NCBI RefSeq assembly: GCF_000143415.4
Contig: NW_003314287.1
Coordinates: forward strand, 642,203-706,202
Source: Selaginella moellendorffii
Lineage: Eukaryota > Plantae > Lycopodiophyta
DNA length: 64,000 bases
Direction of reading: 5' to 3'
Below are positions 1 through 64,000 of the stretch, piece after piece. Within the stretch, counting starts at the first letter, position 1. The number at the start of each line of letters is the position of its first letter. The position numbers and the translations under genes were made by a program. The notes beneath the pieces were generated by a model. The model was not told where the DNA came from. It searched no databases and was given only the letters and a program-made list of their open reading frames with translations.

Positions 1-25
1 TCTTATGTCTTCTTTTGTTTTCCAG

Positions 26-810
26 GTTGCTCCTGCGAACAAGCGATGCAATGCCGGATTTGGAGTCGATGGAGGTGAGTTTTGATCGGTTTTTCACCAT
101 TCTAAGGAAGCTCTTTTCTTTTGTTGTTGTTCTAGCTATTCACCGTGGAGGAGGACCACGTCTTCTGGATGCTTGCCAGAAGCTCCCGGACGTAGCACCG
201 CAAGGCATCAAATGCGAGGTTGGGAATGCTGTGATCACAAGGTGGGTGTAGCAAGGCCTTCTCTCGGGATTCGTTGTCTTATGTTTGTTTCGTGGTTGCC
301 AGGGGATTCAATCTTCCTGCTTCTCGTGTGATTCACGCGATTGGTCCCGTCTACGAGGACAAGAACCGAGACGAGTCGGAGAGAAACCTCACCAATGCAT
401 ACAAGTAAGGCTCTTTGATCAGAAAAAAAATGTTTTTAATCTCTCGGTGGTTATAGGAGTGCTATCGCGTTAGCTCTCAAGGAAAGCATCAGATTCATGG
501 CGTTCCCTGCGCTCTCCTGTGAACTCTACGGGTAATTCTCGTCTTTCTAAGAGTTTCGAGTCCAAAAAATCGTCTTTTTTTCCAGATATCCTTACGACGA
601 GGGAGCCGAAGTTGCATTGAACGCTGTGATAAAAAACCACCATGGATTGTCTGAGGTATATGAAGTTTGAGCTAGAACCTTTTTTCATTTTTCTTTTCTT
701 TTTGTTCTCTCCAGGTCCATTTCATTATCAAGGCACAGGATGGATACGATTCCTGGATCGACGAGGCCAAGAGGATGTTTAGACACCAGCCACAGGCACT
801 GATGCAGTAG
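26..810 (+). CDS. Macrodomain (Appr-1-p/MacroD-like) protein, 5' part outside window, 6 exons visible
   Basis: Spliced translation VAPANKRCNAGFGVDG-AIHRGGGPRLLDAC...GFNLPASRVIHAIGPVY...FPALSCELYG-YP...VHF, GT-AG introns, TAG at 808-810. Confidence 0.9.
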
Positions 811-1199
811 CAGCAAAGTTGCGAGAGCTCTATTCCTCTTAACACAGTCTGTAGCTAGAAACTACGTTAAATTTCAATCTGGAAAATGTGTGCCGATCCA
901 ACGGCTGTGGCTCGCTCTCTACTTTGTATCCATCGGATGCCATTGCCTAGTTGTTATACGGCGGAATATCCAGATGAAGCAGGATATTTGAAAGAGAGCT
1001 CGAGGACGCAAAGCGCTAGGGCAGCGCAAAGGCGCAGGCGCGCGAGGCGTTGGAGGTCAGTCATTTCTTCTGCGCTTGGATGTAGATTCGTTAGCGCGCT
1101 TTCATCCGGGCCGGAAATCTCCCAGGGTTTTGGGTTTTGGCTGGAAATCTCGCATTCTTCTCGCCCTGTTCCTTTCTAGGATTTCTTCCGGCACTCACA

Positions 1200-2494
1200 A
1201 TGGCCGCATTCTTGTGTGAAACAATCGCAGGGAAGATGGGGGCCGTGGGAGTGGTCCAAGCTTCGCAGTTCTTGGGCGCGGTGAAATCGCCGCCAGGTCT
1301 ATCATCGCTAACGCAACACACCCAGCTCGTTGGGTCGAGCATTCGCAGGAAGAACAGCATCCACACGCAGCCATCGCTTCACATCAATTGCGCCATGGGC
1401 GGGCCTCGCTCGGCGGGAATGGATCGGCCTCGCAGGAGACCAAACTTCGATCGTCCCAGTGGAGAGAAGCCCGTTCCTCCGCCGCCACCCCCGCCAGAGC
1501 CCCTCACTGGGGCGGTCAAGTATAAGCTCTCGGATACGTGCACCATGGTGATTTGGAAGGGCGACTTGGGACTGTGGTATATCGATGGACAAAACGATGC
1601 TGTGGTAAGCAAAGCTTTCGCGTCTAGGCTTTTCTTTTCTCGCTCTTTTTTCTCTCGAAGAAGTCTGAAGTTCATGTTCGTTATTTTTTCTTCTTCGTTT
1701 TCCTAGGTGGCTCCTGCGAACAAAAGATGCAATGCCGGATATGGTGTCGATGGAAGTAAGCTTTGATGCGCTTTAAAAGCCAGGAAAACATCGAGCTAAA
1801 AGTTTCTAAATGGCAGCTATCCATCGCTTTGCGGGTCCGAGGTTGCTTGATACTTGCCAGAAGTTGCCCGACGTAGCACCTCAAGGGATCAAGTGCGAGG
1901 TCGGTCAGGCTGTGATCACAAGGTAAAGCTCTCTCTTTTTGATCTTAGAGTCTTGTCCACTTCATTCTTCCTTTCTTGCAGGGGTTTTAATCTCCAGGCG
2001 TCTCGTGTGATCCACGCTGTTGGTCCTGTTTACGAGGAGAAAAATCGAGACGAGTCCGAGAAAATGCTAACCAAGGCCTATGTGTAAGTTTCTACTATGA
2101 TGATCTGGAGCTGGATTTTGGCATTCTCTAAACTTCTTCGTTCTTTTTTTTCTCAGTGCTGCTTTGAATCTGGCAACTTCTAATGGCATTAAGTACATCG
2201 CATTTCCAGCTTTGTCTTGCGAGCTCTACGGGTATGTTTCATAGAAAAACTACAAAAGCTCAAGAGCTTGCATTCACCAGGTATCCCCACGACGAGGGAG
2301 CTGAGGTTGGTCTTACGGCTTTGAGGAAGAACTGGGCTGGTTTTCAAGAGGTTTGTTTGATTTCAATCTCTCGCTTTTTTTTTGTGGAATTCATGGTTTT
2401 GGATGGGTGTTTATAGATCCACTTTGTACTCAAGAATCCAGACGCTTATGAAGCGTGGCTAGACGAAGCAAAAAGAATGTGGAGGTTTGGCTAA
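1200..2494 (+). CDS. Macrodomain protein paralogue with probable N-terminal organellar transit peptide
   Basis: ATG 1200; Ser/Ala/Arg-rich N-terminus, polyPro linker, then WKGDL...DAV-VAPANKRCNAGYGVDG...SRVIHAVGPVY...FPALSCELYGYP; same intron positions as the upstream copy; TAA 2492-2494. Confidence 0.9.
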
Positions 2495-2709
2495 AGCTTC
2501 ACACACTATAGAGAATTTAAAATTATGCTTTTTGGATATTCTTATCTCGAGTCTACGCCGCCGACTTACCAACGGCTGGATGAGATTAAGTTTGAATTTG
2601 TGCTTTTTGGATATTCTTACCTCGAGCCCTAGAATTTAGAGCGAGAAGAGAGATGGGGATAGTGCTGTCGATATGCTTCGAATGGTCAGCTCCGACGCTC
2701 GCCCCCGCC

Positions 2710-5116
2710 ATGTCACTCAAGAGCGCCTCACTCCGGCGTCTTCGATCTCTCACGCCCTGGGCGATCCAGGTGATTCCAAGCATGGATCGGCAAAAGCGCG
2801 CTTCACAGATTCTAGGTTTTGCAGGATAGCAGGGAATTTCTGGTGAGAACGAAGAAATTTGCCATCAAGGAGCACATACAATGCAAGTTTGAGGGTCTCG
2901 GATCCTCGGAACGCTGCCGATGCGAAGATTTCAAGCAGCAAAAGGGGCAGCCAGCGATTGTGGGACTCCATTCCAACTGGGTGACTGACAACATAGTAGC
3001 TACAGCTCGTCCATCGGATGCTCTCATCGGTGATTATTCCGTGCTAGAACAGGTAAGAACGTGAATCTCAGAGTAAATGCTACTACTGTTGTTGCATGGA
3101 CAGTTTGCAAAATGCGGTTTAGGTGCGATTTTCAATCTCCAAGAGCCTGGCGAGCATGGAGATTGTGGACCAGGAATCAAAGTCGAGAGTGGATTTTCAT
3201 ACACACCAGAAAGTCTCATGAGAAACAAGAGTAACTCCCGTTATACTCCAGTGTTTATTGTTTTTTTCTTCTTCTTTTCGGTGATTCGGCAGTCTTCTAT
3301 TATAACTTTCCATGGAGGGACATGACTTGCCCGAGCGTCGAGTACACTCTGAACATTGTGGCAGTGATGGATTTCCACATTTCTAAGGGAGCTAAGGTTT
3401 GTTTTGTGATCTTTGCGACCTTCGCGATCTTCAGAAGAGTTTTTCTATGCAGGTAGCTGTTCACTGTCATTCCGGACTTGGTAAGTTACTTTCATCTCAT
3501 TGTAAGCAGCTTTCTTACGGTTCGTTTGCCACAGGACGCACTGGGCTTGTGATTGCTTGCTACTTGGTGTACACGGGGCAAAGGAATGCTGTCGGAGTAC
3601 GTTCTCTTGCAGTTAGATCTTCTTTTTACGAGCTAAATGCAGCTTTTTCCTGTGGCTCAGGCTGTGGAGCTGGTCCGCATGCATAGGTTTGCCACCATTT
3701 TCCCCAGCGATTCAACATATTTCTGTGCGTATTTAATCAAAAGTCTTAGCACACTGAGCCGTGAACTTACATGCATTTTACAGACCAGGAGCTCTTCAAA
3801 CAAAACAACAAGTGCTGCACGTGAAAGAGTTTGAGGACTTTCTATCAGGATTGAAGATTGTGTACGTGCAGCCTTGGCAAACTCTGGACAATGCCGGTAC
3901 CAAAGGAACGCATCCGACGCTAGAAATTTTGATGGCAAGGCAAAGACAAATGCTTCATGGGGAAGAAAGTCGCCTTCTCCGATATACTCCAAAGGTAACA
4001 GACGTCTAGCGCTTTTGTTGAGGACTTTCTTGGTACAGGTTTTGGTGTGTTTGGTTCGGGAGCTTTCAAGCCGTATTGTTTTGAGCAAAATCAACAAAGA
4101 AGCAGTCGCTTCTGCTCTTTTGCAAGGATTGGCACTTGAGATGACAAGCGAAAAAGATCAAAACTTCATCTCAGACGTACAAACGGCGAAGGTATCAATA
4201 ACTTTTTGTGGATGTATACTATTTGCCGTCCATAATCATGCAGAAAAAGCTAAACACGGGCAATTGGGAGGTACTTTGTAGCCTCGATGTTCGAATACTT
4301 GTGCAGCTGTTTCTAGATTGGTTTTACCTTCTTAAGGTCTGAGCAACTTCTTGTTCCTAGTAGCGCTCAGACCATCGTTTCTGGCAGGATCCCATAATCC
4401 CCGATGCAGCTTTAAGCAAAGCGTTAAGTCGTGGCGAGATTCGAGCTGCAAATTACGAGCTAAAGAAAGGTGGCAAGTGTTGCTTTTACACAATCAGGCT
4501 GTTGGCTTGCTGGATGCTTCAGGTACTATTTCCCTTTACTCCGTCGCAACTGCGCAACAACTATCTATGACAGGTTGTTCCGGCAGAAAAAGACATGCGA
4601 CGCAGATTGTTTAGCGGCTTGGCACATTTATTACTTCGACCGTCGAGTCTGGCCAGCGAGGGAAAAGTAGAGCTCTTGGACAAGATTGTAGATCCATTAA
4701 ATCAGGAACATCAGAAGACGGTGGAGAGAAGCAGCACCTTTTCTCCATCGCTGCTGGAGGTAGAGTTCGGTTTGCTTTTGGAGGCGGCTGCGAAATACTG
4801 GTACAAAGTTTTGCTCCTGCAACGCAAGCTCGGCCCACTAAGCTCCATCAGTCCCAAGCTGAAAACAACCAAGAGCGACGACTTATGGGTGTACGACAAG
4901 GCTGGTATCGAGGCAGAGATTTGTAGCAATCCGGAGAGCGTCGAGGAGCTGCAAAGTGGCAACGAAGACGTCCAAGAATACATGTCAACTGTTTGTGTAG
5001 AAGATATCATCGACGAGGTCTCGTCTAGCGGACAGCTCGTCTTACCGAGCGCAACCTCCACTCCCATATCATCGAGGCCGGAATCCAGCAATGTGTCAAC
5101 TCCTCACAGAGGCTGA
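2710..5116 (+). CDS. PTPDC1: Protein tyrosine phosphatase domain-containing protein 1-like (dual-specificity phosphatase), multi-exon
   Basis: HSNWVTDNIVATARPS, IFNLQEPGEHGDCG...SGFSY, YNFPWRDM, catalytic VAVHCHSGLGRTG (CX5R), RPGALQT; start may be 2653 or 2710; 3' end uncertain. Confidence 0.82.
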
Positions 5117-6960
5117 CATGACTCCGGCAAAGCGAGGTAGCATCTCTTTTAGCGGGGGGGGGGCTTAAAGCGACTCACAGGCATCTCGGGGAGCTTGCGA
5201 CACGTATGTGAAAGTGGCAGTGGTTACTGTGAAGGCATCGATCACAAAGCAAGGTTGTCACAGGTAGAGTGGAACAGGAAAGTTGAGAAGCGATGGATCG
5301 TATATGTGAAAGTAAAGGTACTTCAAAAGCAGCCGAGTCAACAGGGGAGAAATAAAGGCGCAAACTTTTCATCGCTCTCGTGTCCAGCTCAGAGGAGAAA
5401 TCGGTTTCTTCCTTGTTCTTCGACTCCTCAACTTCGCGGAACGAGCGCGTTGATAGAATCTTTGCACACCGGGGAGTCAAAAGCGGTAACGTGTTGCTTT
5501 TTCTAGTTCTCGTTTTGTCTTTGCCTCACCTAATATAATCAGATCGATCGATCGATTGGTGGAGCAATGGCTGGGTGATCATCGATCATATACGATTATT
5601 ACACTACAGCTTCAAAGCTACCAAAGCTCTACAACTTGACTGTTCGACTGTGCATAAGGTAAGTCTACCTCTGATCCATCCTTTCCATTGTGACTTGACA
5701 TATTGTTTTCTCGTTGTTGGTAGGATTGACTCAACGCCCCCAGGATTCGACGCTTCTTCGCCTCGTCTCAGAGACACAAAATGGTTGTGTTCCTTGAACC
5801 GTGCTCGCGAGCTCGACAAAACACAATCGGATCAGAGCCATAAAAAGCCTCTCGCGTGACAATCCTCAACCATAATCCGGACGTTGACACGGCGAGATCA
5901 AACTTTATTTTGTAGCTGGGAAAGAGAAGCAAAAGTTGCTAATGAGCGCTGAGAAAAGCGCGGCTGTCTTTGTCGACGAACACCACACTGTTTAGTTTTA
6001 TCGCCGCTCCCAGATCGGCTGCTGGCACGATTGGCCCTGGCGATTAAAACAAGAAAAGAAAAATCTCTCGCACGAGAGGTGGTCCAGATAATCACATCGA
6101 TCGTACCGGCGTGAGCGGTCGAGGTGAATAGAAACACAAGTATGCGTAGCTGGTGCTAGTCTGTGGAAGATCCCTCTATCGTGAATCTAAACTTCCAGAA
6201 GGTGAAACTTCTCCCCTTCGTAAGCAAAAACAACCAAGATGAGCGAAGGCTCCACCGCCAAAGAAAGGTCGATAGCTTCAGTGGAAGTTTTTGCCCGCTT
6301 TAGCACCTAGCGCGAAGAACTTAGCACCGAACTTGGAGCTATCCCTGCCACCAAACGATGCCGAAGCGAGCAAAGTCTTGGCAGGTAAAGCTGTGGGGCT
6401 TTCAACACGGGAAGAAAGCCCTTCTTTTTGTTTGTGAGTGTGTGTCTTCTACAATGGCAGGAGAGGACCACTCTACTCTATATGTGAAGGAGCTCCAGTG
6501 GAAAGTTTTGCGTGATCTAGTGGCGCGTACATCAGCTTGAGCGATCCAAACTAATGGAAAGGGCCAACAAAATGGGAGAGTATGAAAGGTTAACAAATAC
6601 AGGGCCACATTTTTGTGCCATTTTTTCTAAACATGTAAAAAGGGAAAAATTTCTCCTGGAGAATCAAGGAGATAAAGATACCGAAAAAGAAGAGATGTAT
6701 CATGTACAACGTTATAATCTCCCACCTAATCGAGAGGATCGAAAGGAAAAAAAAGAACAAAACTAAGAATCGATCGATCGATATTTACTTTTTCCCCCCT
6801 CCCTTGCGTTTTGATCTTCTTTCTCCGCTGCCCTGTCGTTGCCTTGTCGTTGTTCCTGTGTTGATTACCTCCACCTATAAGCTGCTGTACACGAAAGAGA
6901 AACTTGGGAGAAGTCGATCAGCGAGCGAGCGACCCCACCTTGTCACTCCCAGATCCTCCA

Positions 6961-8393
6961 TCAAAACTCGCCAAAACAATCCCGCTCGCGATTATCCGAG
7001 AACTCGTACGAGATCGTCGACGAGGAGCTACGCCGGCTGTCAATCTCCTCCTCCTCCTCTTTCCTCATCGAGGACGAGCTCACCTTGGAGGAGCTCCAAC
7101 TCATGGTGGTGGCCGGGGTGGACTGGATCGTGGTTGCCGGCATCGTTTGCTTGAGCAGCTCGTCCACTGTCACCACCTCCATCCTCTCCTCATCAATCGC
7201 CAGAGGCTCCGGAACCCACGGCGGACGGGCGACGTGTTGGATCGCCTCCCAGTCCACGCCCCGGAAGAAAGCGTGTGACTTGATCTCCTCGGCGCCACCT
7301 TGGCACCCCAGCCTCTTGGTCGGGTCTTTCGCCAGGAGCTTGGAGATCAAGTCGCTCGCCTCTGTCCAGTCCCCAGGAAATGCCGGCTGCGAGCTCAGGA
7401 TGTTTAGAAACGTCTCCCTCCGGTTCCTCCCCTTGAACGGCGTCACCCCGTAGATCATCTCGTAGAGGAAGACTCCAAGTGTCCACCAGTCGAGCGGCTT
7501 GCCGTGCCCGGATCCCAGGATCATCTCCGGGGCGACGTACTCCTCGGTTCCCACAAAGGACTGCGACTTGATTTCCTTGGCGGCTGCCGCCGCTGCGGCT
7601 GCTCCTTTCCTTCCTCTCATCTCCGAGGGAAAGATTTTCTTTGTTGGGCGATGAGACGGCTTAACGTCCACCGCCTTGCGAGCAGCGCATCCGACATCCA
7701 CTGACAGGGGCGTTGAGCACATGAATGGAAGTTTCTTCATCTTGTTTTGCTTGGGCTGCGGAGCTGGAGCTGGAGCTGGAGCTCCAGGATGATGGTGGTG
7801 GTCACGGTCCTGCTCGATCCTCACGGACAGATCGAAATCCGTAAGCATTATGTGACCATCTTCCTGGATGAGAACGTTCTCGGGCTTGAGATCCCTGTAT
7901 ATGATCCCGGACTTGTGGAGATACTCGATCGCTAGGCAAACCTCCGCGGCATAGAATCTGGAAGGGAAAAGGAAAGGCAAAGTAAGAAAACCACAACTTC
8001 TCGGATGAGAGCTTTCGCTTACCGAGCGGCATTCTCCGAGAATCGTTTCTCGGGCTGGCGCTGCCGGAGCCTGTTCATGTCACCCCCGGGGCAGTAATCC
8101 ATGACGAAGTAGATGTTCTTCTTGGACTCGAAATGGCTGAAAAGCTTGGGCGTGAAAGAATGAGAGAGCATCGAGAGTATCTCCAGCTCCCTCTCCACTC
8201 GGTACTGGTTGTGCCGGGCCTTCACCACCTCCTTGTTCATCACTTTCATCGCCAAGGGCTGTCCCGTGTTTCTCAGCGTCGCCAGAAACACCGTCCCCAT
8301 GTCGCCATACCCAAGCCTCTTGAGCGCGTTGAAATCGTCGGATTCGTAGCCCGGCACGAGATCGGAGCCATGGCTATCGCTCCTCGACAGCAT
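6961..8393 (-). CDS. AGCVIII Ser/Thr kinase, AGC2 (OXI1/UNICORN-like) group; exons 8393-8023 and 7957-6961
   Basis: LGYGDMGTVF, YRDLKPEN, MLTDFDLS (DFD), subdomain VII-VIII insertion, SFVGTEEYVAPE, C-terminal FxxF (FGEF); GT-AG intron 7958-8022. Confidence 0.93.
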
Positions 8394-8690
8394 CTCGATC
8401 GAAATCTTGCCAAATTCCGTGAATTCCCCGCAGGATATCCCTGGATCGGCGATATTTCCTTCACAGACCCCCTCTCAGCTCGCCGCCTAAGCCCTGTGAC
8501 CGAATCGCGCCGTGAAGGGAAAGAAATCTACTAGATCGCTGGACGAAGAAGAATCGCAGAAACCCGCAGCTACAATACCTTGGCATTGTGACCGATCATC
8601 AAAGTCACAGCCGGGGAAGAACTAGAGATCGCGCAAAAACCTAGCGCCTTCGTCTTCTCCTTCTTCTTCCTTTCGAAAGAAAGACCGCCC

Positions 8691-8721
8691 TATAAATATA
8701 GCCGAAAAGTGCGCCACGTGT
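8691..8721 (-). promoter_or_regulatory. TATA-like box and G-box/ABRE upstream of the AGC kinase
   Basis: TATAAATATA at 8691-8700 and GCCACGTGTC at 8712-8721 (ACGTGGC on the minus strand), about 300 bp upstream of the ATG. Confidence 0.45.
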
Positions 8722-9323
8722 CCTCTGGCGGGAAAACTCCGTAAATTCGTGCGGCCTCGATGCCGAAACCGTTCGATGTGACGCATGCGCGCCGTTGGAT
8801 CCGGGATTTGCAGATATTGTTTGTGGGATTTGATCACTAGTTTTTTGCCTTTGGAGATTTAGGGCTTATAAACTTTGAATGCAAATAGATCACTCACTGT
8901 TGCTTATCAACTTTGGAGATTATTTGCGATACAATACACTAATGCGCCCAACTAGATCATTCCAACTCGAATCTCTTACACTCCAAAGTTGAGATTGGGT
9001 ATCTGGCGACCAATGTTTTCTAATCTTTGCAAATCGAGTTGACGATCGATCAATCGAAAGATATCATATAATGCGAGGGAACGAACAGATCGTGCGCGCG
9101 CGTATCATCGCTATCTTTGGGTCAAAAGCTTCCCACACGTTGTCAAATGCCCATGCCAGTTGCCAGATTTGGACCTCCTCACCAAACAAATCCCATCCCA
9201 CGTTTAGTGTTTTTTGTCAACAGGTGCGTCTTTCGTGAGAAAGAATCTCTTGGAAGAATGGTTGTTACCGTATTTAATACGCCAAGAGAAGAGAAGCAAA
9301 AACAAATACATACCTTTGATTCC

Positions 9324-11075
9324 TAAGCCGGTGACAAGAGGATTCGCCACACGGAGGAGGCGATCTCGACTTGAAGCTCAGCTGGTCTCGAATGCGGCTG
9401 GAGCGTCAAACTGGAGTGAGCGTGGCGAGCTCTTTGTTTGATCCCTGGCAAAGAAACCACCAGTCCAATCCATCAGCAGTTCCATCAAACAAGAGGACGC
9501 TCGAAAGGCTCGTAAGAGATGAGGAGCATACCTCTTTGACGACCAAAGCCGTGAAGCTACCGTACGCGGAGGAGCTTTTCTCCTCGGGCTCCATGCTGCT
9601 CGCCATCGATCAGCGTCACTGTGCTTTTGCTGCTCTAGTCGTGGGAGAAATCGCTGCTGTTGGACGCGGACTTCGCACCGGCAGTGGCTGTGTTCTAGAA
9701 ATCCTCACGCTGCCGATGCGCGATCGCTGGCGATGGCGAGTGACACGGAAGAAGCCGTGAGAAGCCACGAGGACGATGGCCACTGCCAAGGAGACCTGGG
9801 AGGCTGGCGTCGTCGACCGCGGTAGAAGGTCGCTACTGACCAGCAAGCGAGGAGAATACGTCTGTAAGTCGTCGACGTTCTCAAGCTCCGGAAGCTCGTC
9901 ACCAACACTGGACAGGCCCTCGCCGCTGTGAACTTCACGTACAGTAGTAGCGTCGTCGTCACTTGAGGATTCCTGACTCTTCTTCTGCGGCCTTTGTGAA
10001 CTCCAAAGACTCGCCAGCCAAGATGCTTCCCACATCATGATAAAACTCCACGTCTTCGTGTTCCATCAGCTCCAAGTATCTCTGCTGGACGTCTCGCTCG
10101 GACCGTCATGAGCAGCGCATCCAGCTCCAAGGAATCTACCGAAAACAAACTGAGACCTGTGCTCTGATTGCGAAAGCTCTCGCTTACATCGTAGTCAAGA
10201 GACCATTCCCAGTCGTCGAAGTCAGCAAAGTCTCTTGTCACCAAGATGCTTAGTCCGAGTGAACTTCTGCCTTAAGGTGGAGACACTGCTTTCGCTCGCG
10301 ATGTCTGTATCCGTTATATCGATTGCTACATGAACTTCAGCATGAATGATGCTGCTCTCAAAGTCGTGCCGAATGGCGCTTCCTCCTGTTCAGTCACTAC
10401 CACTTCACCATTTTCCTTCCCTTCTATCGTCTGGTTGATCGATCAGCACCTAGCTTTTCCTGGAAATGGTCGTCCAAACTTTCCTGTGGTTCTTCAGTGG
10501 CTCGTACATCCTTCGGTAAGAACCTCGGTAGCAACATCTTCGACGTGAAACAAACGCTCTTCGTTGCTGAGACACTCTTCTTCGGCAAAACACTTCCATC
10601 ACCCGTTGCGTTTTCTCCTCGAGACTTGAGAGACTCGATGGGACATTCCAGAGTCTCACCTTCTTTAAGCTCGAGACTGCTGAGAAACTCCAGACGCCAG
10701 TCAAAACTTCGGCCTGGGAGTCCGCCAGTTCACCTTCGGATCATACCTGTTCATTCGAGCTCTCCAATCCATGGCTCTCGGCGGAGAAAGTGTAAACCGC
10801 AAAGTTGGGCTTGGCGGAGACATCGACAGCGACGACAAGCTCTCGTCGCTGCTGCTATCAGCACTGTAGAGAGCGATAATGCTCTTGGTGGTTCCTGGTC
10901 TACAGCACGCCAGTCCTGTTCCTGGTTTTCCCGAAGGATCGTCTTAGAGCTGCTGGTCGTAGTCAAGGAATTCCAGACCTTGAATTTTCCTCCACTATCC
11001 ACAGCCACATTCTCTTTGAACGATAAGTCAAGCCCGCCGATGATAGCTGTGAAGGCAAAGTCAGGGCTAGAGCAG
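9324..11075 (-). pseudogene. Degraded tandem copy of the downstream membrane protein gene
   Basis: Colinear with ~11868-13680 (SSPDFAFTAII, VTRDFADFDDWEWS, YGSFTA, GSNKEL) but broken by many deletions and frameshifts. Confidence 0.85.
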
Positions 11076-11169
11076 AAAGAATGGATTGCTTTTGCCTCTC
11101 TTCTCGTGCCTTCTTCTTTTGCCTCTCTCTTGTTGTGCTTAATGGTGGAGCCTGCCATCTTTTGCCTCT

Positions 11170-11188
11170 AAACCCTAAACCCTAAACC
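11170..11188 (+). promoter_or_regulatory. Tandem telo-box
   Basis: AAACCCTAAACCCTAAACC. Confidence 0.55.
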
Positions 11189-11867
11189 AGCTCCAATGAG
11201 AAACAAAGCTTTTGTTTTCTCTCCCAGAAGGATTTTCATTACGCAGCCATGAAGTTGGCCGGTTCTCCAAGAAAGAAAAAACAGGACGATTACAAGCAGC
11301 CCCGGACGCATGTCCGAGGAAGACAAGGAGCAAACCGTGTCAAACATCGCAAACCACATCTGCGGACGAGTTCATCCAAGAGCGTCAAATGGGCCTCTTC
11401 CGGAAATGCGATGGGGATCGAGAAAAAGAAGTCGCCGAAACCGTATACCATGATCGCCTAAAGGAAAGCAAGTTTGCATGGGGGGAACTCAGTTTTAATC
11501 CACGTGGCGCAGCAGCACAAGAAACTCGAATTTCTTACACTGATTGGGTATCGGGCAACCATGGTTTTCTAATCGAATTGACGAACAATGACTCTAAAGA
11601 TACCATATAATGCAAGGGATCGTATCATCGTCCCCCGAGAATATGGGGATCGAATATGCAACATCAATATCTTTGGGTCAAAAGCCTCACACACGTTGTC
11701 AAATGCCTTTGCAAGTTGTTGGATTTGGACTTCCTCACCAAACAAATCCCACGCTTTGTTTTTTTTGTCAACAGGTGCGCGATAGATTCTTAAGACTGGA
11801 TGGAAACGGTATTTATACACAAGAGAAGAGAAGTAAACTGATACATACCTTTGATCTCTTGTTTGAG

Positions 11868-13758
11868 CTAAGCCGGTGACAAGAGGATTCGCCTCACAAG
11901 ACAAGGAGACCTCGACTTTAAGCTCCGCTGGTCTCGAATGCGGCTGGAGCGTCGAACTGGAGTGAGCGTAACGAGCTCCTTGTTTGATCCCTGGATAAAG
12001 AAAAGTCCATCTTGAGCTCGAAAAGAAAAGGGAGCATACCTCGTTGACGACGATGCGCTTGTAAGCCGTGAAGCTACCGTACGCGGAGGAGCCTTTCTCC
12101 GAGGGGAGGATATCATCGATCAACGCCTTCGTGGGAGGAGTCGCTGCTGTTGGACGCGGACTTCGCGCCAGCAGTGGCTGTGTTCTAGAAATGCTGCCGG
12201 TGCGCGATCGATGGCAATATACACGGAAGAAGACGTGAGCAACCACGAGGACGATCGCCACTACCAAGGAGAGCTGGGAAGCTGGCGTCGTCGACCGCGG
12301 TAGGAGCTCGCCTTTGGCCAGCAAGCGAGGAAAATACATCTGTAAGTCGTCGACGTTCTCGAGCTCCGGAAGCTCGTCACCAACACTGGACAAGCTCTCG
12401 CCGCTGTGAACTTCTGTATGATCACGTACATCAACGTCGTCGTCACTTGATTGCTCTCCTTGAACTCCTGACGGTTCTTTTTCTGCTTCTTCTTCGGCCT
12501 TTGTGAACTCCAAAGACCCGCCGGCCAAGATGCTTCCCACGTCATGATAAAACTCGACGTCTTCGTGTTCCATCAGCTCCAAGTATCTCTGCTGGACGTC
12601 TCGCTCGGACCCGTACATGATCGCCATGAGCAGCGCATCCAGCTCCAAGGAATCCGTCGAGAATAGACTGAGACCTGTGCTCTGATTGCGAAAGCTCTCG
12701 CTCACATCGTAGTCAGGAGACCATTCCCAGTCGTCGAAGTCAGCGAAGTCTCTTGTCACCGTGTCTTCAAGATGCTTAGTCCAAGTGAACTTCTGCCTCA
12801 AGGTGGAGACACTGCTTTCGCTCGCGATGTCTGTATCCGCTATCATCAACGTTATACCGATTGCTACAAAACTTCCCAGCAGCAGCATGAATGACGCTGC
12901 TCTCAAAGTCGTGCAGAATAATGGCGCTTCCTCCTGTTTAGTCGCTGCCATTTCACCATCTTCCTTCCCTTCTATGGCCCTCGGTGACTGATCATCGCCT
13001 AGCTTTCCATCCTGGAAATGGTCGCTCAAACTTTGCTGCTGTTCTGTAGAGCTCAGAACCTCGGTAGCAACATCGTCGACGTGAAACGAACGCTTTTCGT
13101 TGCTGAGACAATCCTCTTCTTCGTTGTCCGCGGACAAAACACTTGCATCACCCGCTGCGTTTTGTTCTCGAGAATTGAGAGACTCGATGGCACTCTCCAG
13201 AGTCTCACCTTCTTTAAGCTCGAGACTGCTGAGAAACTCGAGACGCCAGTCCGGGCGGTACCTCAAAAACTTCGGTCGGGGAGTCCGCAAGTTCACCTTC
13301 GGATCATACCTATGGCCACCTTCCACAGAACCACTCGAGCTCTCCGATCCATTCGGCGACATGGGTGGAGAGAGAGTAAACCGCGAAGTTGGGCTTGGAG
13401 GAGACGTCGACAGCGACGACAAGCTCTCGTCGCTGCTATCAGCACTGTTTCTCTCGGAGGAGAACGATAATGCTCTGATAGCCTTTGGTGGCTCCTCCTC
13501 CACAGCACACCAGTCCTGTTCCTGGTAGCAATTACTTTCCCCAAGGATCCTCTTGGAGCTGGTCTTAGTCGTGGAATTCCAGACCTTGAATTTTCCTCCA
13601 CTATCCACAGTCGCATTCTCTTTGAACGATAAGTCAAGGTCGCCGATGATAGCTGTGAAGGCAAAGTCAGGGCTAGAGCCAAGAATTTCCCGAGCTAGAA
13701 AGAATGGACTCACCGGGCGGATTATCGGCCGGGGAGCTCTTAAAGAGCGGATTTTCAT
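11868..13758 (-). CDS. Plant membrane protein of unknown function (resembles the Arabidopsis At1g16630/At2g16270 family); exons 13758-12040 and 11990-11868, ~613 aa
   Basis: YDPKVNLRTPRPKFLRYRP motif, two hydrophobic segments, YGSFTAYKRI, and after a 49-nt GT-AG intron TPVRRSSRIR; family assignment is from recalled motifs. Confidence 0.75.
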
Positions 13759-14210
13759 GGTAGCGCCTCAGCCTGGCGCCGAATGGAGACTCCTTGTCGA
13801 TTGTAGCAGACATCTCTGCTGCTCGGAGGAATGGAGGAAGAAGATTCTCACCGCAGCCGAGACAAGAACAAAATCGCAAGAAGGAAAACCTGGGAATCGA
13901 TCGAATCGGTCGTAAGAATCGTGTCCAAGGAGCGCCTTTGTCGCCTTCCCTGTCCCAAACGCTGAAAGAGCAATAGCCCTCGAATTTAGAATATTCTATA
14001 CAACGGTCAAATGAATCTGGGCCGTCCAAATCTGGACGGACCTAAAGCGACGTAAATAAACCGAGTTTTAAACCTCAGCTTTTATCTTCTTCCCAGATCT
14101 TCCCCTCCCACAAAATGGGAAGAACAGCAAAATTATACCATAGAGTTTGTTTGATGGCTGGATTGCCAAGTTATTCCTCGCTGCCTCTTTAACGATGAAA
14201 ATTGGAGATC

Positions 14211-17200
14211 TCACTGCTGTTGCTGCTGCTGCTGCTGCTGCTTTAATTTATTCTTCTTCTTCTTGCTCGTCTCTAGACTCAATCCTTCGCCCAGTCCCAC
14301 TGGAGTGCTCTTCCGGTTATCAAAATTTGAGCTCGCTTGATCGCTAGTAGAAGTTGCTGCTGGTAGCGATGCTGCTGGTGCTGCTGGTGCTGCTGCTAAT
14401 GATGGTGTTGAGTTCTTCGAGTTTGAAGAGCCCTTGCCGTTGTTAAAGAGACTGATAAGGTCGCTGAGAGTGGGATCACCTGGATTTACGCTGGACGACG
14501 AGGACGAGGAGCGTACGTTGAGGCCTTTCGCGACTGCCTTCTTGCGAACTTCCGCCGCTGCCCGAGCGCCACGCTCGTCCATTCCTCTTGTTCTCGGGAG
14601 CGTTTCTCCCAGGAGGGCCGCAGCCGCCACGGCTTTGTTTATCCCACGCCCCGCGCCACCGCCGGCTGCTTGGAAAACTTGGACCAAGTCGGCCCTCGCC
14701 TGGTTTTCAAACAATCTGTTAGCAGGAAAGTCAACGATAACAATGCAGTCTACCTTCAAAGCTTCTGACTTTTGCGACGCTACCATGGTCGCAGCCTGAC
14801 CTCTTTGCTTTTGAGCATGAGCCTGAAGAAAACGGTTGGTATACTCGTATAACTTAGGCAGAAAACCAACCTGCAATTCGCGGACTTGAAACGTTCTCAT
14901 CCAGTTTGCTGACTCCTTCGTTCGGGGATCATCTTCACCCAGCTGTTTAGACAGTATGTCGTGTGTACTCTTTTCATGCTGCAAGATTTCACGATTTGAA
15001 GTCAGGCATTCCAACTTCACGAAAGTCGATGAAAACAATACCTGTAGTGATAGCTTGTAGGCACCCATGAAATTAAAGGCCACGGCCAAAGCATGATAGC
15101 AAACTGCAGTCTGGATGTGATTACTTCCCAAAAGGCGCTCATTTTTCTTGAGCGCCTCTTGGAGGTACCTCAACGCAACGTGCATGTTGCTTAGCTCTTG
15201 GTACATAACAGCAATATTGATAAAGGTAGCTGCAACGTCCGGATGATCACATCCACACGAAATATTAAGCAGCAGAAGCGTCCGGGCCATGTGTCTTAAC
15301 GCCGAATCGGTCTGGTTCAGTCCATGATAAAACAACGCCATGTTGCCATAGCTGTAAAAAGATAGACAACAACAAGGCACAATCAAAAGAAAGGTTTTTA
15401 AGAGAAAAAGTCATACCTGTGTGCAGTATCTGGATGATCACAGCCAAGGCAACGCTCATTAATTATGAGCTCTTTATGTTGTTGCATAATCGCTCCTCCC
15501 ATGTCACCGGTATGATATAGAACCATCGCCAAATACCTGAGTGTGCCGCAGAATGAAAAAAAATACAGAAAAAAAACATTGCATCAATACCTGCAACAAT
15601 TTGCCACCTCCCTATGCATTGGGCCAGAAACCTGCATCGATTAAGAGAATGAGATCTCGTTAAAGAGAAAGAAGAAAGAACACCTGTTGCAAGATGAAGA
15701 AAGCCTCGGAGAAATGCTCGTATGCCTCGGGAACTTTGCCCTGATACGCACGCAGTAAGTCAATCCTCTAGATGCGCAACTTAGCTTACTTGGGCAAACA
15801 GAAGCTTGCCATTCTCCATAAGCTCTTGAGCATCTGCGCAAACTGGAGCAGCGTGTTTCACGACCGCCTGGAGGTCGAGTATGTCCATTTGTTCAAATGG
15901 GGTGGCTGACTCAAGATTATACGCCCTTGCAGCCAAAGTTATTCCAACCTGAAGTCGCCATTAAGACAATTGTGCAAAAATTAGAAGGTGTTACCTTTAG
16001 GCAGATATTCCTAACAGCTGAAATCTTGCGAATGATGGCTTTGAAGTCATCTGCAAAATCAAACTGCAGGGCGGTAGAAATAAATACATGAAAAAACTAA
16101 CACAAATAGAAAGCTTCACCTGGTATTTAAAGTGAACGCTCTCCTTGATATCGATCCATACAAGCTCGGAAGTGATACACGCATAAAATGGCTGCTTGTT
16201 GGCCTGCAGGCTACTGTAAGCAACGAACACATCCATTCCATACATTTACCTCGTCAGAGACAACAGCATTGGGTGATGAATGACCACCTTTCTTCTTCTT
16301 TCCCGGGGACGTCTTTGTTGGAGTTACCTTCGGACTGGCAGATTGCACACTACCGAAGAGACAGTTCAGAAAATGAGCAACGCATCCTCCAACATCCTGG
16401 TCAAGTGTTTCTCTTAGAATACCCTGCACATAGCCAAGATAAGCGCATTATGAACCAGCTTCGCATAAAAACTGCTTGAACAGAACCTTTAAAACGTGTT
16501 TCGCTGACCGAACAACCATTTCGACAACGCAAAGCTCGTATATATGTGGCATATGGTTCGCTAGCTGAGCCACCTAGAAGAATGCAGCAAAACAGAGGTC
16601 AAAACAGAACTTTCAAATAATAAAATCCGAGTACCTTGCCAAGGTATCTAATATTGATGCCATGGGCGTGTAATGCTTCTGTTAAAGTTTGCCCATCCAT
16701 AGGTGAAACTTCCAGGCTACTAAGGTCCTGAATAAATTTCTTGAGTACGACGTTCGTTAAGTAATCCCCAGCTTTTCTAACTAACTCTTCATCCGCAGCT
16801 TTTTCCTGGAACACGGAGAACCATTATGACAACCTAGGAGAACTGAGACGACAGGATCTACCTCGGGCTCTCCGGCAACAGTGAAATCCGTAAAGACGTT
16901 AGGATTAAACAAAATCGTTGGGATGCTTTTATCATCCCTCTCCGTTTGTGACTCGGCCTACAAAGCATTTCACGTCAGTGTTGAAATATATTACGAGATC
17001 GTATACCTGACAAAATGCAGCGATTAGCTCAGGTCTCAAAACGGATAGACGAGATCCTGGTCCAGTGTAGTTTACATCCCTTGGAAACGTCCTCATCAAA
17101 TCAAGTATGTAGTATCTGCCCAACGGAAAGGAACGTTCGTTACTACGGGGTTTTAACTCAGACTAACCAGCACCTATTATCACTTCCGACGATTCCCTTG

Positions 17201-19794
17201 CACTCAACGGGTGCACACAACTTCACTTTTCCACCAGATCCATCCAGCACTTCGTGCTCTTTGATGTGCAGTAGCTTTCCAGCTTCAACAACCTGACAAC
17301 TTAGAGTTTAGAGGGTGATAGGAAAGCAAAAGAGAAAAGAACCTTCGTATGAAACTTCTCGTTCCACGAAATCTTTTTGCCGTTATCCAGGGAGCCATAC
17401 AACAACGATTCGGATTTATCCCCTTGAAGAATACCAGGAATTATACTCTGAAAGGGAGGGAAACGTGAAGCGATCATAAATTCTACATAACTGAAACGTA
17501 CCTGAGCAACTACCCGATGCCCTCTGTAATCGACTATAGCCATTGCAAGCGTATACAACCCCGCGACATCAGCATTGTTATACGCTTTTGTGCCTTTCAA
17601 GTCATTGTTGGCAGACGAATATGTAGCCTGCTCTCCCTCCATAGCATTAGTTGGGTCATCCTTCACTTCTGCAGAGTTTTTCTTCTCGCCTATAGATTGA
17701 TCACGTTCGGTGTTCAAAGACGGTTCTATTGACTCTGCAAGCTTCGGCTCCTTTTCTGGTTGTTTCTCTTCTGGTTGTTTGTCATCTGGCTGTTTCTCAC
17801 AGTCCGTCGTGTTTTGAGCTTCTTGCTCTCTATTTTGCTGCATGAGGAGAAAATCTCCATCAAGAGCAAAACTAAAAAAAATATTGTTGTGCACGTACCT
17901 ATGGTAACAAGAACAATTAGCAAATAAGACACAAAACTTATCTTACATTTGAAAGCGATCTGGATCCGTGGGGTTAATAGGAGGAATGCATCGACCTATG
18001 ACCGCCTTCGCGCCCTTGATCGCAGCATCTACAAAATCACAATTGACTTTGTATAGTGCTCTATCTCGCATCAGCCTGTATAAAAAAGCTTTTAACCTGT
18101 TAAGTAGAAAGAAGAGAAATAAAAACATCTATACCTGTCCTGAGGAGTTTCTCGAGGGAAGTCCCTGCATGACTGAAGCTCTTCGTTCCAGTCCCTTTGT
18201 AAGCCAAATACCTCGGATCCATAGGACGACATTAGAGCGTCCTCAGCCCGTGAAATGTCTCTTTTGTGTGCTAAGAACACGAATTAAAAAATAAGGCTCA
18301 ATTAGCAGGAGTAAAGTTAAGACTTACGCGAGGGGGGATAACTCCCTAGCCAATGATTCGGCGGGTGTAACACCGGAACGTTTTCAAAAGGGTGGCCTGC
18401 TCCCTTCCGCTTCAAAACCTCTGAAAAACCTGTAAAACCATTTCATTTAGATAAGAAAAATTGAAGGAATAAAATTAAAAAACTCAACCTTTTGTAAAAG
18501 CAGGACTCAGCTGGTGAAGAAGTCCCACAAGCGTGGTCCCGTCGTGCCCAGCTTTCAAGGGGTGTGGGTTCAGAACATCGCTCTTACTAGAGTTCACAAA
18601 AAACCCCTGGCAGTGAGCCGTCACGCAGTAATTCTTTCCTTCCAATGTCGAGATATCCAGATATAGTAGATCTCCAACAAGCCTTTAAGCAAACGTCCAT
18701 CACCAAGACAACATTATAACCAGGCTTACCTTCGGTAACCAGGAACCGGGTTAAACGAGGAAAAAGAAATACTTTGGATGCATTTGACATCGGGTACGTC
18801 GGGACTAGAAACCAAATCTTTCAGCATCTTGCTAGGCTCGTCCATGAGTCCCAGCGCTTCCAGCTCGGTAATCTCTTGTCTGACTGTGGTAAGAAACTAT
18901 GAGATAAAACAAAATGGTACTTATGGAGAAATAAAATACCTTCTTTTTCTTTCTCGTTTTTCGTCTTCTCTGCGCAAGCTAAGAACGATTAGTAAGAGTA
19001 CTTAAAGGTTTGACACTTCACGAACCAGAAGCTTCCTGTTTCCTTTCGAACTCCATGGCCAATGCAGTTGACACAGAAAAGTAGATGTTTGATGTCGAAA
19101 TCAGATCGCGTGTACGACGTACATGGACTCTCACAGACCTATCATCGTACGCAGCTAGACAAAGGAAAGGTCGTCTTAGTCTTGGCTGAATAACAAAAAG
19201 AAAACGCACGTACCATTGACCATCTCCAGCGAGAAACCTCCAACGGTGATATCCGCTACTTCACCTATCTCTAGAAACTCGGCTAGCTGATACTTTGCCC
19301 CGTTGGGGCCATGTAGTATAAGATCGTAGCAGGTGTAGAAGCAGCTTTCAATCGAATCCAACAAAAACTGCCTCAAGTCCATTACCGAATCATTGGGACT
19401 TATCTAGAAGAAAGAAAATGGAAAGAGTTTCGTTTCCAGTTCCACAGAATGTTTAATCAAACGAATACCTGGAGTTCAATCTGTTCCCCGGCCGGGCCTT
19501 TGACTTTCACCGGGTAGAGCTTCTGCTCATCTGTATCCATCGCAAAACAAAATAATCAGCTACCAAGATATCGCAAGCACATGTTTTTCTCTCTCTCTCA
19601 CCTTCGCGTGCAGCCTTTTCACCCAGTTGCTTGTCAGCTGAAAACACCTCAGCCGATTCATCGCTGTTCTTCACACCGCCCTCGCCCTCCACAGCAACAG
19701 TTTGCGCCTCACTAGCTCTCGGAGAATGTGTCTCATTCTCCCGGGACGCTCCTTTCTTTCCTTTGTTCTTATTCGAATTTAACTTCCCAGCCAT
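14211..19794 (-). CDS. FMT: Clustered mitochondria protein (CLU/FRIENDLY), many exons, C-terminal TPRs and polyQ
   Basis: [14 protein letters not shown] start, [97 protein letters not shown]. Confidence 0.93.
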
Positions 19795-20075
19795 AAAAAA
19801 AAATCTGCGCCGGAAGAGCAAACGAAAGAAACAATGAGAAACGAAAAGGCAAAAGGAGGAGGAGCAGTGAAGAGAGCCCTAATCGCGAAGAAGGAAGCAA
19901 ATGCTTACCCCCGGAAGGCGCTGGAGCAGCGCCTTCGGCCTGGCTCGCCGCCGCTCCTTCGATTACAGCTTCGGAAAAGCGCTCCCAGAAAGAAATCGAC
20001 GTCACAGAAGGCGCTGGCCGAGAAAATTTCCCCCTGGAAGCTCTCGGCTCGTAGCAGCGAGCACAATATCTGCTA

Positions 20076-20176
20076 AAACCCTAGAATGCCGGTAAATGCC
20101 CGGCCTTTACCCCGGATAAGGTTCCTCCCGGCAGGGATATTCCGTCCATGGCGGCTTAAACCCTAAACCCTAAACC
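20076..20176. promoter_or_regulatory. Telo-boxes in the divergent CLU/TIC21 promoter
   Basis: AAACCCTA near 20077 and AAACCCTAAACCCTAAACC at ~20158-20176. Confidence 0.55.
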
Positions 20177-20237
20177 ACGGTCTAAACCAAGGTTATCAAA
20201 AAACCCATTTTAGGGCTCTTGGGATCACGATCACGAA

Positions 20238-21167
20238 ATGCTGCTCCTCCATCCTTCGCATTGCGGATCCCTGCTACCGGTAAGCAATTCTTCTCTCAAA
20301 TCCTTGCGGCAGCATCGATTCCTAGGCTCGCATGCGCGCGTGGTGTTTGCCACTGCCCGGGCATCGTATGCTGCAAATTCTCCCCCTCCAGCTGCGGAGG
20401 ATCCCTCCAAAGCTGAGAAGCTTGCTCAGGTATCACAATCTCTCATCGCGCCTCACTCTTTCTCACTCTTTCTTCGCTCTTGTGTCCTTTGGAGCATAGG
20501 TCTCTAAACGCTTGGAAGTGACTGGAAGATACTTTAAGAGGCTGGGTAATCTGGGATTTTGGTCCCAGCTTGCCTGCATTGTAGTCTCGGCCGGGATTAC
20601 TGCCTTCTCGGTTTTGATCACTGGCAACGCCACCTCTCCCACGACGTTCTACTTGACTGTTGCTGGGATTGCTGCTGGATTTGTCTCCGTGTTTTGGTCC
20701 TTTGGATTCATCCGGCTTGGCACCAAGCTGCAAAGTGTGGATCCCGAGCAGGTTAGCAGCTTTTTCCTTCATTGTGAACTTACAAGCTACAGCTCTGTCA
20801 TTGTTTCAGGCACCTCCTCGCATCGAAGTAGTCGAGAACATCAAGAACGGTGTTGGCATCAACCTGTTTGGAATGGGAGCGACAATTCTGGGAATGCAGG
20901 CCACCGTCGGTGTTCTTGTCGCAAAAGCTCTAACGAGCTCGGCAGCACCGGTGCTTCAAAGACCATCTCCGAGCTACAGTCCAGTGCTAGCGCTCGATGT
21001 CTTTCTCGTGCAGGTAAGCTATAAGTATTTGGTAATCACTAACTGGCTTTCGGTCGCAGGCTTCAGCAAATGCGTTACTGTCGCACTTCTTGGGTTTGCT
21101 TTTCTCTCTAGAGCTTCTCCGATCGGTCACTTTGTCGCAGAATGCTCCTCCGCCAAAGCCTGCGTAA
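20238..21167 (+). CDS. TIC21: Chloroplast inner-envelope TIC21/PIC1 (DUF3611), 4 exons
   Basis: Transit-like N-terminus; VSKRLEVTGRYFKRLGNLGFWSQL, APPRIEVV...INLFGMGATILGMQATVGVLVAKALTSS, LALDVFLVQASANALLSHFLGL; TAA 21165-21167. Confidence 0.92.
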
Positions 21168-21275
21168 TATGATTGTGGTAGAAAAGTTGATAGCCAGATC
21201 TGGACTGGTTAATGGTATTTGCATGTTTTTTCTTTCGTCGAAGACTAAGTGGTGAATCTTACAGATAAAGAATAA

Positions 21276-23454
21276 CTAGTTGCTAGAAGTGCTGGTGCGA
21301 GAAGAGTTGACATGCCCCGACTCAGAGCTGGAGTCCGAAACTTTGGCGGTGGCCATCCTCGAGGCAATGCTTCTGACCGAGTTCACTCGTGACGGAGCAA
21401 TCGTGCTGACGCTCAATCGTGACGGAACGCTCCTGACCGAGTTGGCTCTGGAGTTGGCCATGGTCCTTCCGCCGTAGTTCCACTTGGAGGAGAAATCGCT
21501 CCTGGTTGACGCCATCTCGCCAGAGGAGTCACTGTTGTTGTCAGCTACATGGCTTCTATTGCCGTCTTCACTGTCGCATGCTTTCAGCGTTGATTCGTCG
21601 AGCCAGTTGCTACCATCCAAGGTTCGTTGTCTCGACAGTGGCACTAACTTATGGTTCTTGTCCCTCCCATTCGCTGCTCGACAGGATTGGCTGCTGTGAT
21701 CGTCCCTTGCAAAGAGTGGCTGAGTGAAGACCCACGCAGCACTCCTTTCCATCGAGAGTGGCTGATCATTGTTTGCAAACCATGCAGCAGGATCGTGCTC
21801 CTCCTCCTCCTCGTCGTCCGCGTTGTCCACTTGCAGCTCGATTGATAACGGACCCCCGAAGACTGATCTGGTTGCCGATGATGCAACCGTGATTTCAGTT
21901 GTCATGCCGACGGAGAAGTTGCTCGGCCGTGGAGCAAAGTTTGCCATGCCCTGGAAGTCTTGGACAACACACAGTGCATCGAATCTCTGCTCGCGTTCTT
22001 TCCCCCAGACGACGAGGTAGAGTCCCAGTAAGATTATGCTACCACCGACTAGGCTGCGCAAAAACTAGTTGTTTTTCTTCAGGTAGCAATGGAAGAGATT
22101 GTACCTTCCCAGGTTTAAGCTCTCCCTAAGCAAGAAGAACGCCAGGATTATGGTTATAATCGTTTCAAGAGGCTGGTAAGCTGCAACCAGCATCGGTCCT
22201 CCTTGCTTTACTCCCCAGGATTGAATTCCGAATACCATTGATCCAATAATTCCCTGTTACAAACTAATGTTTTGTAGGTAATGAAAGAAAATTTTACTTA
22301 CTCCATAGGCTATGTTGATGCCATCAGCAATGCTAAACTTTAACCACTGAGATTTATGATGTACATAAATCGCAGCAATTACAGCAACTTGTATAGTGCC
22401 GAAAAAGAATGCAAATGAAGCAAATGATATAGGTGCTGCGTATTTTTCCATAAGGAATCCCTGAAGTAAATAAATTTACGAGCTCATTGCTATAAAATTA
22501 TGATAACTTACCTGTAATGTCAGGAAGATTGAAAACGATACACAAGAAATGACAAGAAATAAAATTCCATATTGTTCGTTATTTAGCTCCAAGTGTATAA
22601 CACCCAACCTTATTGAATGGTGGGCAATAGATAAAGTTGGTATATTTCCATACGAGAAGTGACTCATCAAAAGCTCTTGACCTTTGTAAACTAAAAGTGT
22701 CATCCATCCGCATATAAGTAAGATAGTCCCGACCAACTTGACAATACCATGACTTTTCTCAATATCAACCTTCTCCATCCTGACAAAAGTAAGAATCAAC
22801 ATAAGACGAATCAAGAAACATTGCAATTCATTACCTGAAGATCAGAGCAAAAATGAAAGTGAAGGCCGGAATCACATTCCGCATGGCTGAGGCAAATATT
22901 GGTGTTGTATACTTAAGCCCTTGTAGGTAGCATAGCTCGCTTACACAAACTCTGTAAGATTGGATACAGATTTTCCTCTCTAAATTGTTTTAAATGCTAA
23001 AACGTTTACAAAACTTACCCGAAGACACCAAGGAAGAACGTTGCAAATAATGCAGGAAAATTGAGAACCGGTTTCCTCTTCCTGATAAAAAAAACAAAAA
23101 GAAATCCACTAGTGAGTAATTATGAACTTAGCAATGCAGAAAGAATTTCACAAACTTTTCCACAAAGGAGGAGAGAAATCTCAGCACCATGAAGCCAAGA
23201 CAATTTTTGTACACAGAGTAGACAATTATAGAACTGCCCTTGCCAAATCTCCGCCTGACCAAGACTTCGTAGCCTGCAAAACCTGCTTGGGCAACAATGA
23301 GAACGACATGAAATCGAAGCCGGGAAGAAGGTAATGAGATTGGTTGCTCATTATCAAAAAATCTAATGCTATTAGCAGTAGCTGCAGGTGGAAGAGGTAA
23401 TGGAACATGTATCTCTTCTGAATCGATAGCAAAATCAGCTTTCTTCTCCTCCAT
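21276..23454 (-). CDS. WAT1-related / UMAMIT (MtN21, EamA) transporter with a long C-terminal tail
   Basis: GLKYTTPIFASAMRNVIPAFTFIFALIFRMEKV, VKQGGPMLVAAYQPL, GSLVGGSIILLGLYLVVWGK; GT-AG introns. Confidence 0.85.
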
Positions 23455-24184
23455 AATCAAAACTTAAGCTTTTCTTGAGAATCAAAATGAGAAAAAAATG
23501 CATTAATTTAGTAGTGAGTTATTATAACCATTAGTTTATTTGGAGTTCCAAGTTTTCATTCCTCAGTTTTAAGCATATGAATATTCTGAGCCTTCAAATG
23601 AAAAGGATACTGAAAAGCCACATTCGATCACCCAAAAGAGATCTCCTGTCATAGATCATAGTGTCTCTGGTCAGGAACAAGCTCGATGGTGCTTGGCCAA
23701 ACACTGTCACCTTCTCTCGGCAGCTCTTATAGCATATAACCATTTGGAAAGGTGACAGCACTCGTGGTGTATAGCCATTTAGGCATTGTGGAATCCTCTA
23801 ATGTGGGCTTTCAAAAGATTTCCTCATCACAAATACTCACTTCTTACAATAGATTTTATGAATCCACATGTTGGTCCAATAGCTTTTGCATGTTACATAT
23901 CAGAGTTTGTTCTTTTGTTTCTCTAAAAGGAAGTGGATTCCAATAAGGTGATTAATCCCTTCTACAAATGAGGCACTAGATTAATGGGTAACCTCTTATT
24001 CTATATGTGTTGCTAATTGGTATTGGTGTTCTATGTATGTAGAAAACAAATGTCTTAACAGCCCTTGATATTAAAGCTTAACAGCAACATTAAATTAGCT
24101 AAAGAAGAACGTACTTAAAATAAATTTTTATTTAAATTTTTTTCTTATAATAAAATACTAAGAAAAATCCACAAAAGACAATAT

Positions 24185-24370
24185 TAAACTATTAGTATAG
24201 CGTAGCATGATTTCAAAAATGTTACATTATCCTTCATCCTAGTTTCAAAAAGGTGAGGAACTTCTGCTGCTATCCAAGGCCTAAGACCCAAGCAAAGCAC
24301 ATATGCAACACCAAATCTAGGACTGGCAAAGAGATACAAATTAAAATAAATCAAACAATGAAAAATCAAT
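24185..24370 (-). pseudogene. UFC1 last-exon fragment
   Basis: [24 protein letters not shown], degraded relative to 34153-34270. Confidence 0.8.
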
Positions 24371-25581
24371 TTGATGCGCTAACGTTCTTTGTATGATTTC
24401 GTCGTCCAGGTTTGCCTTGGATGACGATGCGCAACTGGGTCTTAACGTTGCTTCGTGCCTCTTGACAAATACATGAACTTTTCTTTGCTTTGTAGGGCTG
24501 CTATGGGATGGGAAGCCAAATGTGATCATCAGACTGTATATAAAATTGTCTTACACTTGGAATCACTATAACTCATGGTTTGTGCTGACAGATATACGCC
24601 CATAAGTGATCCAGACGTTGATTTACTTCTGAAGGTATTGTGTTCTTTGTTTTCAGCATTTGTGTGCTTTTCAGCTGATGAGGGAAAAAATATTTCTTTT
24701 GTAGACTTACCCACAAGGAAAAATGAGCAAATATTTTGTTGCTCTTCGGCCTGGAGACACTTTGGAAATGAAAGCGTACATGTAGTTTACTACATTTCTT
24801 TCCATCTGTAGTTTTACAAGGAAGATCTACAGTCCTATTCCCAAGCTCCTATACAGCACCAACATGAAAGAACATATTGGGATGGTATATCTTTGAGTTC
24901 TCTGCGTCACTTTATCGCTTAGATTGCAGGAGGTACCGGGATCACACCGATGTTTCAAATGCTTAACGAGATCTCAAAAAATCCAGAAGATAAAACACAG
25001 GTTTGTCTCGAGGAAAACCGTGTCCTCGTAATGTTTCTGCGGCGTTTCCTCCGATCAGGTCTCGTTGATCTATGCCAACTTGACACCGGACGACATTCTA
25101 CTAAAGAACGAGCTCGACAAACTAGCTGAAAAGCATCCAAACTTCAAGGTCCTGTTTGAGACTATCAGACTTCCACTCTCGTGTTTCCAAGGAAAACTGA
25201 CGCATGTTTACAGGTTTTCTATGTTGTCGATAAGCCAACGCGTAACTGGGGAGGAGGAAACGGCTTCATCACGAAAGACATCCTGGTGAAGGGACTACTA
25301 CCTCCTTCGGACGGCAATCTCATCATGGTTTGAAGCTCATTCGCTGCTCGTTGTTACTTAGTTCCCATTGACACAGTTTCCAACAGGTGTGCGGGCCTCC
25401 AGGCCTCATGAACCACATCTCCGGCGATAAAGCACCAGACAAATCACAAGGACAAGTAAGCATTTTACAGAGATATCTATTCCAACGCGCGAGCTTCCCT
25501 GATTCCACTCTTCCTTCTCAACAGTTGACAGGTCTCTTGAAGAGCATGGGTTACACCGAAGACCAAGTGTACAAGTTCTAG
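24371..25581 (+). pseudogene. 5'-truncated cytochrome b5 reductase copy A
   Basis: Begins inside intron 3 of the intact gene, has internal deletions, ends GYTEDQVYKF. Confidence 0.8.
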
Positions 25582-25669
25582 GCAATACAAAGCTCTTTGA
25601 AGTCATGAGAGCCGTAGATTAAGGTCCCCTGAGACGCACTGGCTTATTCCGTGGAGTCATGCCGTGTGC

Positions 25670-26406
25670 TTATGGAGTCGCAGCGTGATGATCTTTCCCT
25701 CCTGAACGAATGAAAAGAAGAGCGTCTGCACAGAAAAGAGTGGAAAGTCTATACTGTAGCACCTGATGCCTTGCGACTGTCCTTCGGAGTTGGAGCGGGG
25801 CTGGTCTTTGGAGGAGTTGGACTTGGAGCGGGGCTGGTCTTTGGAGGAGATGGGCTTGGAGCGGGGCTGGTCTTTGGAGATGGACTCGCCTTTGGGCTTG
25901 AACTGGGACTTTCCGTGCATCCTGTTAACAGCAAAACTCTATCAAGTTCATGGTACAAATCGTGGAAGCATGAAAAGTTGGCCAGACAAACCTGGTGGGG
26001 GCGGTCCTGGCAGAAACATGAAAGAAAAATAAAACAGTTAAGCCTGAAAAACCATAGAAAAGAAAGCAGAAGTTGGTATGTATATGGCACCAAATTTACG
26101 TAAAAAGTTTCAGTACATAATCTTGCTGTTAAATTCAAGACCACGGAGCCAGCACCTGGAGCAACAAAACCAAATCAAAGGCTATAGTAGCACAAACTTG
26201 AATTCGAACTTTCACCTGCATCGATCTTGTGCTGCAGCAACAACAAGCAAAGAAAAGATGTTGGCAAGAGTCCCATAGAACACCATGTCAAATACATCAC
26301 AAGAACCTTGGTTTGCTTGACGAACACCAAACTCAGCAGCTCCATCATCCCCAAGACTGCAAACCACAAGACATGAAATCACCAACACCACAAAGACGGC
26401 CTTCAT
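25670..26406 (-). CDS. Secreted Cys/Pro-rich micro-exon gene, copy 1 (exon-3 donor deleted; possibly a pseudogene)
   Basis: Signal peptide [19 protein letters not shown], micro-exons, 3 KTSP repeats; deletion near 26140 removes the normal donor and the third Cys. Confidence 0.5.
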
Positions 26407-26846
26407 CTTGTAGAGACACTGGATGGCTGGCTGAGAAGCAATGTAGGAGGTAAATGCGAATGCATATGCAGGGCCCTGAAGGGGGAATTTATTTTGAACC
26501 AAGGCTAGCAAAACAAAGCCCCTGGAATCACAATGTACGGGGCAGAATCTCAGTTTTTGTTATTCCAAATCATAGCTGGTGGTAACATTCTGCCAGGTTT
26601 ACGAACAAGGTGATATGACCTAAAGCGCATATGATAGTTGTCTTTTTTCCCAAAGAATTTAGAACGTGAAAGAGAATTGTCTGAGGTGATTCCAAATCTT
26701 AGCTGGGTGGCAACAATAGACACAAGTTCTGCCAGGTTTACGAACAAGGTGATATGACCTAAAGCGCATACAGCACAGGGACGTGATAGTTGTCTTGCCT
26801 ATTTTATAGACAATGATTTGGATGTGCAAAGAAACCGATCCAGAGG

Positions 26847-28000
26847 CTAAATTGCAAGAAATTTGTTTAAGCGAAGTACTGCAGCTCGTTTGCCACGAGT
26901 CACATCTCCATGGAGCCTGCAAGCGCTCATCAGAGTTGTCCACCGCATCCGGAAGAAATGGCATGGACTGGATGAGATTCTCGGCCTCCTCCGCTTAGCC
27001 CGCCCAAGCAGATCAACCATGCACCTGTAGTGATGGGTCGATCCCAAAGTCTGATTGAATCGACAGGAAGTGTTCCCTAGCATCAGTGATCTTCCCCGCG
27101 TGGCTGCAACCACTCAGGATTGCGATAAAAGTGATCTCGTCCGGTGAAATCCCTTCGAGATTCATGGCCTGAAACGCATTAATCGCATCTTGCATATGCG
27201 TTTCTGGCAAGTACTGCGATCAAGGCCGTCCACGACCGCTGGTCTTTCCATGGCATATTTTCGAACACTTCATGGGCGCAGCTTACATTACCATTTACGG
27301 AAAATGCAACCATCATTGTAGTATTGTGCACCAGAATTCTGTCAAATATACTCTTCTCTTGCACAAGACACCCATTAAGGGCATAGACTGAGATCATAGC
27401 GTTCCAGGACACTACGTCGTGCAAGGGCATTCGATCGAAGGCTTGAATTGATTCGTCAAATTCACCACAATCGCCATAGCCAGTCAGAAGAACACACCAT
27501 GCAGGGTGATCGCGGAAAGGCATCGAGAGGAACATTCTCTTCGCATCTGTTTGATACCCATCCTATGCACGGGCTGACATTACGGTGTTCCATGCCACGA
27601 CATTCCAACTCGGCATTCTATCCAGGCCTCTTTTGCTTTGAAGGTTTGCATTGCAGTAACAAGTCCACCAGCTAGAGCATTCCAGGATCTTTCTGCTCCA
27701 CAAGAGAAAACAATCTCCACATCTCCTCGAGATTCCCAACTCCGGCATTGCAGAAATCATGCAAGTCCAAGCTGCAACATTGGTCTCGGGCGTCGACTCA
27801 AAGATTATCTTTACCTCAGTTACCCGACCCACATGCGCCAAGACCTGTATCATTGCGTTACTAGACAGAATATCCCACTGTGGCATCCGATCAAAGAGTA
27901 TCATTTCTTCCTGAGTATCCTCTGTTTGGGCATATACTGTAATCATAGTATTCCAAGTAATGACATTCTTTTGAGGCATGTTAAGAAACACAGAAGTAGA
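26847..28000 (-). pseudogene. PLS-class PPR (E-type) pseudogene
   Basis: [56 protein letters not shown] distributed over different frames. Confidence 0.85.
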
Positions 28001-28049
28001 TTCATTTAAGCAACAAGTAGATGCTCAAGATGACTAGGGCCTTTGACCC

Positions 28050-28660
28050 TTGCAATTCAATACTTGAAGATCAAAGCAAGAATGAAAGTGAAGGCTAAAA
28101 TCCCATTCCACATGGTTGAGGTAAATATTAGTGTTGTATACTTAAGCTCTTGTAAGTAGCATAGCTCGCTTACACAAACTCTGTAAAATTGGATATAAAT
28201 TTTCCTCTCTAAATTGTTTCAAATGTTAAAACATTGACAAAACTTACCTAAAGACAGCAAGGAAGAATGTTGCAAACAACATAAGAAAATTGAGACTTAG
28301 TTTCCTCTTCTTGAAAGAAAACAAAAAATAATCCACTAGTGAGTAATATGAACTTAGCAATGCAGAAAGAATGTCACAAACTTTAAATAATATGTCACAA
28401 ACTTTTCCACAAAGAAGGAGAGAAATATCAAAACCAGGAAGCAATTTTTATATATGAATCATAGAACTACCCTTGCCAAAGCAAGACTTTGTAGCTTTCA
28501 AAACCTGCTTGGGCAACAATGAGAACCATATGAAATCTAAGCCGGGAAGAAGGTAATGAGATGGTTGCTCATCGTCAAATAATCTAATATTATTAGCATT
28601 AGCTGTGGGTGGAAGAGGTAATGGAATATATATCTCTTCTAAATCAATAGCAACATCAGA
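28050..28660 (-). pseudogene. WAT1/UMAMIT 5' fragment (first three exons)
   Basis: Degraded copy of ~22825-23435 (IYIPLPLPPTA..., ATFFLAVF). Confidence 0.8.
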
Positions 28661-28839
28661 ACAAGTACAACTCAAATCGCTATATATAACCTTAGAAATT
28701 TACAAAGGTATAAGAAAAGAAAAGATGGGCAAACAGAGCACATAAATCAGGTGTTGGAATTGAAAGTAACATCAAAACAAGTACAACTCAAATCACTATA
28801 TATAATCTCATAAATTAACAAAAGTATAAGAAAAGAAAA

Positions 28840-29225
28840 GATGGGCAGATAAAGCACATGAATTAATTATTGGAAAATGTGTTGAGGTCTTTTGTGGGAA
28901 ATTTGATTCAATAAAGAGTATGGGAGAAATACTTGCCTTTGCTTTAGTTTACTCACAATAATGCTTATCAATTGTTTATTAACATGTTTCCATTCATGGT
29001 AATGTATAGCTATGAGCATAAGTTTTTTGTGAATTTGAATTTGGCTTTAGTTTGGGTGTTTTATGTTTGTGATTTTCTGGAGGATATGCAAAACAAGTTT
29101 GAGTTGGCAAAGTTGAACATGAGGCAAGTTCAAAATAAAGACAAAAGTTAGGCTCATGAGTATTGTCATCATTAAGAGTACAAAGTTGGTGACAAAGTTT
29201 TCCTGAAATTGTTAGATGCACAAAA
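28840..29225 (+). mobile_element. Ty3/gypsy integrase C-terminal fragment
   Basis: DGQIKHMN*LLENVLRSFV...VWEKYLPLL*FTHNN...; same family as the minus-strand element at 43.6 kb. Confidence 0.65.
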
Positions 29226-29279
29226 GTCTCTGAAAGGAGGTGGTAGTGATTGATCAGACATTAAAGAAGGTTCATTTAG

Positions 29280-29915
29280 ATTGCAAGAGGTACCAAGATC
29301 ATACTGATGTTCCAAGTGCTTAATGAAATTTTATAAAATCCAGAAGATAAAACACAGGATTGTCTCCAAGAAAAATGTGTCCTCATAATGTTGCAGCATT
29401 TCCTCTGATCAGGTCTCGTTGATCTATGCCAACTTGACACTGGACGACATTCTACTCAAGAACGAGCTCGACAAACTTGCTGAAAACATCCAAACTTCAA
29501 GGTCCCGTTTGAGACTATCAGACTTCTCGTGTTTCCAAGGAAAACCGATGCATGTTTACAGGTTTTCTATGTTGCCGATAAGCCAATGCGATAAGGATCC
29601 GGCTTCATCACGAAAGACCTGGTGAAGGGACTACCACCTCCTTCAGACGGCAATCTCATCATGGTTTGAAGCTCATTCGCTGCTTGTTACTTAGTTCCCC
29701 ATTGACACCATTTCCAACAGGTGTGCAGGTCTCCAGCCCTCATGAACCACATCTCCGGCGATAAAGCACCAGACAAATGACAAGGACAAGTAACCATTTT
29801 ACAGAGATATCTATTCCAACGCGCGAGCTTCCCTGATTCCCCTCTTCCTTCTCAACAGTTGACAGGTCTCTTGAAGAGCATGGGTTACACCGAAGACCAA
29901 GTGTACAAGTTCTAG
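29280..29915 (+). pseudogene. Cytochrome b5 reductase 3' fragment B
   Basis: IYANLTLDDILLKNELDKL with frameshifts. Confidence 0.8.
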
Positions 29916-30029
29916 GCATTCTTGGACAAGAACAACACAATACAATAAAAAACTCTTTAAAGTCATGAGAGCCGTAGATTAAGGTCCCCTGAGACGCACT
30001 GGCTTATTCCGTGGAGTCATGCCGTGTGC

Positions 30030-30841
30030 TTATGGAGTCGCAGCGTGATGATCTTTCCCACCTGAACGAATGAAAAGAAGAGCGTTTGCACAGAAAAGAG
30101 TGGAAAGTCTATACTGTAGCACCTGATGCCTTGGGACTGTCCTTCGGAGTTGGGCTTGGAGCGGGGCTGGTCTTTGGAGGAGATGGGCTTGGAGCGGGGC
30201 TGGTCTTTGGAGATGGGCTTGGTGTTGGGCTTGAACTGGGACTTTCCGTGCATCCTGTTAACAGCAAAACTCTATCAAGTTCATGGTACAAATCATGGAA
30301 GCATGAAAAGTTGCCTAGACAAACCTGGTGGGGGCGGTCCTGACAGAAACATGAAAGAAAAATAAAACAGTTAGGCATGAAAAACCATAGACAAACCTGG
30401 CGGTCCTGACAGAAACATGAAACAAAAATAAAACAGTTAGGCATGAAGAACCATAGAAAAGAAAGCACAAGGTTGTATGTATATGGCACCTGCTTCAAAT
30501 TTACGTAAAAAGTTTCAGTACGTGATATTAATCTTGCTGTTAAATTCAAGAGTTTCACCTGGGCATGGCGGCGCACCACGGAGCCAGCACCTGGAACAAC
30601 AAAACCAAATCGAAGGCTATAGTAGCATAAACTTGAATTCAAACTTTCACCTGCATCGATCTTGTGCTGCAGCAACAACAAGCAAAGAAAAGATGTTGGC
30701 AAGAGTCCCATAGAAGACCATGTGAAATGCATCAAAAGAACCTTGGTTTCCTTGACGAACAACAAACTCAGCAGCTCCATCATCTCCGAGACTGCAAACC
30801 ACAAGACATGAAATCACCAATGCCACAAAGACGGCCTTCAT
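30030..30841 (-). CDS. Secreted Cys/Pro-rich micro-exon gene, copy 2 (extra 9-nt exon)
   Basis: Signal peptide; exons of 100/16/32/9/15 nt, repeat exon with 2 KTSP, last exon GGKDHHAATP*; frame continuous. Confidence 0.7.
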
Positions 30842-31099
30842 CTTGTAGAGACACTGGATGGCTACCTGAGAGGCAATGCAGGAGGTGAAATGCGAATGCA
30901 TATGCAGTGCCTCGAAGCTGGAATTTATTTTGAACCAAGGCTAGCAAACAAAGTCACTAGAATGACAATATACCAGAGAACGTGAATGAGAATTGTCTGA
31001 GGTGAAGTTGAGGTGAAGTGTCCCTTTCGAATCTTAGCTGGGTGGCGACTCCTTTATGACATTCATTGCCAACAAGGTGATATGACCTAAGGCCCACAA

Positions 31100-31705
31100 A
31101 GAAGCTGGCAGCATTCTGCAAACCAGTTTCTTTGATCCAGAGACTAAATTGCAAGAGATATGTTTAAGCGAAGTATGTGCTCTGCAGCTCACTTGCCAGA
31201 CCAAGCAGATCAACCATGCACCTGTAGTGATCCACAATTGGGTCGATCACAAAGTCTGATTGGATCAACAGGAAGTGTTCTCGAGGATAAATGATCTTCC
31301 CCACGTGGCTGCAACCGCTCAGGATTGCAATAAAAGTGATCTCGTCCGGTGAAATCCCCTCGAGATTCATTGCCTGAAACGCATTAATCGCATCTTGCAT
31401 ATGCCCTTTCCTGGCAAGTACTGCGATCAAGGCCGTCGACGACCATTGGTCTTTCCATGGCATATTTTCGAACACTTCACGGGCATAGCTTAAATTACCA
31501 TTTACTAAAATGCAACCATCATTGTAGTGAACGATGAAAGATTGTGTTCCAGAATTCTGTTAAATATTCTCTTCTCTTGCACAAGGCACCTATTAAGGGC
31601 ATAGACTGAGATCGAAACGTTCCATGACAGTATGTCGTGCAAGGGCATTAGATTGAAGGCTTGAATTGATTCGACAAATTCATCACAATCGCCATAGCCA
31701 GTCAA
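31100..31705 (-). pseudogene. PPR fragment
   Basis: MPWKDQWSSTALI...[16 protein letters not shown], truncated at both ends. Confidence 0.8.
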
Positions 31706-31789
31706 TATAACAGAAGAAAAACAACTTCACGCAAGAGAAACTCTTTCAAGATTAAACTACACTGTAGATTAGCATGATTTCGAAAATGT

Positions 31790-31990
31790 TAATTAGATAC
31801 ATTATCCTTATGAGAAATCATCCCAGTTTCAACAAGGTGAGGAACTTCTGCTGCTAGCCAAGGCCCAAGACCCAAGAAAAGCGCATGTGAAACACCAAAT
31901 CTAGGACTGGCAAAGAGATACAAATTAAAATAAATCAAACAATGAAAAATCAATTTGATGCGCTAACGTTCTTTGTATGATTTCGTCACA
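31790..31990 (-). pseudogene. UFC1 last exon fused to a scrap of reductase intron
   Basis: [24 protein letters not shown]; same junction sequence as at ~24370. Confidence 0.75.
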
Positions 31991-32102
31991 AGGAAATGCC
32001 GTTATTTGATACAAGAACAACACAATACAATACAAAGCTCTTTAAAGTCATGAGAGTTCCCCTGAGACGCACTGGCTTATTCCGTGGAGTCATGCCGTGT
32101 GC

Positions 32103-33001
32103 TTATGGAGTCGCAGCGTGATGATCTTTCCCTCCTGAACGAATGAAAAGAAGAGCGTTTGCACAGAAAAGAGTGGAAAGTCTATACTGTAGCACCTGAT
32201 GCCTTGGGAGTGGCCTTCGGAGTTGGGCTTGGAGCGGGGCTGGTCTTTGGAGGAGTTGGACTTGGAGCGGGGCTGGTCTTTGGAGGAGATGGGCTTGCAG
32301 CGGGGCTGGTCTTTGGAGGAGTTGGACTTGGAGCGGGGCTGGTCTTTGGAGGAGTTGGACTTGGAGCGGGGCTGGTCTTTGGAGGAGATGGGCTTGCAGC
32401 GGGGCTGGTCTTTGGAGGAGTTGGACTTGTAGCGGGGCTGGTCTTTGGAGATGGGCTTGGTGTTGGGCTTGAACTGGGACTTTCTGTGCATCCTGTTAAC
32501 AGCAAAACTCCATCAAGTTCATGGTACAAATCGTGGAAGCATGAAAAGTTGCCTAGACAAACCTGGTGGGGGCGGTCCTGACAGAAACATGAAAGAAAAA
32601 TAAAACAGTTAGGCATGAAAAACCATAGACAAACCTGGTGGGGGCGGTCCTGACAGAAACATGAAAGAAAAATAAAACAGTTAAGCCTGAGAAAAGAAGT
32701 TAAATTCAAGAGTTTCACCTGGGCATGGCGGCGCACCACGGAGCCAGCACCTGGAGCAACAAAACCAAATCGAAGGCTATAGTAGCACAAACTTGAATTC
32801 AAACTTTCACCTGCATCGATCTTGTGCTGCAGCAACAACAAGCAAAGAAAAGATGTTGGCAAGAGTCCCATAGAAGACCATGTCAAATGCATCAAAAGAA
32901 CCTTGGTTTGCTTGACGAACAACAAACTCAACAGCTCCATCATCCCCGAGAATGCAAACCACAAGACATGAAATCACCAATGCCACAAAGACGGCCTTCA
33001 T
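32103..33001 (-). CDS. Secreted Cys/Pro-rich micro-exon gene, copy 3 (two 15-nt exons)
   Basis: Signal peptide; exons of 100/16/32/15/15 nt, 7 KTSP repeats, last exon GGKDHHAATP*. Confidence 0.7.
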
Positions 33002-33349
33002 CTTGTAGAGACACTGGATGGCTGGCTGAGAGGCAATGCAGGAGGTGAAATGCGAATGCATATGCAGTGCCTCGAAGCTGGAATTTATTTCGAACCAAGG
33101 CTAGCAAACAAAGTCACTAGAACGACAATATTCCGGAGAACGTGAATGAGAATTGTCTGAGGTGAAGTTGAGGTGAAGTGTCCCTTTCAAATCTTAGCTG
33201 GGTAGCAACTCCATACAATATAGACACAAGTTCCAGCAAAATTGACAAAATGTCATAAATGTCAGATAGCACGTTCATGACTTTCATTAAAGCCCACAAA
33301 GAAGCTGGCAGCAAAGGGACGTGATAGTTGTCTTGCCTTCTGCAAACCA

Positions 33350-34065
33350 GTTTCTTTGATGCAGAGACTAAATTGCAAGAGATATATATGTTTAAGCGAA
33401 GTATGTGCTCTGCAGCTTGCTTGCCATGAGCCACATGGAACTTCCGTTTTTAGATATCTTCTTACTCCAATTTTGGAGAGCCTGCAAGCGCTCAACAGAG
33501 TTGTCCATGCCACCGCATCTGGAAGAAATGGCATGGATTGTATGAGATTCTCGGCCTCCTCCATCCGCTTAGCCCGCCCAAGCAGATCAACCATGCACCT
33601 GTAGTGATGGGTCGATCCCAAAGTCTGATTGGATCGACAGGAAGTGTTCTCGAGCATCAGTGATCTTCCCCGCGTGGCTGCAACCGCTCAGGATTGCAAT
33701 AAAAGCGATCTCGTCCGGTGAAATCCCTTCGAGATTCATGGCCTGAAACGCATTAATCGCATCTTGCATATGCCCGTTCCTGGCAAGTACTGCGATCAAG
33801 GCCGTCCACGACCGCTGGTCTTTCCATGGCATATTTTCAAATACTTCACAGGCGCAGCTTACATGATCATTTACGGAAAATGCAACCATCATTGTAGTGA
33901 ACGATGAAAGATTGTGTTCCAGAATTCTGTCAAATATTCTCTTCTCTTGCACAAGGCACCTATTAGACTGAGATCAAAACGTTCCACGACACTATGTCGT
34001 GCAAGGGCATTAGATTGAAGGCTTGAATTGATTCGACAAATTCATCACAATCGCCATAGCCAGTC
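33350..34065 (-). pseudogene. PPR fragment
   Basis: PPR motifs and E-domain start ([18 protein letters not shown]); frameshifted and 5'-truncated. Confidence 0.8.
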
Positions 34066-34152
34066 AATATAACAGAAGAAAAACAACTTCACACAAGAGA
34101 AACTCTTTCAAGATTAAACTACACAGTGTAGATTAGCATGATTTCGAAAATG

Positions 34153-34949
34153 TTAACTAGATACATTATCCTTATGAGAAATCATCCCAGTTTCAACAAG
34201 GTGAGGAACTTCTGCTGCTAGCCAAGGCCCAAGACCCAAGCAGAGCGCATGTGCAACACCAAATCTAGGACTGGCAAAGAGATACGAATTAAAACAAATC
34301 AAACAAGGAAAAATCAGCTTACCAGTTCTTTGCCCATAAAGGTTTGAAATGGATTGTCAAACAAATCTTTCCACCCCTATACATCTGGAAAAGAGAGAAG
34401 AAGGTAAGAATTTTTCCTTGATAATGAGCTAGAGATTGAGCGTCTCTACCTTGGCTGTTTTCCCGTCCAGTTCCGGGAGCTCAAGCTCTGGAGCGGTTGC
34501 GGGGTAAGTCACGGGGATCTCGAACTGCAAATCAAACTCGTACTTGAGAAGGTTGTGGATGTACCAGCATCGCCCCTTCCATTTGGTCCCATCTGGACTG
34601 GCCGAGATGCGAAACCAATCGTTATCATTCGCTTTGTTCATCTCCATGTACTTGATCAAAGCCTGGAGTAGCAAACCAGGAAATTAGAACGAATTCTTCT
34701 CTCCTTCCCTCGATCGATTCAAGCTGCCGCTACACGGTCCACACGTCAAGGACGCAAATGTAGAGCAAAAGAGAGCGATCGCAGGTGGAAAAATGGGTTT
34801 TAAATCTGAGAGAAATTTCTGGAAATTCATACCTGGTACTCCTCCTTGAGGCGCTGCTTCCACGCATCGCCATCCCTAGGCCCAGCTCGGGTCTTGAGCA
34901 GTGGGATCTTCGCGACGGTGTTCTTCGTCCCAGCGTCCCAGCCCTCCAT
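34153..34949 (-). CDS. UFC1: Ubiquitin-fold modifier-conjugating enzyme 1, intact, 4 exons
   Basis: [26 protein letters not shown]...[21 protein letters not shown]...[53 protein letters not shown]. Confidence 0.95.
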
Positions 34950-35015
34950 GACGAAAAACCCTAGATGCCCACGCTCGTGTCGAGAATATGCTTTGAGTCC
35001 AAATTTTCAGGGTTC

Positions 35016-36726
35016 ATGGCGCTGGCGCTGCGCTCTCGATCGGCTCTTCGAAAGGCTGCCCCGGCATTTTCATTCCACAGCGGAGCTGAGGCCGCCGGAT
35101 CTGGCGCCGATCGGCGGACTGGAGCCGCCGCCGCGGCGACTGGAGCGGCGATTTTGGCAGCAGTGGCGACGATCTACTCGACCTGGAAGAGCGAGGTGAG
35201 ATCTTTTCTTGTAGCATGCTGCTGCTCATCTTTTTCCTGTGGATTCTGTAAAGACCGCTCGTAGCGACGCTGGGGATTTTGGTTCGTGCTTTGCTTTTTG
35301 CTCGAAAGTTCTAAGTTTTGGTCGTGGTTTGCTCACATTGTCCGTCCAGCATTGGATCCGAACGAATGGCGAAAGTTTCGACTCTTAGAAGCGAAGCCTG
35401 TGACTCACAACACGAGACGTTACAGGCAAGAGGAAAGAAAAAATGGAAAACAAGACGATGCGCTAACGTTCTTTGTATGATTTCGTTGTCCAGGTTTGCC
35501 TTGGATGACGATGCGCAACTGGGTCTTAACGTTGCTTCCTGCCTCTTGACAAAGTAACGGAGCTCCCAAACTTCATGAGGAAGATACGTGAATTTTTCTT
35601 TGCTTTGCAGGGCTGCTATGGGTACGAAAAAGGATGGGAAGCCAAATGTGATCATCAGACCGTATGTAGAATTGTCTTACGCTTGGAATCACTGTAACTC
35701 GTGCTTCGTGCTGACAGATATACGCCCATAAGTGATCCAGACGTTCGTGGTCACTTCGATTTACTTGTGAAGGTATTGTGTTCTTTGTTTTCAGCATTTG
35801 CGTGCTTTCTCAGCTAACGATGAAGAAAACATTTTCTTTGTAGACATACCCCCAAGGAAAAATGAGCAAATATTTTGCTGCTCTTCGGCCCGGAGACACT
35901 TTGGAAATGAAAGGGTACGTGTATTTTACTACATACTTTTTTCCGTCTGTAGTTTTACAAGGAAGATCCACAGTCCTATTCCCAAGCTCCCATACAGCGC
36001 CAACATGAAAGAACGTATCGGCATGGTATATCTTTGAGTTCTCTGCGTCACTTTACTGTCGTTTAGATTGCAGGAGGTACCGGGATCACACCGATGTTTC
36101 AAGTGCTTAACGAGATCTTAAAAAATCCAGAAGATAAAACACAGGTTTGTCTCCAGGAAAAACGTGTCCTCGTAATGTTTCTGCGGCGTTTCCTCCGATC
36201 AGGTCTCGTTGATCTATGCCAACTTGACACCGGACGACATTCTACTCAAGAACGAGCTCGACAAACTAGCTGAAAAGCATCCAAACTTCAAGGTCCTGTT
36301 TGAAGACTATCAGACTTCCACTCTGGTGTTTCCAAGGAAAACTGACGCATGTTTACAGGTTTTCTATGTTGTCGATAAGCCAACGCGTTACTGGGGAGGA
36401 GGATCCGGCTTCATCACGAAAGACATCCTGGTGAAGGGACTACCACCTCCTTCGGACGGCAATCTCATCATGGTTTGAAGCTTATTTGCTGCTCGTTGTT
36501 ACTTAGTTCCCATTGACACAATTTCCAACAGGTGTGCGGGCCTCCAGGCCTCATGAACCACATCTCCGGCGATAAAGCACCAGACAAATCACAAGGACAA
36601 GTAAGCATTTTACAGAGATATCTATTCCAACGGGCGAGCTTCCCTGATTCCACTCTTCCTTCTCAACAGTTGACAGGTCTCTTGAAGAGCATGGGTTACA
36701 CCGAAGACCAAGTGTACAAGTTCTAG
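35016..36726 (+). CDS. NADH-cytochrome b5 reductase, mitochondrial CBR2/MCR1-like, intact
   Basis: Presequence-like MALALRSRSALRK plus a hydrophobic stretch; RPYTPISDPD..GHFDLLVK, IAGGTGITPMFQ, VCGPPG, GYTEDQVYKF*. Confidence 0.9.
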
Positions 36727-36864
36727 GCATTCTTGGACAAGAACAACACAATACAATACAAAGCTCTTTAAAGTCATGAGAGCCGTAGATCAAGGTCCCC
36801 TGAGACGCACTGGCTTATTCCGTGGAGTCATGCCGTGTGCTTATGGAGTCGCAGCGTGATGATC

Positions 36865-37776
36865 TTACCCTCCTGAACGAATGAAAAGAAGAGCGTTTGC
36901 ACAGAAAAGAGTGGAAAGTCTATACTGTAGCACCTGATGCCTTGGGACTGGCCTTCGGAGTTGGATTTGGAGCGGGGCTGGTCCGTGGAGGTGATGGGCT
37001 TGGAGCGGGGCTGGTCTTTGGAGGAGTTGGACTTGGAGTGGGGGTGGTCTTTGAAGGTGATGGGCTTGGAGCGGGGCTGGTCTTTGGAAGAGTTGGAATT
37101 GGAACGGGACTGGTCTTTGGAGGAGTTGGACTTGGAGCGGGGCTGGTCTTTGGAGAAGGGCTTGGTGTTGGGCTCGTCTTTGGAGATGGGCTGGGTGTTG
37201 GGCTGGTCTTTGGAGATGGACTCGCCTTTGGGCTTGAACTGGGACTTTCCGTGCATCCTGTTAACAGCAAAACTCTATCAAGTTCATGGTACAAATCGTG
37301 GAAGCATGAAGAGTTGGCCAGACAAACCTGGTGGGGGCGGTCCTGACAGAAACATGAAACAAAAATAAAACAGTGAAGCCTGAAAAACCATAGAAAAGAA
37401 AGCAGAAGTTGGTATGTATATGGCACCTGCTTCAAATTTACGTAAAAAGTTTCAGTACGTGATATTATCTTGCTGTTAATTCAAGAGTTTCACCTGGGCA
37501 TGGCGGCGTACCACGGAGCCAGCACCTGGAGCAGCAAAACCAAATCAAAGGCTATAGTAGCACAAACTTGAATTTGAACTTTCACCTGCATCGATCTTGT
37601 ACTGCAACAACAAGAAGCAAAGAAAAGATGTTGGCAAGAGTCCCATAGAAGACCATGTCAAATGCATCAAAAGAACCTTGGTTTGCTTGACGAACAACAA
37701 ACTCAGCAGCTCCATCATCCCCGAGACTGCAAACCACAAGACATGAAATCACCAACGCCACAAAGACGGCCTTCAT
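36865..37776 (-). CDS. Secreted Cys/Pro-rich micro-exon gene, copy 4
   Basis: Exons 37776-37677, 37601-37586, 37525-37494, (37429-37427?), 37342-37328, 37257-36934, 36872-36865; all GT-AG; 8 repeat units; tail shortened to GG*. Confidence 0.72.
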
Positions 37777-38264
37777 CTTGTAGAGACACTGGATGGCTGG
37801 CTGAGAGGCAATGCAGGGGGTAAAATGCGAATGCATATGCAGGGCCCTGAAGGGGGAATTTATTTCGAACTACCGGGCAGAATCTCTTTTTTTTTTTCCC
37901 AAGGAATTGACAAGGGAGCCCTTCCAAATCTTAGCTGGGTGGTGACAATAGACACAAGTTTTGCCAGGTTTACGAACAAAGTGATATGACCTAAAGCGCA
38001 TGTGATAGTTGTCGTTTTTCCCAAAGAATTGACGAAAGAGAATTGTCTGAGGTGATTCCAAATCTTAGGTGGGTGGCAACAATAGACAAGGTATCCATAC
38101 TACAATCTGACAATGGATACCTTCGTCCATGAATACCTTACAAGACGAAGCAAGTTCTGCCAGGTTTACGAACAAGGTGATATGACCTAAAGCGCATACA
38201 GTGATAGTTGTCTTGCCTATTTTATAGACAATGATTTGGATGTGCAAAGAAACCGGTCCAGAGA

Positions 38265-39415
38265 CTAAATTGCAAGAAATTTTAAGCGAAGTATGTGCTC
38301 TGCAGCTCGTTTGCCACGAGCCACATCTCGATGGAGCCTGCAAGCGCTCATCAGAGTTGTCCATGCCACCACGTCTGGAAGAAATGGCATGGACTGGATG
38401 AGATTCTCGGTCTCCTCCAGCCGCTTAGCCCGCCCAAGCAGATCAACCATGCACCTGTAGTGATGGGTCGATCCCAAAGTCTGATTGGATCGACAGGAAG
38501 TGTTCTCGAGCATCAGTGATCTTCCCCGCGTGGCTGCAACCGCTCAGGATTGCGATAAAAGTGATCTCGTCCGGTGAAATCCCTTCGAGATTCATGGCCT
38601 GAAACGCATTAATCACATCTTGCATTCGGCCGTTTCTGGCAAGCACTGCGATCAAGGCCGTCCACGACCGCTGGTCTTTCCATGGCATATTTTCGAACAC
38701 TTCAGCTTACATTACCATTTACGGAAAATGCAACCATCATTGTAGTATTGTGCACCAGAATTCTGTCAAATATACTCTTCTCTTGCACAAGACACCCATT
38801 AAGGGCATAGACTGAGATCATAGCGTTCCAGGCCACTACGTCGTGCAAGGGCATTCGATCGAAGGCTTGAATTGATTCGTCAAATTCACCACAATCGCCA
38901 TAGCCAGTCAGAAGAACACACCATGCAGGGTGATCGCGGAAAGGCATCGAGAGGAACATTCTCTTCGCATCTGTTTGATACCCATCCTATGCACAGGCTG
39001 ACATTACGGTGTTCCATGCCACGACATTCCAACTCGGCATTCTATCCAGGCCTCTTTTGCTTTGAAGGTTTGCGTTGCAGTAATAAGTCCACCAGCTAGA
39101 GCATTCAAGGATCTTTCTGCTCCACAAGAGAAAACAATCTCCGAGATTTCCAACTCCGGCATTTGCAGAAATCATGCAAGTCCAAGTTACAACATTGGTC
39201 TCGGGCGTCAACTCAAAGATTATCTTTGACTCAGTTACCTGACCCACATGCGCCAAGACCTGTATCATTGCGTTACTAGACAGAATATCCCACTGTGGCA
39301 TCCGATCAAAGAGTATCATTTCTTCCTGAGTATCCCCTGTTTAGGCATATACTGTAATCATAGTATTCCAAGTAATGACATGCTTTTGAGGCATGTTAAG
39401 AAACACAGAAGTAGA
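38265..39415 (-). pseudogene. PLS-class PPR pseudogene
   Basis: Homologous to 26847-28000, several frameshifts. Confidence 0.85.
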
Positions 39416-39469
39416 TTCATTTAAGCAAAAATTAGATGCTCAAGATGACTAGGGCTTTTGACCCTTGCA

Positions 39470-40100
39470 ATTCAATACCTGAAGATCAAAGCAAGAATGA
39501 AAGTGAAGGCTGAAATCCTATTCTACATGGTTGAGGTAAATATTGGTGTTGTATACTTAAGCCCTTGTAAGTAGCATAGCTTACTTACATAAACTCTGTA
39601 AGATTGAATATAGTTCTTCCTCTCTAAATTGTTTCAAATGTTAAAACATTGACAAAACTTACTTGAACACAGCGAGGAAGATTGTTGCAAATAACATAGG
39701 AAAAATGAGATTTTGTTTTCTCTTCTTGGAAGAAAACAAAAGAAATCCACTAGTGAGTAATATGAACTTAGCAATGCAGAAAGAATGTCACAAACTTTGA
39801 GTAATATGAACTTAGCAATGCAGAAAGAATGTCACAAACTTTTCCACAAAGGAAGAGAGAAATCTCAAAACCAGGAAGCCAAGGCAATTTTTATACATGA
39901 ATCATAGAACTACCCTTGCCAAAGCAAGACTTTGTAGCTTGCAAAACCTGCTTGGGCAACAATGAGAACCACATGAAATCTAAGCCGGGAAGAAGGTAAT
40001 GAGATTGGTTGCTCATCATCAAATAATCTAATATTATTAGCAGTAGCTATAGGTGGAAGAGGTAATGGAACATATATCTCTTCTAAATCAATAGCAACAT
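39470..40100 (-). pseudogene. WAT1/UMAMIT 5' fragment
   Basis: EIYVPLPLPP...SSRLRFHVVLIVAQAGFA, degraded. Confidence 0.8.
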
Positions 40101-40279
40101 TAGAACAAGTACAACTCAAATATATAACCTCAGAGATTTATAAAGGTATAAGAAAAGGAAAGATGGGCAAATAGAGCACATGAATCAGGTGTTAGTATCA
40201 ATAGCAACATCAAAATAAATACAACTCAAATCATTATATATAATCTCATAGATTGACAAAAGTATAAGAAAAGAAAAGA

Positions 40280-40600
40280 TAGCTAAACACAACATATGAA
40301 TTAACTATTGGAAAATGTGTTGAGGTCTTTTGTGGGAAACATGATTTAACAAAGAGTATAGAAAAAGTACTTGCCTTTGTTTTAGTTTACTCACAACTTT
40401 TGTGAGTTTTAGTTTGGCTTTAGTTTGGGTGCTTTATGCTTGTGATTTTTTAGAGGATATGCAAGACAAACTTAAATGGGCAAAGTTGAACATGAGGCAA
40501 GTTCAAAATAAAGACAAAAAATTGGCTAATGAACATTATCATCATCAAGAGTACAAAATTAGTGACAAAGTTTTCCTTAAACTGTCGGATGCACAATGTT
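40280..40600 (+). mobile_element. Ty3/gypsy integrase C-terminal fragment
   Basis: LEDMQDKLKWAKLNMRQVQ...YKISDKVFLKL; homologous to 28840-29225. Confidence 0.6.
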
Positions 40601-40658
40601 CTTTGAAAGGAGGTGGTAGTGATCAATCAGACATTGAAGAAGGTATAGATATTGTTCA

Positions 40659-41284
40659 GATTGCAGGAGGTACCAAGATCACACTGATGTTCCAAGTGCT
40701 TAATGAGATCTTATAAAATCCAGAAGATAAAACACAGGATTGTCTCCAGGAAAAATGTGTCCTCATAATGTTTCTGCAGCATTTCCTCTGATCAGGTCTC
40801 GTTGATCTATGCCAACTTGACACTGGACGACATTCTACTCAAGAACGAGCTCAACAAACTTGCTGAAAACATCCAAACTTCAAGGTCCTGTTTGAGACTA
40901 TCAGACTTCTTGTGTTTCCAAGGAAAACTGATGCATGTTTACAGGTTTTCTATGTTGCCGATAAGCCAATGCGACCGCCTTCATCACGAAAGACCTGGTG
41001 AAGGGACTACCACCTCCTTCAGACGGCAATCTCATCATGGTTTGAAGCTCATTCGCTGCTCGTTACTTAGTTCCCCATTGACACCATTTCCAACAGGTGT
41101 GCGGGCCTCCAGCCCTCATGAGCCACATCTCTGGCGATAAAGCACCAGACAAATCACAAGGACAAGTAACCATTTTACAGAGATATCTATTCCAACACGC
41201 GAACTTCCCTGATTCCACTCTTCTTTCTCAACAGTTGACAGGTCTCTTGAAGAGCATGGGTTAGACCAAGTGTACAAGTTCTAG
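40659..41284 (+). pseudogene. Cytochrome b5 reductase 3' fragment D
   Basis: IAGGTKITLMFQVLNEIL*, frameshifts. Confidence 0.8.
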
Positions 41285-41386
41285 GCATTCTTGGACAAGA
41301 ACAACACAATACAATACAAAGCTCTTTAAAGTCATGAGAGGTCCCCTGAGACGCACTGGCTTATTCCGTGGAGTCATGCCGTGTGC

Positions 41387-42148
41387 TTATGGAGTCGCAG
41401 CGTGATGATCTTTCCCTCCTGAACGAATGAAAAGAAGAGCGTTTGCACAGAAAAGAGTGGAAAGTCTATACTGTAGCACCTGATGCCTTGGGAGTGGCCT
41501 TCGGAGTTGGGCTTGGAGCGGGGCTGGTCTTTGGAGGAGATGTGCTTGGAGCGGGGGTGGTCTTTGGAGGAGATGGGCTTGGAGCGGGGCTGGTCTTTGG
41601 AGATGGGCTTGGTGTTGGGCTTGAACTGGGACTTTCCGTGCATCCTGTTAACAGCAAAACTCTATCAAGTTCATGGTTCAAGTTTGCCCAGACAAACCTG
41701 GTGGGGGTGGTCCTGACAGAAACATGAAACAAAAATAAAACAGTTAAGCCTGAAAAACCATAGAAAAGAAAGCAGAAGTTGGTATGTATATGGCACCTGC
41801 TTCAAATTTACGTAAAAAGTTTCAGTACGTGATATTAATCTTGCTGTTAAATTCAAGAGTTTCACCTGGGCATGGCGGCGTACCACGGAGCCAGCACCTG
41901 GAGCAGCAAAACCAAATCAAAGGCTATAGTAGCACAAACTTGAATTTGAACTTTCACCTGCATCGATCTTGTACTGCAACAACAAGAAGCAAAGAAAAGA
42001 TGTTGGCAAGAGTCCCATAGAAGACCATGTCAAATGCATCAAAAGAACCTTGGTTTGCTTGACGAACAACAAACTCAGCAGCTCCATCATCCCCGAGACT
42101 GCAAACCACAAGACATGAAATCACCAACGCCACAAAGACGGCCTTCAT
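41387..42148 (-). CDS. Secreted Cys/Pro-rich micro-exon gene, copy 5
   Basis: Signal peptide, exons of 100/16/32/15 nt, 3 repeat units, GGKDHHAATP*. Confidence 0.7.
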
Positions 42149-42459
42149 CTTGTAGAGACACTGGATGGCTGGCTGAGAGGCAATGTAGGAGGTAAATGCG
42201 AATGCATATGCAGTGCCCCGAAGCCGGAATTTTATTTCGAACCAAGGCTAACAAACAAAGCCACTGGAATCACAATGTACCGGGCAGAATCTCAGTTTTT
42301 GTTATTTATCCAAAGAATTGACAAGGGAGAACGTGAAAGAGAATTGTTTGAGGTGGAGTGTCCCTTCCAAATCTTAGCTGGGTGGCAACAATAGACACAA
42401 GTTCTGCCAGGTGTACGAACAAGGTGATATGACCTAAAGCGCATAATAGTTGTATAGCC

Positions 42460-42897
42460 TATTTTATAGGATGGCAAAGAAACCGATCCAGAGACTAAAT
42501 TGCAAGAAATTTGTTAAAGCGAAGTATGTGCTCTGCAGTCGTTTGCCACGAGTCACATCCAACAGAGTTGTCCATGCCACCGCATCTGGAAGAAATGGCA
42601 TGGACTGGATGAGATTCTCGGCCTCCTCCAGCCGCTTAGCCCGCCCAAGCAGATCAACCATGCACCTGTAGTGATGGGTCGATCCCAAAGTCTGATTGGA
42701 TCGACAGGAAGTGTTCTCGAGCATCAGTGATCTTCCCCGCGTGGCTGCAACCGCTCAGGATTGCGATAAAAGTGATCTCGTCCGGTGAAATCCCTTCGAG
42801 ATTCATGGCCTGAAACGCATTAATCACATCTTGCATTAGGCCGTTTCTGGCAAGTACTGCGATCAAGGCCGTCCACGACCACTAGTCTTTCCATGGC
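42460..42897 (-). pseudogene. PPR 3' fragment truncated by a transposon
   Basis: [29 protein letters not shown]. Confidence 0.8.
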
Positions 42898-43616
42898 GAA
42901 ATGCTTATCTATTGCCATGTTTACATCCAGTGAAAGGGATGTGATATGGGATAAACTTTTAACTTATAGGAGAATAAGAACTCGATTGATGCTAAGTCTG
43001 ATCGCATTAGAAAAGGACTTGTATGTTGGTGAGAGTATTATAGTAATGAAATTCCAGCACTTTAGAAGTTGGCCATTCGAGTTCTAAGTCAAGCATGCTC
43101 GTCATCCTTAGTGAAAAGATTGTTTAGCACTTTCAAGGATATGTCTTCAAAGAAGAAAAATAAACTTACTATGGACAAGACAGAGGTTGTTAATCTGTAA
43201 TTTGTCATAGATTGTGACTATGACAAATTTGTGAGCTATAATGTAAGAAGACAAACTTAAGTCAGGAGAGGAAGAGGAAGAAGAAGAAGAAAATGGAGAT
43301 GATATCAAAGATTATGAGGTTGAAGATAACAATGATTTGTTTGACAAAGAAAGCTCATTTCTTCCTAGTAAAGACAACAATTAAAACTACTAAACTTGCT
43401 TAGTTGTTTGTAAATTAGTTATTTAGTCTATATAGTTTGTTGGGTGGATTTTTGAGTAGTTTATTTATAATAAAAAGTAGCATATTCCTAGAATTAAAAA
43501 GAGAATATTCTTATAATATCCACTAGAATATTCATGAGCTATTGATCGTGTTCTATAGTCAGGTTCCTGAAATCTAAAGCTCATGTTTGTGTTCTATATT
43601 CGTGTTCATAAGTATG
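42898..43616 (+). mobile_element. hAT transposon 3' remnant (dimerisation domain, acidic tail, putative terminus)
   Basis: PAL*KLAIRVLSQACSSS...RLFSTFKDMSSKKKNKL, Glu/Asp-rich tail, repeated CGTGTTC/TGTTC subterminal motifs. Confidence 0.65.
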
Positions 43617-46600
43617 ATATCAATTATAAACATTATTGTGAGCAAAATGGAGCAAAAGCAAATACTTCTCCCATACTTTTTGTCGAGTCAAGTTTCTTAT
43701 AAAAAACCTCAATACATCTTCTAACAATTGATTCATGCACTTTATCTGCCCATCTAAATGTGAATGCTCACCACTACTCATGTTCAACTTAATTTTTAAC
43801 TTCTCAAATATCATTGCCAAAACTTAAACATGAACTTAGGATCTTGATCAATCACAATATACAATCTACAACTACCAAATAATATTATTTCCTTGAAAAG
43901 TCTTGGGCAAACTAGTGGTAAATTATATTGAGATGTTATCCCAATCATTTTCAAGTATACATAGAGGATAATAGAGGCCAACAAACTTATGATGATCAAC
44001 TTTGACCACTTGCCAAGTCAAACAACCATATACATAGTTTTCAACATCTAACTTTATCCTAGGCAAAACAAAATGCCTCTTCACTAATACATACGTCCTT
44101 AGTACCCCTAGATGCCTAGCATTTATCAACTAAAATCTTTTTAATGAGTTTATCAATATGAGGAATCACTAAATGTCCCTTATTTACCAAGATTTCATTT
44201 CATATCTTGAATGATATAACCTTATCACCCTTTAAATACATAGAGGTATCCCTCAATAAAACCTTCATATTAATATTAGTGATGAAGAAGTTGAAGTCAA
44301 TAAACTCTTTAAACTCATCTAAAAGATTGCTAGATAACTTCATGAATGAGATAAAATTCATTATCTTGAATAATGCATTAGCCATTTTATTGTCATCACC
44401 AAACTTGTACCAGATTTTCACAAATATGTCCTGTAAGAGCTCTTGCCAACCAGTAAAGTGGTCTCAAAGATCCTTTTAATGACTAAAATATTGGAGAGAT
44501 TGATGGTTTGGATCTACATAGAAGTCTGATCCATATAGATAATATTGCCATTCATTCACAATAGCAATCATAGAATACAATGCCTTATCTCGAGTAAGCC
44601 AATTTTATTGTGTGGCATCAAACTTAGATCATGCATTATCAAAGGTATAAACCAATCAATCATGACTTGGATCTTTGTGAGATCATCTTTTATACCATAC
44701 ACTGAAATTGCCTGAGATATCTAATTTCCTCCAAGAAAAACTCATACTTGGATAACTTTGAGTATAGCTTGTTATCACTCAAAAGATGTAAAACACTTCG
44801 CACATGCATCTCATGTTCTACTGTAGAGTTGAACACTAGGATATTAAAGTAGTCGATCACAAATTTCCCCAAATAAGGTTGTAAAACTTAATTTATCAAC
44901 CTTTGAAAAGTTGTAAGAGCATTTATCAAACCAAATGGATTTGATAATACCCTTGCTTCAAATCAATCTTTATAAAATATTGAGCACCATAAAGACAATT
45001 GAGCAAATCATCAATATGAAGTATATTCTTTCACTGTTCTATCATTTAATCCCTTAACCGTTCTAGTTCATATAGAAAAGCCATGTACTTTTTCTTTTTG
45101 ACCATCACCATTGAAGCAGCGTAAAGAGACTTGCTTATCCATAACCACCTCTTTTGAAGGTACTCAGAAAGTTGCCTATTGATTTCATCTTCAAAAGGAC
45201 TAGGGAGAGTCAATTTTTGGTGATAAGGAGTAACTCCAAGAGCTAAGTCAATTTCATGCTAAGTTAGATGGGGCAAACCATTAGGCAATTCATCTGGAAA
45301 TACATCATGGAACTCCTTTTGAATGCAATTCATACAAGCCCTATGCCTACAAATGTACTTTAAATCAGAGTCTTAGATCGAGTACGAGATCGAGTCCAAG
45401 ACCGAGTCTGAGATCGAGTCCAAGACCAACTCTGAGACTGAGTTCGAGATAGAGTCCAGGATCGAGTCCGAGGCCAACTCCGAGACCGAGTCCAAGACCA
45501 ACTCTGAGACTGAGTTCGAGATAGAGTCCGGGATTGAGTCCGAGGCCAACTCCGAGACCGAGTTCAAGGCCAAGTTCGAGACCAAGTTTGAGATAGAGTC
45601 CGAGATCCAAGATCGGGTCCGAGACCGAGTCCGAGGTCCAGTCCGAAGTCGAGTCCGAGATCGAGTCTGAGGTCAAGTCCGAAATCGAGTCCGAAGTTGG
45701 GTCCGAGATTGAGTCTGAGATCGAGTCCGAGACCGAGTCCGAGTACTAATATAGGTCGAGGGGTGAAAGCCTAAAGCATGTGTCTCCCGGGGGGGGGGGG
45801 CTACAGGGGGTTCCAAAAATATAGTAGGGATAGTGAGATCCAAGAACCAATCTTGAAGGAACTCTCTAGTAGTGCTTCCAAACTGACTTGAGGTTGAGAT
45901 TGGGACCGAGGGGCTTTGGGTGGGAATGAGCATGGACTTGGGTGGTGCCAGAGGGGCCACCCAAGGAAGTGCTTAAAAGCAACTCCCACTCCTGGAAGGG
46001 AAATCTACTGTAATGCTCCCGGCTCATGTGGAGTGGTGCCCCACTTGAGTACCTTGTGGCTCATTGGTCCTCACCCTTCCTAAGGGCTTGGGTCTTCCCT
46101 TTGGGATGGAAGTGGGGGGGTAAAGGTACCCATCCTGGGCAATTAGGCCATAGTGTTTTGCCCCGGTGTCCTGAAGCAAGTGGTGCACCCGAGGCTTGGG
46201 ATTTAAAGGGTCCTATGATTAAATCTTGTTATACCAAGGGATGTTAAGAACTTTGAGGCTTGGTGTGCTTGGTTGCTTGTGCTTGCGGGGAGTATAGCCG
46301 AACCTTAAGTCCAGTCTAACTTGGGGAGGGGGATTAGGAGAGATTTAGGAATCCATGGATGGATACCTAACACTCCATTGCTTGTGCAGTGAGTAGTTGA
46401 AACCAAGTAGGACCAAGTAGAAGCTAGTACAATATACGAGAATCTTGGCAAGGGAACTTAGCTAAAAGCCAAGGCAGTGTTGGGCGGATAGACAAGGTAG
46501 GTTGGCAAATTGGAAAGGAAAACTTTGTGGCTTACAACTTCCTCACCATGTGACCATATCTTTAGTCACTACACAAGAGGATTGCTCCTCTTCCTTTCCA

Positions 46601-47520
46601 CAGTCTGAGACATTTCAAAACACCATGGCCCTATACAAGCCTTATGGGTACTCTTTGCAGCTTCTACTCTTATGTGCTCAAGCCATGTGGCTAAAGTGAG
46701 GTTCTGATAAGCCACATTAGGTATTTAAATAGATAATGTCACCTACACTTGAATTAGGAGCATTGACTATTCGATCTCCTGCTAGAGCTAACTCTTAAAC
46801 ACTTCACCAAGTTATCCCATTTATCCATTTGTATTCATTCTAGCCTTGAACTCCTCAATGGTTATATCATCACCCACCACATGGGTATAACTTGGATATG
46901 CAACTTTCAGGACACCCAAATTTCCCACCGTCCAGAGAAGCGATCCATGTGATCGATGCAAAGTTTGGCATATCATATTTGTTTATGGACAGCCTAGGAC
47001 GGTTCCTTGATCACACTGCCCTTTTTTAGCTAAATTAGTTCCACTAAAGTCCTCCCCCCTACTATCCTTTTGAAGCTCACTAAACCCCTTAGGGTTTGAG
47101 AAATTATTGCTTTTGGCTTTCACCCTCAAATTCAGACTTAGACTCAAACTTAGACTCGAACTCAAACTCAGACTTGGTCTTAGTCTCAATCTCGGTCTTG
47201 GTCTTAGTCTTAGTTCTAGTTTCGGTCCCCATCTTAAATTCCTTCTCAAACTTCATTTTAAACTCTATTTTAGACTCATTCTTGGACTCTATCTTGAACT
47301 CCTTCTTAAACTCTTTTTTGTGTCCTTTTTTAGAGATTTATTCACTGATTGTGTCATACTCATTCCTTGAGCATTTTATTTGGAGTTCCACTCCCGCTTT
47401 TGACTTTTTGAGTTAGAACTTTTGGTCCAAATATATTACACTTGTTAAACTTCCACTTCGAATATTACTATATGGCACCTTTTCGGCTCCACTCTAGGGC
47501 TTAGGGATTTGTGTCTCACA
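43617..47520 (-). mobile_element. Degenerate Ty3/gypsy LTR retrotransposon internal region (gag-RT-integrase); no LTRs recognised
   Basis: EFHDVFPDELPNGLP..HEIDL, FGLINALTTFQRL, LYSKLSKYEFFLEEIRYL, HLGVLRTY...GCLTWQVVK, DQDPKF, DGQ..MNQLLEDVLR; RT precedes integrase. Confidence 0.85.
45365..45745. repeat. Degenerate 6/12-bp tandem repeat (GAGTCCGAGATC/GAGACC) inside the retroelement
   Basis: Direct inspection; produces low-complexity DS/LG/RT ORFs. Confidence 0.9.
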
Positions 47521-49487
47521 ATCAAACACTTATATCCATGATGGATTCCATGATATTCATCTTAACATTCTTTAATCCCTTCACAAAAGGATAATCCTTG
47601 CTTTGATGTTCAACCTTGTGGCAATGAAAATAATTATCCTTCATCTTATCTTTCCCATTAGTCTAAACGAAGTTTCTTAGCCTTATTGCCATCTCCTTTC
47701 TTTGAGCCACAACGCAGTAATGGTCATTTCTTCCCTAAATGTGAAGCATTAATTAGTTGATCATCACGTTGACTACCCTGTTGACCATCCCATTGACCAT
47801 AGTTGATTGACAGTTTTGACAAAAAGATCTAATAGCATCAATTAATATTCCTAGAAAATCCTTCTTGACCTTTTATTACACATTTAATAAGCTCAAACCT
47901 TTAATGAAATATTGCACCTTTAATAGCTTATTATAGGTGCCTATGAAAATGCGAAACTTGCAGGCATACACATTTAAAGATAAAGTGCTTTACTTGATCT
48001 TTAGTGATTAACCTCTTCAAAATTCTTGATAAATGAAGTGCAAAAAGCTTTTGTCAAATCACTCCAAAAACTTGATTTTAGATTAACTTTGATGTAGTTT
48101 TTCCACGCCACAAAAAAGCATGTGTAAGCTTCCTCATAAAAAAACAATCTTCACCTTGTTTTCACAAGAATTGTATGATTAACAACTTTTCCATGAGTCC
48201 AACTAACAATCAACCTTTTGGTTATCATAAATATCTAATTGTGACTTCCATTCCATAATACTATAATCCTTGGCATGTTTAACATACCAATGGTAATCAT
48301 GAATATAAGATTGATTCAACCTTTAAGCGTCAATATGAAATAACCTTAATGAAATTGATGAAATCTTGCTTTAAGCTTTAGTAATTTGGCATCCTTGCTA
48401 CACAATGACATTATCAAGAGTCTCTTCCTTTTTGTCATGGCCATCATTATTAAAGCTATACACCTCATCAAGATATATATTTTGCTTATTTCCCATCTTG
48501 AAAAGAATATTACTAATGAAATGCATGAAGAGCAAACCCTAGGCTAACCTTAAGCTATAAACAATTCTTGGAATATTCCTGCAGTTTGTGTCATGTTGCT
48601 AATTGGTCACACTTAATGTCCATTACAATACTTTGAAGAATTGACATTAAATTAGCTAAAGAAGAACACATTTAAAACATATTTATTTAAAACTCTCTCT
48701 TATAAATAAGAATATTAAATACAGCTAAAAATTAATTAAAATATGTACTCCTATAATTATAAATATTCTTATATTTAATAATTTTTAAGTAGGCATTTTT
48801 CTTAACCACATTAAATTTTTTCTCTTAAACATTTAAAATGATCAAAATGATGAAATGATCAAATAATTTATTTATATTAAATTTCAGACTCTATACTTAC
48901 TATCCACAAAACTATTTTTAATGATAATAATAAACTTATTTTGTTTGTTTATTTTTATTTTTATATTTTATATAGTTCACAAAATGAGAGAACAGTCTTT
49001 AACTTTTTATTATTTTATAATTATGTGACTCTATGCACTCACACTTACAATTAATTTGTAAACATTTAAATTTGTAAAGAAAGTGAAAATATTAAATAAT
49101 AATATATTTTTATTATTTTATATATATTTTAATTTGAACAAATTTAAATTTGGAGGAGATCAATCTTCTCACTACAATAAATAATTTATCCAAACTCATT
49201 TGAAAATGAATTACATGCTCTGGTATATCTAAAAATAATAAAATACTTTTAATAACTATTAAGATTTATAGAATAGGTAAAAATAATTTATTTTATTTAC
49301 AATTTTATATTTAAAGTAATAAAAAAATTAAATTTTTAGCCACAATCAATAATTGATTATTTTTATTTATGATGGTCTAATAATAAATATATCATATATC
49401 AATTAATTTTTTCCTGGTTATTAAAATATTTTAAAATAATTTAAGTTATAAAATAATTTAAATACTGGATAATTTGTACTTTTACAC
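47521..49487. mobile_element. Unclassified degenerate repeat with a very AT-rich end, probably a DNA transposon remnant
   Basis: Duplicated at 62460-64000; part recurs at ~24000-24180; no intact ORF. Confidence 0.4.
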
Positions 49488-49529
49488 TACTTTAGTAATA
49501 AATTTAATTTTAAAAATAGTAGACTACAA

Positions 49530-49880
49530 CACCTAACATTATCCTTATGAATAATCATCCCAATTTCATGAGGAACTTCAGCTACTAGCCACAAACAAAG
49601 CACATTTGCAACACCAAATCTAGGACTGGCATAGAGCGAATTAAAACAAATCAAACAATAATGAAAAATCAGTTTTAAAAGCTTGAAATGGATTGTCAAA
49701 CAAATCTTTCCACCCCTATACAAGAGAGAAGAAGGTAAGAAATTTTCCTTGATAATGAGCTAGAGATTGAGCGTCTCTACCTTCCCGTCCAGTTCCAGGA
49801 GCTCTAGCTCTGGAGCGGTGGTGGGGTAAGTCACGGGGATCTCGAACTGCAAATCAAACTCGTATGTGAACGTACCAGCA
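49530..49880 (-). pseudogene. UFC1 pseudogene
   Basis: [28 protein letters not shown] with deletions; exon 1 missing. Confidence 0.85.
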
Positions 49881-49889
49881 GCGGAGTGG

Positions 49890-51493
49890 ATTCCACAGCG
49901 GAGCTGAGGCCACCAGATCTGGCACGGATCGGTGGACTGGAGCCACCGCCAAGGCGACTGGAGTGGCGATTTTGGCAGCAGTGGCGACGATCTACTCGAC
50001 CTGGAAGAGCGAGGTGAGGTCTTTTCTTGTAGCATTCTGCTGCTCATCGGTTTCTTGTGGATTCTGGAAAGACCGCTCGTAGCGACGCTGGGGATTTTGG
50101 TTCGTGCTTTGCTTTTTGCTCAAAAGTTCTAGGTTTTAGTTGTGGATTGTCCGTCCAGCATTGGATCCGAACGAATGGTGAAAGTTTCGACTCTTAGAAG
50201 CGAAGCCTGTGACTCACAACACGAGACGTTACAGGCAAGAGGAAAGAAAAAATGGAAAACAAGATGATGTGCTGATGTTCTTTGTCATCCAGGTTTGCCT
50301 TGGATGACGATGCGCAACGTTGCTTCGTGCCTCTTGACAAAGTAACGGAGCTTCCAAACCTCATGACGAAGATATGTGAATTTTTCTTTGCTTTGCAGGG
50401 CTGCTATGGGTACAAAAAAGGATGGGAAGCCAAATGTGATCATCAGACCATATGTAAAATTGTCTTACGCTTGGAATCACTGTAACTCATGCTTCGTGCT
50501 GACAGATATACGCCCATAAGTGATCCGTACGTTCGTGGTCACTTTGATTTACTTGTCAAGGTATTGCTTTCAGCGTTTGCGTGCTTTCTCAGCTGACGAT
50601 GGAAAAAATATTTCTTTTGTAGACTTACCCGCAAGAAAAAATGAGCAAATATTTTGCCGCTCTTCGGCCCGGAGACACTTTGGAAATGAAAAGGTGCGTG
50701 TAGTTTACTACATTTCTTTCCGTCTGTAGTTTTACAAGGAAGATCCACAGCAAGCTCCCATACAGCGCCAACATGAAAGCACGTACTGGGATGGTATATC
50801 TTTGAGTTCTCTGCGTCACTTTACTGTCGTTTAGATTGCAGGAGGTACCGGGATCACACCGATGTTTCAAGTGCTTAACGAGATCTTAAAAAATCCAGAA
50901 GATAAAACACAGGTTTGTCTCCAGGAAAAACGTGTCCTCGTAATGTTTCTGCGGCGTTTCCTCCGATCAGGTCTCGTTGATCTATGCCAACTTGACCCCG
51001 GACGACATTCTACTCAAGAACGAGCTCGACAAACTCGCTGAAAAGCATCCAAACTTCAAGGGCCTGTTTGAGACTATCGGACTTCCACTCTGGCGTTTCC
51101 AAGGAAAACTGACGCATGTTTACAGGTTTTCTATGTTGTCGATAAGCCAACGCGTTACTGGGGAGGAGGATCCGGCTTCATCACGAAAGACATCCTGGTG
51201 AAGGGACTACCACCTCCTTCGGACGGCAATCTCATCATGGTTTGAAGCTTATTTGCTGCTCGTTGTTACTTAGTTCCCATTGACACAATTTCCAACAGGT
51301 GTGCGGGCCTCCAGGCCTCATGAACCACATCTCCGGCGATAAAGCACCAGACAAATCACAAGGACAAGTAAGCATTTTACAGAGATATCTATTCCAACGG
51401 GCGAGCTTCCCTGATTCCACTCTTCCTTCTCAACAGTTGACAGGTCTCTTGAAGAGCATGGGTTACACCGAAGACCAAGTGTACAAGTTCTAG
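49890..51493 (+). pseudogene. Cytochrome b5 reductase copy E lacking start and promoter
   Basis: ATG deleted, CGA>TGA near 50178, several small deletions, a donor GT>GG near 51061. Confidence 0.82.
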
Positions 51494-51631
51494 GCATTCT
51501 TGGACAAGAACAACACAATACAATACAAAGCTCTTTAAAGTCATGAGAGCCGTAGATCAAGGTCCCCTGAGACGCACTGGCTTATTCCGTGGAGTCATGC
51601 CGTGTGCTTATGGAGTCGCAGCGTGATGATC

Positions 51632-52545
51632 TTACCCTCCTGAACGAATGAAAAGAAGAGCGTTTGCACAGAAAAGAGTGGAAAGTCTATACTGTAGCAC
51701 CTGATGCCTTGGGACTGGCCTTCGGAGTTGGATTTGGAGCGGGGCTGGTCCGTGGAGGTGATGGGCTTGGAGCGGGGCTGGTCTTTGGAGGAGTTGGACT
51801 TGGAGTGGGGGTGGTCTTTGAAGGTGATGGGCTTGGAGCGGGGCTGGTCTTTGGAAGAGTTGGAATTGGAACGGGACTGGTCTTTGGAGGAGTTGGACTT
51901 GGAGCGGGGCTGGTCTTTGGAGAAGGGCTTGGTGTTGGGCTCGTCTTTGGAGATGGGCTGGGTGTTGGGCTGGTCTTTGGAGATGGACTCGCCTTTGGGC
52001 TTGAACTGGGACTTTCCGTGCATCCTGTTAACAGCAAAACTCTATCAAGTTCATGGTACAAATCGTGGAAGCATGAAGAGTTGGCCAGACAAACCTGGTG
52101 GGGGCGGTCCTGACAGAAACATGAAACAAAAATAAAACAGTGAAGCCTGAAAAACCATAGAAAAGAAAGCAGAAGTTGGTATGTATATGGCACCTGCTTC
52201 AAATTTACGTAAAAAGTTTCAGTACGTGATATTAATCTTGCTGTTAAATTCAAGAGTTTCACCTGGGCATGGCGGCGTACCACGGAGCCAGCACCTGGAG
52301 CAGCAAAACCAAATCAAAGGCTATAGTAGCACAAACTTGAATTTGAACTTTCACCTGCATCGATCTTGTACTGCAACAACAAGAAGCAAAGAAAAGATGT
52401 TGGCAAGAGTCCCATAGAAGACCATGTCAAATGCATCAAAAGAACCTTGGTTTGCTTGACGAACAACAAACTCAGCAGCTCCATCATCCCCGAGACTGCA
52501 AACCACAAGACATGAAATCACCAACGCCACAAAGACGGCCTTCAT
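51632..52545 (-). CDS. Secreted Cys/Pro-rich micro-exon gene, copy 6 (near-identical to copy 4)
   Basis: Same exon structure and 8 repeat units as copy 4. Confidence 0.7.
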
Positions 52546-53033
52546 CTTGTAGAGACACTGGATGGCTGGCTGAGAGGCAATGCAGGGGGTAAAATGCGAA
52601 TGCATATGCAGGGCCCTGAAGGGGGAATTTATTTCGAACTACCGGGCAGAATCTCTTTTTTTTTTTCCCAAGGAATTGACAAGGGAGCCCTTCCAAATCT
52701 TAGCTGGGTGGTGACAATAGACACAAGTTTTGCCAGGTTTACGAACAAAGTGATATGACCTAAAGCGCATGTGATAGTTGTCGTTTTTCCCAAAGAATTG
52801 ACGAAAGAGAATTGTCTGAGGTGATTCCAAATCTTAGGTGGGTGGCAACAATAGACAAGGTATCCATACTACAATCTGACAATGGATACCTTCGTCCATG
52901 AATACCTTACAAGACGAAGCAAGTTCTGCCAGGTTTACGAACAAGGTGATATGACCTAAAGCGCATACAGTGATAGTTGTCTTGCCTATTTTATAGACAA
53001 TGATTTGGATGTGCAAAGAAACCGGTCCAGAGA

Positions 53034-54185
53034 CTAAATTGCAAGAAATTTTAAGCGAAGTATGTGCTCTGCAGCTCGTTTGCCACGAGCCACATCTCGA
53101 TGGAGCCTGCAAGCGCTCATCAGAGTTGTCCATGCCACCACGTCTGGAAGAAATGGCATGGACTGGATGAGATTCTCGGTCTCCTCCAGCCGCTTAGCCC
53201 GCCCAAGCAGATCAACCATGCACCTGTAGTGATGGGTCGATCCCAAAGTCTGATTGGATCGACAGGAAGTGTTCTCGAGCATCAGTGATCTTCCCCGCGT
53301 GGCTGCAACCGCTCAGGATTGCGATAAAAGTGATCTCGTCCGGTGAAATCCCTTCGAGATTCATGGCCTGAAACGCATTAATCACATCTTGCATATGGCC
53401 GTTTCTGGCAAGTACTGCGATCAAGGCCGTCCACGACCGCTGGTCTTTCCATGGCATATTTTCGAACACTTCAGCTTACATTACCATTTACGGAAAATGC
53501 AACCATCATTGTAGTATTGTGCACCAGAATTCTGTCAAATATACTCTTCTCTTGCACAAGACACCCATTAAGGGCATAGACTGAGATCATAGCGTTCCAG
53601 GCCACTACGTCGTGCAAGGGCATTCGATCGAAGGCTTGAATTGATTCGTCAAATTCACCACAATCGCCATAGCCAGTCAGAAGAACACACCATGCAGGGT
53701 GATCGCGGAAAGGCATCGAGAGGAACATTCTCTTCGCATCTGTTTGATACCCATCCTATGCACAGGCTGACATTACGGTGTTCCATGCCACGACATTCCA
53801 ACTCGGCATTCTATCCAGGCCTCTTTTGCTTTGAAGGTTTGCGTTGCAGTAATAAGTCCACCAGCTAGAGCATTCAAGGATCTTTCTGCTCCACAAGAGA
53901 AAACAATCTCCGAGATTTCCAACTCCGGCATTTGCAGAAATCATGCAAGTCCAAGTTACAACATTGGTCTCGGGCGTCAACTCAAAGATTATCTTTGACT
54001 CAGTTACCTGACCCACATGCGCCAAGACCTGTATCATTGCGTTACTAGACAGAATATCCCACTGTGGCATCCGATCAAAGAGTATCATTTCTTCCTGAGT
54101 ATCCCCTGTTTAGGCATATACTGTAATCATAGTATTCCAAGTAATGACATGCTTTTGAGGCATGTTAAGAAACACAGAAGTAGAT
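53034..54185 (-). pseudogene. PLS-class PPR pseudogene
   Basis: Near-identical to 38265-39415. Confidence 0.85.
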
Positions 54186-54239
54186 TCATTTAAGCAAAAA
54201 TTAGATGCTCAAGATGACTAGGGCTTTTGACCCTTGCAA

Positions 54240-54870
54240 TTCAATACCTGAAGATCAAAGCAAGAATGAAAGTGAAGGCTGAAATCCTATTCTACATGGT
54301 TGAGGTAAATATTGGTGTTGTATACTTAAGCCCTTGTAAGTAGCATAGCTTACTTACATAAACTCTGTAAGATTGAATATAGTTCTTCCTCTCTAAATTG
54401 TTTCAAATGTTAAAACATTGACAAAACTTACTTGAACACAGCGAGGAAGATTGTTGCAAATAACATAGGAAAAATGAGATTTTGTTTTCTCTTCTTGGAA
54501 GAAAACAAAAGAAATCCACTAGTGAGTAATATGAACTTAGCAATGCAGAAAGAATGTCACAAACTTTGAGTAATATGAACTTAGCAATGCAGAAAGAATG
54601 TCACAAACTTTTCCACAAAGGAAGAGAGAAATCTCAAAACCAGGAAGCCAAGGCAATTTTTATACATGAATCATAGAACTACCCTTGCCAAAGCAAGACT
54701 TTGTAGCTTGCAAAACCTGCTTGGGCAACAATGAGAACCACATGAAATCTAAGCCGGGAAGAAGGTAATGAGATTGGTTGCTCATCATCAAATAATCTAA
54801 TATTATTAGCAGTAGCTATAGGTGGAAGAGGTAATGGAACATATATCTCTTCTAAATCAATAGCAACATT
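54240..54870 (-). pseudogene. WAT1/UMAMIT 5' fragment
   Basis: Near-identical to 39470-40100. Confidence 0.8.
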
Positions 54871-55049
54871 AGAACAAGTACAACTCAAATATATAACCTC
54901 AGAGATTTATAAAGGTATAAGAAAAGGAAAGATGGGCAAATAGAGCACATGAATCAGGTGTTAGTATTGATAGCAACATCAAAATAAATACAACTCAAAT
55001 CATTATATATAATCTCATAGATTGACAAAAGTATAAGAAAAGAAAAGAT

Positions 55050-55370
55050 AGCTAAACACACCATATGAATTAACTATTGGAAACTGTGTTGAGCTCTTTT
55101 GTGGGAAACATGATTTAACAAAGAGTATAGAAAAAGTACTTGCCTTTGCTTTAGTTTACTCACAACTTTTGTGAGTTTTAGTTTGGCTTTAGTTTGGGTG
55201 TTTTATGCTTGTGATTTTTTAGAGGATATGCAAGACAAGCTTAAATGGGCAAAGTTGAACATGAGGCACGTTCAAAATAAAGAAAAAAAATTGGCTAATG
55301 AACATTATCATCATCAAGAGCACAAAATTAGTGACAAAGTTTTCCTTAAACTGTCGGATGCACAATGTTC
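55050..55370 (+). mobile_element. Ty3/gypsy integrase C-terminal fragment
   Basis: Duplicate of 40280-40600. Confidence 0.6.
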
Positions 55371-55428
55371 TTTGAAAGGAGGTGGTAGTGATCAATCAGA
55401 CATTGAAGAAGGTATAGATATTGTTCAG

Positions 55429-56053
55429 ATTGCAGGAGGTACCAAGATCACACTGATGTTCCAAGTGCTTAATGAGATCTTATAAAATCCAGAAGATAAA
55501 ACACAGGATTGTCTCCAGGAAAAATGTGTCCTCATAATGTTTCTGCAGCATTTCCTCTGATCAGGTCTCGTTGATCTATGCCAACTTGACACTGGACGAC
55601 ATTCTACTCAAGAACGAGCTCAACAAACTTGCTGAAAACATCCAAACTTCAAGGTCCTGTTTGAGACTATCAGACTTCTTGTGTTTCCAAGGAAAACTGA
55701 TGCATGTTTACAGGTTTTCTATGTTGCCGATAAGCCAATGCGACCGCCTTCATCACGAAAGACCTGGTGAAGGGACTACCACCTCCTTCAGACGGCAATC
55801 TCATCATGGTTTGAAGCTCATTCGCTGCTCGTTACTTAGTTCCCCATTGACACCATTTCCAACAGGTGTGCAGGCCTCCAGCCCTCATGAGCCACATCTC
55901 TGGCGATAAAGCACCAGACAAATCACAAGGACAAGTAACCATTTTACAGAGATATCTATTCCAACACGCGAACTTCCCTGATTCCACTCTTCTTTCTCAA
56001 CAGTTGACAGGTCTCTTGAAGAGCATGGGTTAGACCAAGTGTACAAGTTCTAG
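55429..56053 (+). pseudogene. Cytochrome b5 reductase 3' fragment F
   Basis: Duplicate of 40659-41284. Confidence 0.8.
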
Positions 56054-56155
56054 GCATTCTTGGACAAGAACAACACAATACAATACAAAGCTCTTTAAAG
56101 TCATGAGAGGTCCCCTGAGACGCACTGGCTTATTCCGTGGAGTCATGCCGTGTGC

Positions 56156-57215
56156 TTATGGAGTCGCAGCGTGATGATCTTTCCCTCCTGAACGAATGAA
56201 AAGAAGAGCGTTTGCACAGAAAAGAGTGGAAAGTCTATACTGTAGCACCTGATGCCTTGGGACTGGCCTTCGGAGTTGGGCTTGGAGCGGGGCTGGTCTT
56301 TGGAGGAGATGGGCTTGGAGCGGGGGTGGTCTTTGGAGCAGATGGGCTTGGAGCGGGGCTGGTCTTTGGAGATGGGCTTGGTGTTGGGCTTGAACTGGGA
56401 CTTTCCGTGCATCCTGTTAACAGCAAAACTCTATCAAGTTCATGGTACAAATCGTGGAAGCATGAAAAGTTGGCCAGACAAACCTGGTGGGGATGGTCCT
56501 GGCAGAAACATGAAACAAAAATAAAACAGTTAAGCCTGAAAAACCATAGAAAAGAAAGCAACTACCTCTTCCAAATCAAAAAGGGAAGGGATTTACCGTC
56601 AACTAGCATTGTAGCTCCCATCACTATGCCAGCCCTGACCAAGGAAAAGGAAGAGATGCACCTTGAAGCATCTTGCCAACTGCTATATTTGATCCTGCCC
56701 TCGCCCCTGCCAAGAATAAACAAGGTTAATATGCATCAAATGCCCTGCTCACCACTATCCTATAGCAGTGTCCAGCATTGCCCAAGTATCATGCTGCTGC
56801 AATGGGAAACTTAACTTGCTTTTTAGCATTGCCCTAGCACAGAAGTTGGTATGTATATGGCACCTGCTTCAAATTTACGTAAAAAGTTTCAGTACGTGAT
56901 ATTAATCTTGCTGTTAAATTCAAGAGTTTCACCTGGGCATCTCGACGTACCACGGAGCCAACACCTGGAGCAGCAAAACCAAATCAAAGGCTATAGTAGC
57001 ACAAACTTGAATTTGAACTTTCACCTGCATCGATCTTGTACTGCAACAACAAGAAGCAAAGAAAAGATGTTGGCAAGAGTCCCATAGAACACCATGTCAA
57101 ATGCATCAAAAGAACCTTGGTTTGCTTGACGAACAACAAACTCAGCAGCTCCATCATCCCCGAGACTGCAAACCACAAGACATGAAATCACGAACGCCAC
57201 AAAGACGGCCTTCAT
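56156..57215 (-). CDS. Secreted Cys/Pro-rich micro-exon gene, copy 7 (~280-bp intronic insertion)
   Basis: Signal peptide, exon 3 CWLRGTSRCP, 15-nt exon GPSPP, 3 repeat units, GGKDHHAATP*. Confidence 0.68.
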
Positions 57216-57529
57216 CTTGTAGAGACACTGGATGGCTGGTTGAGAGGCAATGTAGGAGGTAAATGCGAATGCATATGCAGTGCCCCGAAGCCGGAATTTA
57301 TTTCGAACCAAGGCTAGCAAACAAAGCCACTGGAATCACAATGTACCGGGCAGAATCTCAGTTTTTGTTATTTATCCAAAGAATTGACAAGGGAGAACGT
57401 GAAAGAGAATTGTTTGAGGTGGAGTGTCCCGTCCAAATCTTAGCTGGGTGGGAACAATAGACACAAGTTCTGCCAGGTGTACGAACAAGGTGATATGACC
57501 TAAAGCGCATAATAGTTGTCTAGCCTATT

Positions 57530-58143
57530 TTATAGGATGGCAAAGAAACCGATCGAGAGACTAAATTGCAAGAAATTTGTTAAAGCGAAGTATGTGCTCT
57601 GCAGTCGTTTGCCACGAGTCACATCCAACAGAGTTGTCCATGCCACCGCATCTGGAAGAAATGGCATGGACTGGATGAGATTCTCGGCCTCCTCCAGCCG
57701 CTTAGCCCGCCCAAGCAGATCAACCATGCACCTGTAGTGATGGGTCGATCCCAAAGTCTGATTGGATCGACAGGAAGTGTTCTCAAGCATCAGTGATCTT
57801 CCCCAGGTGGCTGCAACCGCTCAGGATTGCGATAAAAGTGATCTCGTCCAGTGAAATCCCTTCGAGACTCATGGCCTGAAACGCTTTAATCGCATCTTGC
57901 ATTAGGCATCAAGGCCGTCCACGACCACTAGTCTTTCCATGGCATATTTTCAAACACTTCACAGGCGCAGCTTACATTACCATTTACAGAAAATGCAACC
58001 ATCATTGTAGTGCATGATGAAAGATTGTGCTCCAGAATTCTGTTAAATATACTCTTCTCTTGCACAAGACACCCATTAAGGGCAACTGAGATTATAGCAT
58101 TCCAGGACACTATGTTGTGCAAGGGCATTCAATTGAAGGCTTG
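57530..58143 (-). pseudogene. PPR fragment
   Basis: [25 protein letters not shown], frameshifted. Confidence 0.8.
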
Positions 58144-58148
58144 AGATT

Positions 58149-58887
58149 GAAATGCTTATCTATTGCCATGTTTACATCCAGTGAAAGGGATGTGATATGG
58201 GATAAACTTTTAACTTATAGGAGAATAAGAACTTGATTGATGCTAAGTCTGATTGCATTAGAAAAGGACTTGTATGTTGGTGAGAGTATTATAGTTATGA
58301 AATTCTAGCACTTCAGAAGTTGGCCATTCAAGTTCTAAGTCAAGCATGCTCATCATCCTTAGTGGAAAGATTGTTTAGCACTTTCGAGGATATGTCTTCA
58401 AAGAAGAAAAATAAACTTACTATGGACAAGACAGAGGTTGTTAATCTGTAATTTGTCATAGATTGTGACTATGACAAATTTGTGAGCTACAATGTACTAG
58501 AGATAGTTCCTTATCTAGAAGACAAACTTAAGTTAGGAGAGGAAGAGGAAGAAAAAGAAAAAGATGGAGATGATATCAAAGATTATGAGGTTGAAGATAA
58601 CAATGATTTGTTTGACAAAGAAAGCTCACTTCTTCCTAGTAAAGACAACAATTAAAACTATTAAACTTGCTTAGTTGTTTGTAAATTAGTTATTTAGTCT
58701 ATATAGTTTGTTGCGTGGATTTTTGAGTAGTTTATTTATAATAAAAAGTAGCATATTCCTAAAATTAAAAAGAGAATATTCTTAGAATATCCACTAGAAT
58801 ATTCATGAGCTATTGATCATGTTCTATAGTCAGGTTCCTGAAATCTAAAGCTCATGTTTATGTTCTATATTCGTGTTCATAACTATG
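58149..58887 (+). mobile_element. hAT 3' remnant, second copy
   Basis: Duplicate of 42898-43616, ends ...CATAACTATG. Confidence 0.65.
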
Positions 58888-61800
58888 ATATCAATTATAA
58901 ACACTATTGTGAGCAAAATGGAGCAAAAGCAAATACTTCTCCCATACTTTTTGTCGAGTCAAGTTTCTTATAAAAAACCTTAATACATCTTTTAACAACT
59001 GATTCATGCACTTTATCTACAAATCTAAATGTGAATGCTCACCACTACTCATGCTTAACTTAATCTTTAACTTCTCAAATGTCATTGCCAAAACTTAAAC
59101 ATGAACTTAGGATCCCGATCAATCACAATCTACAATCTACAACTACCAAAATAATATTATTTCCTTGAAAAGTCTTGGGCAAACTAGTGGTAAATTATAT
59201 TGAGATGTTATCCCAATCATTTTCAAGTATATATAGAGGATGATAGAGGCCAACAAACTTATGATGATCAACTTTGACCACTTGCCAAGTCAAACAACCA
59301 TATACATGGTTTTCAACATCTAACTTTATCCTAGGCAAAACAAAATGCCTATACGTCCTTAGTACCTGTAGATGCCTAGCATTTATCACCTAAAATCTTT
59401 TTAATGAGTTTATCAATATGAGGAATCACTAAATGTCCCTTATTTACCAAGATTTCATTTCATATCTTGAATGATATAACCTTATCACCCTTTAAATATA
59501 TAGAGGTATCCCTCAATAAAACCTTCATATTAATATTAGTGATGAAGAAGTTGAAGTCAATAAACTCTTTAAACTCATCTAAGAGATTGCTAGATAACTT
59601 CATAAATGTCATTATCTTGAATAATGCATTAGCCATCTTATTGTCATCACCAAACTTGTACCAGATTTTCACAAACATGTCCTATAGGAACTCTTGCCAA
59701 CCAGTAAAGTGGTCTTAAATATCCTTTTGATGACTAAAATATTGGAGAGATTGATGGTTTAGATCTACATAGAAGTCTGATCTATATAGATAATATTGCC
59801 ATTCATTCACAATAGCAATCATAGTAAACAATGCCTTATCTCGAGTAGGCCAATTTTATTGTGTGGCATCAAACTTAGATTATGTATTATCAAAGGTATA
59901 GACCAATCAATCATGACTTGGATCTTTGTAAGATCATCTTTTATACCATACACTGAAATCAAATGTCTAAGATATCTAATTTCCTCCAAGAAAAACTCAC
60001 ACTTGGATAACTTTGAGTATAGCTTGTTGTTGCTCAAAAGATGTAAAACACTTCACACATGCATCTCATGTTCTATTGTAGAGTTGAACACTAAGATATT
60101 AAAGTAGTCAATCACAAATTTCCCCAAATAAGGTTGTAAAACTTAATTTATCAACCTTTGAAAAGTTGTAGGAGCATTTGTCAGACCAAATGGATTTGAT
60201 AATACCCTTGCTTCAAATCAATCTTTATAAAATATTGAGCACCATAAAGACAATTGAGCAAATCATCAATATGAAGCATATTCTTTCACCGTTCTATCAT
60301 TTAATCTTTTAACCATTCTAGTTCATATAGAAAAGCCATGTACTCTTTCTTTTTGACCATCACCACTGAAGCAGTGTAAGGAGACTTGCTTATCCATAAC
60401 CACCTCTTTTGAAGGTACTCAGAAAGTTGCCTATTGATTTCATGTTCAAAAGGACTAAGAAGAGTCAATTTTTGGTGATAAGGAGTAACTCCAGGAGCTA
60501 AGTCAATCTCATGCTAAGTTAGATGGGGCAAACCATTAGGCAATTCATCTGGAAATACATTATGGAACTCCTTTTAAATGCAATTCATACGAGCCCTATG
60601 CTTACAAATGTACTCCAAATCAAAGTCTGAGATCGAGTATGAGATCGAGTCCAAGACCGAGTCTGAGATCGAGTCCAAGACCAACTCTGAGACTAAGTTC
60701 GAGATAGAGTTTGGGATCGATTCCAAGGCCAACTCCGAGACTGAGTTCGAGACCGAGTTCGAGACAGAGTCCAAGATCCGAGATCGGGTCTGAGACCAAG
60801 TCCGAGGTTGAGTCCGAAGTCGAGCCTGAGATCGGGTCCGAGGTTGAGTTCGAGACCGAGTCCGAAGTCGGGTCCAAGATCGAGTCCGAGATCGAGTCCG
60901 AGTACTAATACAAGTCGAGCATGTGTCTCCCGGGGGGGGGGGAGGCTCTAGGGGGTTCCAAAAGTATAGTAGGGATAGTGAGATCCAGGAACCAGTCTTG
61001 AAGGAACTCTCTAGTGGTGCTTCCAAACTGACTTGAGGTTGAAATTGGGACTCGGGTGGTGCCGGATGGGCCACCCAAGGAAGTGCTTAAGAGCAGCTCG
61101 CACTCCCAGAAGGGAAACCGACTATAGTGCTCTCGGCTCATGTGGAGTGGTGCCCCACTTGAGTACCTTGTGGCTCATTGGTCCTCACCCTTCCTAGGGG
61201 CTTGGGTCTTCCCTTCGGGATGGAAGTGGGGGGGGGGTAAAGGTACCCATACTGGGCAATTAGGCCACAGTGTTTCGCCCTGGTGTCCCGAAGCAAATGT
61301 TGCACCGAAGGCTTGGGATTTACAGGGTCCCATGATTAAATCTTGTTGTACTAAGGGATGTTAGAAACCTAGAGGCTTAGTGTGCTTGGCTGCTTGTGCT
61401 TGTGGGGAGTATAGCCGAACTTTAAGTCCGATCTAACCTGGGGAGGGGGATTGGGAGAGATTTGGGAATCTATGAATGGATGTTTAACGCTCCATTGCTC
61501 GTGCAATGAGTAGTTGAAACCAAGTAGGACCAAGTAGGAGCTGGTACAATATGTGAGAACCTTGGCGAGGGAACTTAGCTAAAAGCCAAGGCAGTGTTGG
61601 TTGGATAGACAAGGTAAGCTGGCAAATTGGAAAGAAAAAATTTGTGACTTATAACTTCCTCACCATGTGACCATATCTTTAGTCACTACACAAGAGGATT
61701 GCTCCTCTTCCTTTCCATAGTTTGAGACATTTCAAAACACCATAGCCCTATGCAAGCCTTATGAGTACTCTTTATAGCTTCTACCCTTATGTGCCCAAGC

Positions 61801-62460
61801 CATGTGGCTAGAGTGAGGTTCTGATAAGCCACATTAGGTATTTAAATAGGTAATGCCACCTACATTTGAATTAGGAGCATTGACTATTCGATTTCTTGCT
61901 AGAGCTAACTCTTAAACACTTCACTAAGTTATCCCATTTATCCATTTGCATTCATTCTAGCCTTGAACTCCTCAATGGTTATATCATCACCCACCACATG
62001 GGTATAACTTTCCTTGATCACACTGCCCTTTTTTGGCCAAATTAGTTCCACTAAAGTCTTTCCCTCTACTATCCTTTTGGAGCTCACCAAACCCCTCAGG
62101 GTTTGAGAAATTATTGCTTTTGGCTTTCACCTTCAAACTCGGACTTGGACTCAAATTTAGACTCGGACTTGGACTCAAACTTGGTCTTAGTCTCAATCTC
62201 GGTCTTGGTCTTAGTCTTAATTCTAGTTTTGGTCCCCATCTCAAATTCCTTCTCAAATTTCATTTTAGACTCCATTTCAGACTCCTTCTCGGACTCCATC
62301 TTTCCTTAAGCATTTTATTTGGAGTTTCACTCCTGCTCTTGACTTTTCGAGTTAGAACTTTTGGTCTAAATATATTACACTTGTTAAACTTCCACTTCGA
62401 ATATTACTATATGGCACCTTTTCGGCTCCACTCTAGGGCTTAGGGATTTGTGTCTCACAA
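58888..62460 (-). mobile_element. Degenerate Ty3/gypsy internal region, second copy
   Basis: Duplicate of 43617-47520, with RT and integrase motifs. Confidence 0.85.
60620..60905. repeat. 6/12-bp tandem repeat in the retroelement, shorter allele
   Basis: GAGTCCGAGATC-like units. Confidence 0.9.
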
Positions 62461-64000
62461 TCAAACACTTATATCCATGATGGATTCCATGATATTCATC
62501 TTAACATTCTTTAATCCCTTCACAAAAGGATAATCCTTGCTTTGATGTTCAACCTTGTGGCAATGAAAATAATTATCCTTCATCTTATCTTTCCCATTAA
62601 TCTAAATGAAGTTTCTTAGCCTTATTGCCATCTCCTTTCTTTGAGCCACAACGCAGCAATGGTCATTTCTTCCCTAAATGTGAAGCATTAGTTAGTTGAT
62701 CATCACGTTGACTACCCTGTTGACCATCCCATTGACCATAGTTGATTGACGGTTTTGACAAAAAGATCTAATAACATCAATTAATATTCCTGGAAAATCC
62801 TTTTTGACCTTTTATTACACATTTAATAAGCTCAAACCTTTAATGAAATATTGCACCTTTAATAGCTTATTATAGGTGCTTGTGAGAATGTGAAACTTGC
62901 AAGCATACACATTTAAAGATAAAGTGCTTTACTTGATCTTTAGTGATTAGCCTCTACAAAATTCTTGATAAATGAAGTGCAAAAAGCTTTTGTCAAATCA
63001 CTCCAAAAACTTGATTTTAGATTAACTTTGATGTAGTTTTTTCATGCCACAAAAAAGCATGTGTAAGCTTCCTCATAAAAAAACAATCTTCACCTTGTTT
63101 TCACAAGAATTGTATGATTAACAACTTTTCCATGAGTCCAACTAACAATCAACCTTTTGGTTATCATAAATATTTAATTGCAACTTCCATTCCATAATAC
63201 CATAATCCTTGGCATGTTTGACATACCAATGGTAATCATGAATATAAGATTGATTCAACCTTTGAGCATTAATATGAAATAACCTTAATGAAATTGATGA
63301 AATCTTGCTTTAAGCCTTAGTAATTTGGCATCCTTGCTACACAATGACATTATCAAGAGTCTCTTCTTTTTTGTCATGGCCATCATTATTAAAGCTATAC
63401 ACCTCATCAAGATTTATATTTTGCTTATTTCCCATCTTGAAAAGAATGTTACTAATGAAATGCACAAAGAACAAACCCTAGGCTAACCTTAAGCTATAAA
63501 CAATTCTTGGAATATTCCTGTAGTTTGTGTCATGTTGCTAATTGGTTTTGGTGTTCTATACACTTAATTTCCATTACAATACTTTGAAGAATTGACATTA
63601 AATTAGCTAAAGAAGAACACATTTAAAACATATTTATTTAAAATTCTCTCTTATAAATATGAATATTAAATACAGCTAAAACTTAATTAAAATATATATT
63701 CATATAATTATAAATATTCTCATATTTAATAATTTTTAAGTAGGAATTTTTCTTAACCATATTAAATTTTTTCTCTTAAACCTTTAAAATGATCAAAATG
63801 ATGAAATGATCAAATAATTTATTTATATTAAATTTCAGACTCTATACTTACTATCCACAAAAATATTTTTAATAATAATAATAAATTTCTTTTGTTTATT
63901 TATTTTTATTTTTACATTTTGTATAGTTCTCAAAATAAGAAAACAGTCTTTAATTTTTTATTATTTTTTAATTATGTGACTCCATGCACTCACACTTACA

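What the first reader, a model, noticed from the sequence alone, without database searches (positions are those of the whole stretch)
26..2494. Two macrodomains naturally carrying the Gly-to-Glu change used to abolish ADP-ribose binding
Seen: both paralogues have FPALSCELYGYP (~500-531, ~2200-2231) instead of FPAIS(T/C)GxYGYP, APAN instead of NxAN, and AGFG/AGYG instead of GGGG. Knowledge: Gly>Glu at this loop-2 position (MacroD1 G270E, MacroD2 G188E) is the standard binding-deficient mutant, and the Asn and Gly loop act in catalysis. The Glu codons differ (GAA and GAG) and both frames are intact. Inference: a maintained pseudo-enzyme or a macrodomain with a different ligand.
Basis: partly seen in the sequence, partly recalled or inferred. 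Interest (0 to 1): 0.72.

Follow-up and report, generated by a model that had tools for sequence, protein, structure and literature searches.

The report
Spikemoss macrodomain pair with altered pocket
Two neighbouring, expressed and conserved spikemoss (Selaginella moellendorffii) genes encode ADP-ribose-type "macro" domains that naturally carry the glutamate used in the laboratory to destroy ADP-ribose binding. They belong to a gene expansion found here only in this species, next to a normal copy, and their function is untested, so this is a modest curiosity.

Summary
Window 26-810 and 1200-2494 hold two tandem, intron-containing genes of Selaginella moellendorffii that encode MacroD-type macrodomains. 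Gene 1 is LOC9655751. Both read APAN / AG(F/Y)GVDG / SCELYG. The Glu (GAA 521-523, GAG 2221-2223) aligns with MacroD2 G188 and MacroD1 G270.

One correction: the Asn that is lost is the first of NAAN. The catalytic Asn (MacroD2 N92), the Asp (D102) and the His are kept.

Both genes are spliced and transcribed. They are under purifying selection: omega is 0.14, and the two haplotypes differ by 7 synonymous and 0 non-synonymous changes.

Of 341 relatives outside this species, 339 keep the Gly and none has an aromatic residue in the Gly loop. The pair belongs to a clade of at least six S. moellendorffii paralogues with Glu, Arg, Asn or Gly at this site. A canonical copy lies about 10 kb upstream.

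The most likely reading is a maintained macrodomain that no longer binds ADP-ribose in the standard way. This is inferred, not tested.

The scan already reported this pair on other DNA of the same genome, the other haplotype (s1-405282). My results agree with that report.

The parts
26..810 (+). Gene 1 (LOC9655751), exons 2-7: 26-74, 136-241, 303-404, 457-531, 586-655, 715-810 (stop 808-810). Exon 1 (122 codons) lies before the window.
   Evidence: The spliced model equals the C-terminal 165 aa of P0001. All introns except 656-714 appear as joints in spliced contigs of 4 studies.
1200..2494 (+). Gene 2, exons 1-7: 1200 (or ATG 1236)-1604, 1707-1755, 1817-1922, 1982-2083, 2157-2231, 2281-2350, 2417-2494. 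The product is 294 aa, or 282 aa from ATG 1236.
   Evidence: The exons hit Pfam Macro in collinear order. A 282-aa Macro gene is called at the matching place of L003.
521..523 (+). Gene 1 Glu codon GAA at the loop-2 Gly position (MacroD2 G188 / MacroD1 G270)
2221..2223 (+). Gene 2 Glu codon GAG at the same position
29..73 (+). Gene 1 loop 1: APAN (29-40; the first Asn is replaced, the catalytic Asn at 38-40 is kept), AGFG (53-64), VDG (65-73; the Asp is kept)
1710..1754 (+). Gene 2 loop 1: APAN (1710-1721), AGYG (1734-1745), VDG (1746-1754)
1054..1228 (+). Optional GT..AG intron that joins the region after gene 1 to gene 2 just before ATG 1236. It is either a 5'UTR intron or read-through splicing, and it removes ATG 1200.
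   Evidence: The joint 1053^1229 is present in contigs of two studies and absent in two others, where contigs run unspliced from 1027 or begin later.

Best explanation
Shown: these are two tandem nuclear genes of Selaginella moellendorffii encoding MacroD-type macrodomains. They belong to a clade of at least six paralogues, found here only in S. moellendorffii, that split from the land-plant MacroD family to which the Arabidopsis Appr-1-p-processing protein belongs. A canonical copy survives about 10 kb away.

Inferred: each domain sits behind a presequence-like N-terminus, probably for plastid or mitochondrial import, and a poly-proline tract.

Inferred order of events: loop 1 was remodelled first, to APANK(R/K)xN(A/T)G. 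The loop-2 glycine, whose backbone holds the ADP-ribose pyrophosphate, was then replaced independently, by Glu in the ancestor of genes 1 and 2 and by Arg in the sister branch.

Inferred mechanism: the Glu side chain and the Phe/Tyr in the glycine loop fill and repel the pyrophosphate and catalytic-water site. The proteins therefore no longer bind or hydrolyse ADP-ribose in the canonical way. They are kept for a non-canonical role as a pseudo-enzyme or scaffold, while the canonical paralogue retains the ancestral activity.
For: Identity and gene models.

Fold: the AlphaFold2 model has pLDDT 96.5, and Foldseek gives TM 0.86-0.92 to the OiMacroD-ADPr structures and 0.77 to MacroD2.

Position of the Glu: it aligns with G188/G270. 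G188E belongs to the mutant class with dramatic loss of ADPr affinity, and the G188 backbone H-bonds the pyrophosphate. G270E is used as the inactive MacroD1 form.

Phe/Tyr position: it aligns with OiMacroD G37, where Val removes the substrate-coordinated water and cuts kcat fourfold.

Rarity: Gly in 339 of 341 relatives outside this species, and no aromatic at the G99 position.

Maintenance: omega is 0.14 over 189 macro-domain codons with dS about 1.6. The two haplotypes differ by 7 synonymous and 0 non-synonymous exon changes, against about 10% differing columns outside exons.

Clade: five S. moellendorffii paralogues group with SH-aLRT 99. Holding all six together gives a better likelihood than the free tree (p-AU 0.91).

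Codons: GAA/GAG against CGC. Each is one step from a Gly codon but three steps from the other.

Canonical copy: P0356/P0211 has NAAN, GGGG and SCGIYG and lies about 10 kb upstream.

Plastid hint: the tomato orthologue of At2g40600 was found in the chloroplast stroma proteome.
Against: No binding or activity data exist for any of these proteins.

The residues usually mutated to test catalysis are all retained in genes 1 and 2: the N92, D102 and H106 equivalents, G98/G100 and the Tyr of loop 2. New clade-specific motifs (APANKR, LPDVAPQGIK, EGAEV) are conserved. Both points fit a still-used pocket at least as well as a dead one.

The effect of G-to-E was measured in human MacroD1/2, not in this loop context.

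I could not inspect side-chain positions in the model because no coordinates are available.

Targeting is inferred from N-terminal composition and one orthologue's proteomics only.
Confidence: 0.5

Rival explanations
1. Changed ligand or changed chemistry. The remodelled pocket (Glu, an aromatic residue, a new Lys, with Asn/Asp/His retained) is a working site for a different small molecule or modified macromolecule. The Glu may serve as a ligand-binding or catalytic residue. The Glu and Arg paralogues may prefer ligands of opposite charge.
For: Strong purifying selection on the domain. Clade-specific motifs around the pocket are conserved among paralogues whose synonymous sites are saturated. 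The catalytic Asn, Asp and His are kept in genes 1 and 2.
Against: No candidate ligand emerges from any analysis. The sister paralogues P0202 and P0210 have also lost the Asp and His, which looks like progressive erosion rather than a redesigned site. Glu, Arg and Asn at one position across the paralogues suggests relaxed constraint there.
Confidence: 0.25
2. Still an ordinary ADP-ribosylhydrolase or ADP-ribose binder. The loop adopts a conformation that turns the Glu outward, and the tandem pair are simply diverged isoenzymes.
For: The fold and most contact residues are conserved, and the model is confident. OiMacroD G37V still binds ADPr with unchanged Km.
Against: G188E and G270E abolish binding or activity in two human enzymes. 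The Gly is kept in 339 of 341 relatives, which indicates that a side chain is not tolerated there when the canonical function is kept. Three pocket changes coincide.
Confidence: 0.2
3. Decaying duplicates or an annotation artefact, with no maintained function.
Against: Frames are intact, splicing is canonical and confirmed by transcripts in 4 studies. Omega is 0.14. The haplotypes differ by 0 non-synonymous against 7 synonymous changes.
Confidence: 0.03

Closest known systems
Human MacroD2 / MacroD1 (PDB 4IQY, 2X47) and bacterial OiMacroD / YmdB: MacroD-type mono-ADP-ribosylhydrolases
   Same: Same fold (TM 0.77-0.92) and 31-36% identity. Collinear motifs, with the catalytic Asn, the Asp, the His and the YGYP of loop 2 retained.
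   Different: The first Asn of NAAN is Ala. GGGG is A-G-(F/Y)-G. The loop-2 Gly (G188/G270) is Glu. The proteins carry a presequence-like N-terminus and a poly-Pro tract. NCBIfam O-acetyl-ADP-ribose deacetylase scores 138 bits against a cutoff of 200.
Land-plant organellar MacroD homologues (Arabidopsis 'Appr-1-p processing enzyme family protein' P0089, which I take to be At2g40600 from memory and the name match; Marchantia, Diphasiastrum, Ginkgo, Adiantum)
   Same: Closest sequence relatives (44-49% identity), similar length, N-terminal extension, and the SC(G)xYGYP and 'W.VDG..D' plant signatures.
   Different: Nearly all of them keep N(P/A)AN and GGGG(A/V)DG, and all keep SCG(V/I)(Y/F)G. 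The Glu/Arg/Asn replacements and the APANK signature were found only in S. moellendorffii.
Naturally ADP-ribose-blind macrodomains, for example the coronavirus SUD-M domain, which the OiMacroD paper says fails to bind ADPr and binds G-quadruplexes. macroH2A1.2 and macroH2A2 are further examples from my own knowledge.
   Same: A macro fold kept under selection although the canonical ligand pocket is altered.
   Different: Different macrodomain classes and different substitutions. None is known to me to carry Glu at this loop-2 Gly. The comparison is by analogy only and was not tested here.
S. moellendorffii paralogues LOC9644583 (Arg), LOC9649174 / LOC9637899 (Arg), SELMODRAFT_444786 (Asn), LOC9642578 (Gly)
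   Same: One clade with genes 1 and 2. They share the APxNK(R/K)xN(A/T)G loop, and most share the poly-Pro tract before the domain. LOC9644583 has the same 7-exon structure.
   Different: A different residue at the Gly site. LOC9649174 and SELMODRAFT_444786 have also lost the Asp and the His. SELMODRAFT_444786 carries a long Q/G/Y/S/P-rich tail.

Membership tests
Macro domain superfamily (Pfam PF01661) | Significant match to the Pfam Macro profile | tested here: met
   P0001 (gene 1) scores 115 bits against a cutoff of 22. Gene 2 exons 3, 4 and 5 hit profile positions 18-48, 50-82 and 85-107 in order.
Macro domain superfamily (Pfam PF01661) | Three-layer alpha/beta/alpha macro fold | tested here: met
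   The AlphaFold2 model has pLDDT 96.5 and pTM 0.92. The top Foldseek hits are all macrodomains, with E down to 1e-17.
MacroD-type hydrolases | N-x-A-N motif with the catalytic second Asn (MacroD2 N92, OiMacroD N30) | tested here: met
   The second Asn is present in both genes. Only the first Asn (N89) is Ala.
MacroD-type hydrolases | GGGG(V/A)DG loop 1 with small residues around the catalytic water, plus the Asp | tested here: not met
   The loop reads A-G-(F/Y)-G-V-D-G. The Asp is kept, but an aromatic residue sits at the OiMacroD G37 position. None of 341 relatives has Phe or Tyr there.
MacroD-type hydrolases | Loop-2 Gly (MacroD2 G188 / MacroD1 G270) whose backbone binds the pyrophosphate | tested here: not met
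   Glu in both genes. Gly in 339 of 341 relatives.
MacroD-type hydrolases | Binds ADP-ribose and hydrolyses mono-ADP-ribosyl or O-acetyl-ADP-ribose substrates | not testable with these tools
   This needs recombinant protein assays.
Land-plant organellar MacroD orthogroup (At2g40600-like) | Groups with the plant sequences rather than with bacterial macrodomains | tested here: met
   The nearest hits are plant proteins. In the tree the S. moellendorffii clade sits inside the plant group, though most deep forks have weak support.
Land-plant organellar MacroD orthogroup (At2g40600-like) | Plastid or organelle localisation | not tested
   Only indirect evidence: a presequence-like N-terminus and the tomato orthologue in the stroma proteome. 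No targeting predictor is available here.

The most novel reading that the evidence does not exclude
The Glu, the aromatic residue and the new Lys, together with the retained Asn/Asp/His, form a new working site. It recognises, or acts on, a ligand other than ADP-ribose inside an organelle. The Glu-type and Arg-type paralogues would have opposite charge preferences. This would be a natural example of a macrodomain pocket re-specified by the very substitution used to kill it in the laboratory.
Probability: 0.2. Interest if true: 0.7.

Novelty: new variant of a known kind. Interest (0 to 1): 0.4.

Why it matters
Macrodomain work uses G-to-E at this loop as the standard dead control. A natural protein that fixed this change yet stayed under strong purifying selection for a long time (synonymous sites are saturated) offers a ready-made system. 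A canonical sister gene lies 10 kb away, and other paralogues carry Arg, Asn or Gly at the same site. Together they allow one to ask what a macro fold does once it gives up canonical ADP-ribose binding. They also show how pseudo-enzymes or new specificities arise after duplication.

Plant MacroD homologues are functionally uncharacterised; a 2019 review says the plant enzymes had not been determined. Any assay result here would therefore also inform plant and organellar ADP-ribose biology.

As it stands this is a lineage-restricted curiosity without functional data.

Tried and rejected
- Prokaryotic ORF reading: rejected. The region is eukaryotic with short GT..AG introns.
- My first exon coordinates were off by 1-2 bases and gave frameshifts. 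I corrected them from the splice motifs.
- Rfam scan of the whole window: nothing.
- The word search with the gene 2 exon 1 ORF returned only gene 1's protein.
- P0002 and P0004 looked like extra paralogues. They are an old chimeric model (gene 1 exons joined to gene 2 exons) and an intron-retaining model. P0002 is not on record as a called gene.
- Literature searches for Selaginella macrodomains and plant MacroD function found nothing relevant.
- The AU test adding the canonical copy to the clade did not finish in time.
- I could not inspect side-chain geometry because model coordinates are not exposed.
- I could not ask whether other Selaginella species carry SCELYG.
- No protein-complex job was sent, because I make no claim that these proteins bind a partner.
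- The joined (spliced) product of gene 2 has no reference. It was handled only inside local scripts and was not sent to any search or fold tool. Gene 2 was searched exon by exon. Gene 1 was searched through the database protein P0001.

Full report
WHAT IS THERE

The left end of the window is eukaryotic DNA with short GT..AG introns. It holds two tandem genes on the + strand.

- Gene 1 is cut by the window edge. Its exons 2-7 are 26-74, 136-241, 303-404, 457-531, 586-655 and 715-810.
- Gene 2 has seven exons: 1200-1604, 1707-1755, 1817-1922, 1982-2083, 2157-2231, 2281-2350 and 2417-2494.
- The exon phases and intron positions are the same in the two genes.

A word search with the open frame of gene 2's first exon returned one protein, P0001, which is 'uncharacterized protein LOC9655751 [Selaginella moellendorffii]'. 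Its last 165 residues are identical to my gene 1 model. The window is therefore S. moellendorffii.

The window is 97.5% identical to scaffold GL377599.1 (L003), where both genes are also present. It is evidently the other haplotype or another assembly of the same locus.

Handling of sequences: the joined product of gene 2 has no reference. I built it only inside local scripts for translation, alignment, dN/dS and the tree. I did not send it to any search or fold tool. Gene 2 was searched exon by exon, and its exons hit Pfam Macro in collinear order. Gene 1 was studied through P0001.

CHECK OF THE OBSERVATION

- FPALSCELYG is at 503-531 and 2203-2231. The YP follows in the next exon.
- The Glu codons are GAA (521-523) and GAG (2221-2223).
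- APAN is at 29-40 and 1710-1721.
- AGFG is at 53-64 and AGYG at 1734-1745.

A phmmer alignment to solved structures puts the Glu opposite index 185 of 4iqy_A. The chain has 240 residues, which I read as three tag residues plus MacroD2 7-243, so index 185 is G188. The Glu also falls opposite index 180 of 2x47_A, which has 235 residues (MacroD1 91-325), so index 180 is G270. The flanks FPxxS(T/C)-x-(I/L)YG(F/Y)P are conserved and ungapped, so the equivalence is secure. Only the numbering offsets are my inference.

The same alignment corrects one point. In MacroD2 numbering, NAAN is N89-A-A-N92 and GGGGVDG is G97-G100, V101, D102. The Selaginella proteins have lost N89 (now Ala), G97 (Ala) and G99 (Phe/Tyr). 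They keep N92, G98, G100, D102 and the following His. N92 corresponds to OiMacroD N30, the Asn tested as a catalytic mutant. The Phe/Tyr aligns with Val37 of the OiMacroD G37V structure 5LAU.

IS IT MORE THAN CHANCE?

The G188 position is Gly in 339. The G99 position is never aromatic. The N89 position is Asn in 325 of 338.

About 120 angiosperm orthologues read NPAN / GGGGADG / SCG(V/I)YG with few exceptions. Brassicaceae have TPAN.

Several named relatives are all canonical:
- the liverworts Riccia, Calypogeia and Marchantia;
- the lycophyte Diphasiastrum;
- the fern Adiantum;
- Ginkgo and Taxus;
- the streptophyte alga Spirogloea.

THE FAMILY AROUND THE PAIR

The exhaustive representative search (12,652 hits; the best 150 inspected) contains a handful of proteins that lack the loop-2 Gly. 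All the close ones are from S. moellendorffii:

- LOC9644583 (P0003): SCRIYG, with loop 1 reading AGAAVDG.
- LOC9649174 / LOC9637899 (P0202 / P0348): SCRIYG, with loop 1 reading TGPAVNA followed by LF, so the Asp and His are also lost.
- SELMODRAFT_444786 (P0210): SCNIYG, with the same degenerate loop and a long Q/G/Y/S/P-rich tail.
- LOC9642578 (P0235): keeps the Gly (SCGVYG) but has APANKKLNAGIGVNR.

All of them share APxNK(R/K)xN(A/T)G.

A maximum-likelihood tree, built with the motif columns removed, groups genes 1 and 2 with the Arg and Asn paralogues (SH-aLRT 99, stem length 0.48). Genes 1 and 2 are sisters (87). Forcing all six into one clade gives a better likelihood than the quick free search (p-AU 0.91). 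LOC9642578 is a long branch, so its position is less certain.

The Arg codon in LOC9644583 is CGC on both haplotype scaffolds. GAA/GAG and CGC are each one step from a Gly codon but three steps from each other. I infer that the Gly was lost at least twice, after loop 1 had already changed.

S. moellendorffii also keeps a canonical member, LOC9655748 / LOC9637734 (P0356 / P0211). It has NAAN, GGGGVDG and SCGIYGYP. On GL377599.1 it lies at about 759.5-761.2 kb on the minus strand, roughly 10 kb upstream of gene 1, which starts at 771,255.

ARE THE GENES ALIVE?

- Spliced contigs from runs of four different studies carry joints at every intron except 656-714 of gene 1, which the tool skipped as repeat. 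The runs hold about half of the sampled words of the stretch, which matches the exon fraction. Both genes are therefore transcribed and spliced as modelled.
- Between genes 1 and 2, over 189 macro-domain codons, dN is 0.23, dS is about 1.65 (saturated) and omega is 0.14. The N-terminal part gives omega 0.30.
- Between the two haplotypes there are 7 differences in 1383 exon bases. All are synonymous, in both genes. Outside the exons about 10% of alignment columns differ, counting indels. If roughly a quarter of random coding changes are synonymous, seven out of seven has a chance of about 6e-5. This is my rough estimate.
- Pseudogene decay is therefore excluded.

STRUCTURE

An AlphaFold2 model of P0001 residues 88-287, built from an 87-row alignment, is very confident (pLDDT 96.5, pTM 0.92). 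Its best structural matches are:
- OiMacroD with ADP-ribose (TMq 0.86, TMt 0.90-0.92);
- human MacroD2 (TMq 0.77);
- E. coli YmdB;
- MacroD1.

Coordinates are not exposed, so I could not see where the Glu and Phe side chains point. AlphaFold is in any case insensitive to such substitutions.

HOW IT PROBABLY WORKS

Established facts from papers:
- The G188 backbone makes bifurcated H-bonds to the ADP-ribose pyrophosphate. G188E and G100E belong to the mutant class with dramatic loss of affinity (bioRxiv 10.1101/2021.05.08.443251).
- MacroD1 G270E is used as the inactive form (PMC5787345).
- In OiMacroD, G37V expels the substrate-coordinated water W6 and lowers kcat fourfold without changing Km (PMC5413906).

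By analogy, a Glu at the first site and a Phe or Tyr at the second should block the pyrophosphate site and the catalytic water. The canonical paralogue nearby can carry the ancestral activity. This is the usual setting for a duplicate to lose or change function.

I therefore think it most likely (about 0.5) that genes 1 and 2 encode macrodomains that no longer handle ADP-ribose canonically and are kept for another role.

Against a simple 'dead pocket':
- Asn, Asp, His and the loop-2 Tyr are retained in genes 1 and 2.
- New motifs shared by the divergent clade are conserved (APANKR, LPDVAPQGIK, EGAEV).

This keeps a changed-ligand reading alive (about 0.25). Ordinary activity with a re-arranged loop remains possible (about 0.2).

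Localisation is inferred only. The N-termini look like organellar presequences. [quoted passage not shown] That P0089 is At2g40600 is from my memory and the matching name, not from a tool.

COMPARISON AND NOVELTY

By homology and fold these are members of the macro superfamily and of the plant MacroD orthogroup. They fail two sequence features that define working MacroD hydrolases: the small-residue glycine loop and the loop-2 Gly.

NCBIfam's O-acetyl-ADP-ribose deacetylase model scores 138 bits against a cutoff of 200. The canonical paralogue scores 189.

I found no paper on Selaginella macrodomains. A 2019 review states that the plant enzymes had not been determined. Natural ADP-ribose-blind macrodomains are known in other classes, so this is a new variant of a known kind.

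The same pair was already reported and followed up by this scan on the other haplotype (s1-405282). I reached the same conclusions independently. I add the correction about the Asn, the OiMacroD G37 equivalence, the position of the canonical copy, the haplotype test and the inferred order of events.

VERDICT

Interest is modest until a binding assay is done.

Noticed in passing
window 1054-1228: A GT..AG joint 1053^1229 in contigs of two studies links the region after gene 1's stop to gene 2 just upstream of ATG 1236. Other contigs run unspliced from 1027. This suggests either read-through transcription or a 5'UTR intron of gene 2 that overlaps gene 1's 3'UTR. It also explains why the public gene range of LOC9655751 spans both genes (L003 10001-12898).
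   Followed up: partly
outside the window: L004 3001-4670 (GL377599.1, about 759.5-761.2 kb, minus strand): A canonical macrodomain paralogue, LOC9655748 (449 aa; NAAN, GGGG, SCGIYGYP), lies about 10 kb upstream of gene 1. Its long N-terminal region contains repeated (F/L)QFG(S/T) motifs. This is the protein another reader likened to alphavirus nsP3.
   Followed up: partly
window about 2660-3830, + strand (L003 13065-14236): Directly downstream of gene 2 on the same strand is a gene for a 262-aa dual-specificity phosphatase-like protein (Pfam DSPc / PTP-SAK / Tc-R-P, per the precomputed table). One 4770-nt contig runs from gene 1 through gene 2 and on past position 2600.
   Followed up: no
P0202, P0348, P0210 (other S. 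moellendorffii scaffolds): Two further paralogues have lost the loop-1 Asp and the His as well (TGPAVNAVLF). One has a 400-residue Q/G/Y/S/P-rich low-complexity tail. Most members of the clade have a poly-proline tract just before the macro domain.
   Followed up: partly
P0005-P0008, P0089 and other Brassicaceae orthologues: Brassicaceae orthologues read TPAN, where other angiosperms read NPAN. This is a separate, lineage-specific loss of the first Asn with the rest of the pocket intact.
   Followed up: no
P0002 and P0004 (public protein models): SELMODRAFT_107247 is a chimera of gene 1 exons 1-4 and gene 2 exons 5-7. SELMODRAFT_98248 retains an intron. Both old models could mislead family counts.
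   Followed up: yes
window 1-12539 against L003: The window is only 97-97.5% identical to GL377599.1 over 12.5 kb, with many indels in non-coding DNA. It represents the second haplotype or a different assembly of S. moellendorffii.
   Followed up: partly

Follow-up and report, generated by a model that had tools for sequence, protein, structure and literature searches.

An array of micro-exon genes in Selaginella moellendorffii

The window analysed here is a stretch of 64,000 nucleotides from S. moellendorffii scaffold GL377591.1 that carries seven minus-strand start codons of one gene family, at positions 57215, 52545, 42148, 37776, 33001, 30841, and 26406, which give the copies their names below. 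An initial annotation had counted seven copies. All seven ATGs are present, but only six copies are intact, as a 24-nt deletion in c26406 took the end and the splice donor of exon 3, so that its four-cysteine motif is not normally spliceable. The main features are located as follows:

56156..57215, minus strand: c57215, intact, 119 aa; ~280-bp insertion in intron 3
51632..52545, minus strand: c52545, intact, 164 aa; coding sequence identical to that of c37776; in the 14.8-kb segmental duplicate
41387..42148, minus strand: c42148, intact, 119 aa
37677..37776, minus strand: c37776 exon 1 (100 nt); predicted signal peptide (~residues 1-19) and short acidic linker; ends in phase 1
37586..37601, minus strand: c37776 micro-exon 2 (16 nt); phase 1 to 2; Cys38; joints in runs X1-X4
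37494..37525, minus strand: c37776 micro-exon 3 (32 nt); phase 2 to 1; Cys40, Trp41, and Cys48; joints in runs X3 and X4
37328..37342, minus strand: c37776 micro-exon 4 (15 nt); symmetric, phase 1; Gly and four Pro forming the Cys3-Cys4 loop
36934..37257, minus strand: c37776 stalk exon (324 nt); Cys56, then about eight 33-nt Pro/Ser/Thr/Lys repeats
36865..36872, minus strand: c37776 last exon, coding part; stop after two codons
32103..33001, minus strand: c33001, intact, 168 aa; 15-nt exon present twice (32635-32649 and 32563-32577); transcribed
30030..30841, minus strand: c30841, intact, 111 aa; 9-nt micro-exon (30397-30405) and 15-nt exon (30325-30339)
25670..26406, minus strand: c26406, damaged; exon-3 stub begins at 26155
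35072..49049, no strand assigned: unit 1 of the 14.8-kb segmental duplication; partner at 49890-64000, identity 93-98% overall

Six copies share exons of 100, 16, 32, and 15 nt followed by a stalk exon of 132-324 nt and the final exon, separated by five introns of 75, 60, 69-434, 53-70, and 61 nt (mostly 53-153 nt, with a single one of 434 nt) that are GT-AG throughout and have phases 1, 2, 1, 1, and 1; the six intact copies encode open products of 111-168 aa. The exon series that had been proposed from the DNA thus stands, confirmed by assembled contigs and by the RefSeq protein XP_024538199.1, except that the 15-nt exon occurs twice in c33001 and is accompanied by a 9-nt exon in c30841. Similarly, the proposed short tail is found in the five copies whose last exon runs eight codons further, but c37776 and c52545 are nearly tail-less. 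The second 15-nt exon of c33001 results from a 72-bp tandem duplication of intron and exon, and the exon is also duplicated in c30841 (there shortened to the 9 nt) and in one allelic copy. This kind of duplication has lengthened the spacer between the third and fourth cysteine from 7 to 10 or 12 residues. Among the three micro-exons only the 15-nt one is symmetric and can therefore be gained or lost in frame by itself, while exons 2 and 3 jointly measure 48 nt and their joint skipping would be frame-neutral.

The pair c52545 and c57215 belongs to a segmental duplicate of c37776 and c42148, and a further copy probably lies just past the right edge of the window. Its two units are ~100% identical over 36660-40103, a 3.4-kb stretch that holds c37776/c52545, and diverge by 5-7% in the flanks. 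Mean divergence among the copies is ~4.6%, which bears out the proposal of a recently expanded family, and their stalks differ in length by whole repeats. Unequal crossing-over or gene conversion is the probable mechanism of turnover in the array. Seven copies on the window haplotype stand against five on the other, a difference that is observed directly, and Thr46 is found in 4/4 intact copies of that other haplotype and in none of the window.

The duplicated block also holds fragments of PPR, cytochrome b5 reductase, UFC1, and EamA genes, and those of PPR and the reductase lie beside every copy. Together with one damaged copy per haplotype and the nearly perfect identity around c37776 and c52545, this could mean that the array is mostly a neutral by-product, i.e., one functional orphan gene hitchhiking in local block duplications, with a count of seven that is partly inflated by assembly. 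We consider this improbable. Most of the neighbouring genes duplicated along with the array are truncated, yet across both haplotypes 10/12 copies retain an open frame and their splice sites, spliced transcripts come from two or more copy types, and the duplication flanks have diverged.

Splicing, transcripts, and gene models

Splicing is directly observed in assembled contigs: those of four runs (X1-X4), each from a different study and probably of RNA, contain all five splice joints when taken together. The RNA status of these runs is a computed guess, although one would not expect spliced joints from DNA, and no single contig covers the full mRNA. Intron 5 (36872/36934 in c37776) is spliced in 4/4 runs, the exon 1-exon 2 joint is present in runs X1 and X2, and runs X3 and X4 contain the exon 1-exon 2-exon 3 and exon 3-exon 4-exon 5 joints. 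Exon-1 alleles of c33001 (at 37727/37756) in runs X1-X3 demonstrate transcription of this copy, and one contig of run X1 includes both of the 15-nt exon copies together. The joints lead into the Pro/Ser/Thr frame as had been predicted, and XP_024538199.1 contains the same joined peptide independently of the contigs.

Three other readings of the transcripts were rejected. The idea that intron 1 is retained in frame by design, to provide a membrane anchor, was dismissed because T-rich introns read as hydrophobic anyway (19-aa hydropathy 2.15); contigs retaining it occur at low depth in run X1. The stalk exon is open in all three frames, as its T content is only 11-12%, and openness thus gives no reason to regard the alternative frames as coding. 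Finally, the upstream ATG used as start by some RefSeq models is in frame in just 4/7 copies.

The genes had been described as hidden. The open reading frame track indeed misses them, yet RefSeq already has the spliced proteins: XP_024538199.1, XP_024538195.1, and XP_024538196.1 are correctly spliced family models on the allelic scaffold GL377599.1, and XP_024535606.1 is a further model of the family. Their names (DDB_G0290521-like, alpha carbonic anhydrase 8-like, LRR extensin-like) are misleading as the corresponding domains are absent. On the window side, RefSeq models are partly wrong (an extra exon, PPR fusions), and the listing examined has no RefSeq gene call at c42148 or c57215.

Like the micro-exon genes (MEGs) of Schistosoma, the family has clustered duplicates and very short coding exons, among them the symmetric 15-nt one, and its product is predicted to be secreted as theirs is. 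Alternative micro-exon use might generate many secreted isoforms. Such a role would agree with the repeated duplication of the symmetric exon, with RefSeq isoforms that contain one or two 15-nt exons (XP_024538196/5), and with the frame-preserving joint skipping of exons 2 and 3. We nevertheless deem it very improbable, and the analogy as initially drawn does not hold. MEGs have 10-20 very short, mostly symmetric exons and introns of 0.1-5 kb (bioRxiv 10.1101/2023.06.21.545858), whereas there are three micro-exons here, two of them asymmetric, with introns of 53-434 nt. No skipping joint was seen among the contigs of the four runs, which lose rare forms, and each gene could make two or three loop variants at most. 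Beyond that, the two families share no homology and the spikemoss genes show no excess of amino-acid change: pN is 0-0.058 and pS 0-0.096, with pN > pS in 0/15 pairs (at few sites). For the most part, these micro-exons are normal for the architecture of a compact genome.

The predicted protein and its closest parallels

The product is composed of a predicted signal peptide, a C-x-C-x7-C-x7/10/12-C motif, and a Pro/Ser/Thr stalk. In line with the initial proposal, the N-terminus resembles a signal peptide in having a basic n-region, a 14-residue hydrophobic core (11-residue hydropathy peak 3.1-3.4 among the copies and 3.2 in c37776), and small residues at -3/-1. The likeness of the stalk to arabinogalactan proteins (AGPs) is also supported: where an AGP survey (PMC5266747) asks for >90 aa, total PAST >=42%, partial PAST >=55%, a glycomodule index >=0.15, and >=5 glycomodules, the copies have 111-168 aa, 51-65%, 77-85% in the stalk, 0.48-0.53, and 26-58, respectively, so that all numeric thresholds are passed. 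Residues 20-56 with their four cysteines constitute the atypical non-PAST region of that scheme. There is no GPI anchor signal, the last 20 residues being hydrophilic (mean hydropathy -1.2 to -1.5), and the mature proteins contain neither SP3-5 nor Tyr and thus do not qualify as extensins.

The four cysteines and the Trp are invariant in 10/10 intact copies of the two haplotypes, though this is not strong evidence given how young the copies appear from their divergence. In agreement with the initial failure to recognize the motif, we found no Pfam, PDB sequence, fold, or outside-species match for it. The Cys tip had no match beyond S. moellendorffii in the libraries searched, a search of the reference with the stalk exon found RefSeq P0001 as its sole match, residues 1-62 of P0001 retrieved five proteins of S. 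moellendorffii, and a short-candidate search gave no match. Sequencing runs that carry three other organism labels contained 14-43% of the sequence words. Among 1.84 billion representatives, phmmer found three Selaginella proteins and two further matches. We rejected both of the latter as repeat-inflated and devoid of the Cys pattern; one was an animal-type model of 2100 aa with 25 repeated stretches, the other a DUF11 repeat protein of bacterial origin. P0001 matched no Pfam family (best PRIMA1, E=0.53), a PDB sequence match to tyrosinase (E=0.72) was chance, and the top score in the ESM Atlas (0.78) lay under the level that shuffled proteins often attain. A single-sequence AlphaFold model (helix and extended tail, pTM 0.41) was uninformative, and Foldseek returned no match with it (best fold-comparison Z 3.2). 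The family accessions are absent from the papers in the library searched, and none of these papers names the family, in keeping with the suggestion that it is undescribed. Three single-exon motifs were not found in the accessible part of the AGP survey supplements (PMC5266747), nor were the family coordinates in the accessible part of a plant micro-exon paper's supplements, which is uninformative.

Among known proteins, the closest parallels include the non-classical or chimeric AGPs (PMC5266747), which also combine a PAST-rich part dense in AP/PA/SP/PS/TP/PT glycomodules with an extra atypical region, and which have a signal peptide of the kind predicted here. In the spikemoss family, however, this region is an unclassified 19-24-residue four-Cys motif instead of a fasciclin, phytocyanin, or nsLTP domain, and the GPI signal of classical AGPs is missing. 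Extensins and Lys-rich classical AGPs are likewise basic, repetitive, Pro/Ser-rich wall-type proteins, but the family lacks the SP3-5 of extensins and their Tyr for isodityrosine cross-links, and differs from Lys-rich AGPs by Lys residues that are spread, one per repeat, rather than gathered in a block, and again by the absent GPI signal.

The architecture may also be compared to that of defensin-polyproline-linked proteins such as Art v 1, Amb a 4, and Par h 1, which are secreted and have an N-terminal Cys-rich head and a Pro-rich tail; this tail is Hyp-O-glycosylated, and they are reported from Asteraceae pollen only (PMC5771466). By this analogy, the Cys/Trp/Arg tip could be active in defence or recognition as an antimicrobial peptide, lectin-like binder, or receptor ligand, either displayed by a glycosylated stalk or released from it by cleavage, with array turnover and loop-length variants tuning its specificity. 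A basic Cys stretch with Trp, copy-number variation, a haplotype-wide replacement within the Cys loop, and three substitutions in the loop of c57215, the most divergent one, would fit. We still find this unlikely as the family has four cysteines instead of eight and no defensin or other Pfam or fold match, pN is below pS, and the tips are near-identical between copies.

Proposed nature of the family

Altogether, we favour with moderate confidence that these genes encode Selaginella-specific, GPI-less non-classical (chimeric) AGP-type wall glycoproteins from an array that turns over as described above. The signal peptide would be cleaved around Gly19, and prolines in the SP/TP/AP motifs of the stalk would be hydroxylated and O-glycosylated, resulting in an extended rod with a Lys at every eleventh position that could bind acidic pectin. 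Its sugars may be extensin-type arabinosides and not large arabinogalactans, given that the stalk contains Pro pairs and is rich in Pro, Ser, Thr, and Lys but poor in Ala. The four cysteines might pair in two disulfides, which would either make a small closed noose at the tip or connect separate chains, and the protein would be a structural or adhesive component of the apoplast. There is also a slim chance that the four-Cys tip represents a novel recognition module, closed by disulfides, carried on an AGP stalk, and homogenised within each haplotype, in which gaining, losing, or alternatively including the 15-nt exon tunes the loop size. If true, plants would have a modest analogue of systems in which micro-exons vary a secreted recognition protein.

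The family is uncharacterised, while the kind of protein is familiar and correct RefSeq models already exist. What it adds is an apparently abundant family of predicted lycophyte wall glycoproteins that is easily missed or misnamed in genome-wide surveys, along with the correction of several RefSeq models. It also provides a clean young case of an intron-exon tandem duplication altering a protein loop in frame, and of differences in copy number and sequence between the two haplotypes of one plant. Its importance would be greater if the Cys tip were a binding or defence module.

Exon structure and splicing of the family copies

The window carries seven minus-strand copies of the family, which we name by ATG position (57215, 52545, 42148, 37776, 33001, 30841 and 26406; thus c37776). 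In six of them, exons of 100, 16, 32 and 15 nt are followed by a stalk exon and a last exon, with GT-AG introns in phases 1, 2, 1, 1, 1 and open products of 111-168 aa. The seven-copy micro-exon family described in the initial annotation therefore stands for six copies but not for c26406, which has lost the donor of exon 3 and could keep its frame only via a putative cryptic donor and at the cost of the third cysteine. Intron-exon duplications gave c33001 two 15-nt exons (72 bp duplicated) and c30841 exons of 9 and 15 nt (66 bp), while the last exon of c37776 and c52545 stops after two codons. Intron 3 of c57215 (56499-56932) holds a ca. 280-bp insertion that has no counterpart in any other copy.

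The proposed micro-exon splicing was borne out by contigs over 36650-37950 from four probable RNA runs of four studies (X1-X4). Intron 5 is spliced out in all four runs; the exon 1-exon 2 joint is present in X1 and X2; X3 and X4 have exons 1-2-3 and 3-4-5 joined; and the micro-exon letters lie between the aligned sides. These contigs are uninformative on levels, starts and strand, and none covers the whole mRNA. X1-X3 carry exon-1 alleles at 37727 and 37756 that, among twelve copies, are combined only in c33001, and exon 1 of the c37776 type is also present. In one X1 contig, a second 15-nt exon copy separates the genomic 15-nt exon from the stalk exon, so both duplicates can be included together. 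Introns 1 and 2 are kept in low-depth contigs. Intron 1 (37602-37676 and equivalents) has 75 nt, which preserve the reading frame and contain no stop in any of the six intact copies; if retained, as in low-depth contigs of X1 and X4, it would add a hydrophobic 25-residue segment.

The genes were said to be hidden, and the ORF track does miss them, yet RefSeq already holds spliced, misleadingly named models on the other haplotype: in XP_024538199.1 the exons are joined in the same way, and XP_024538195/6.1 represent isoforms that include two 15-nt exons and one, respectively. Some models fuse PPR fragments to family exons (XP_024538032.1, XP_024535903.1), which is probably wrong or read-through. 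Micro-exons are common in S. moellendorffii, with 270 of ≤15 nt, 17% of them annotated in v1.0 (PMC8831610). The suggested analogy to schistosome micro-exon genes fails, since the family falls outside that class as defined in bioRxiv 10.1101/2023.06.21.545858.

Locus, haplotypes and duplication

A search with the stalk exon matched an S. moellendorffii RefSeq protein, and on scaffold GL377591.1 a family member maps where c52545 and c37776 lie, which identifies the window as this scaffold. GL377599.1 shares the flanking genes EamA, DUF3611 and CLU and was therefore taken as the allelic haplotype.

Features of the locus
26723-28958, 31195-31712, 33362-34074, 38151-39400, 42398-42897, 52920-54169, 57464-58150, minus strand: PPR gene fragments, upstream of every copy
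34968-36726, plus strand: convergent FAD/NAD-binding gene (PF00970, PF00175)
35072-49049, repeated at 49890-64000: segmental duplication
45370-47320 and about 60620-62300: ca. 1.9-kb element, 12-bp repeats in inverted arrays at both ends
8964-11073 and 11523-13679: 2.1-kb tandem repeat whose two members are 77% identical; a 732-codon open frame overlaps it
L004:10001-10870, other haplotype: degenerate family copy (intron-1 acceptor AG to TG, Cys40 to Trp, fourth exon 18 nt)

The duplicated unit comprises a family gene and its upstream PPR fragment, often with part of the convergent cytochrome b5 reductase-like gene and pieces of UFC1 and EamA. Across the segmental duplication, the middle 3.4 kb are ca. 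100% identical and the flanks 93-95%, a pattern consistent with gene conversion, though it may stem from the assembly. On the other haplotype there are four intact copies besides the degenerate one; one of these copies adjoins UFC1, as c33001 does, and also has a doubled 15-nt exon. Thr46 is encoded in all four intact copies there and in no window copy, which points to homogenisation within a haplotype. Mean divergence is ca. 4.6%, equal within and between haplotypes, with the two doubled-exon copies inflated by misalignment, and pN is never above pS in the N-terminal 64 codons (few sites).

Synteny suggests a counterpart of the degenerate copy just beyond the window's right end; X2 contains an exon-3 variant similar to that of the degenerate copy, unspliced and at low depth. 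The FAD/NAD-binding gene, whose C-terminus we take to resemble NADH-cytochrome b5 reductase, ends about 140 nt from the c37776 stop. RNA contigs cross the spliced ends of both genes, whose 3' UTRs thus probably form a natural antisense overlap. The 1.9-kb element, which each unit of the segmental duplication contains, resembles a non-autonomous foldback/Mutator-type transposon. The 732-codon frame has no Pfam match.

Relatives and protein type

Queries were a single exon of the window or RefSeq family proteins, plus three short single-exon motifs. The cysteine motif had gone unrecognised, and indeed the N-terminal region has no relative beyond S. moellendorffii in the 90% and 50% cluster libraries, Pfam, PDB or ESM Atlas. 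Coverage of other Selaginella species may be thin, and a query of 40 residues finds fairly close kin only; the result marks the family as an orphan in these libraries and does not imply its absence elsewhere.

Residues 1-19 are signal-peptide-like, and the mature part has cysteines at 38, 40, 48 and 56/59/61. Spacers of 7, 10 or 12 residues are tolerated between Cys3 and Cys4, which hints at a loop closed by a disulfide more than at a compact fold; the predicted structure is weak and found no match in fold searches. SP, TP and AP dipeptides and Pro runs are known Hyp-glycosylation motifs and would be candidate sites here. The stalk is 77-85% Pro/Ala/Ser/Thr with a glycomodule index of about 0.5, and a sequence check of the mature part found no hydrophobic tail, SP3-5, Tyr or N-glycosylation site. 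These values exceed the sequence thresholds for non-classical/chimeric arabinogalactan proteins (AGPs; PMC5266747). A role in defence or recognition, by analogy with defensin-polyproline proteins, seems unlikely; the product would most likely act as an AGP-type glycoprotein of the wall, GPI-less and with a tip held by disulfides. The observation thus holds, and this family is uncharacterised, though of a known protein type.

Follow-up and report, generated by a model that had tools for sequence, protein, structure and literature searches.

The lycophyte Selaginella moellendorffii has an orphan gene that is present in seven tandem copies, all read on the minus strand, in the 64,000 nt of contig NW_003314287.1 analyzed here (the window). 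Five of the seven copies carry, between the third and fourth cysteines of the product, a single 15-nt exon of phase 1-1 that encodes GPPPP (GPSPP in copy 7), and copies 2 and 3 carry two micro-exons at this place. 

Architecture and annotation of the gene array

The gene encodes a predicted signal peptide, then a four-Cys motif that is spread across very small exons of 16, 32, and 15 nt, and finally an arabinogalactan-protein-like tail of Ser, Pro, Thr, Ala, and Lys. The 100/16/32/15-nt exon architecture is that of the paralogous RefSeq proteins P0001 to P0003, and the 15-nt exon is also used in P0001 to P0004. The positions of all copies are listed in Table 1. Copies 4 and 6 are 99.5% identical in their 5' part, which was compared from 120 nt before the ATG to the end of exon 3, and P0004 maps exactly to these copies, save for its alternative 3' splice site. 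The start of the large exon reads GATGCACAG in copy 3 versus GATGCACGG in the other copies. The introns of copy 3 are 57 to 75 nt long with GT..AG splice sites throughout, and short introns elsewhere in the gene family measure 53 to 75 nt, with 53, 60, and 61 nt among them.

Table 1. Positions of the gene copies, micro-exons, and repeat blocks in the window
Feature	Position	Strand	Remarks
Copy 1	25650-26406	-	One micro-exon; 24-nt deletion takes out the Cys3-encoding end of exon 3 together with the donor
Copy 2, coding region	30030-30841	-	Predicted product of 111 aa
Copy 2, exons	30841-30742, 30666-30651, 30590-30559, 30405-30397, 30339-30325, 30254-30123, 30061-30030	-	
Copy 2, upstream micro-exon	30397-30405	-	9 nt, GPP; acceptor and donor as in the 15-nt exons
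Copy 2, downstream micro-exon	30325-30339	-	15 nt, GPPPP
Copy 2, tandem repeat block	30317-30450	-	66-nt and 72-nt units; D11 members 30317-30384 and 30383-30450
Copy 3, coding region	32103-33001	-	Predicted product of 168 aa
Copy 3, exons	33001-32902, 32826-32811, 32750-32719, 32649-32635, 32577-32563, 32492-32196, 32134-32103	-	
Copy 3, upstream micro-exon	32635-32649	-	15 nt, GPPPP, phase 1-1; acceptor tgtttctgtcag, donor gtttgtct; preceding intron 69 nt
Copy 3, downstream micro-exon	32563-32577	-	15 nt, GPPPP, same sequence as upstream one; preceding intron 57 nt
Copy 3, tandem repeat block	32555-32694	-	Two units (32555-32622 and 32627-32694), each intron tail, exon, and 7 nt of donor
Copy 4	36821-37776	-	One micro-exon; equals P0004 except for the alternative 3' splice site
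Copy 5	41367-42148	-	One micro-exon; just 53 nt in the following intron
Copy 6	51588-52545	-	One micro-exon; predicted protein identical to that of copy 4
Copy 7	56136-57215	-	One micro-exon, GPSPP; intron 3 grown to 434 nt

RefSeq models within this window are unreliable. The annotation errors flagged in the family comprise the model across copy 2, which is chimeric and leaves out the 9-nt exon (used by no RefSeq model in the window); copy 3, which is unannotated, as a search among proteins of 56 to 271 aa found no RefSeq protein for it; and misleading product names ("alpha carbonic anhydrase 8-like" and "LRR extensin-like"), which appear to reflect the low-complexity proline-rich tail only.

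The N-terminus, in which 16 residues are followed by (S/I)LG, resembles a signal peptide as judged by eye. The product has at least 50% Pro/Ala/Ser/Thr and AP, SP, and TP glycomodules behind this signal-like peptide, as do arabinogalactan-protein-like HRGP sequences, and in the large exon of copy 3 the Pro/Ala/Ser/Thr share is 89%. A GPI signal is unlikely because the C-terminus (GGKDHHAATP) is not hydrophobic. The protein is probably a hydroxyproline-rich glycoprotein of the wall or apoplast with a small disulfide-bonded knob at the N-terminus; secretion, disulfide bonds, and glycosylation are all predicted features. The homology searches started from single exons and from the RefSeq proteins retrieved with them, whereas joined translations were used in analyses of the window itself. 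Pfam returned zero families for P0002, even at E values up to 10, and a whole-library HMMER search with P0003 gave no significant relatives outside S. moellendorffii, the marginal matches being unrelated proline-rich bacterial proteins. Only low-scoring proline-rich look-alikes were obtained in a protein atlas search. The AlphaFold2 model from a five-sequence alignment has a mean pLDDT of 55, with values below 50 in the loop, which is too low to use.

The micro-exon pairs of copies 2 and 3

Direct reading of the minus strand gave the exon composition that the preliminary description had assigned to both copies, i.e., one exon of 9 nt and one of 15 nt in copy 2 and two 15-nt exons, 72 bp apart and each with its own acceptor tract and GTTTGT donor, in copy 3. 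All three 15-nt exons are GACCGCCCCCACCAG, whereas the 9-nt exon, GACCGCCAG, is the 15-nt exon minus 6 nt. Each of the four exons is embedded in the same signals, tgtttctgtcag (ending in tttctgtcag) on the acceptor side and gtttgtct on the donor side, and the 21-mer made of exon and donor occurs eight times in the window versus zero times in 100 shuffles. They are thus internal coding exons of at most 15 nt with canonical splice sites, i.e., micro-exons, and the two members of a pair are adjacent exons of common origin that each have an acceptor and a donor of their own and keep the phase, as expected of a tandem exon duplication.

Since exons 1, 2 (16 nt), and 3 (32 nt) end in phases 1, 2, and 1, respectively, the 15-nt and 9-nt exons are symmetric (phase 1-1). 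The longer exon reads G-P-P-P-P and the shorter one G-P-P, so that the loop between Cys3 and Cys4 would become GPP+GPPPP or GPPPP+GPPPP with the frame unshifted, just as had been proposed. Because exon starts are 72 bp apart in copy 3 (15-nt exon) and 66 bp apart in copy 2 (9-nt exon), each gene has a 57-nt intron within its pair. In copy 3, this intron is 56% T and has CTAAC, a candidate branch point, 31 nt from the acceptor and approximately 25 nt from the donor.

A repeat search of the window grouped the units of both blocks into one family (D11) of 68-nt repeats with spacings of 66 and 72, and the units of copy 3 are 96 to 97% identical to the family reference. Copies 2 and 3 are sisters with 97.6% identity (tree support, 0.975), and the junction gtttgtc/tatgg is common to them, which places the duplication before the split of the two genes. 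The earlier wording of an "exon duplication in progress" is therefore right as to a real, frame-neutral duplication but overstated as to its being in progress. The changes since then consist of substitutions, the 6-nt exon deletion in copy 2, and intron deletions of 84 nt and 9 nt in copy 3. The downstream units of the two genes differ at one position. The upstream units disagree at diagnostic positions of the intron (caggctt versus catgcct), so that a single origin requires later gene conversion or a back-change. A third gene with two GPPPP units is located on another contig, and, given its existence, the two-GPPPP arrangement may have originated recurrently.

Origin and use of the pairs

We consider it probable that a single 72-bp tandem duplication in the gene ancestral to copies 2 and 3, in what would be a Selaginella-specific gene for a secreted protein, produced two exons that are both spliced in and lengthen the loop, the 9-nt exon being derived later. 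A short TC/TA(.)GG microhomology would mark the breakpoints, one of which lies 50 nt upstream of the 15-nt GPPPP exon and the other 7 nt downstream. With breakpoints at these positions, the whole splicing unit is copied, i.e., the candidate branch point, the T-rich tract, the AG acceptor, the exon, and the GTTTGT donor. The new 57-nt intron falls inside the size range of the other short introns of the family; hence, splicing by intron definition should be able to include both exons. Most copy 3 mRNA is then predicted to encode C-P-GPPPP-GPPPP-G-C, with a Cys3-Cys4 spacing of 12 residues instead of 7, and the subsequent in-frame deletion of 6 nt in copy 2 would give C-P-GPP-GPPPP-G-C, with a spacing of 10. 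A rigid polyproline spacer in the predicted disulfide-bonded N-terminal knob would thereby become three or five residues longer, with a possible functional effect. mRNAs with one micro-exon could be a minor product.

Optional skipping of the duplicated exons, as suggested in the preliminary description, is plausible from the exon structure: the exons are symmetric, so the loss of one shortens the loop and leaves the frame intact, and the donor GTTTGT does not match the plant consensus strongly. That skipping is substantial or regulated, with one- and two-unit loop isoforms from each gene, is possible but on the doubtful side. A paralogue on another contig has RefSeq isoforms of this kind, X1 with two GPPPP units (P0002, XP_024538195) and X2 with one (P0001, XP_024538196); however, these isoforms come from another locus, RefSeq is demonstrably confused for this family, and apparent skipping could be mimicked by short reads from single-exon paralogues, which show no differences from exon 3 through the micro-exon to the beginning of the large exon. 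Moreover, intron retention is commoner than skipping around plant micro-exons (PMC8831610), and the one alternative model in the window, P0004, represents partial retention of the upstream intron with no exon skipped.

We rate it fairly unlikely that copies 2 and 3 have fallen silent or are decaying, with the duplication as inconsequential neutral slippage in a repeat-prone array. The array is indeed unstable: the large exon varies from 132 to 324 nt among copies owing to 33-nt tail repeats, intron 3 of copy 7 is approximately 280 nt larger than the 151 to 153 nt seen otherwise, a block of 14.8 kb is duplicated, and copy 1 is broken, being probably a pseudogene because its deletion removes Cys3 and the exon 3 donor. 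The missing RefSeq protein for copy 3 points the same way, as does a word search with the copy 4 open reading frame formed by exon 1, intron 1, and exon 2, in which no short transcript-derived fragments were found in the protein collection. On the other hand, copies 2 and 3 retain the ATG, every splice site, the frame, and the four Cys, and indels of 6, 72, and 84 nt have spared the signals, although this retention argues weakly against silence because the copies are so young. 

The distance of approximately 25 nt from donor to branch point speaks for a reading in which just one member of each pair is ever spliced in, the other being ignored or the 57-nt intron being unremovable if both exons are recognized; the copy 3 protein would then keep the ancestral single GPPPP and be unaffected by the duplication. 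In animals, mutual exclusivity is frequent among exons duplicated in tandem (Kondrashov and Koonin 2001, as cited in PMC2674458), but presumed functional introns of 53 to 61 nt exist in the family, and the RefSeq models of the paralogue include an mRNA with both exons (P0002), which speaks against mutual exclusivity there; we regard this reading as improbable. Unspliced translation of copies 2 and 3 as long open reading frames, which share the frame of the large exon and have 231 and 260 codons, was rejected and can hardly be correct, as these frames are broken in copies 4 to 7 by intron length differences of 2 nt and 17 nt and lack a signal peptide, whereas the spliced model is kept in all intact copies and used by RefSeq.

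Comparison with known systems

The predicted proteins share with arabinogalactan-protein-like or hybrid HRGPs the N-terminal signal-like peptide, the tail rich in Pro/Ala/Ser/Thr with SP, AP, and TP dipeptides, the periodic Lys, and the variable number of 33-nt repeat units. They differ in that a GPI signal is probably absent, SPPPP extensin repeats are missing, and the four-Cys motif at the N-terminus has no Pfam match. In collagen-type exon amplification, short symmetric exons for Gly/Pro-rich units are multiplied in tandem. The spikemoss exons are likewise short, symmetric, and Gly/Pro-rich, but Gly-X-Y triplets are absent, the gain is a single extra unit, and there is no homology.

Schistosome micro-exon genes also form clusters for small secreted proteins, in which very short exons encode much of the mature N-terminus and a symmetric exon can be skipped without a frameshift (bioRxiv 10.1101/2023.06.21.545858; PMC4350168). 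The spikemoss genes do not belong to that class: there is no homology, no exon but the GPPPP one is symmetric among the short exons (exons 2 and 3 have 16 and 32 nt), the large exon accounts for most of the coding sequence, and the introns are very short instead of long. The spikemoss genes would parallel the schistosome way of varying secreted proteins if the GPPPP unit had been duplicated independently in this cluster and in the cluster on the other contig and regulated inclusion of one or two units tuned the polyproline spacer in the disulfide loop of a secreted wall glycoprotein, a combination that we consider very unlikely.

Among plant coding micro-exons (Yu et al. 2022, PMC8831610), 9-nt exons are established, and 270 micro-exons of at most 15 nt were found by RNA-seq in S. 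moellendorffii, which is rich in unannotated ones; the supplements of that study contain no per-locus list for Selaginella. The exons described here share the size of 9 to 15 nt, the T-rich flanking introns, and, in the alternative model P0004, the partial retention of the upstream intron. The published micro-exons are conserved over land plants and lie in known domains, whereas those of the present array are restricted to one species and differ in number from paralogue to paralogue.

The duplicated 15-base exon is a clean but ordinary case of gene growth by exon duplication, without bearing on any long-standing open question. As a natural example it is very clean, since slippage of 72 bp copies a complete splicing unit, adds residues, and needs no further change, and a later step, the in-frame shrinkage of an exon to 9 nt, is also visible. 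Two identical micro-exons separated by 57 nt provide a simple test case for the plant spliceosome with very short introns. As in known tandem exon duplications, which can yield longer proteins or alternative splicing (Kondrashov and Koonin 2001; human events, PMC9741552), the exon was copied together with its splice signals, with equal length and phase and a frame-neutral outcome. Those duplications are mostly ancient, animal, and mutually exclusive, whereas the present one is young, lies in a lycophyte orphan gene, and has predicted splicing; because its 15-nt copies are identical, the spikemoss pair could give one or two units but no "substitution" isoforms.

Gene family and exon plan

The DNA of the window is eukaryotic and is matched by S. 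moellendorffii proteins, two of which map exactly onto the window. It carries seven tandem copies (c1 to c7) of one small gene on the minus strand. All intact copies share the exon plan listed in the table, which was read on the window sequence, and its splice sites are GT..AG. The mature protein contains four cysteines in the arrangement C-x-C-x7-C-loop-C, and the loop between Cys3 and Cys4 is mostly encoded by the micro-exon.

Features of the gene copies, the common exon plan, and the RefSeq models (window positions)
Feature	Positions	Strand	Length	Remark
ATG, c1	26406	minus		
ATG, c2	30841	minus		
ATG, c3	33001	minus		
ATG, c4	37776	minus		
ATG, c5	42148	minus		
ATG, c6	52545	minus		
ATG, c7	57215	minus		
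Upstream in-frame ATG segments	c2 30842-30901; c3 33002-33061; c4 37777-37836; c6 52546-52605	minus		
Exon 1			100 nt	signal-peptide form, ending (S/I)LG, then 14 more residues
Intron 1	c1 26232-26306; c2 30667-30741; c3 32827-32901	minus	75 nt	
Exon 2			16 nt	.QDRC
Intron 2			60 nt	
Exon 3			32 nt	RCWLRG..PCP
Intron 3			151-153 nt; c3, 69 nt; c7, 434 nt	
Intron 3 segment in P0004	c4 37344-37424; c6 52111-52191	minus	81 nt	
Micro-exon			15 nt	GACCGCCCCCACCAG, GPPPP
Paired micro-exons, c2	30397-30405; 30325-30339	minus	9; 15 nt	
Paired micro-exons, c3	32635-32649; 32563-32577	minus	15; 15 nt	
Intron after micro-exon			70 nt; c5, 53 nt	
Large exon			132-324 nt	10-residue start, then 33-nt repeats (11-residue type)
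Intron before last exon			61 nt	
Last exon			short	GGKDHHAATP
GGGTAA in last exon	c4 36872-36866; c6 51639-51633			
Unspliced ORFs	c2 30109-30804; c3 32182-32964	minus	231; 260 codons	
Deletion in c1	exon 3 area near 26150-26215; 26212-26231 region		24 nt	
Segmental duplication	36000-50700; 50768-64000		14.8 kb	c4-c5; c6-c7
PPR fragments between copies	27179-27991; 31164-31475; 33262-33952			
P0005, whole model	25752-31463	minus		
P0005, part 1	31463-31224	minus		pentatricopeptide-repeat (PPR) gene fragment
P0005, part 2	30793-30653	minus		c2 exons, intron 1 retained
P0005, part 3	25922-25752	minus		last large exon of c1, 4.3 kb away

In c2, c3, c4, and c6, a further in-frame ATG upstream (MHSHFT...) adds 20 residues ahead of the signal peptide, and the RefSeq protein P0004 starts there. 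The true start is probably the downstream ATG, because a 1-nt deletion breaks the upstream frame in c1, c5, and c7. Intron 1 is in frame and can be read through without a stop in c1, c2, and c3; that of c4 to c7 differs from this version by a few bases. Its retention, which is present in the RefSeq model P0005, inserts 25 residues, and the open frame may be due to chance (approximately 30% of random 25-codon stretches are stop-free). In c4 and c6, the last exon has GGGTAA, versus GGGAAA in the other copies, and the protein stops at ...SGG with loss of the KDHHAATP tail.

Duplicated micro-exons in c2 and c3

The duplication of the micro-exon in c2 and c3 is real, and so is the change that it makes to the predicted protein. 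Direct reading of the minus strand located the four exons exactly where the preliminary description had placed them, with the same sequences, acceptors, and donors. In c3, the paired micro-exons have the same sequence, and their starts are separated by 72 bp; in c2, the starts of the 9-nt and 15-nt exons are separated by 66 bp. The intron between the paired exons is 57 nt in both copies. The 21-mer of exon plus donor occurs 8 times in the window and 0 times in 100 shuffles, and a repeat search of the window recovers the unit (i.e., intron tail, micro-exon, and 7 nt of donor) as family D11, spaced at 66 and 72. Exon by exon, the claimed symmetric 1-1 phases are found and the frame is kept; the loop is likewise longer, as had been proposed, with CP-GPPPP-GPPPP-GC in c3 and CP-GPP-GPPPP-GC in c2, and the one-unit copies c4, c5, and c6 read CP-GPPPP-GC.

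Alignment of the nine units of c1 to c7 places the same junction, ...CCAG gtttgtc / tatggttttt..., in c2 and c3. The duplicated segment begins 50 nt upstream of the exon, ends 7 nt beyond it, and holds, in addition to the exon, the candidate branch point CTAAC (31 nt from the acceptor), a tract with 56% T, the AG, and the donor. The ancestral breakpoints, ...ttttc / tatgg... upstream and ...gtttgtc / t(a/g)gg... downstream, form a short microhomology characteristic of slippage. The two copies are sister genes (97.6% identity from the promoter-proximal region through exon 3, tree support of 0.975), with a single difference between their downstream units. In the simplest history, a single duplication would have preceded the c2/c3 gene duplication; later, a 6-nt in-frame deletion would have shortened the upstream exon of c2 from 15 to 9 nt, deletions of 84 and 9 nt would have occurred in intron 3 of c3, and a few substitutions would also have followed the split. 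The upstream unit of c3 retains the ancestral caggctt, and the other three c2/c3 units have catgcct; this misfits the simplest history, and therefore gene conversion, or events in a different order, would be required. The preliminary description had regarded the exon duplication as in progress. Two units with their own splice sites are indeed present; however, the junction shared by sister genes indicates a duplication that is young yet no longer in progress, and in this assembly it is fixed in two paralogues.

The whole array is unstable, and the micro-exon duplication adds to the products of this slippage-prone locus. The number of 33-nt tail repeats differs among copies, which gives the range in large-exon length, and intron 3 of c7 is approximately 280 nt larger than the 151-153 nt listed. 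In c1, the deletion takes away the end of exon 3, including Cys3, together with its donor, and splicing around it shifts the frame; thus, c1 is probably a pseudogene. The c4-c5 and c6-c7 segments share 99.1% identity across the first 5.8 kb and 91-98% beyond, and could stem either from a duplication that is very recent or from the assembly. PPR coding fragments that look degenerate lie between copies, within a 4.4-kb repeat unit. Family members on another contig share TTPCP, whereas the window cluster has APPCP or TPPCP, a split that points to concerted evolution inside each cluster or to two haplotype versions.

RefSeq models and predicted splicing of both exons

A word search with the c3 large exon hit two S. 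moellendorffii RefSeq proteins, P0001 (XP_024538196, 150 aa, isoform X2) and P0002 (XP_024538195, 155 aa, isoform X1), and when the N-terminal part of P0002 was used as the query, P0003, P0004, and P0005 were also recovered. P0001 to P0003 are located on a different contig (1,796,630 bp), and their architecture is exactly the deduced exon plan. P0004 maps to c4 and c6 at 100%; the sole difference in its model is an alternative intron 3 acceptor, through which part of intron 3 is read in frame. Since P0001 to P0004 use the same plan, the micro-exon model is that of the reference annotation. These searches found no RefSeq protein of 56-271 aa for c3, and a word search of the protein collection found no short transcript-derived fragments. 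The long unspliced ORFs of c2 and c3, which cross introns and exons in the large-exon frame, were rejected, as they are not conserved in c4 to c7.

Between Cys3 and GPPPP, the intron segment in P0004 inserts 27 hydrophobic residues, and its frame is open only via cttcactg in c4 and c6; elsewhere, the stop-containing cttaactg or cctaactg is found. This variant fits the pattern in plants, in which introns beside micro-exons are retained more often than micro-exons are skipped (PMC8831610). The RefSeq model P0005 ("pentatricopeptide repeat-containing protein At4g16835-like") is chimeric; it contains two GPPPP units, although c2 has one 15-nt exon, and omits the 9-nt exon.

We infer that both micro-exons would be spliced into the mRNA. 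The 57-nt intron is inside the size range of the short introns of the family (53, 60, 61, 69, 70, and 75 nt) and carries all the usual signals, and its retention would be followed by an in-frame TAA. Coding micro-exons of 9 nt are well established in plants, and S. moellendorffii RNA-seq gave 270 micro-exons of ≤15 nt, only 17% of which were annotated in v1.0 (PMC8831610). For the paralogue on the other contig, RefSeq has a two-unit form (X1) and a one-unit form (X2); loop-length isoforms are therefore already in the public annotation, although not for c2 and c3. X1 and X2 lend weak support to such isoforms in c2 and c3, because one-unit reads could land on a two-unit gene and mimic skipping (exon 3, the micro-exon, and the large-exon start are nearly identical among paralogues) and because RefSeq is confused in this family, as in the chimera P0005.

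Protein character and comparison with known systems

Pfam gave zero matches at E values up to 10, a protein atlas search returned nothing useful, and an exhaustive HMMER search found relatives only in the S. moellendorffii family itself, the marginal matches being unrelated proline-rich bacterial proteins; across these libraries, the family is thus an orphan. The AlphaFold2 model has a mean pLDDT of 55, with the loop below 50. Pro/Ala/Ser/Thr make up 89% of the tail, in which SP/AP/TP dipeptides and periodic Lys occur. Together with the signal-like N-terminus and the four cysteines, this composition suggests a secreted glycoprotein that is hydroxyproline-rich and arabinogalactan-protein-like and has a small head with disulfide bonds. 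The RefSeq product names appear to mirror the low-complexity tail alone.

Both this family and the schistosome micro-exon genes form clusters, encode secreted proteins, and contain a tiny symmetric exon; however, the two are not homologous, and most exons of the Selaginella family are not symmetric. Tandem exon duplication has long been recognized as a way in which proteins are lengthened and alternative splicing arises (Kondrashov and Koonin 2001, as cited in PMC2674458; the same route in PMC9741552), and the case of c2 and c3 is such a duplication applied to a plant micro-exon.
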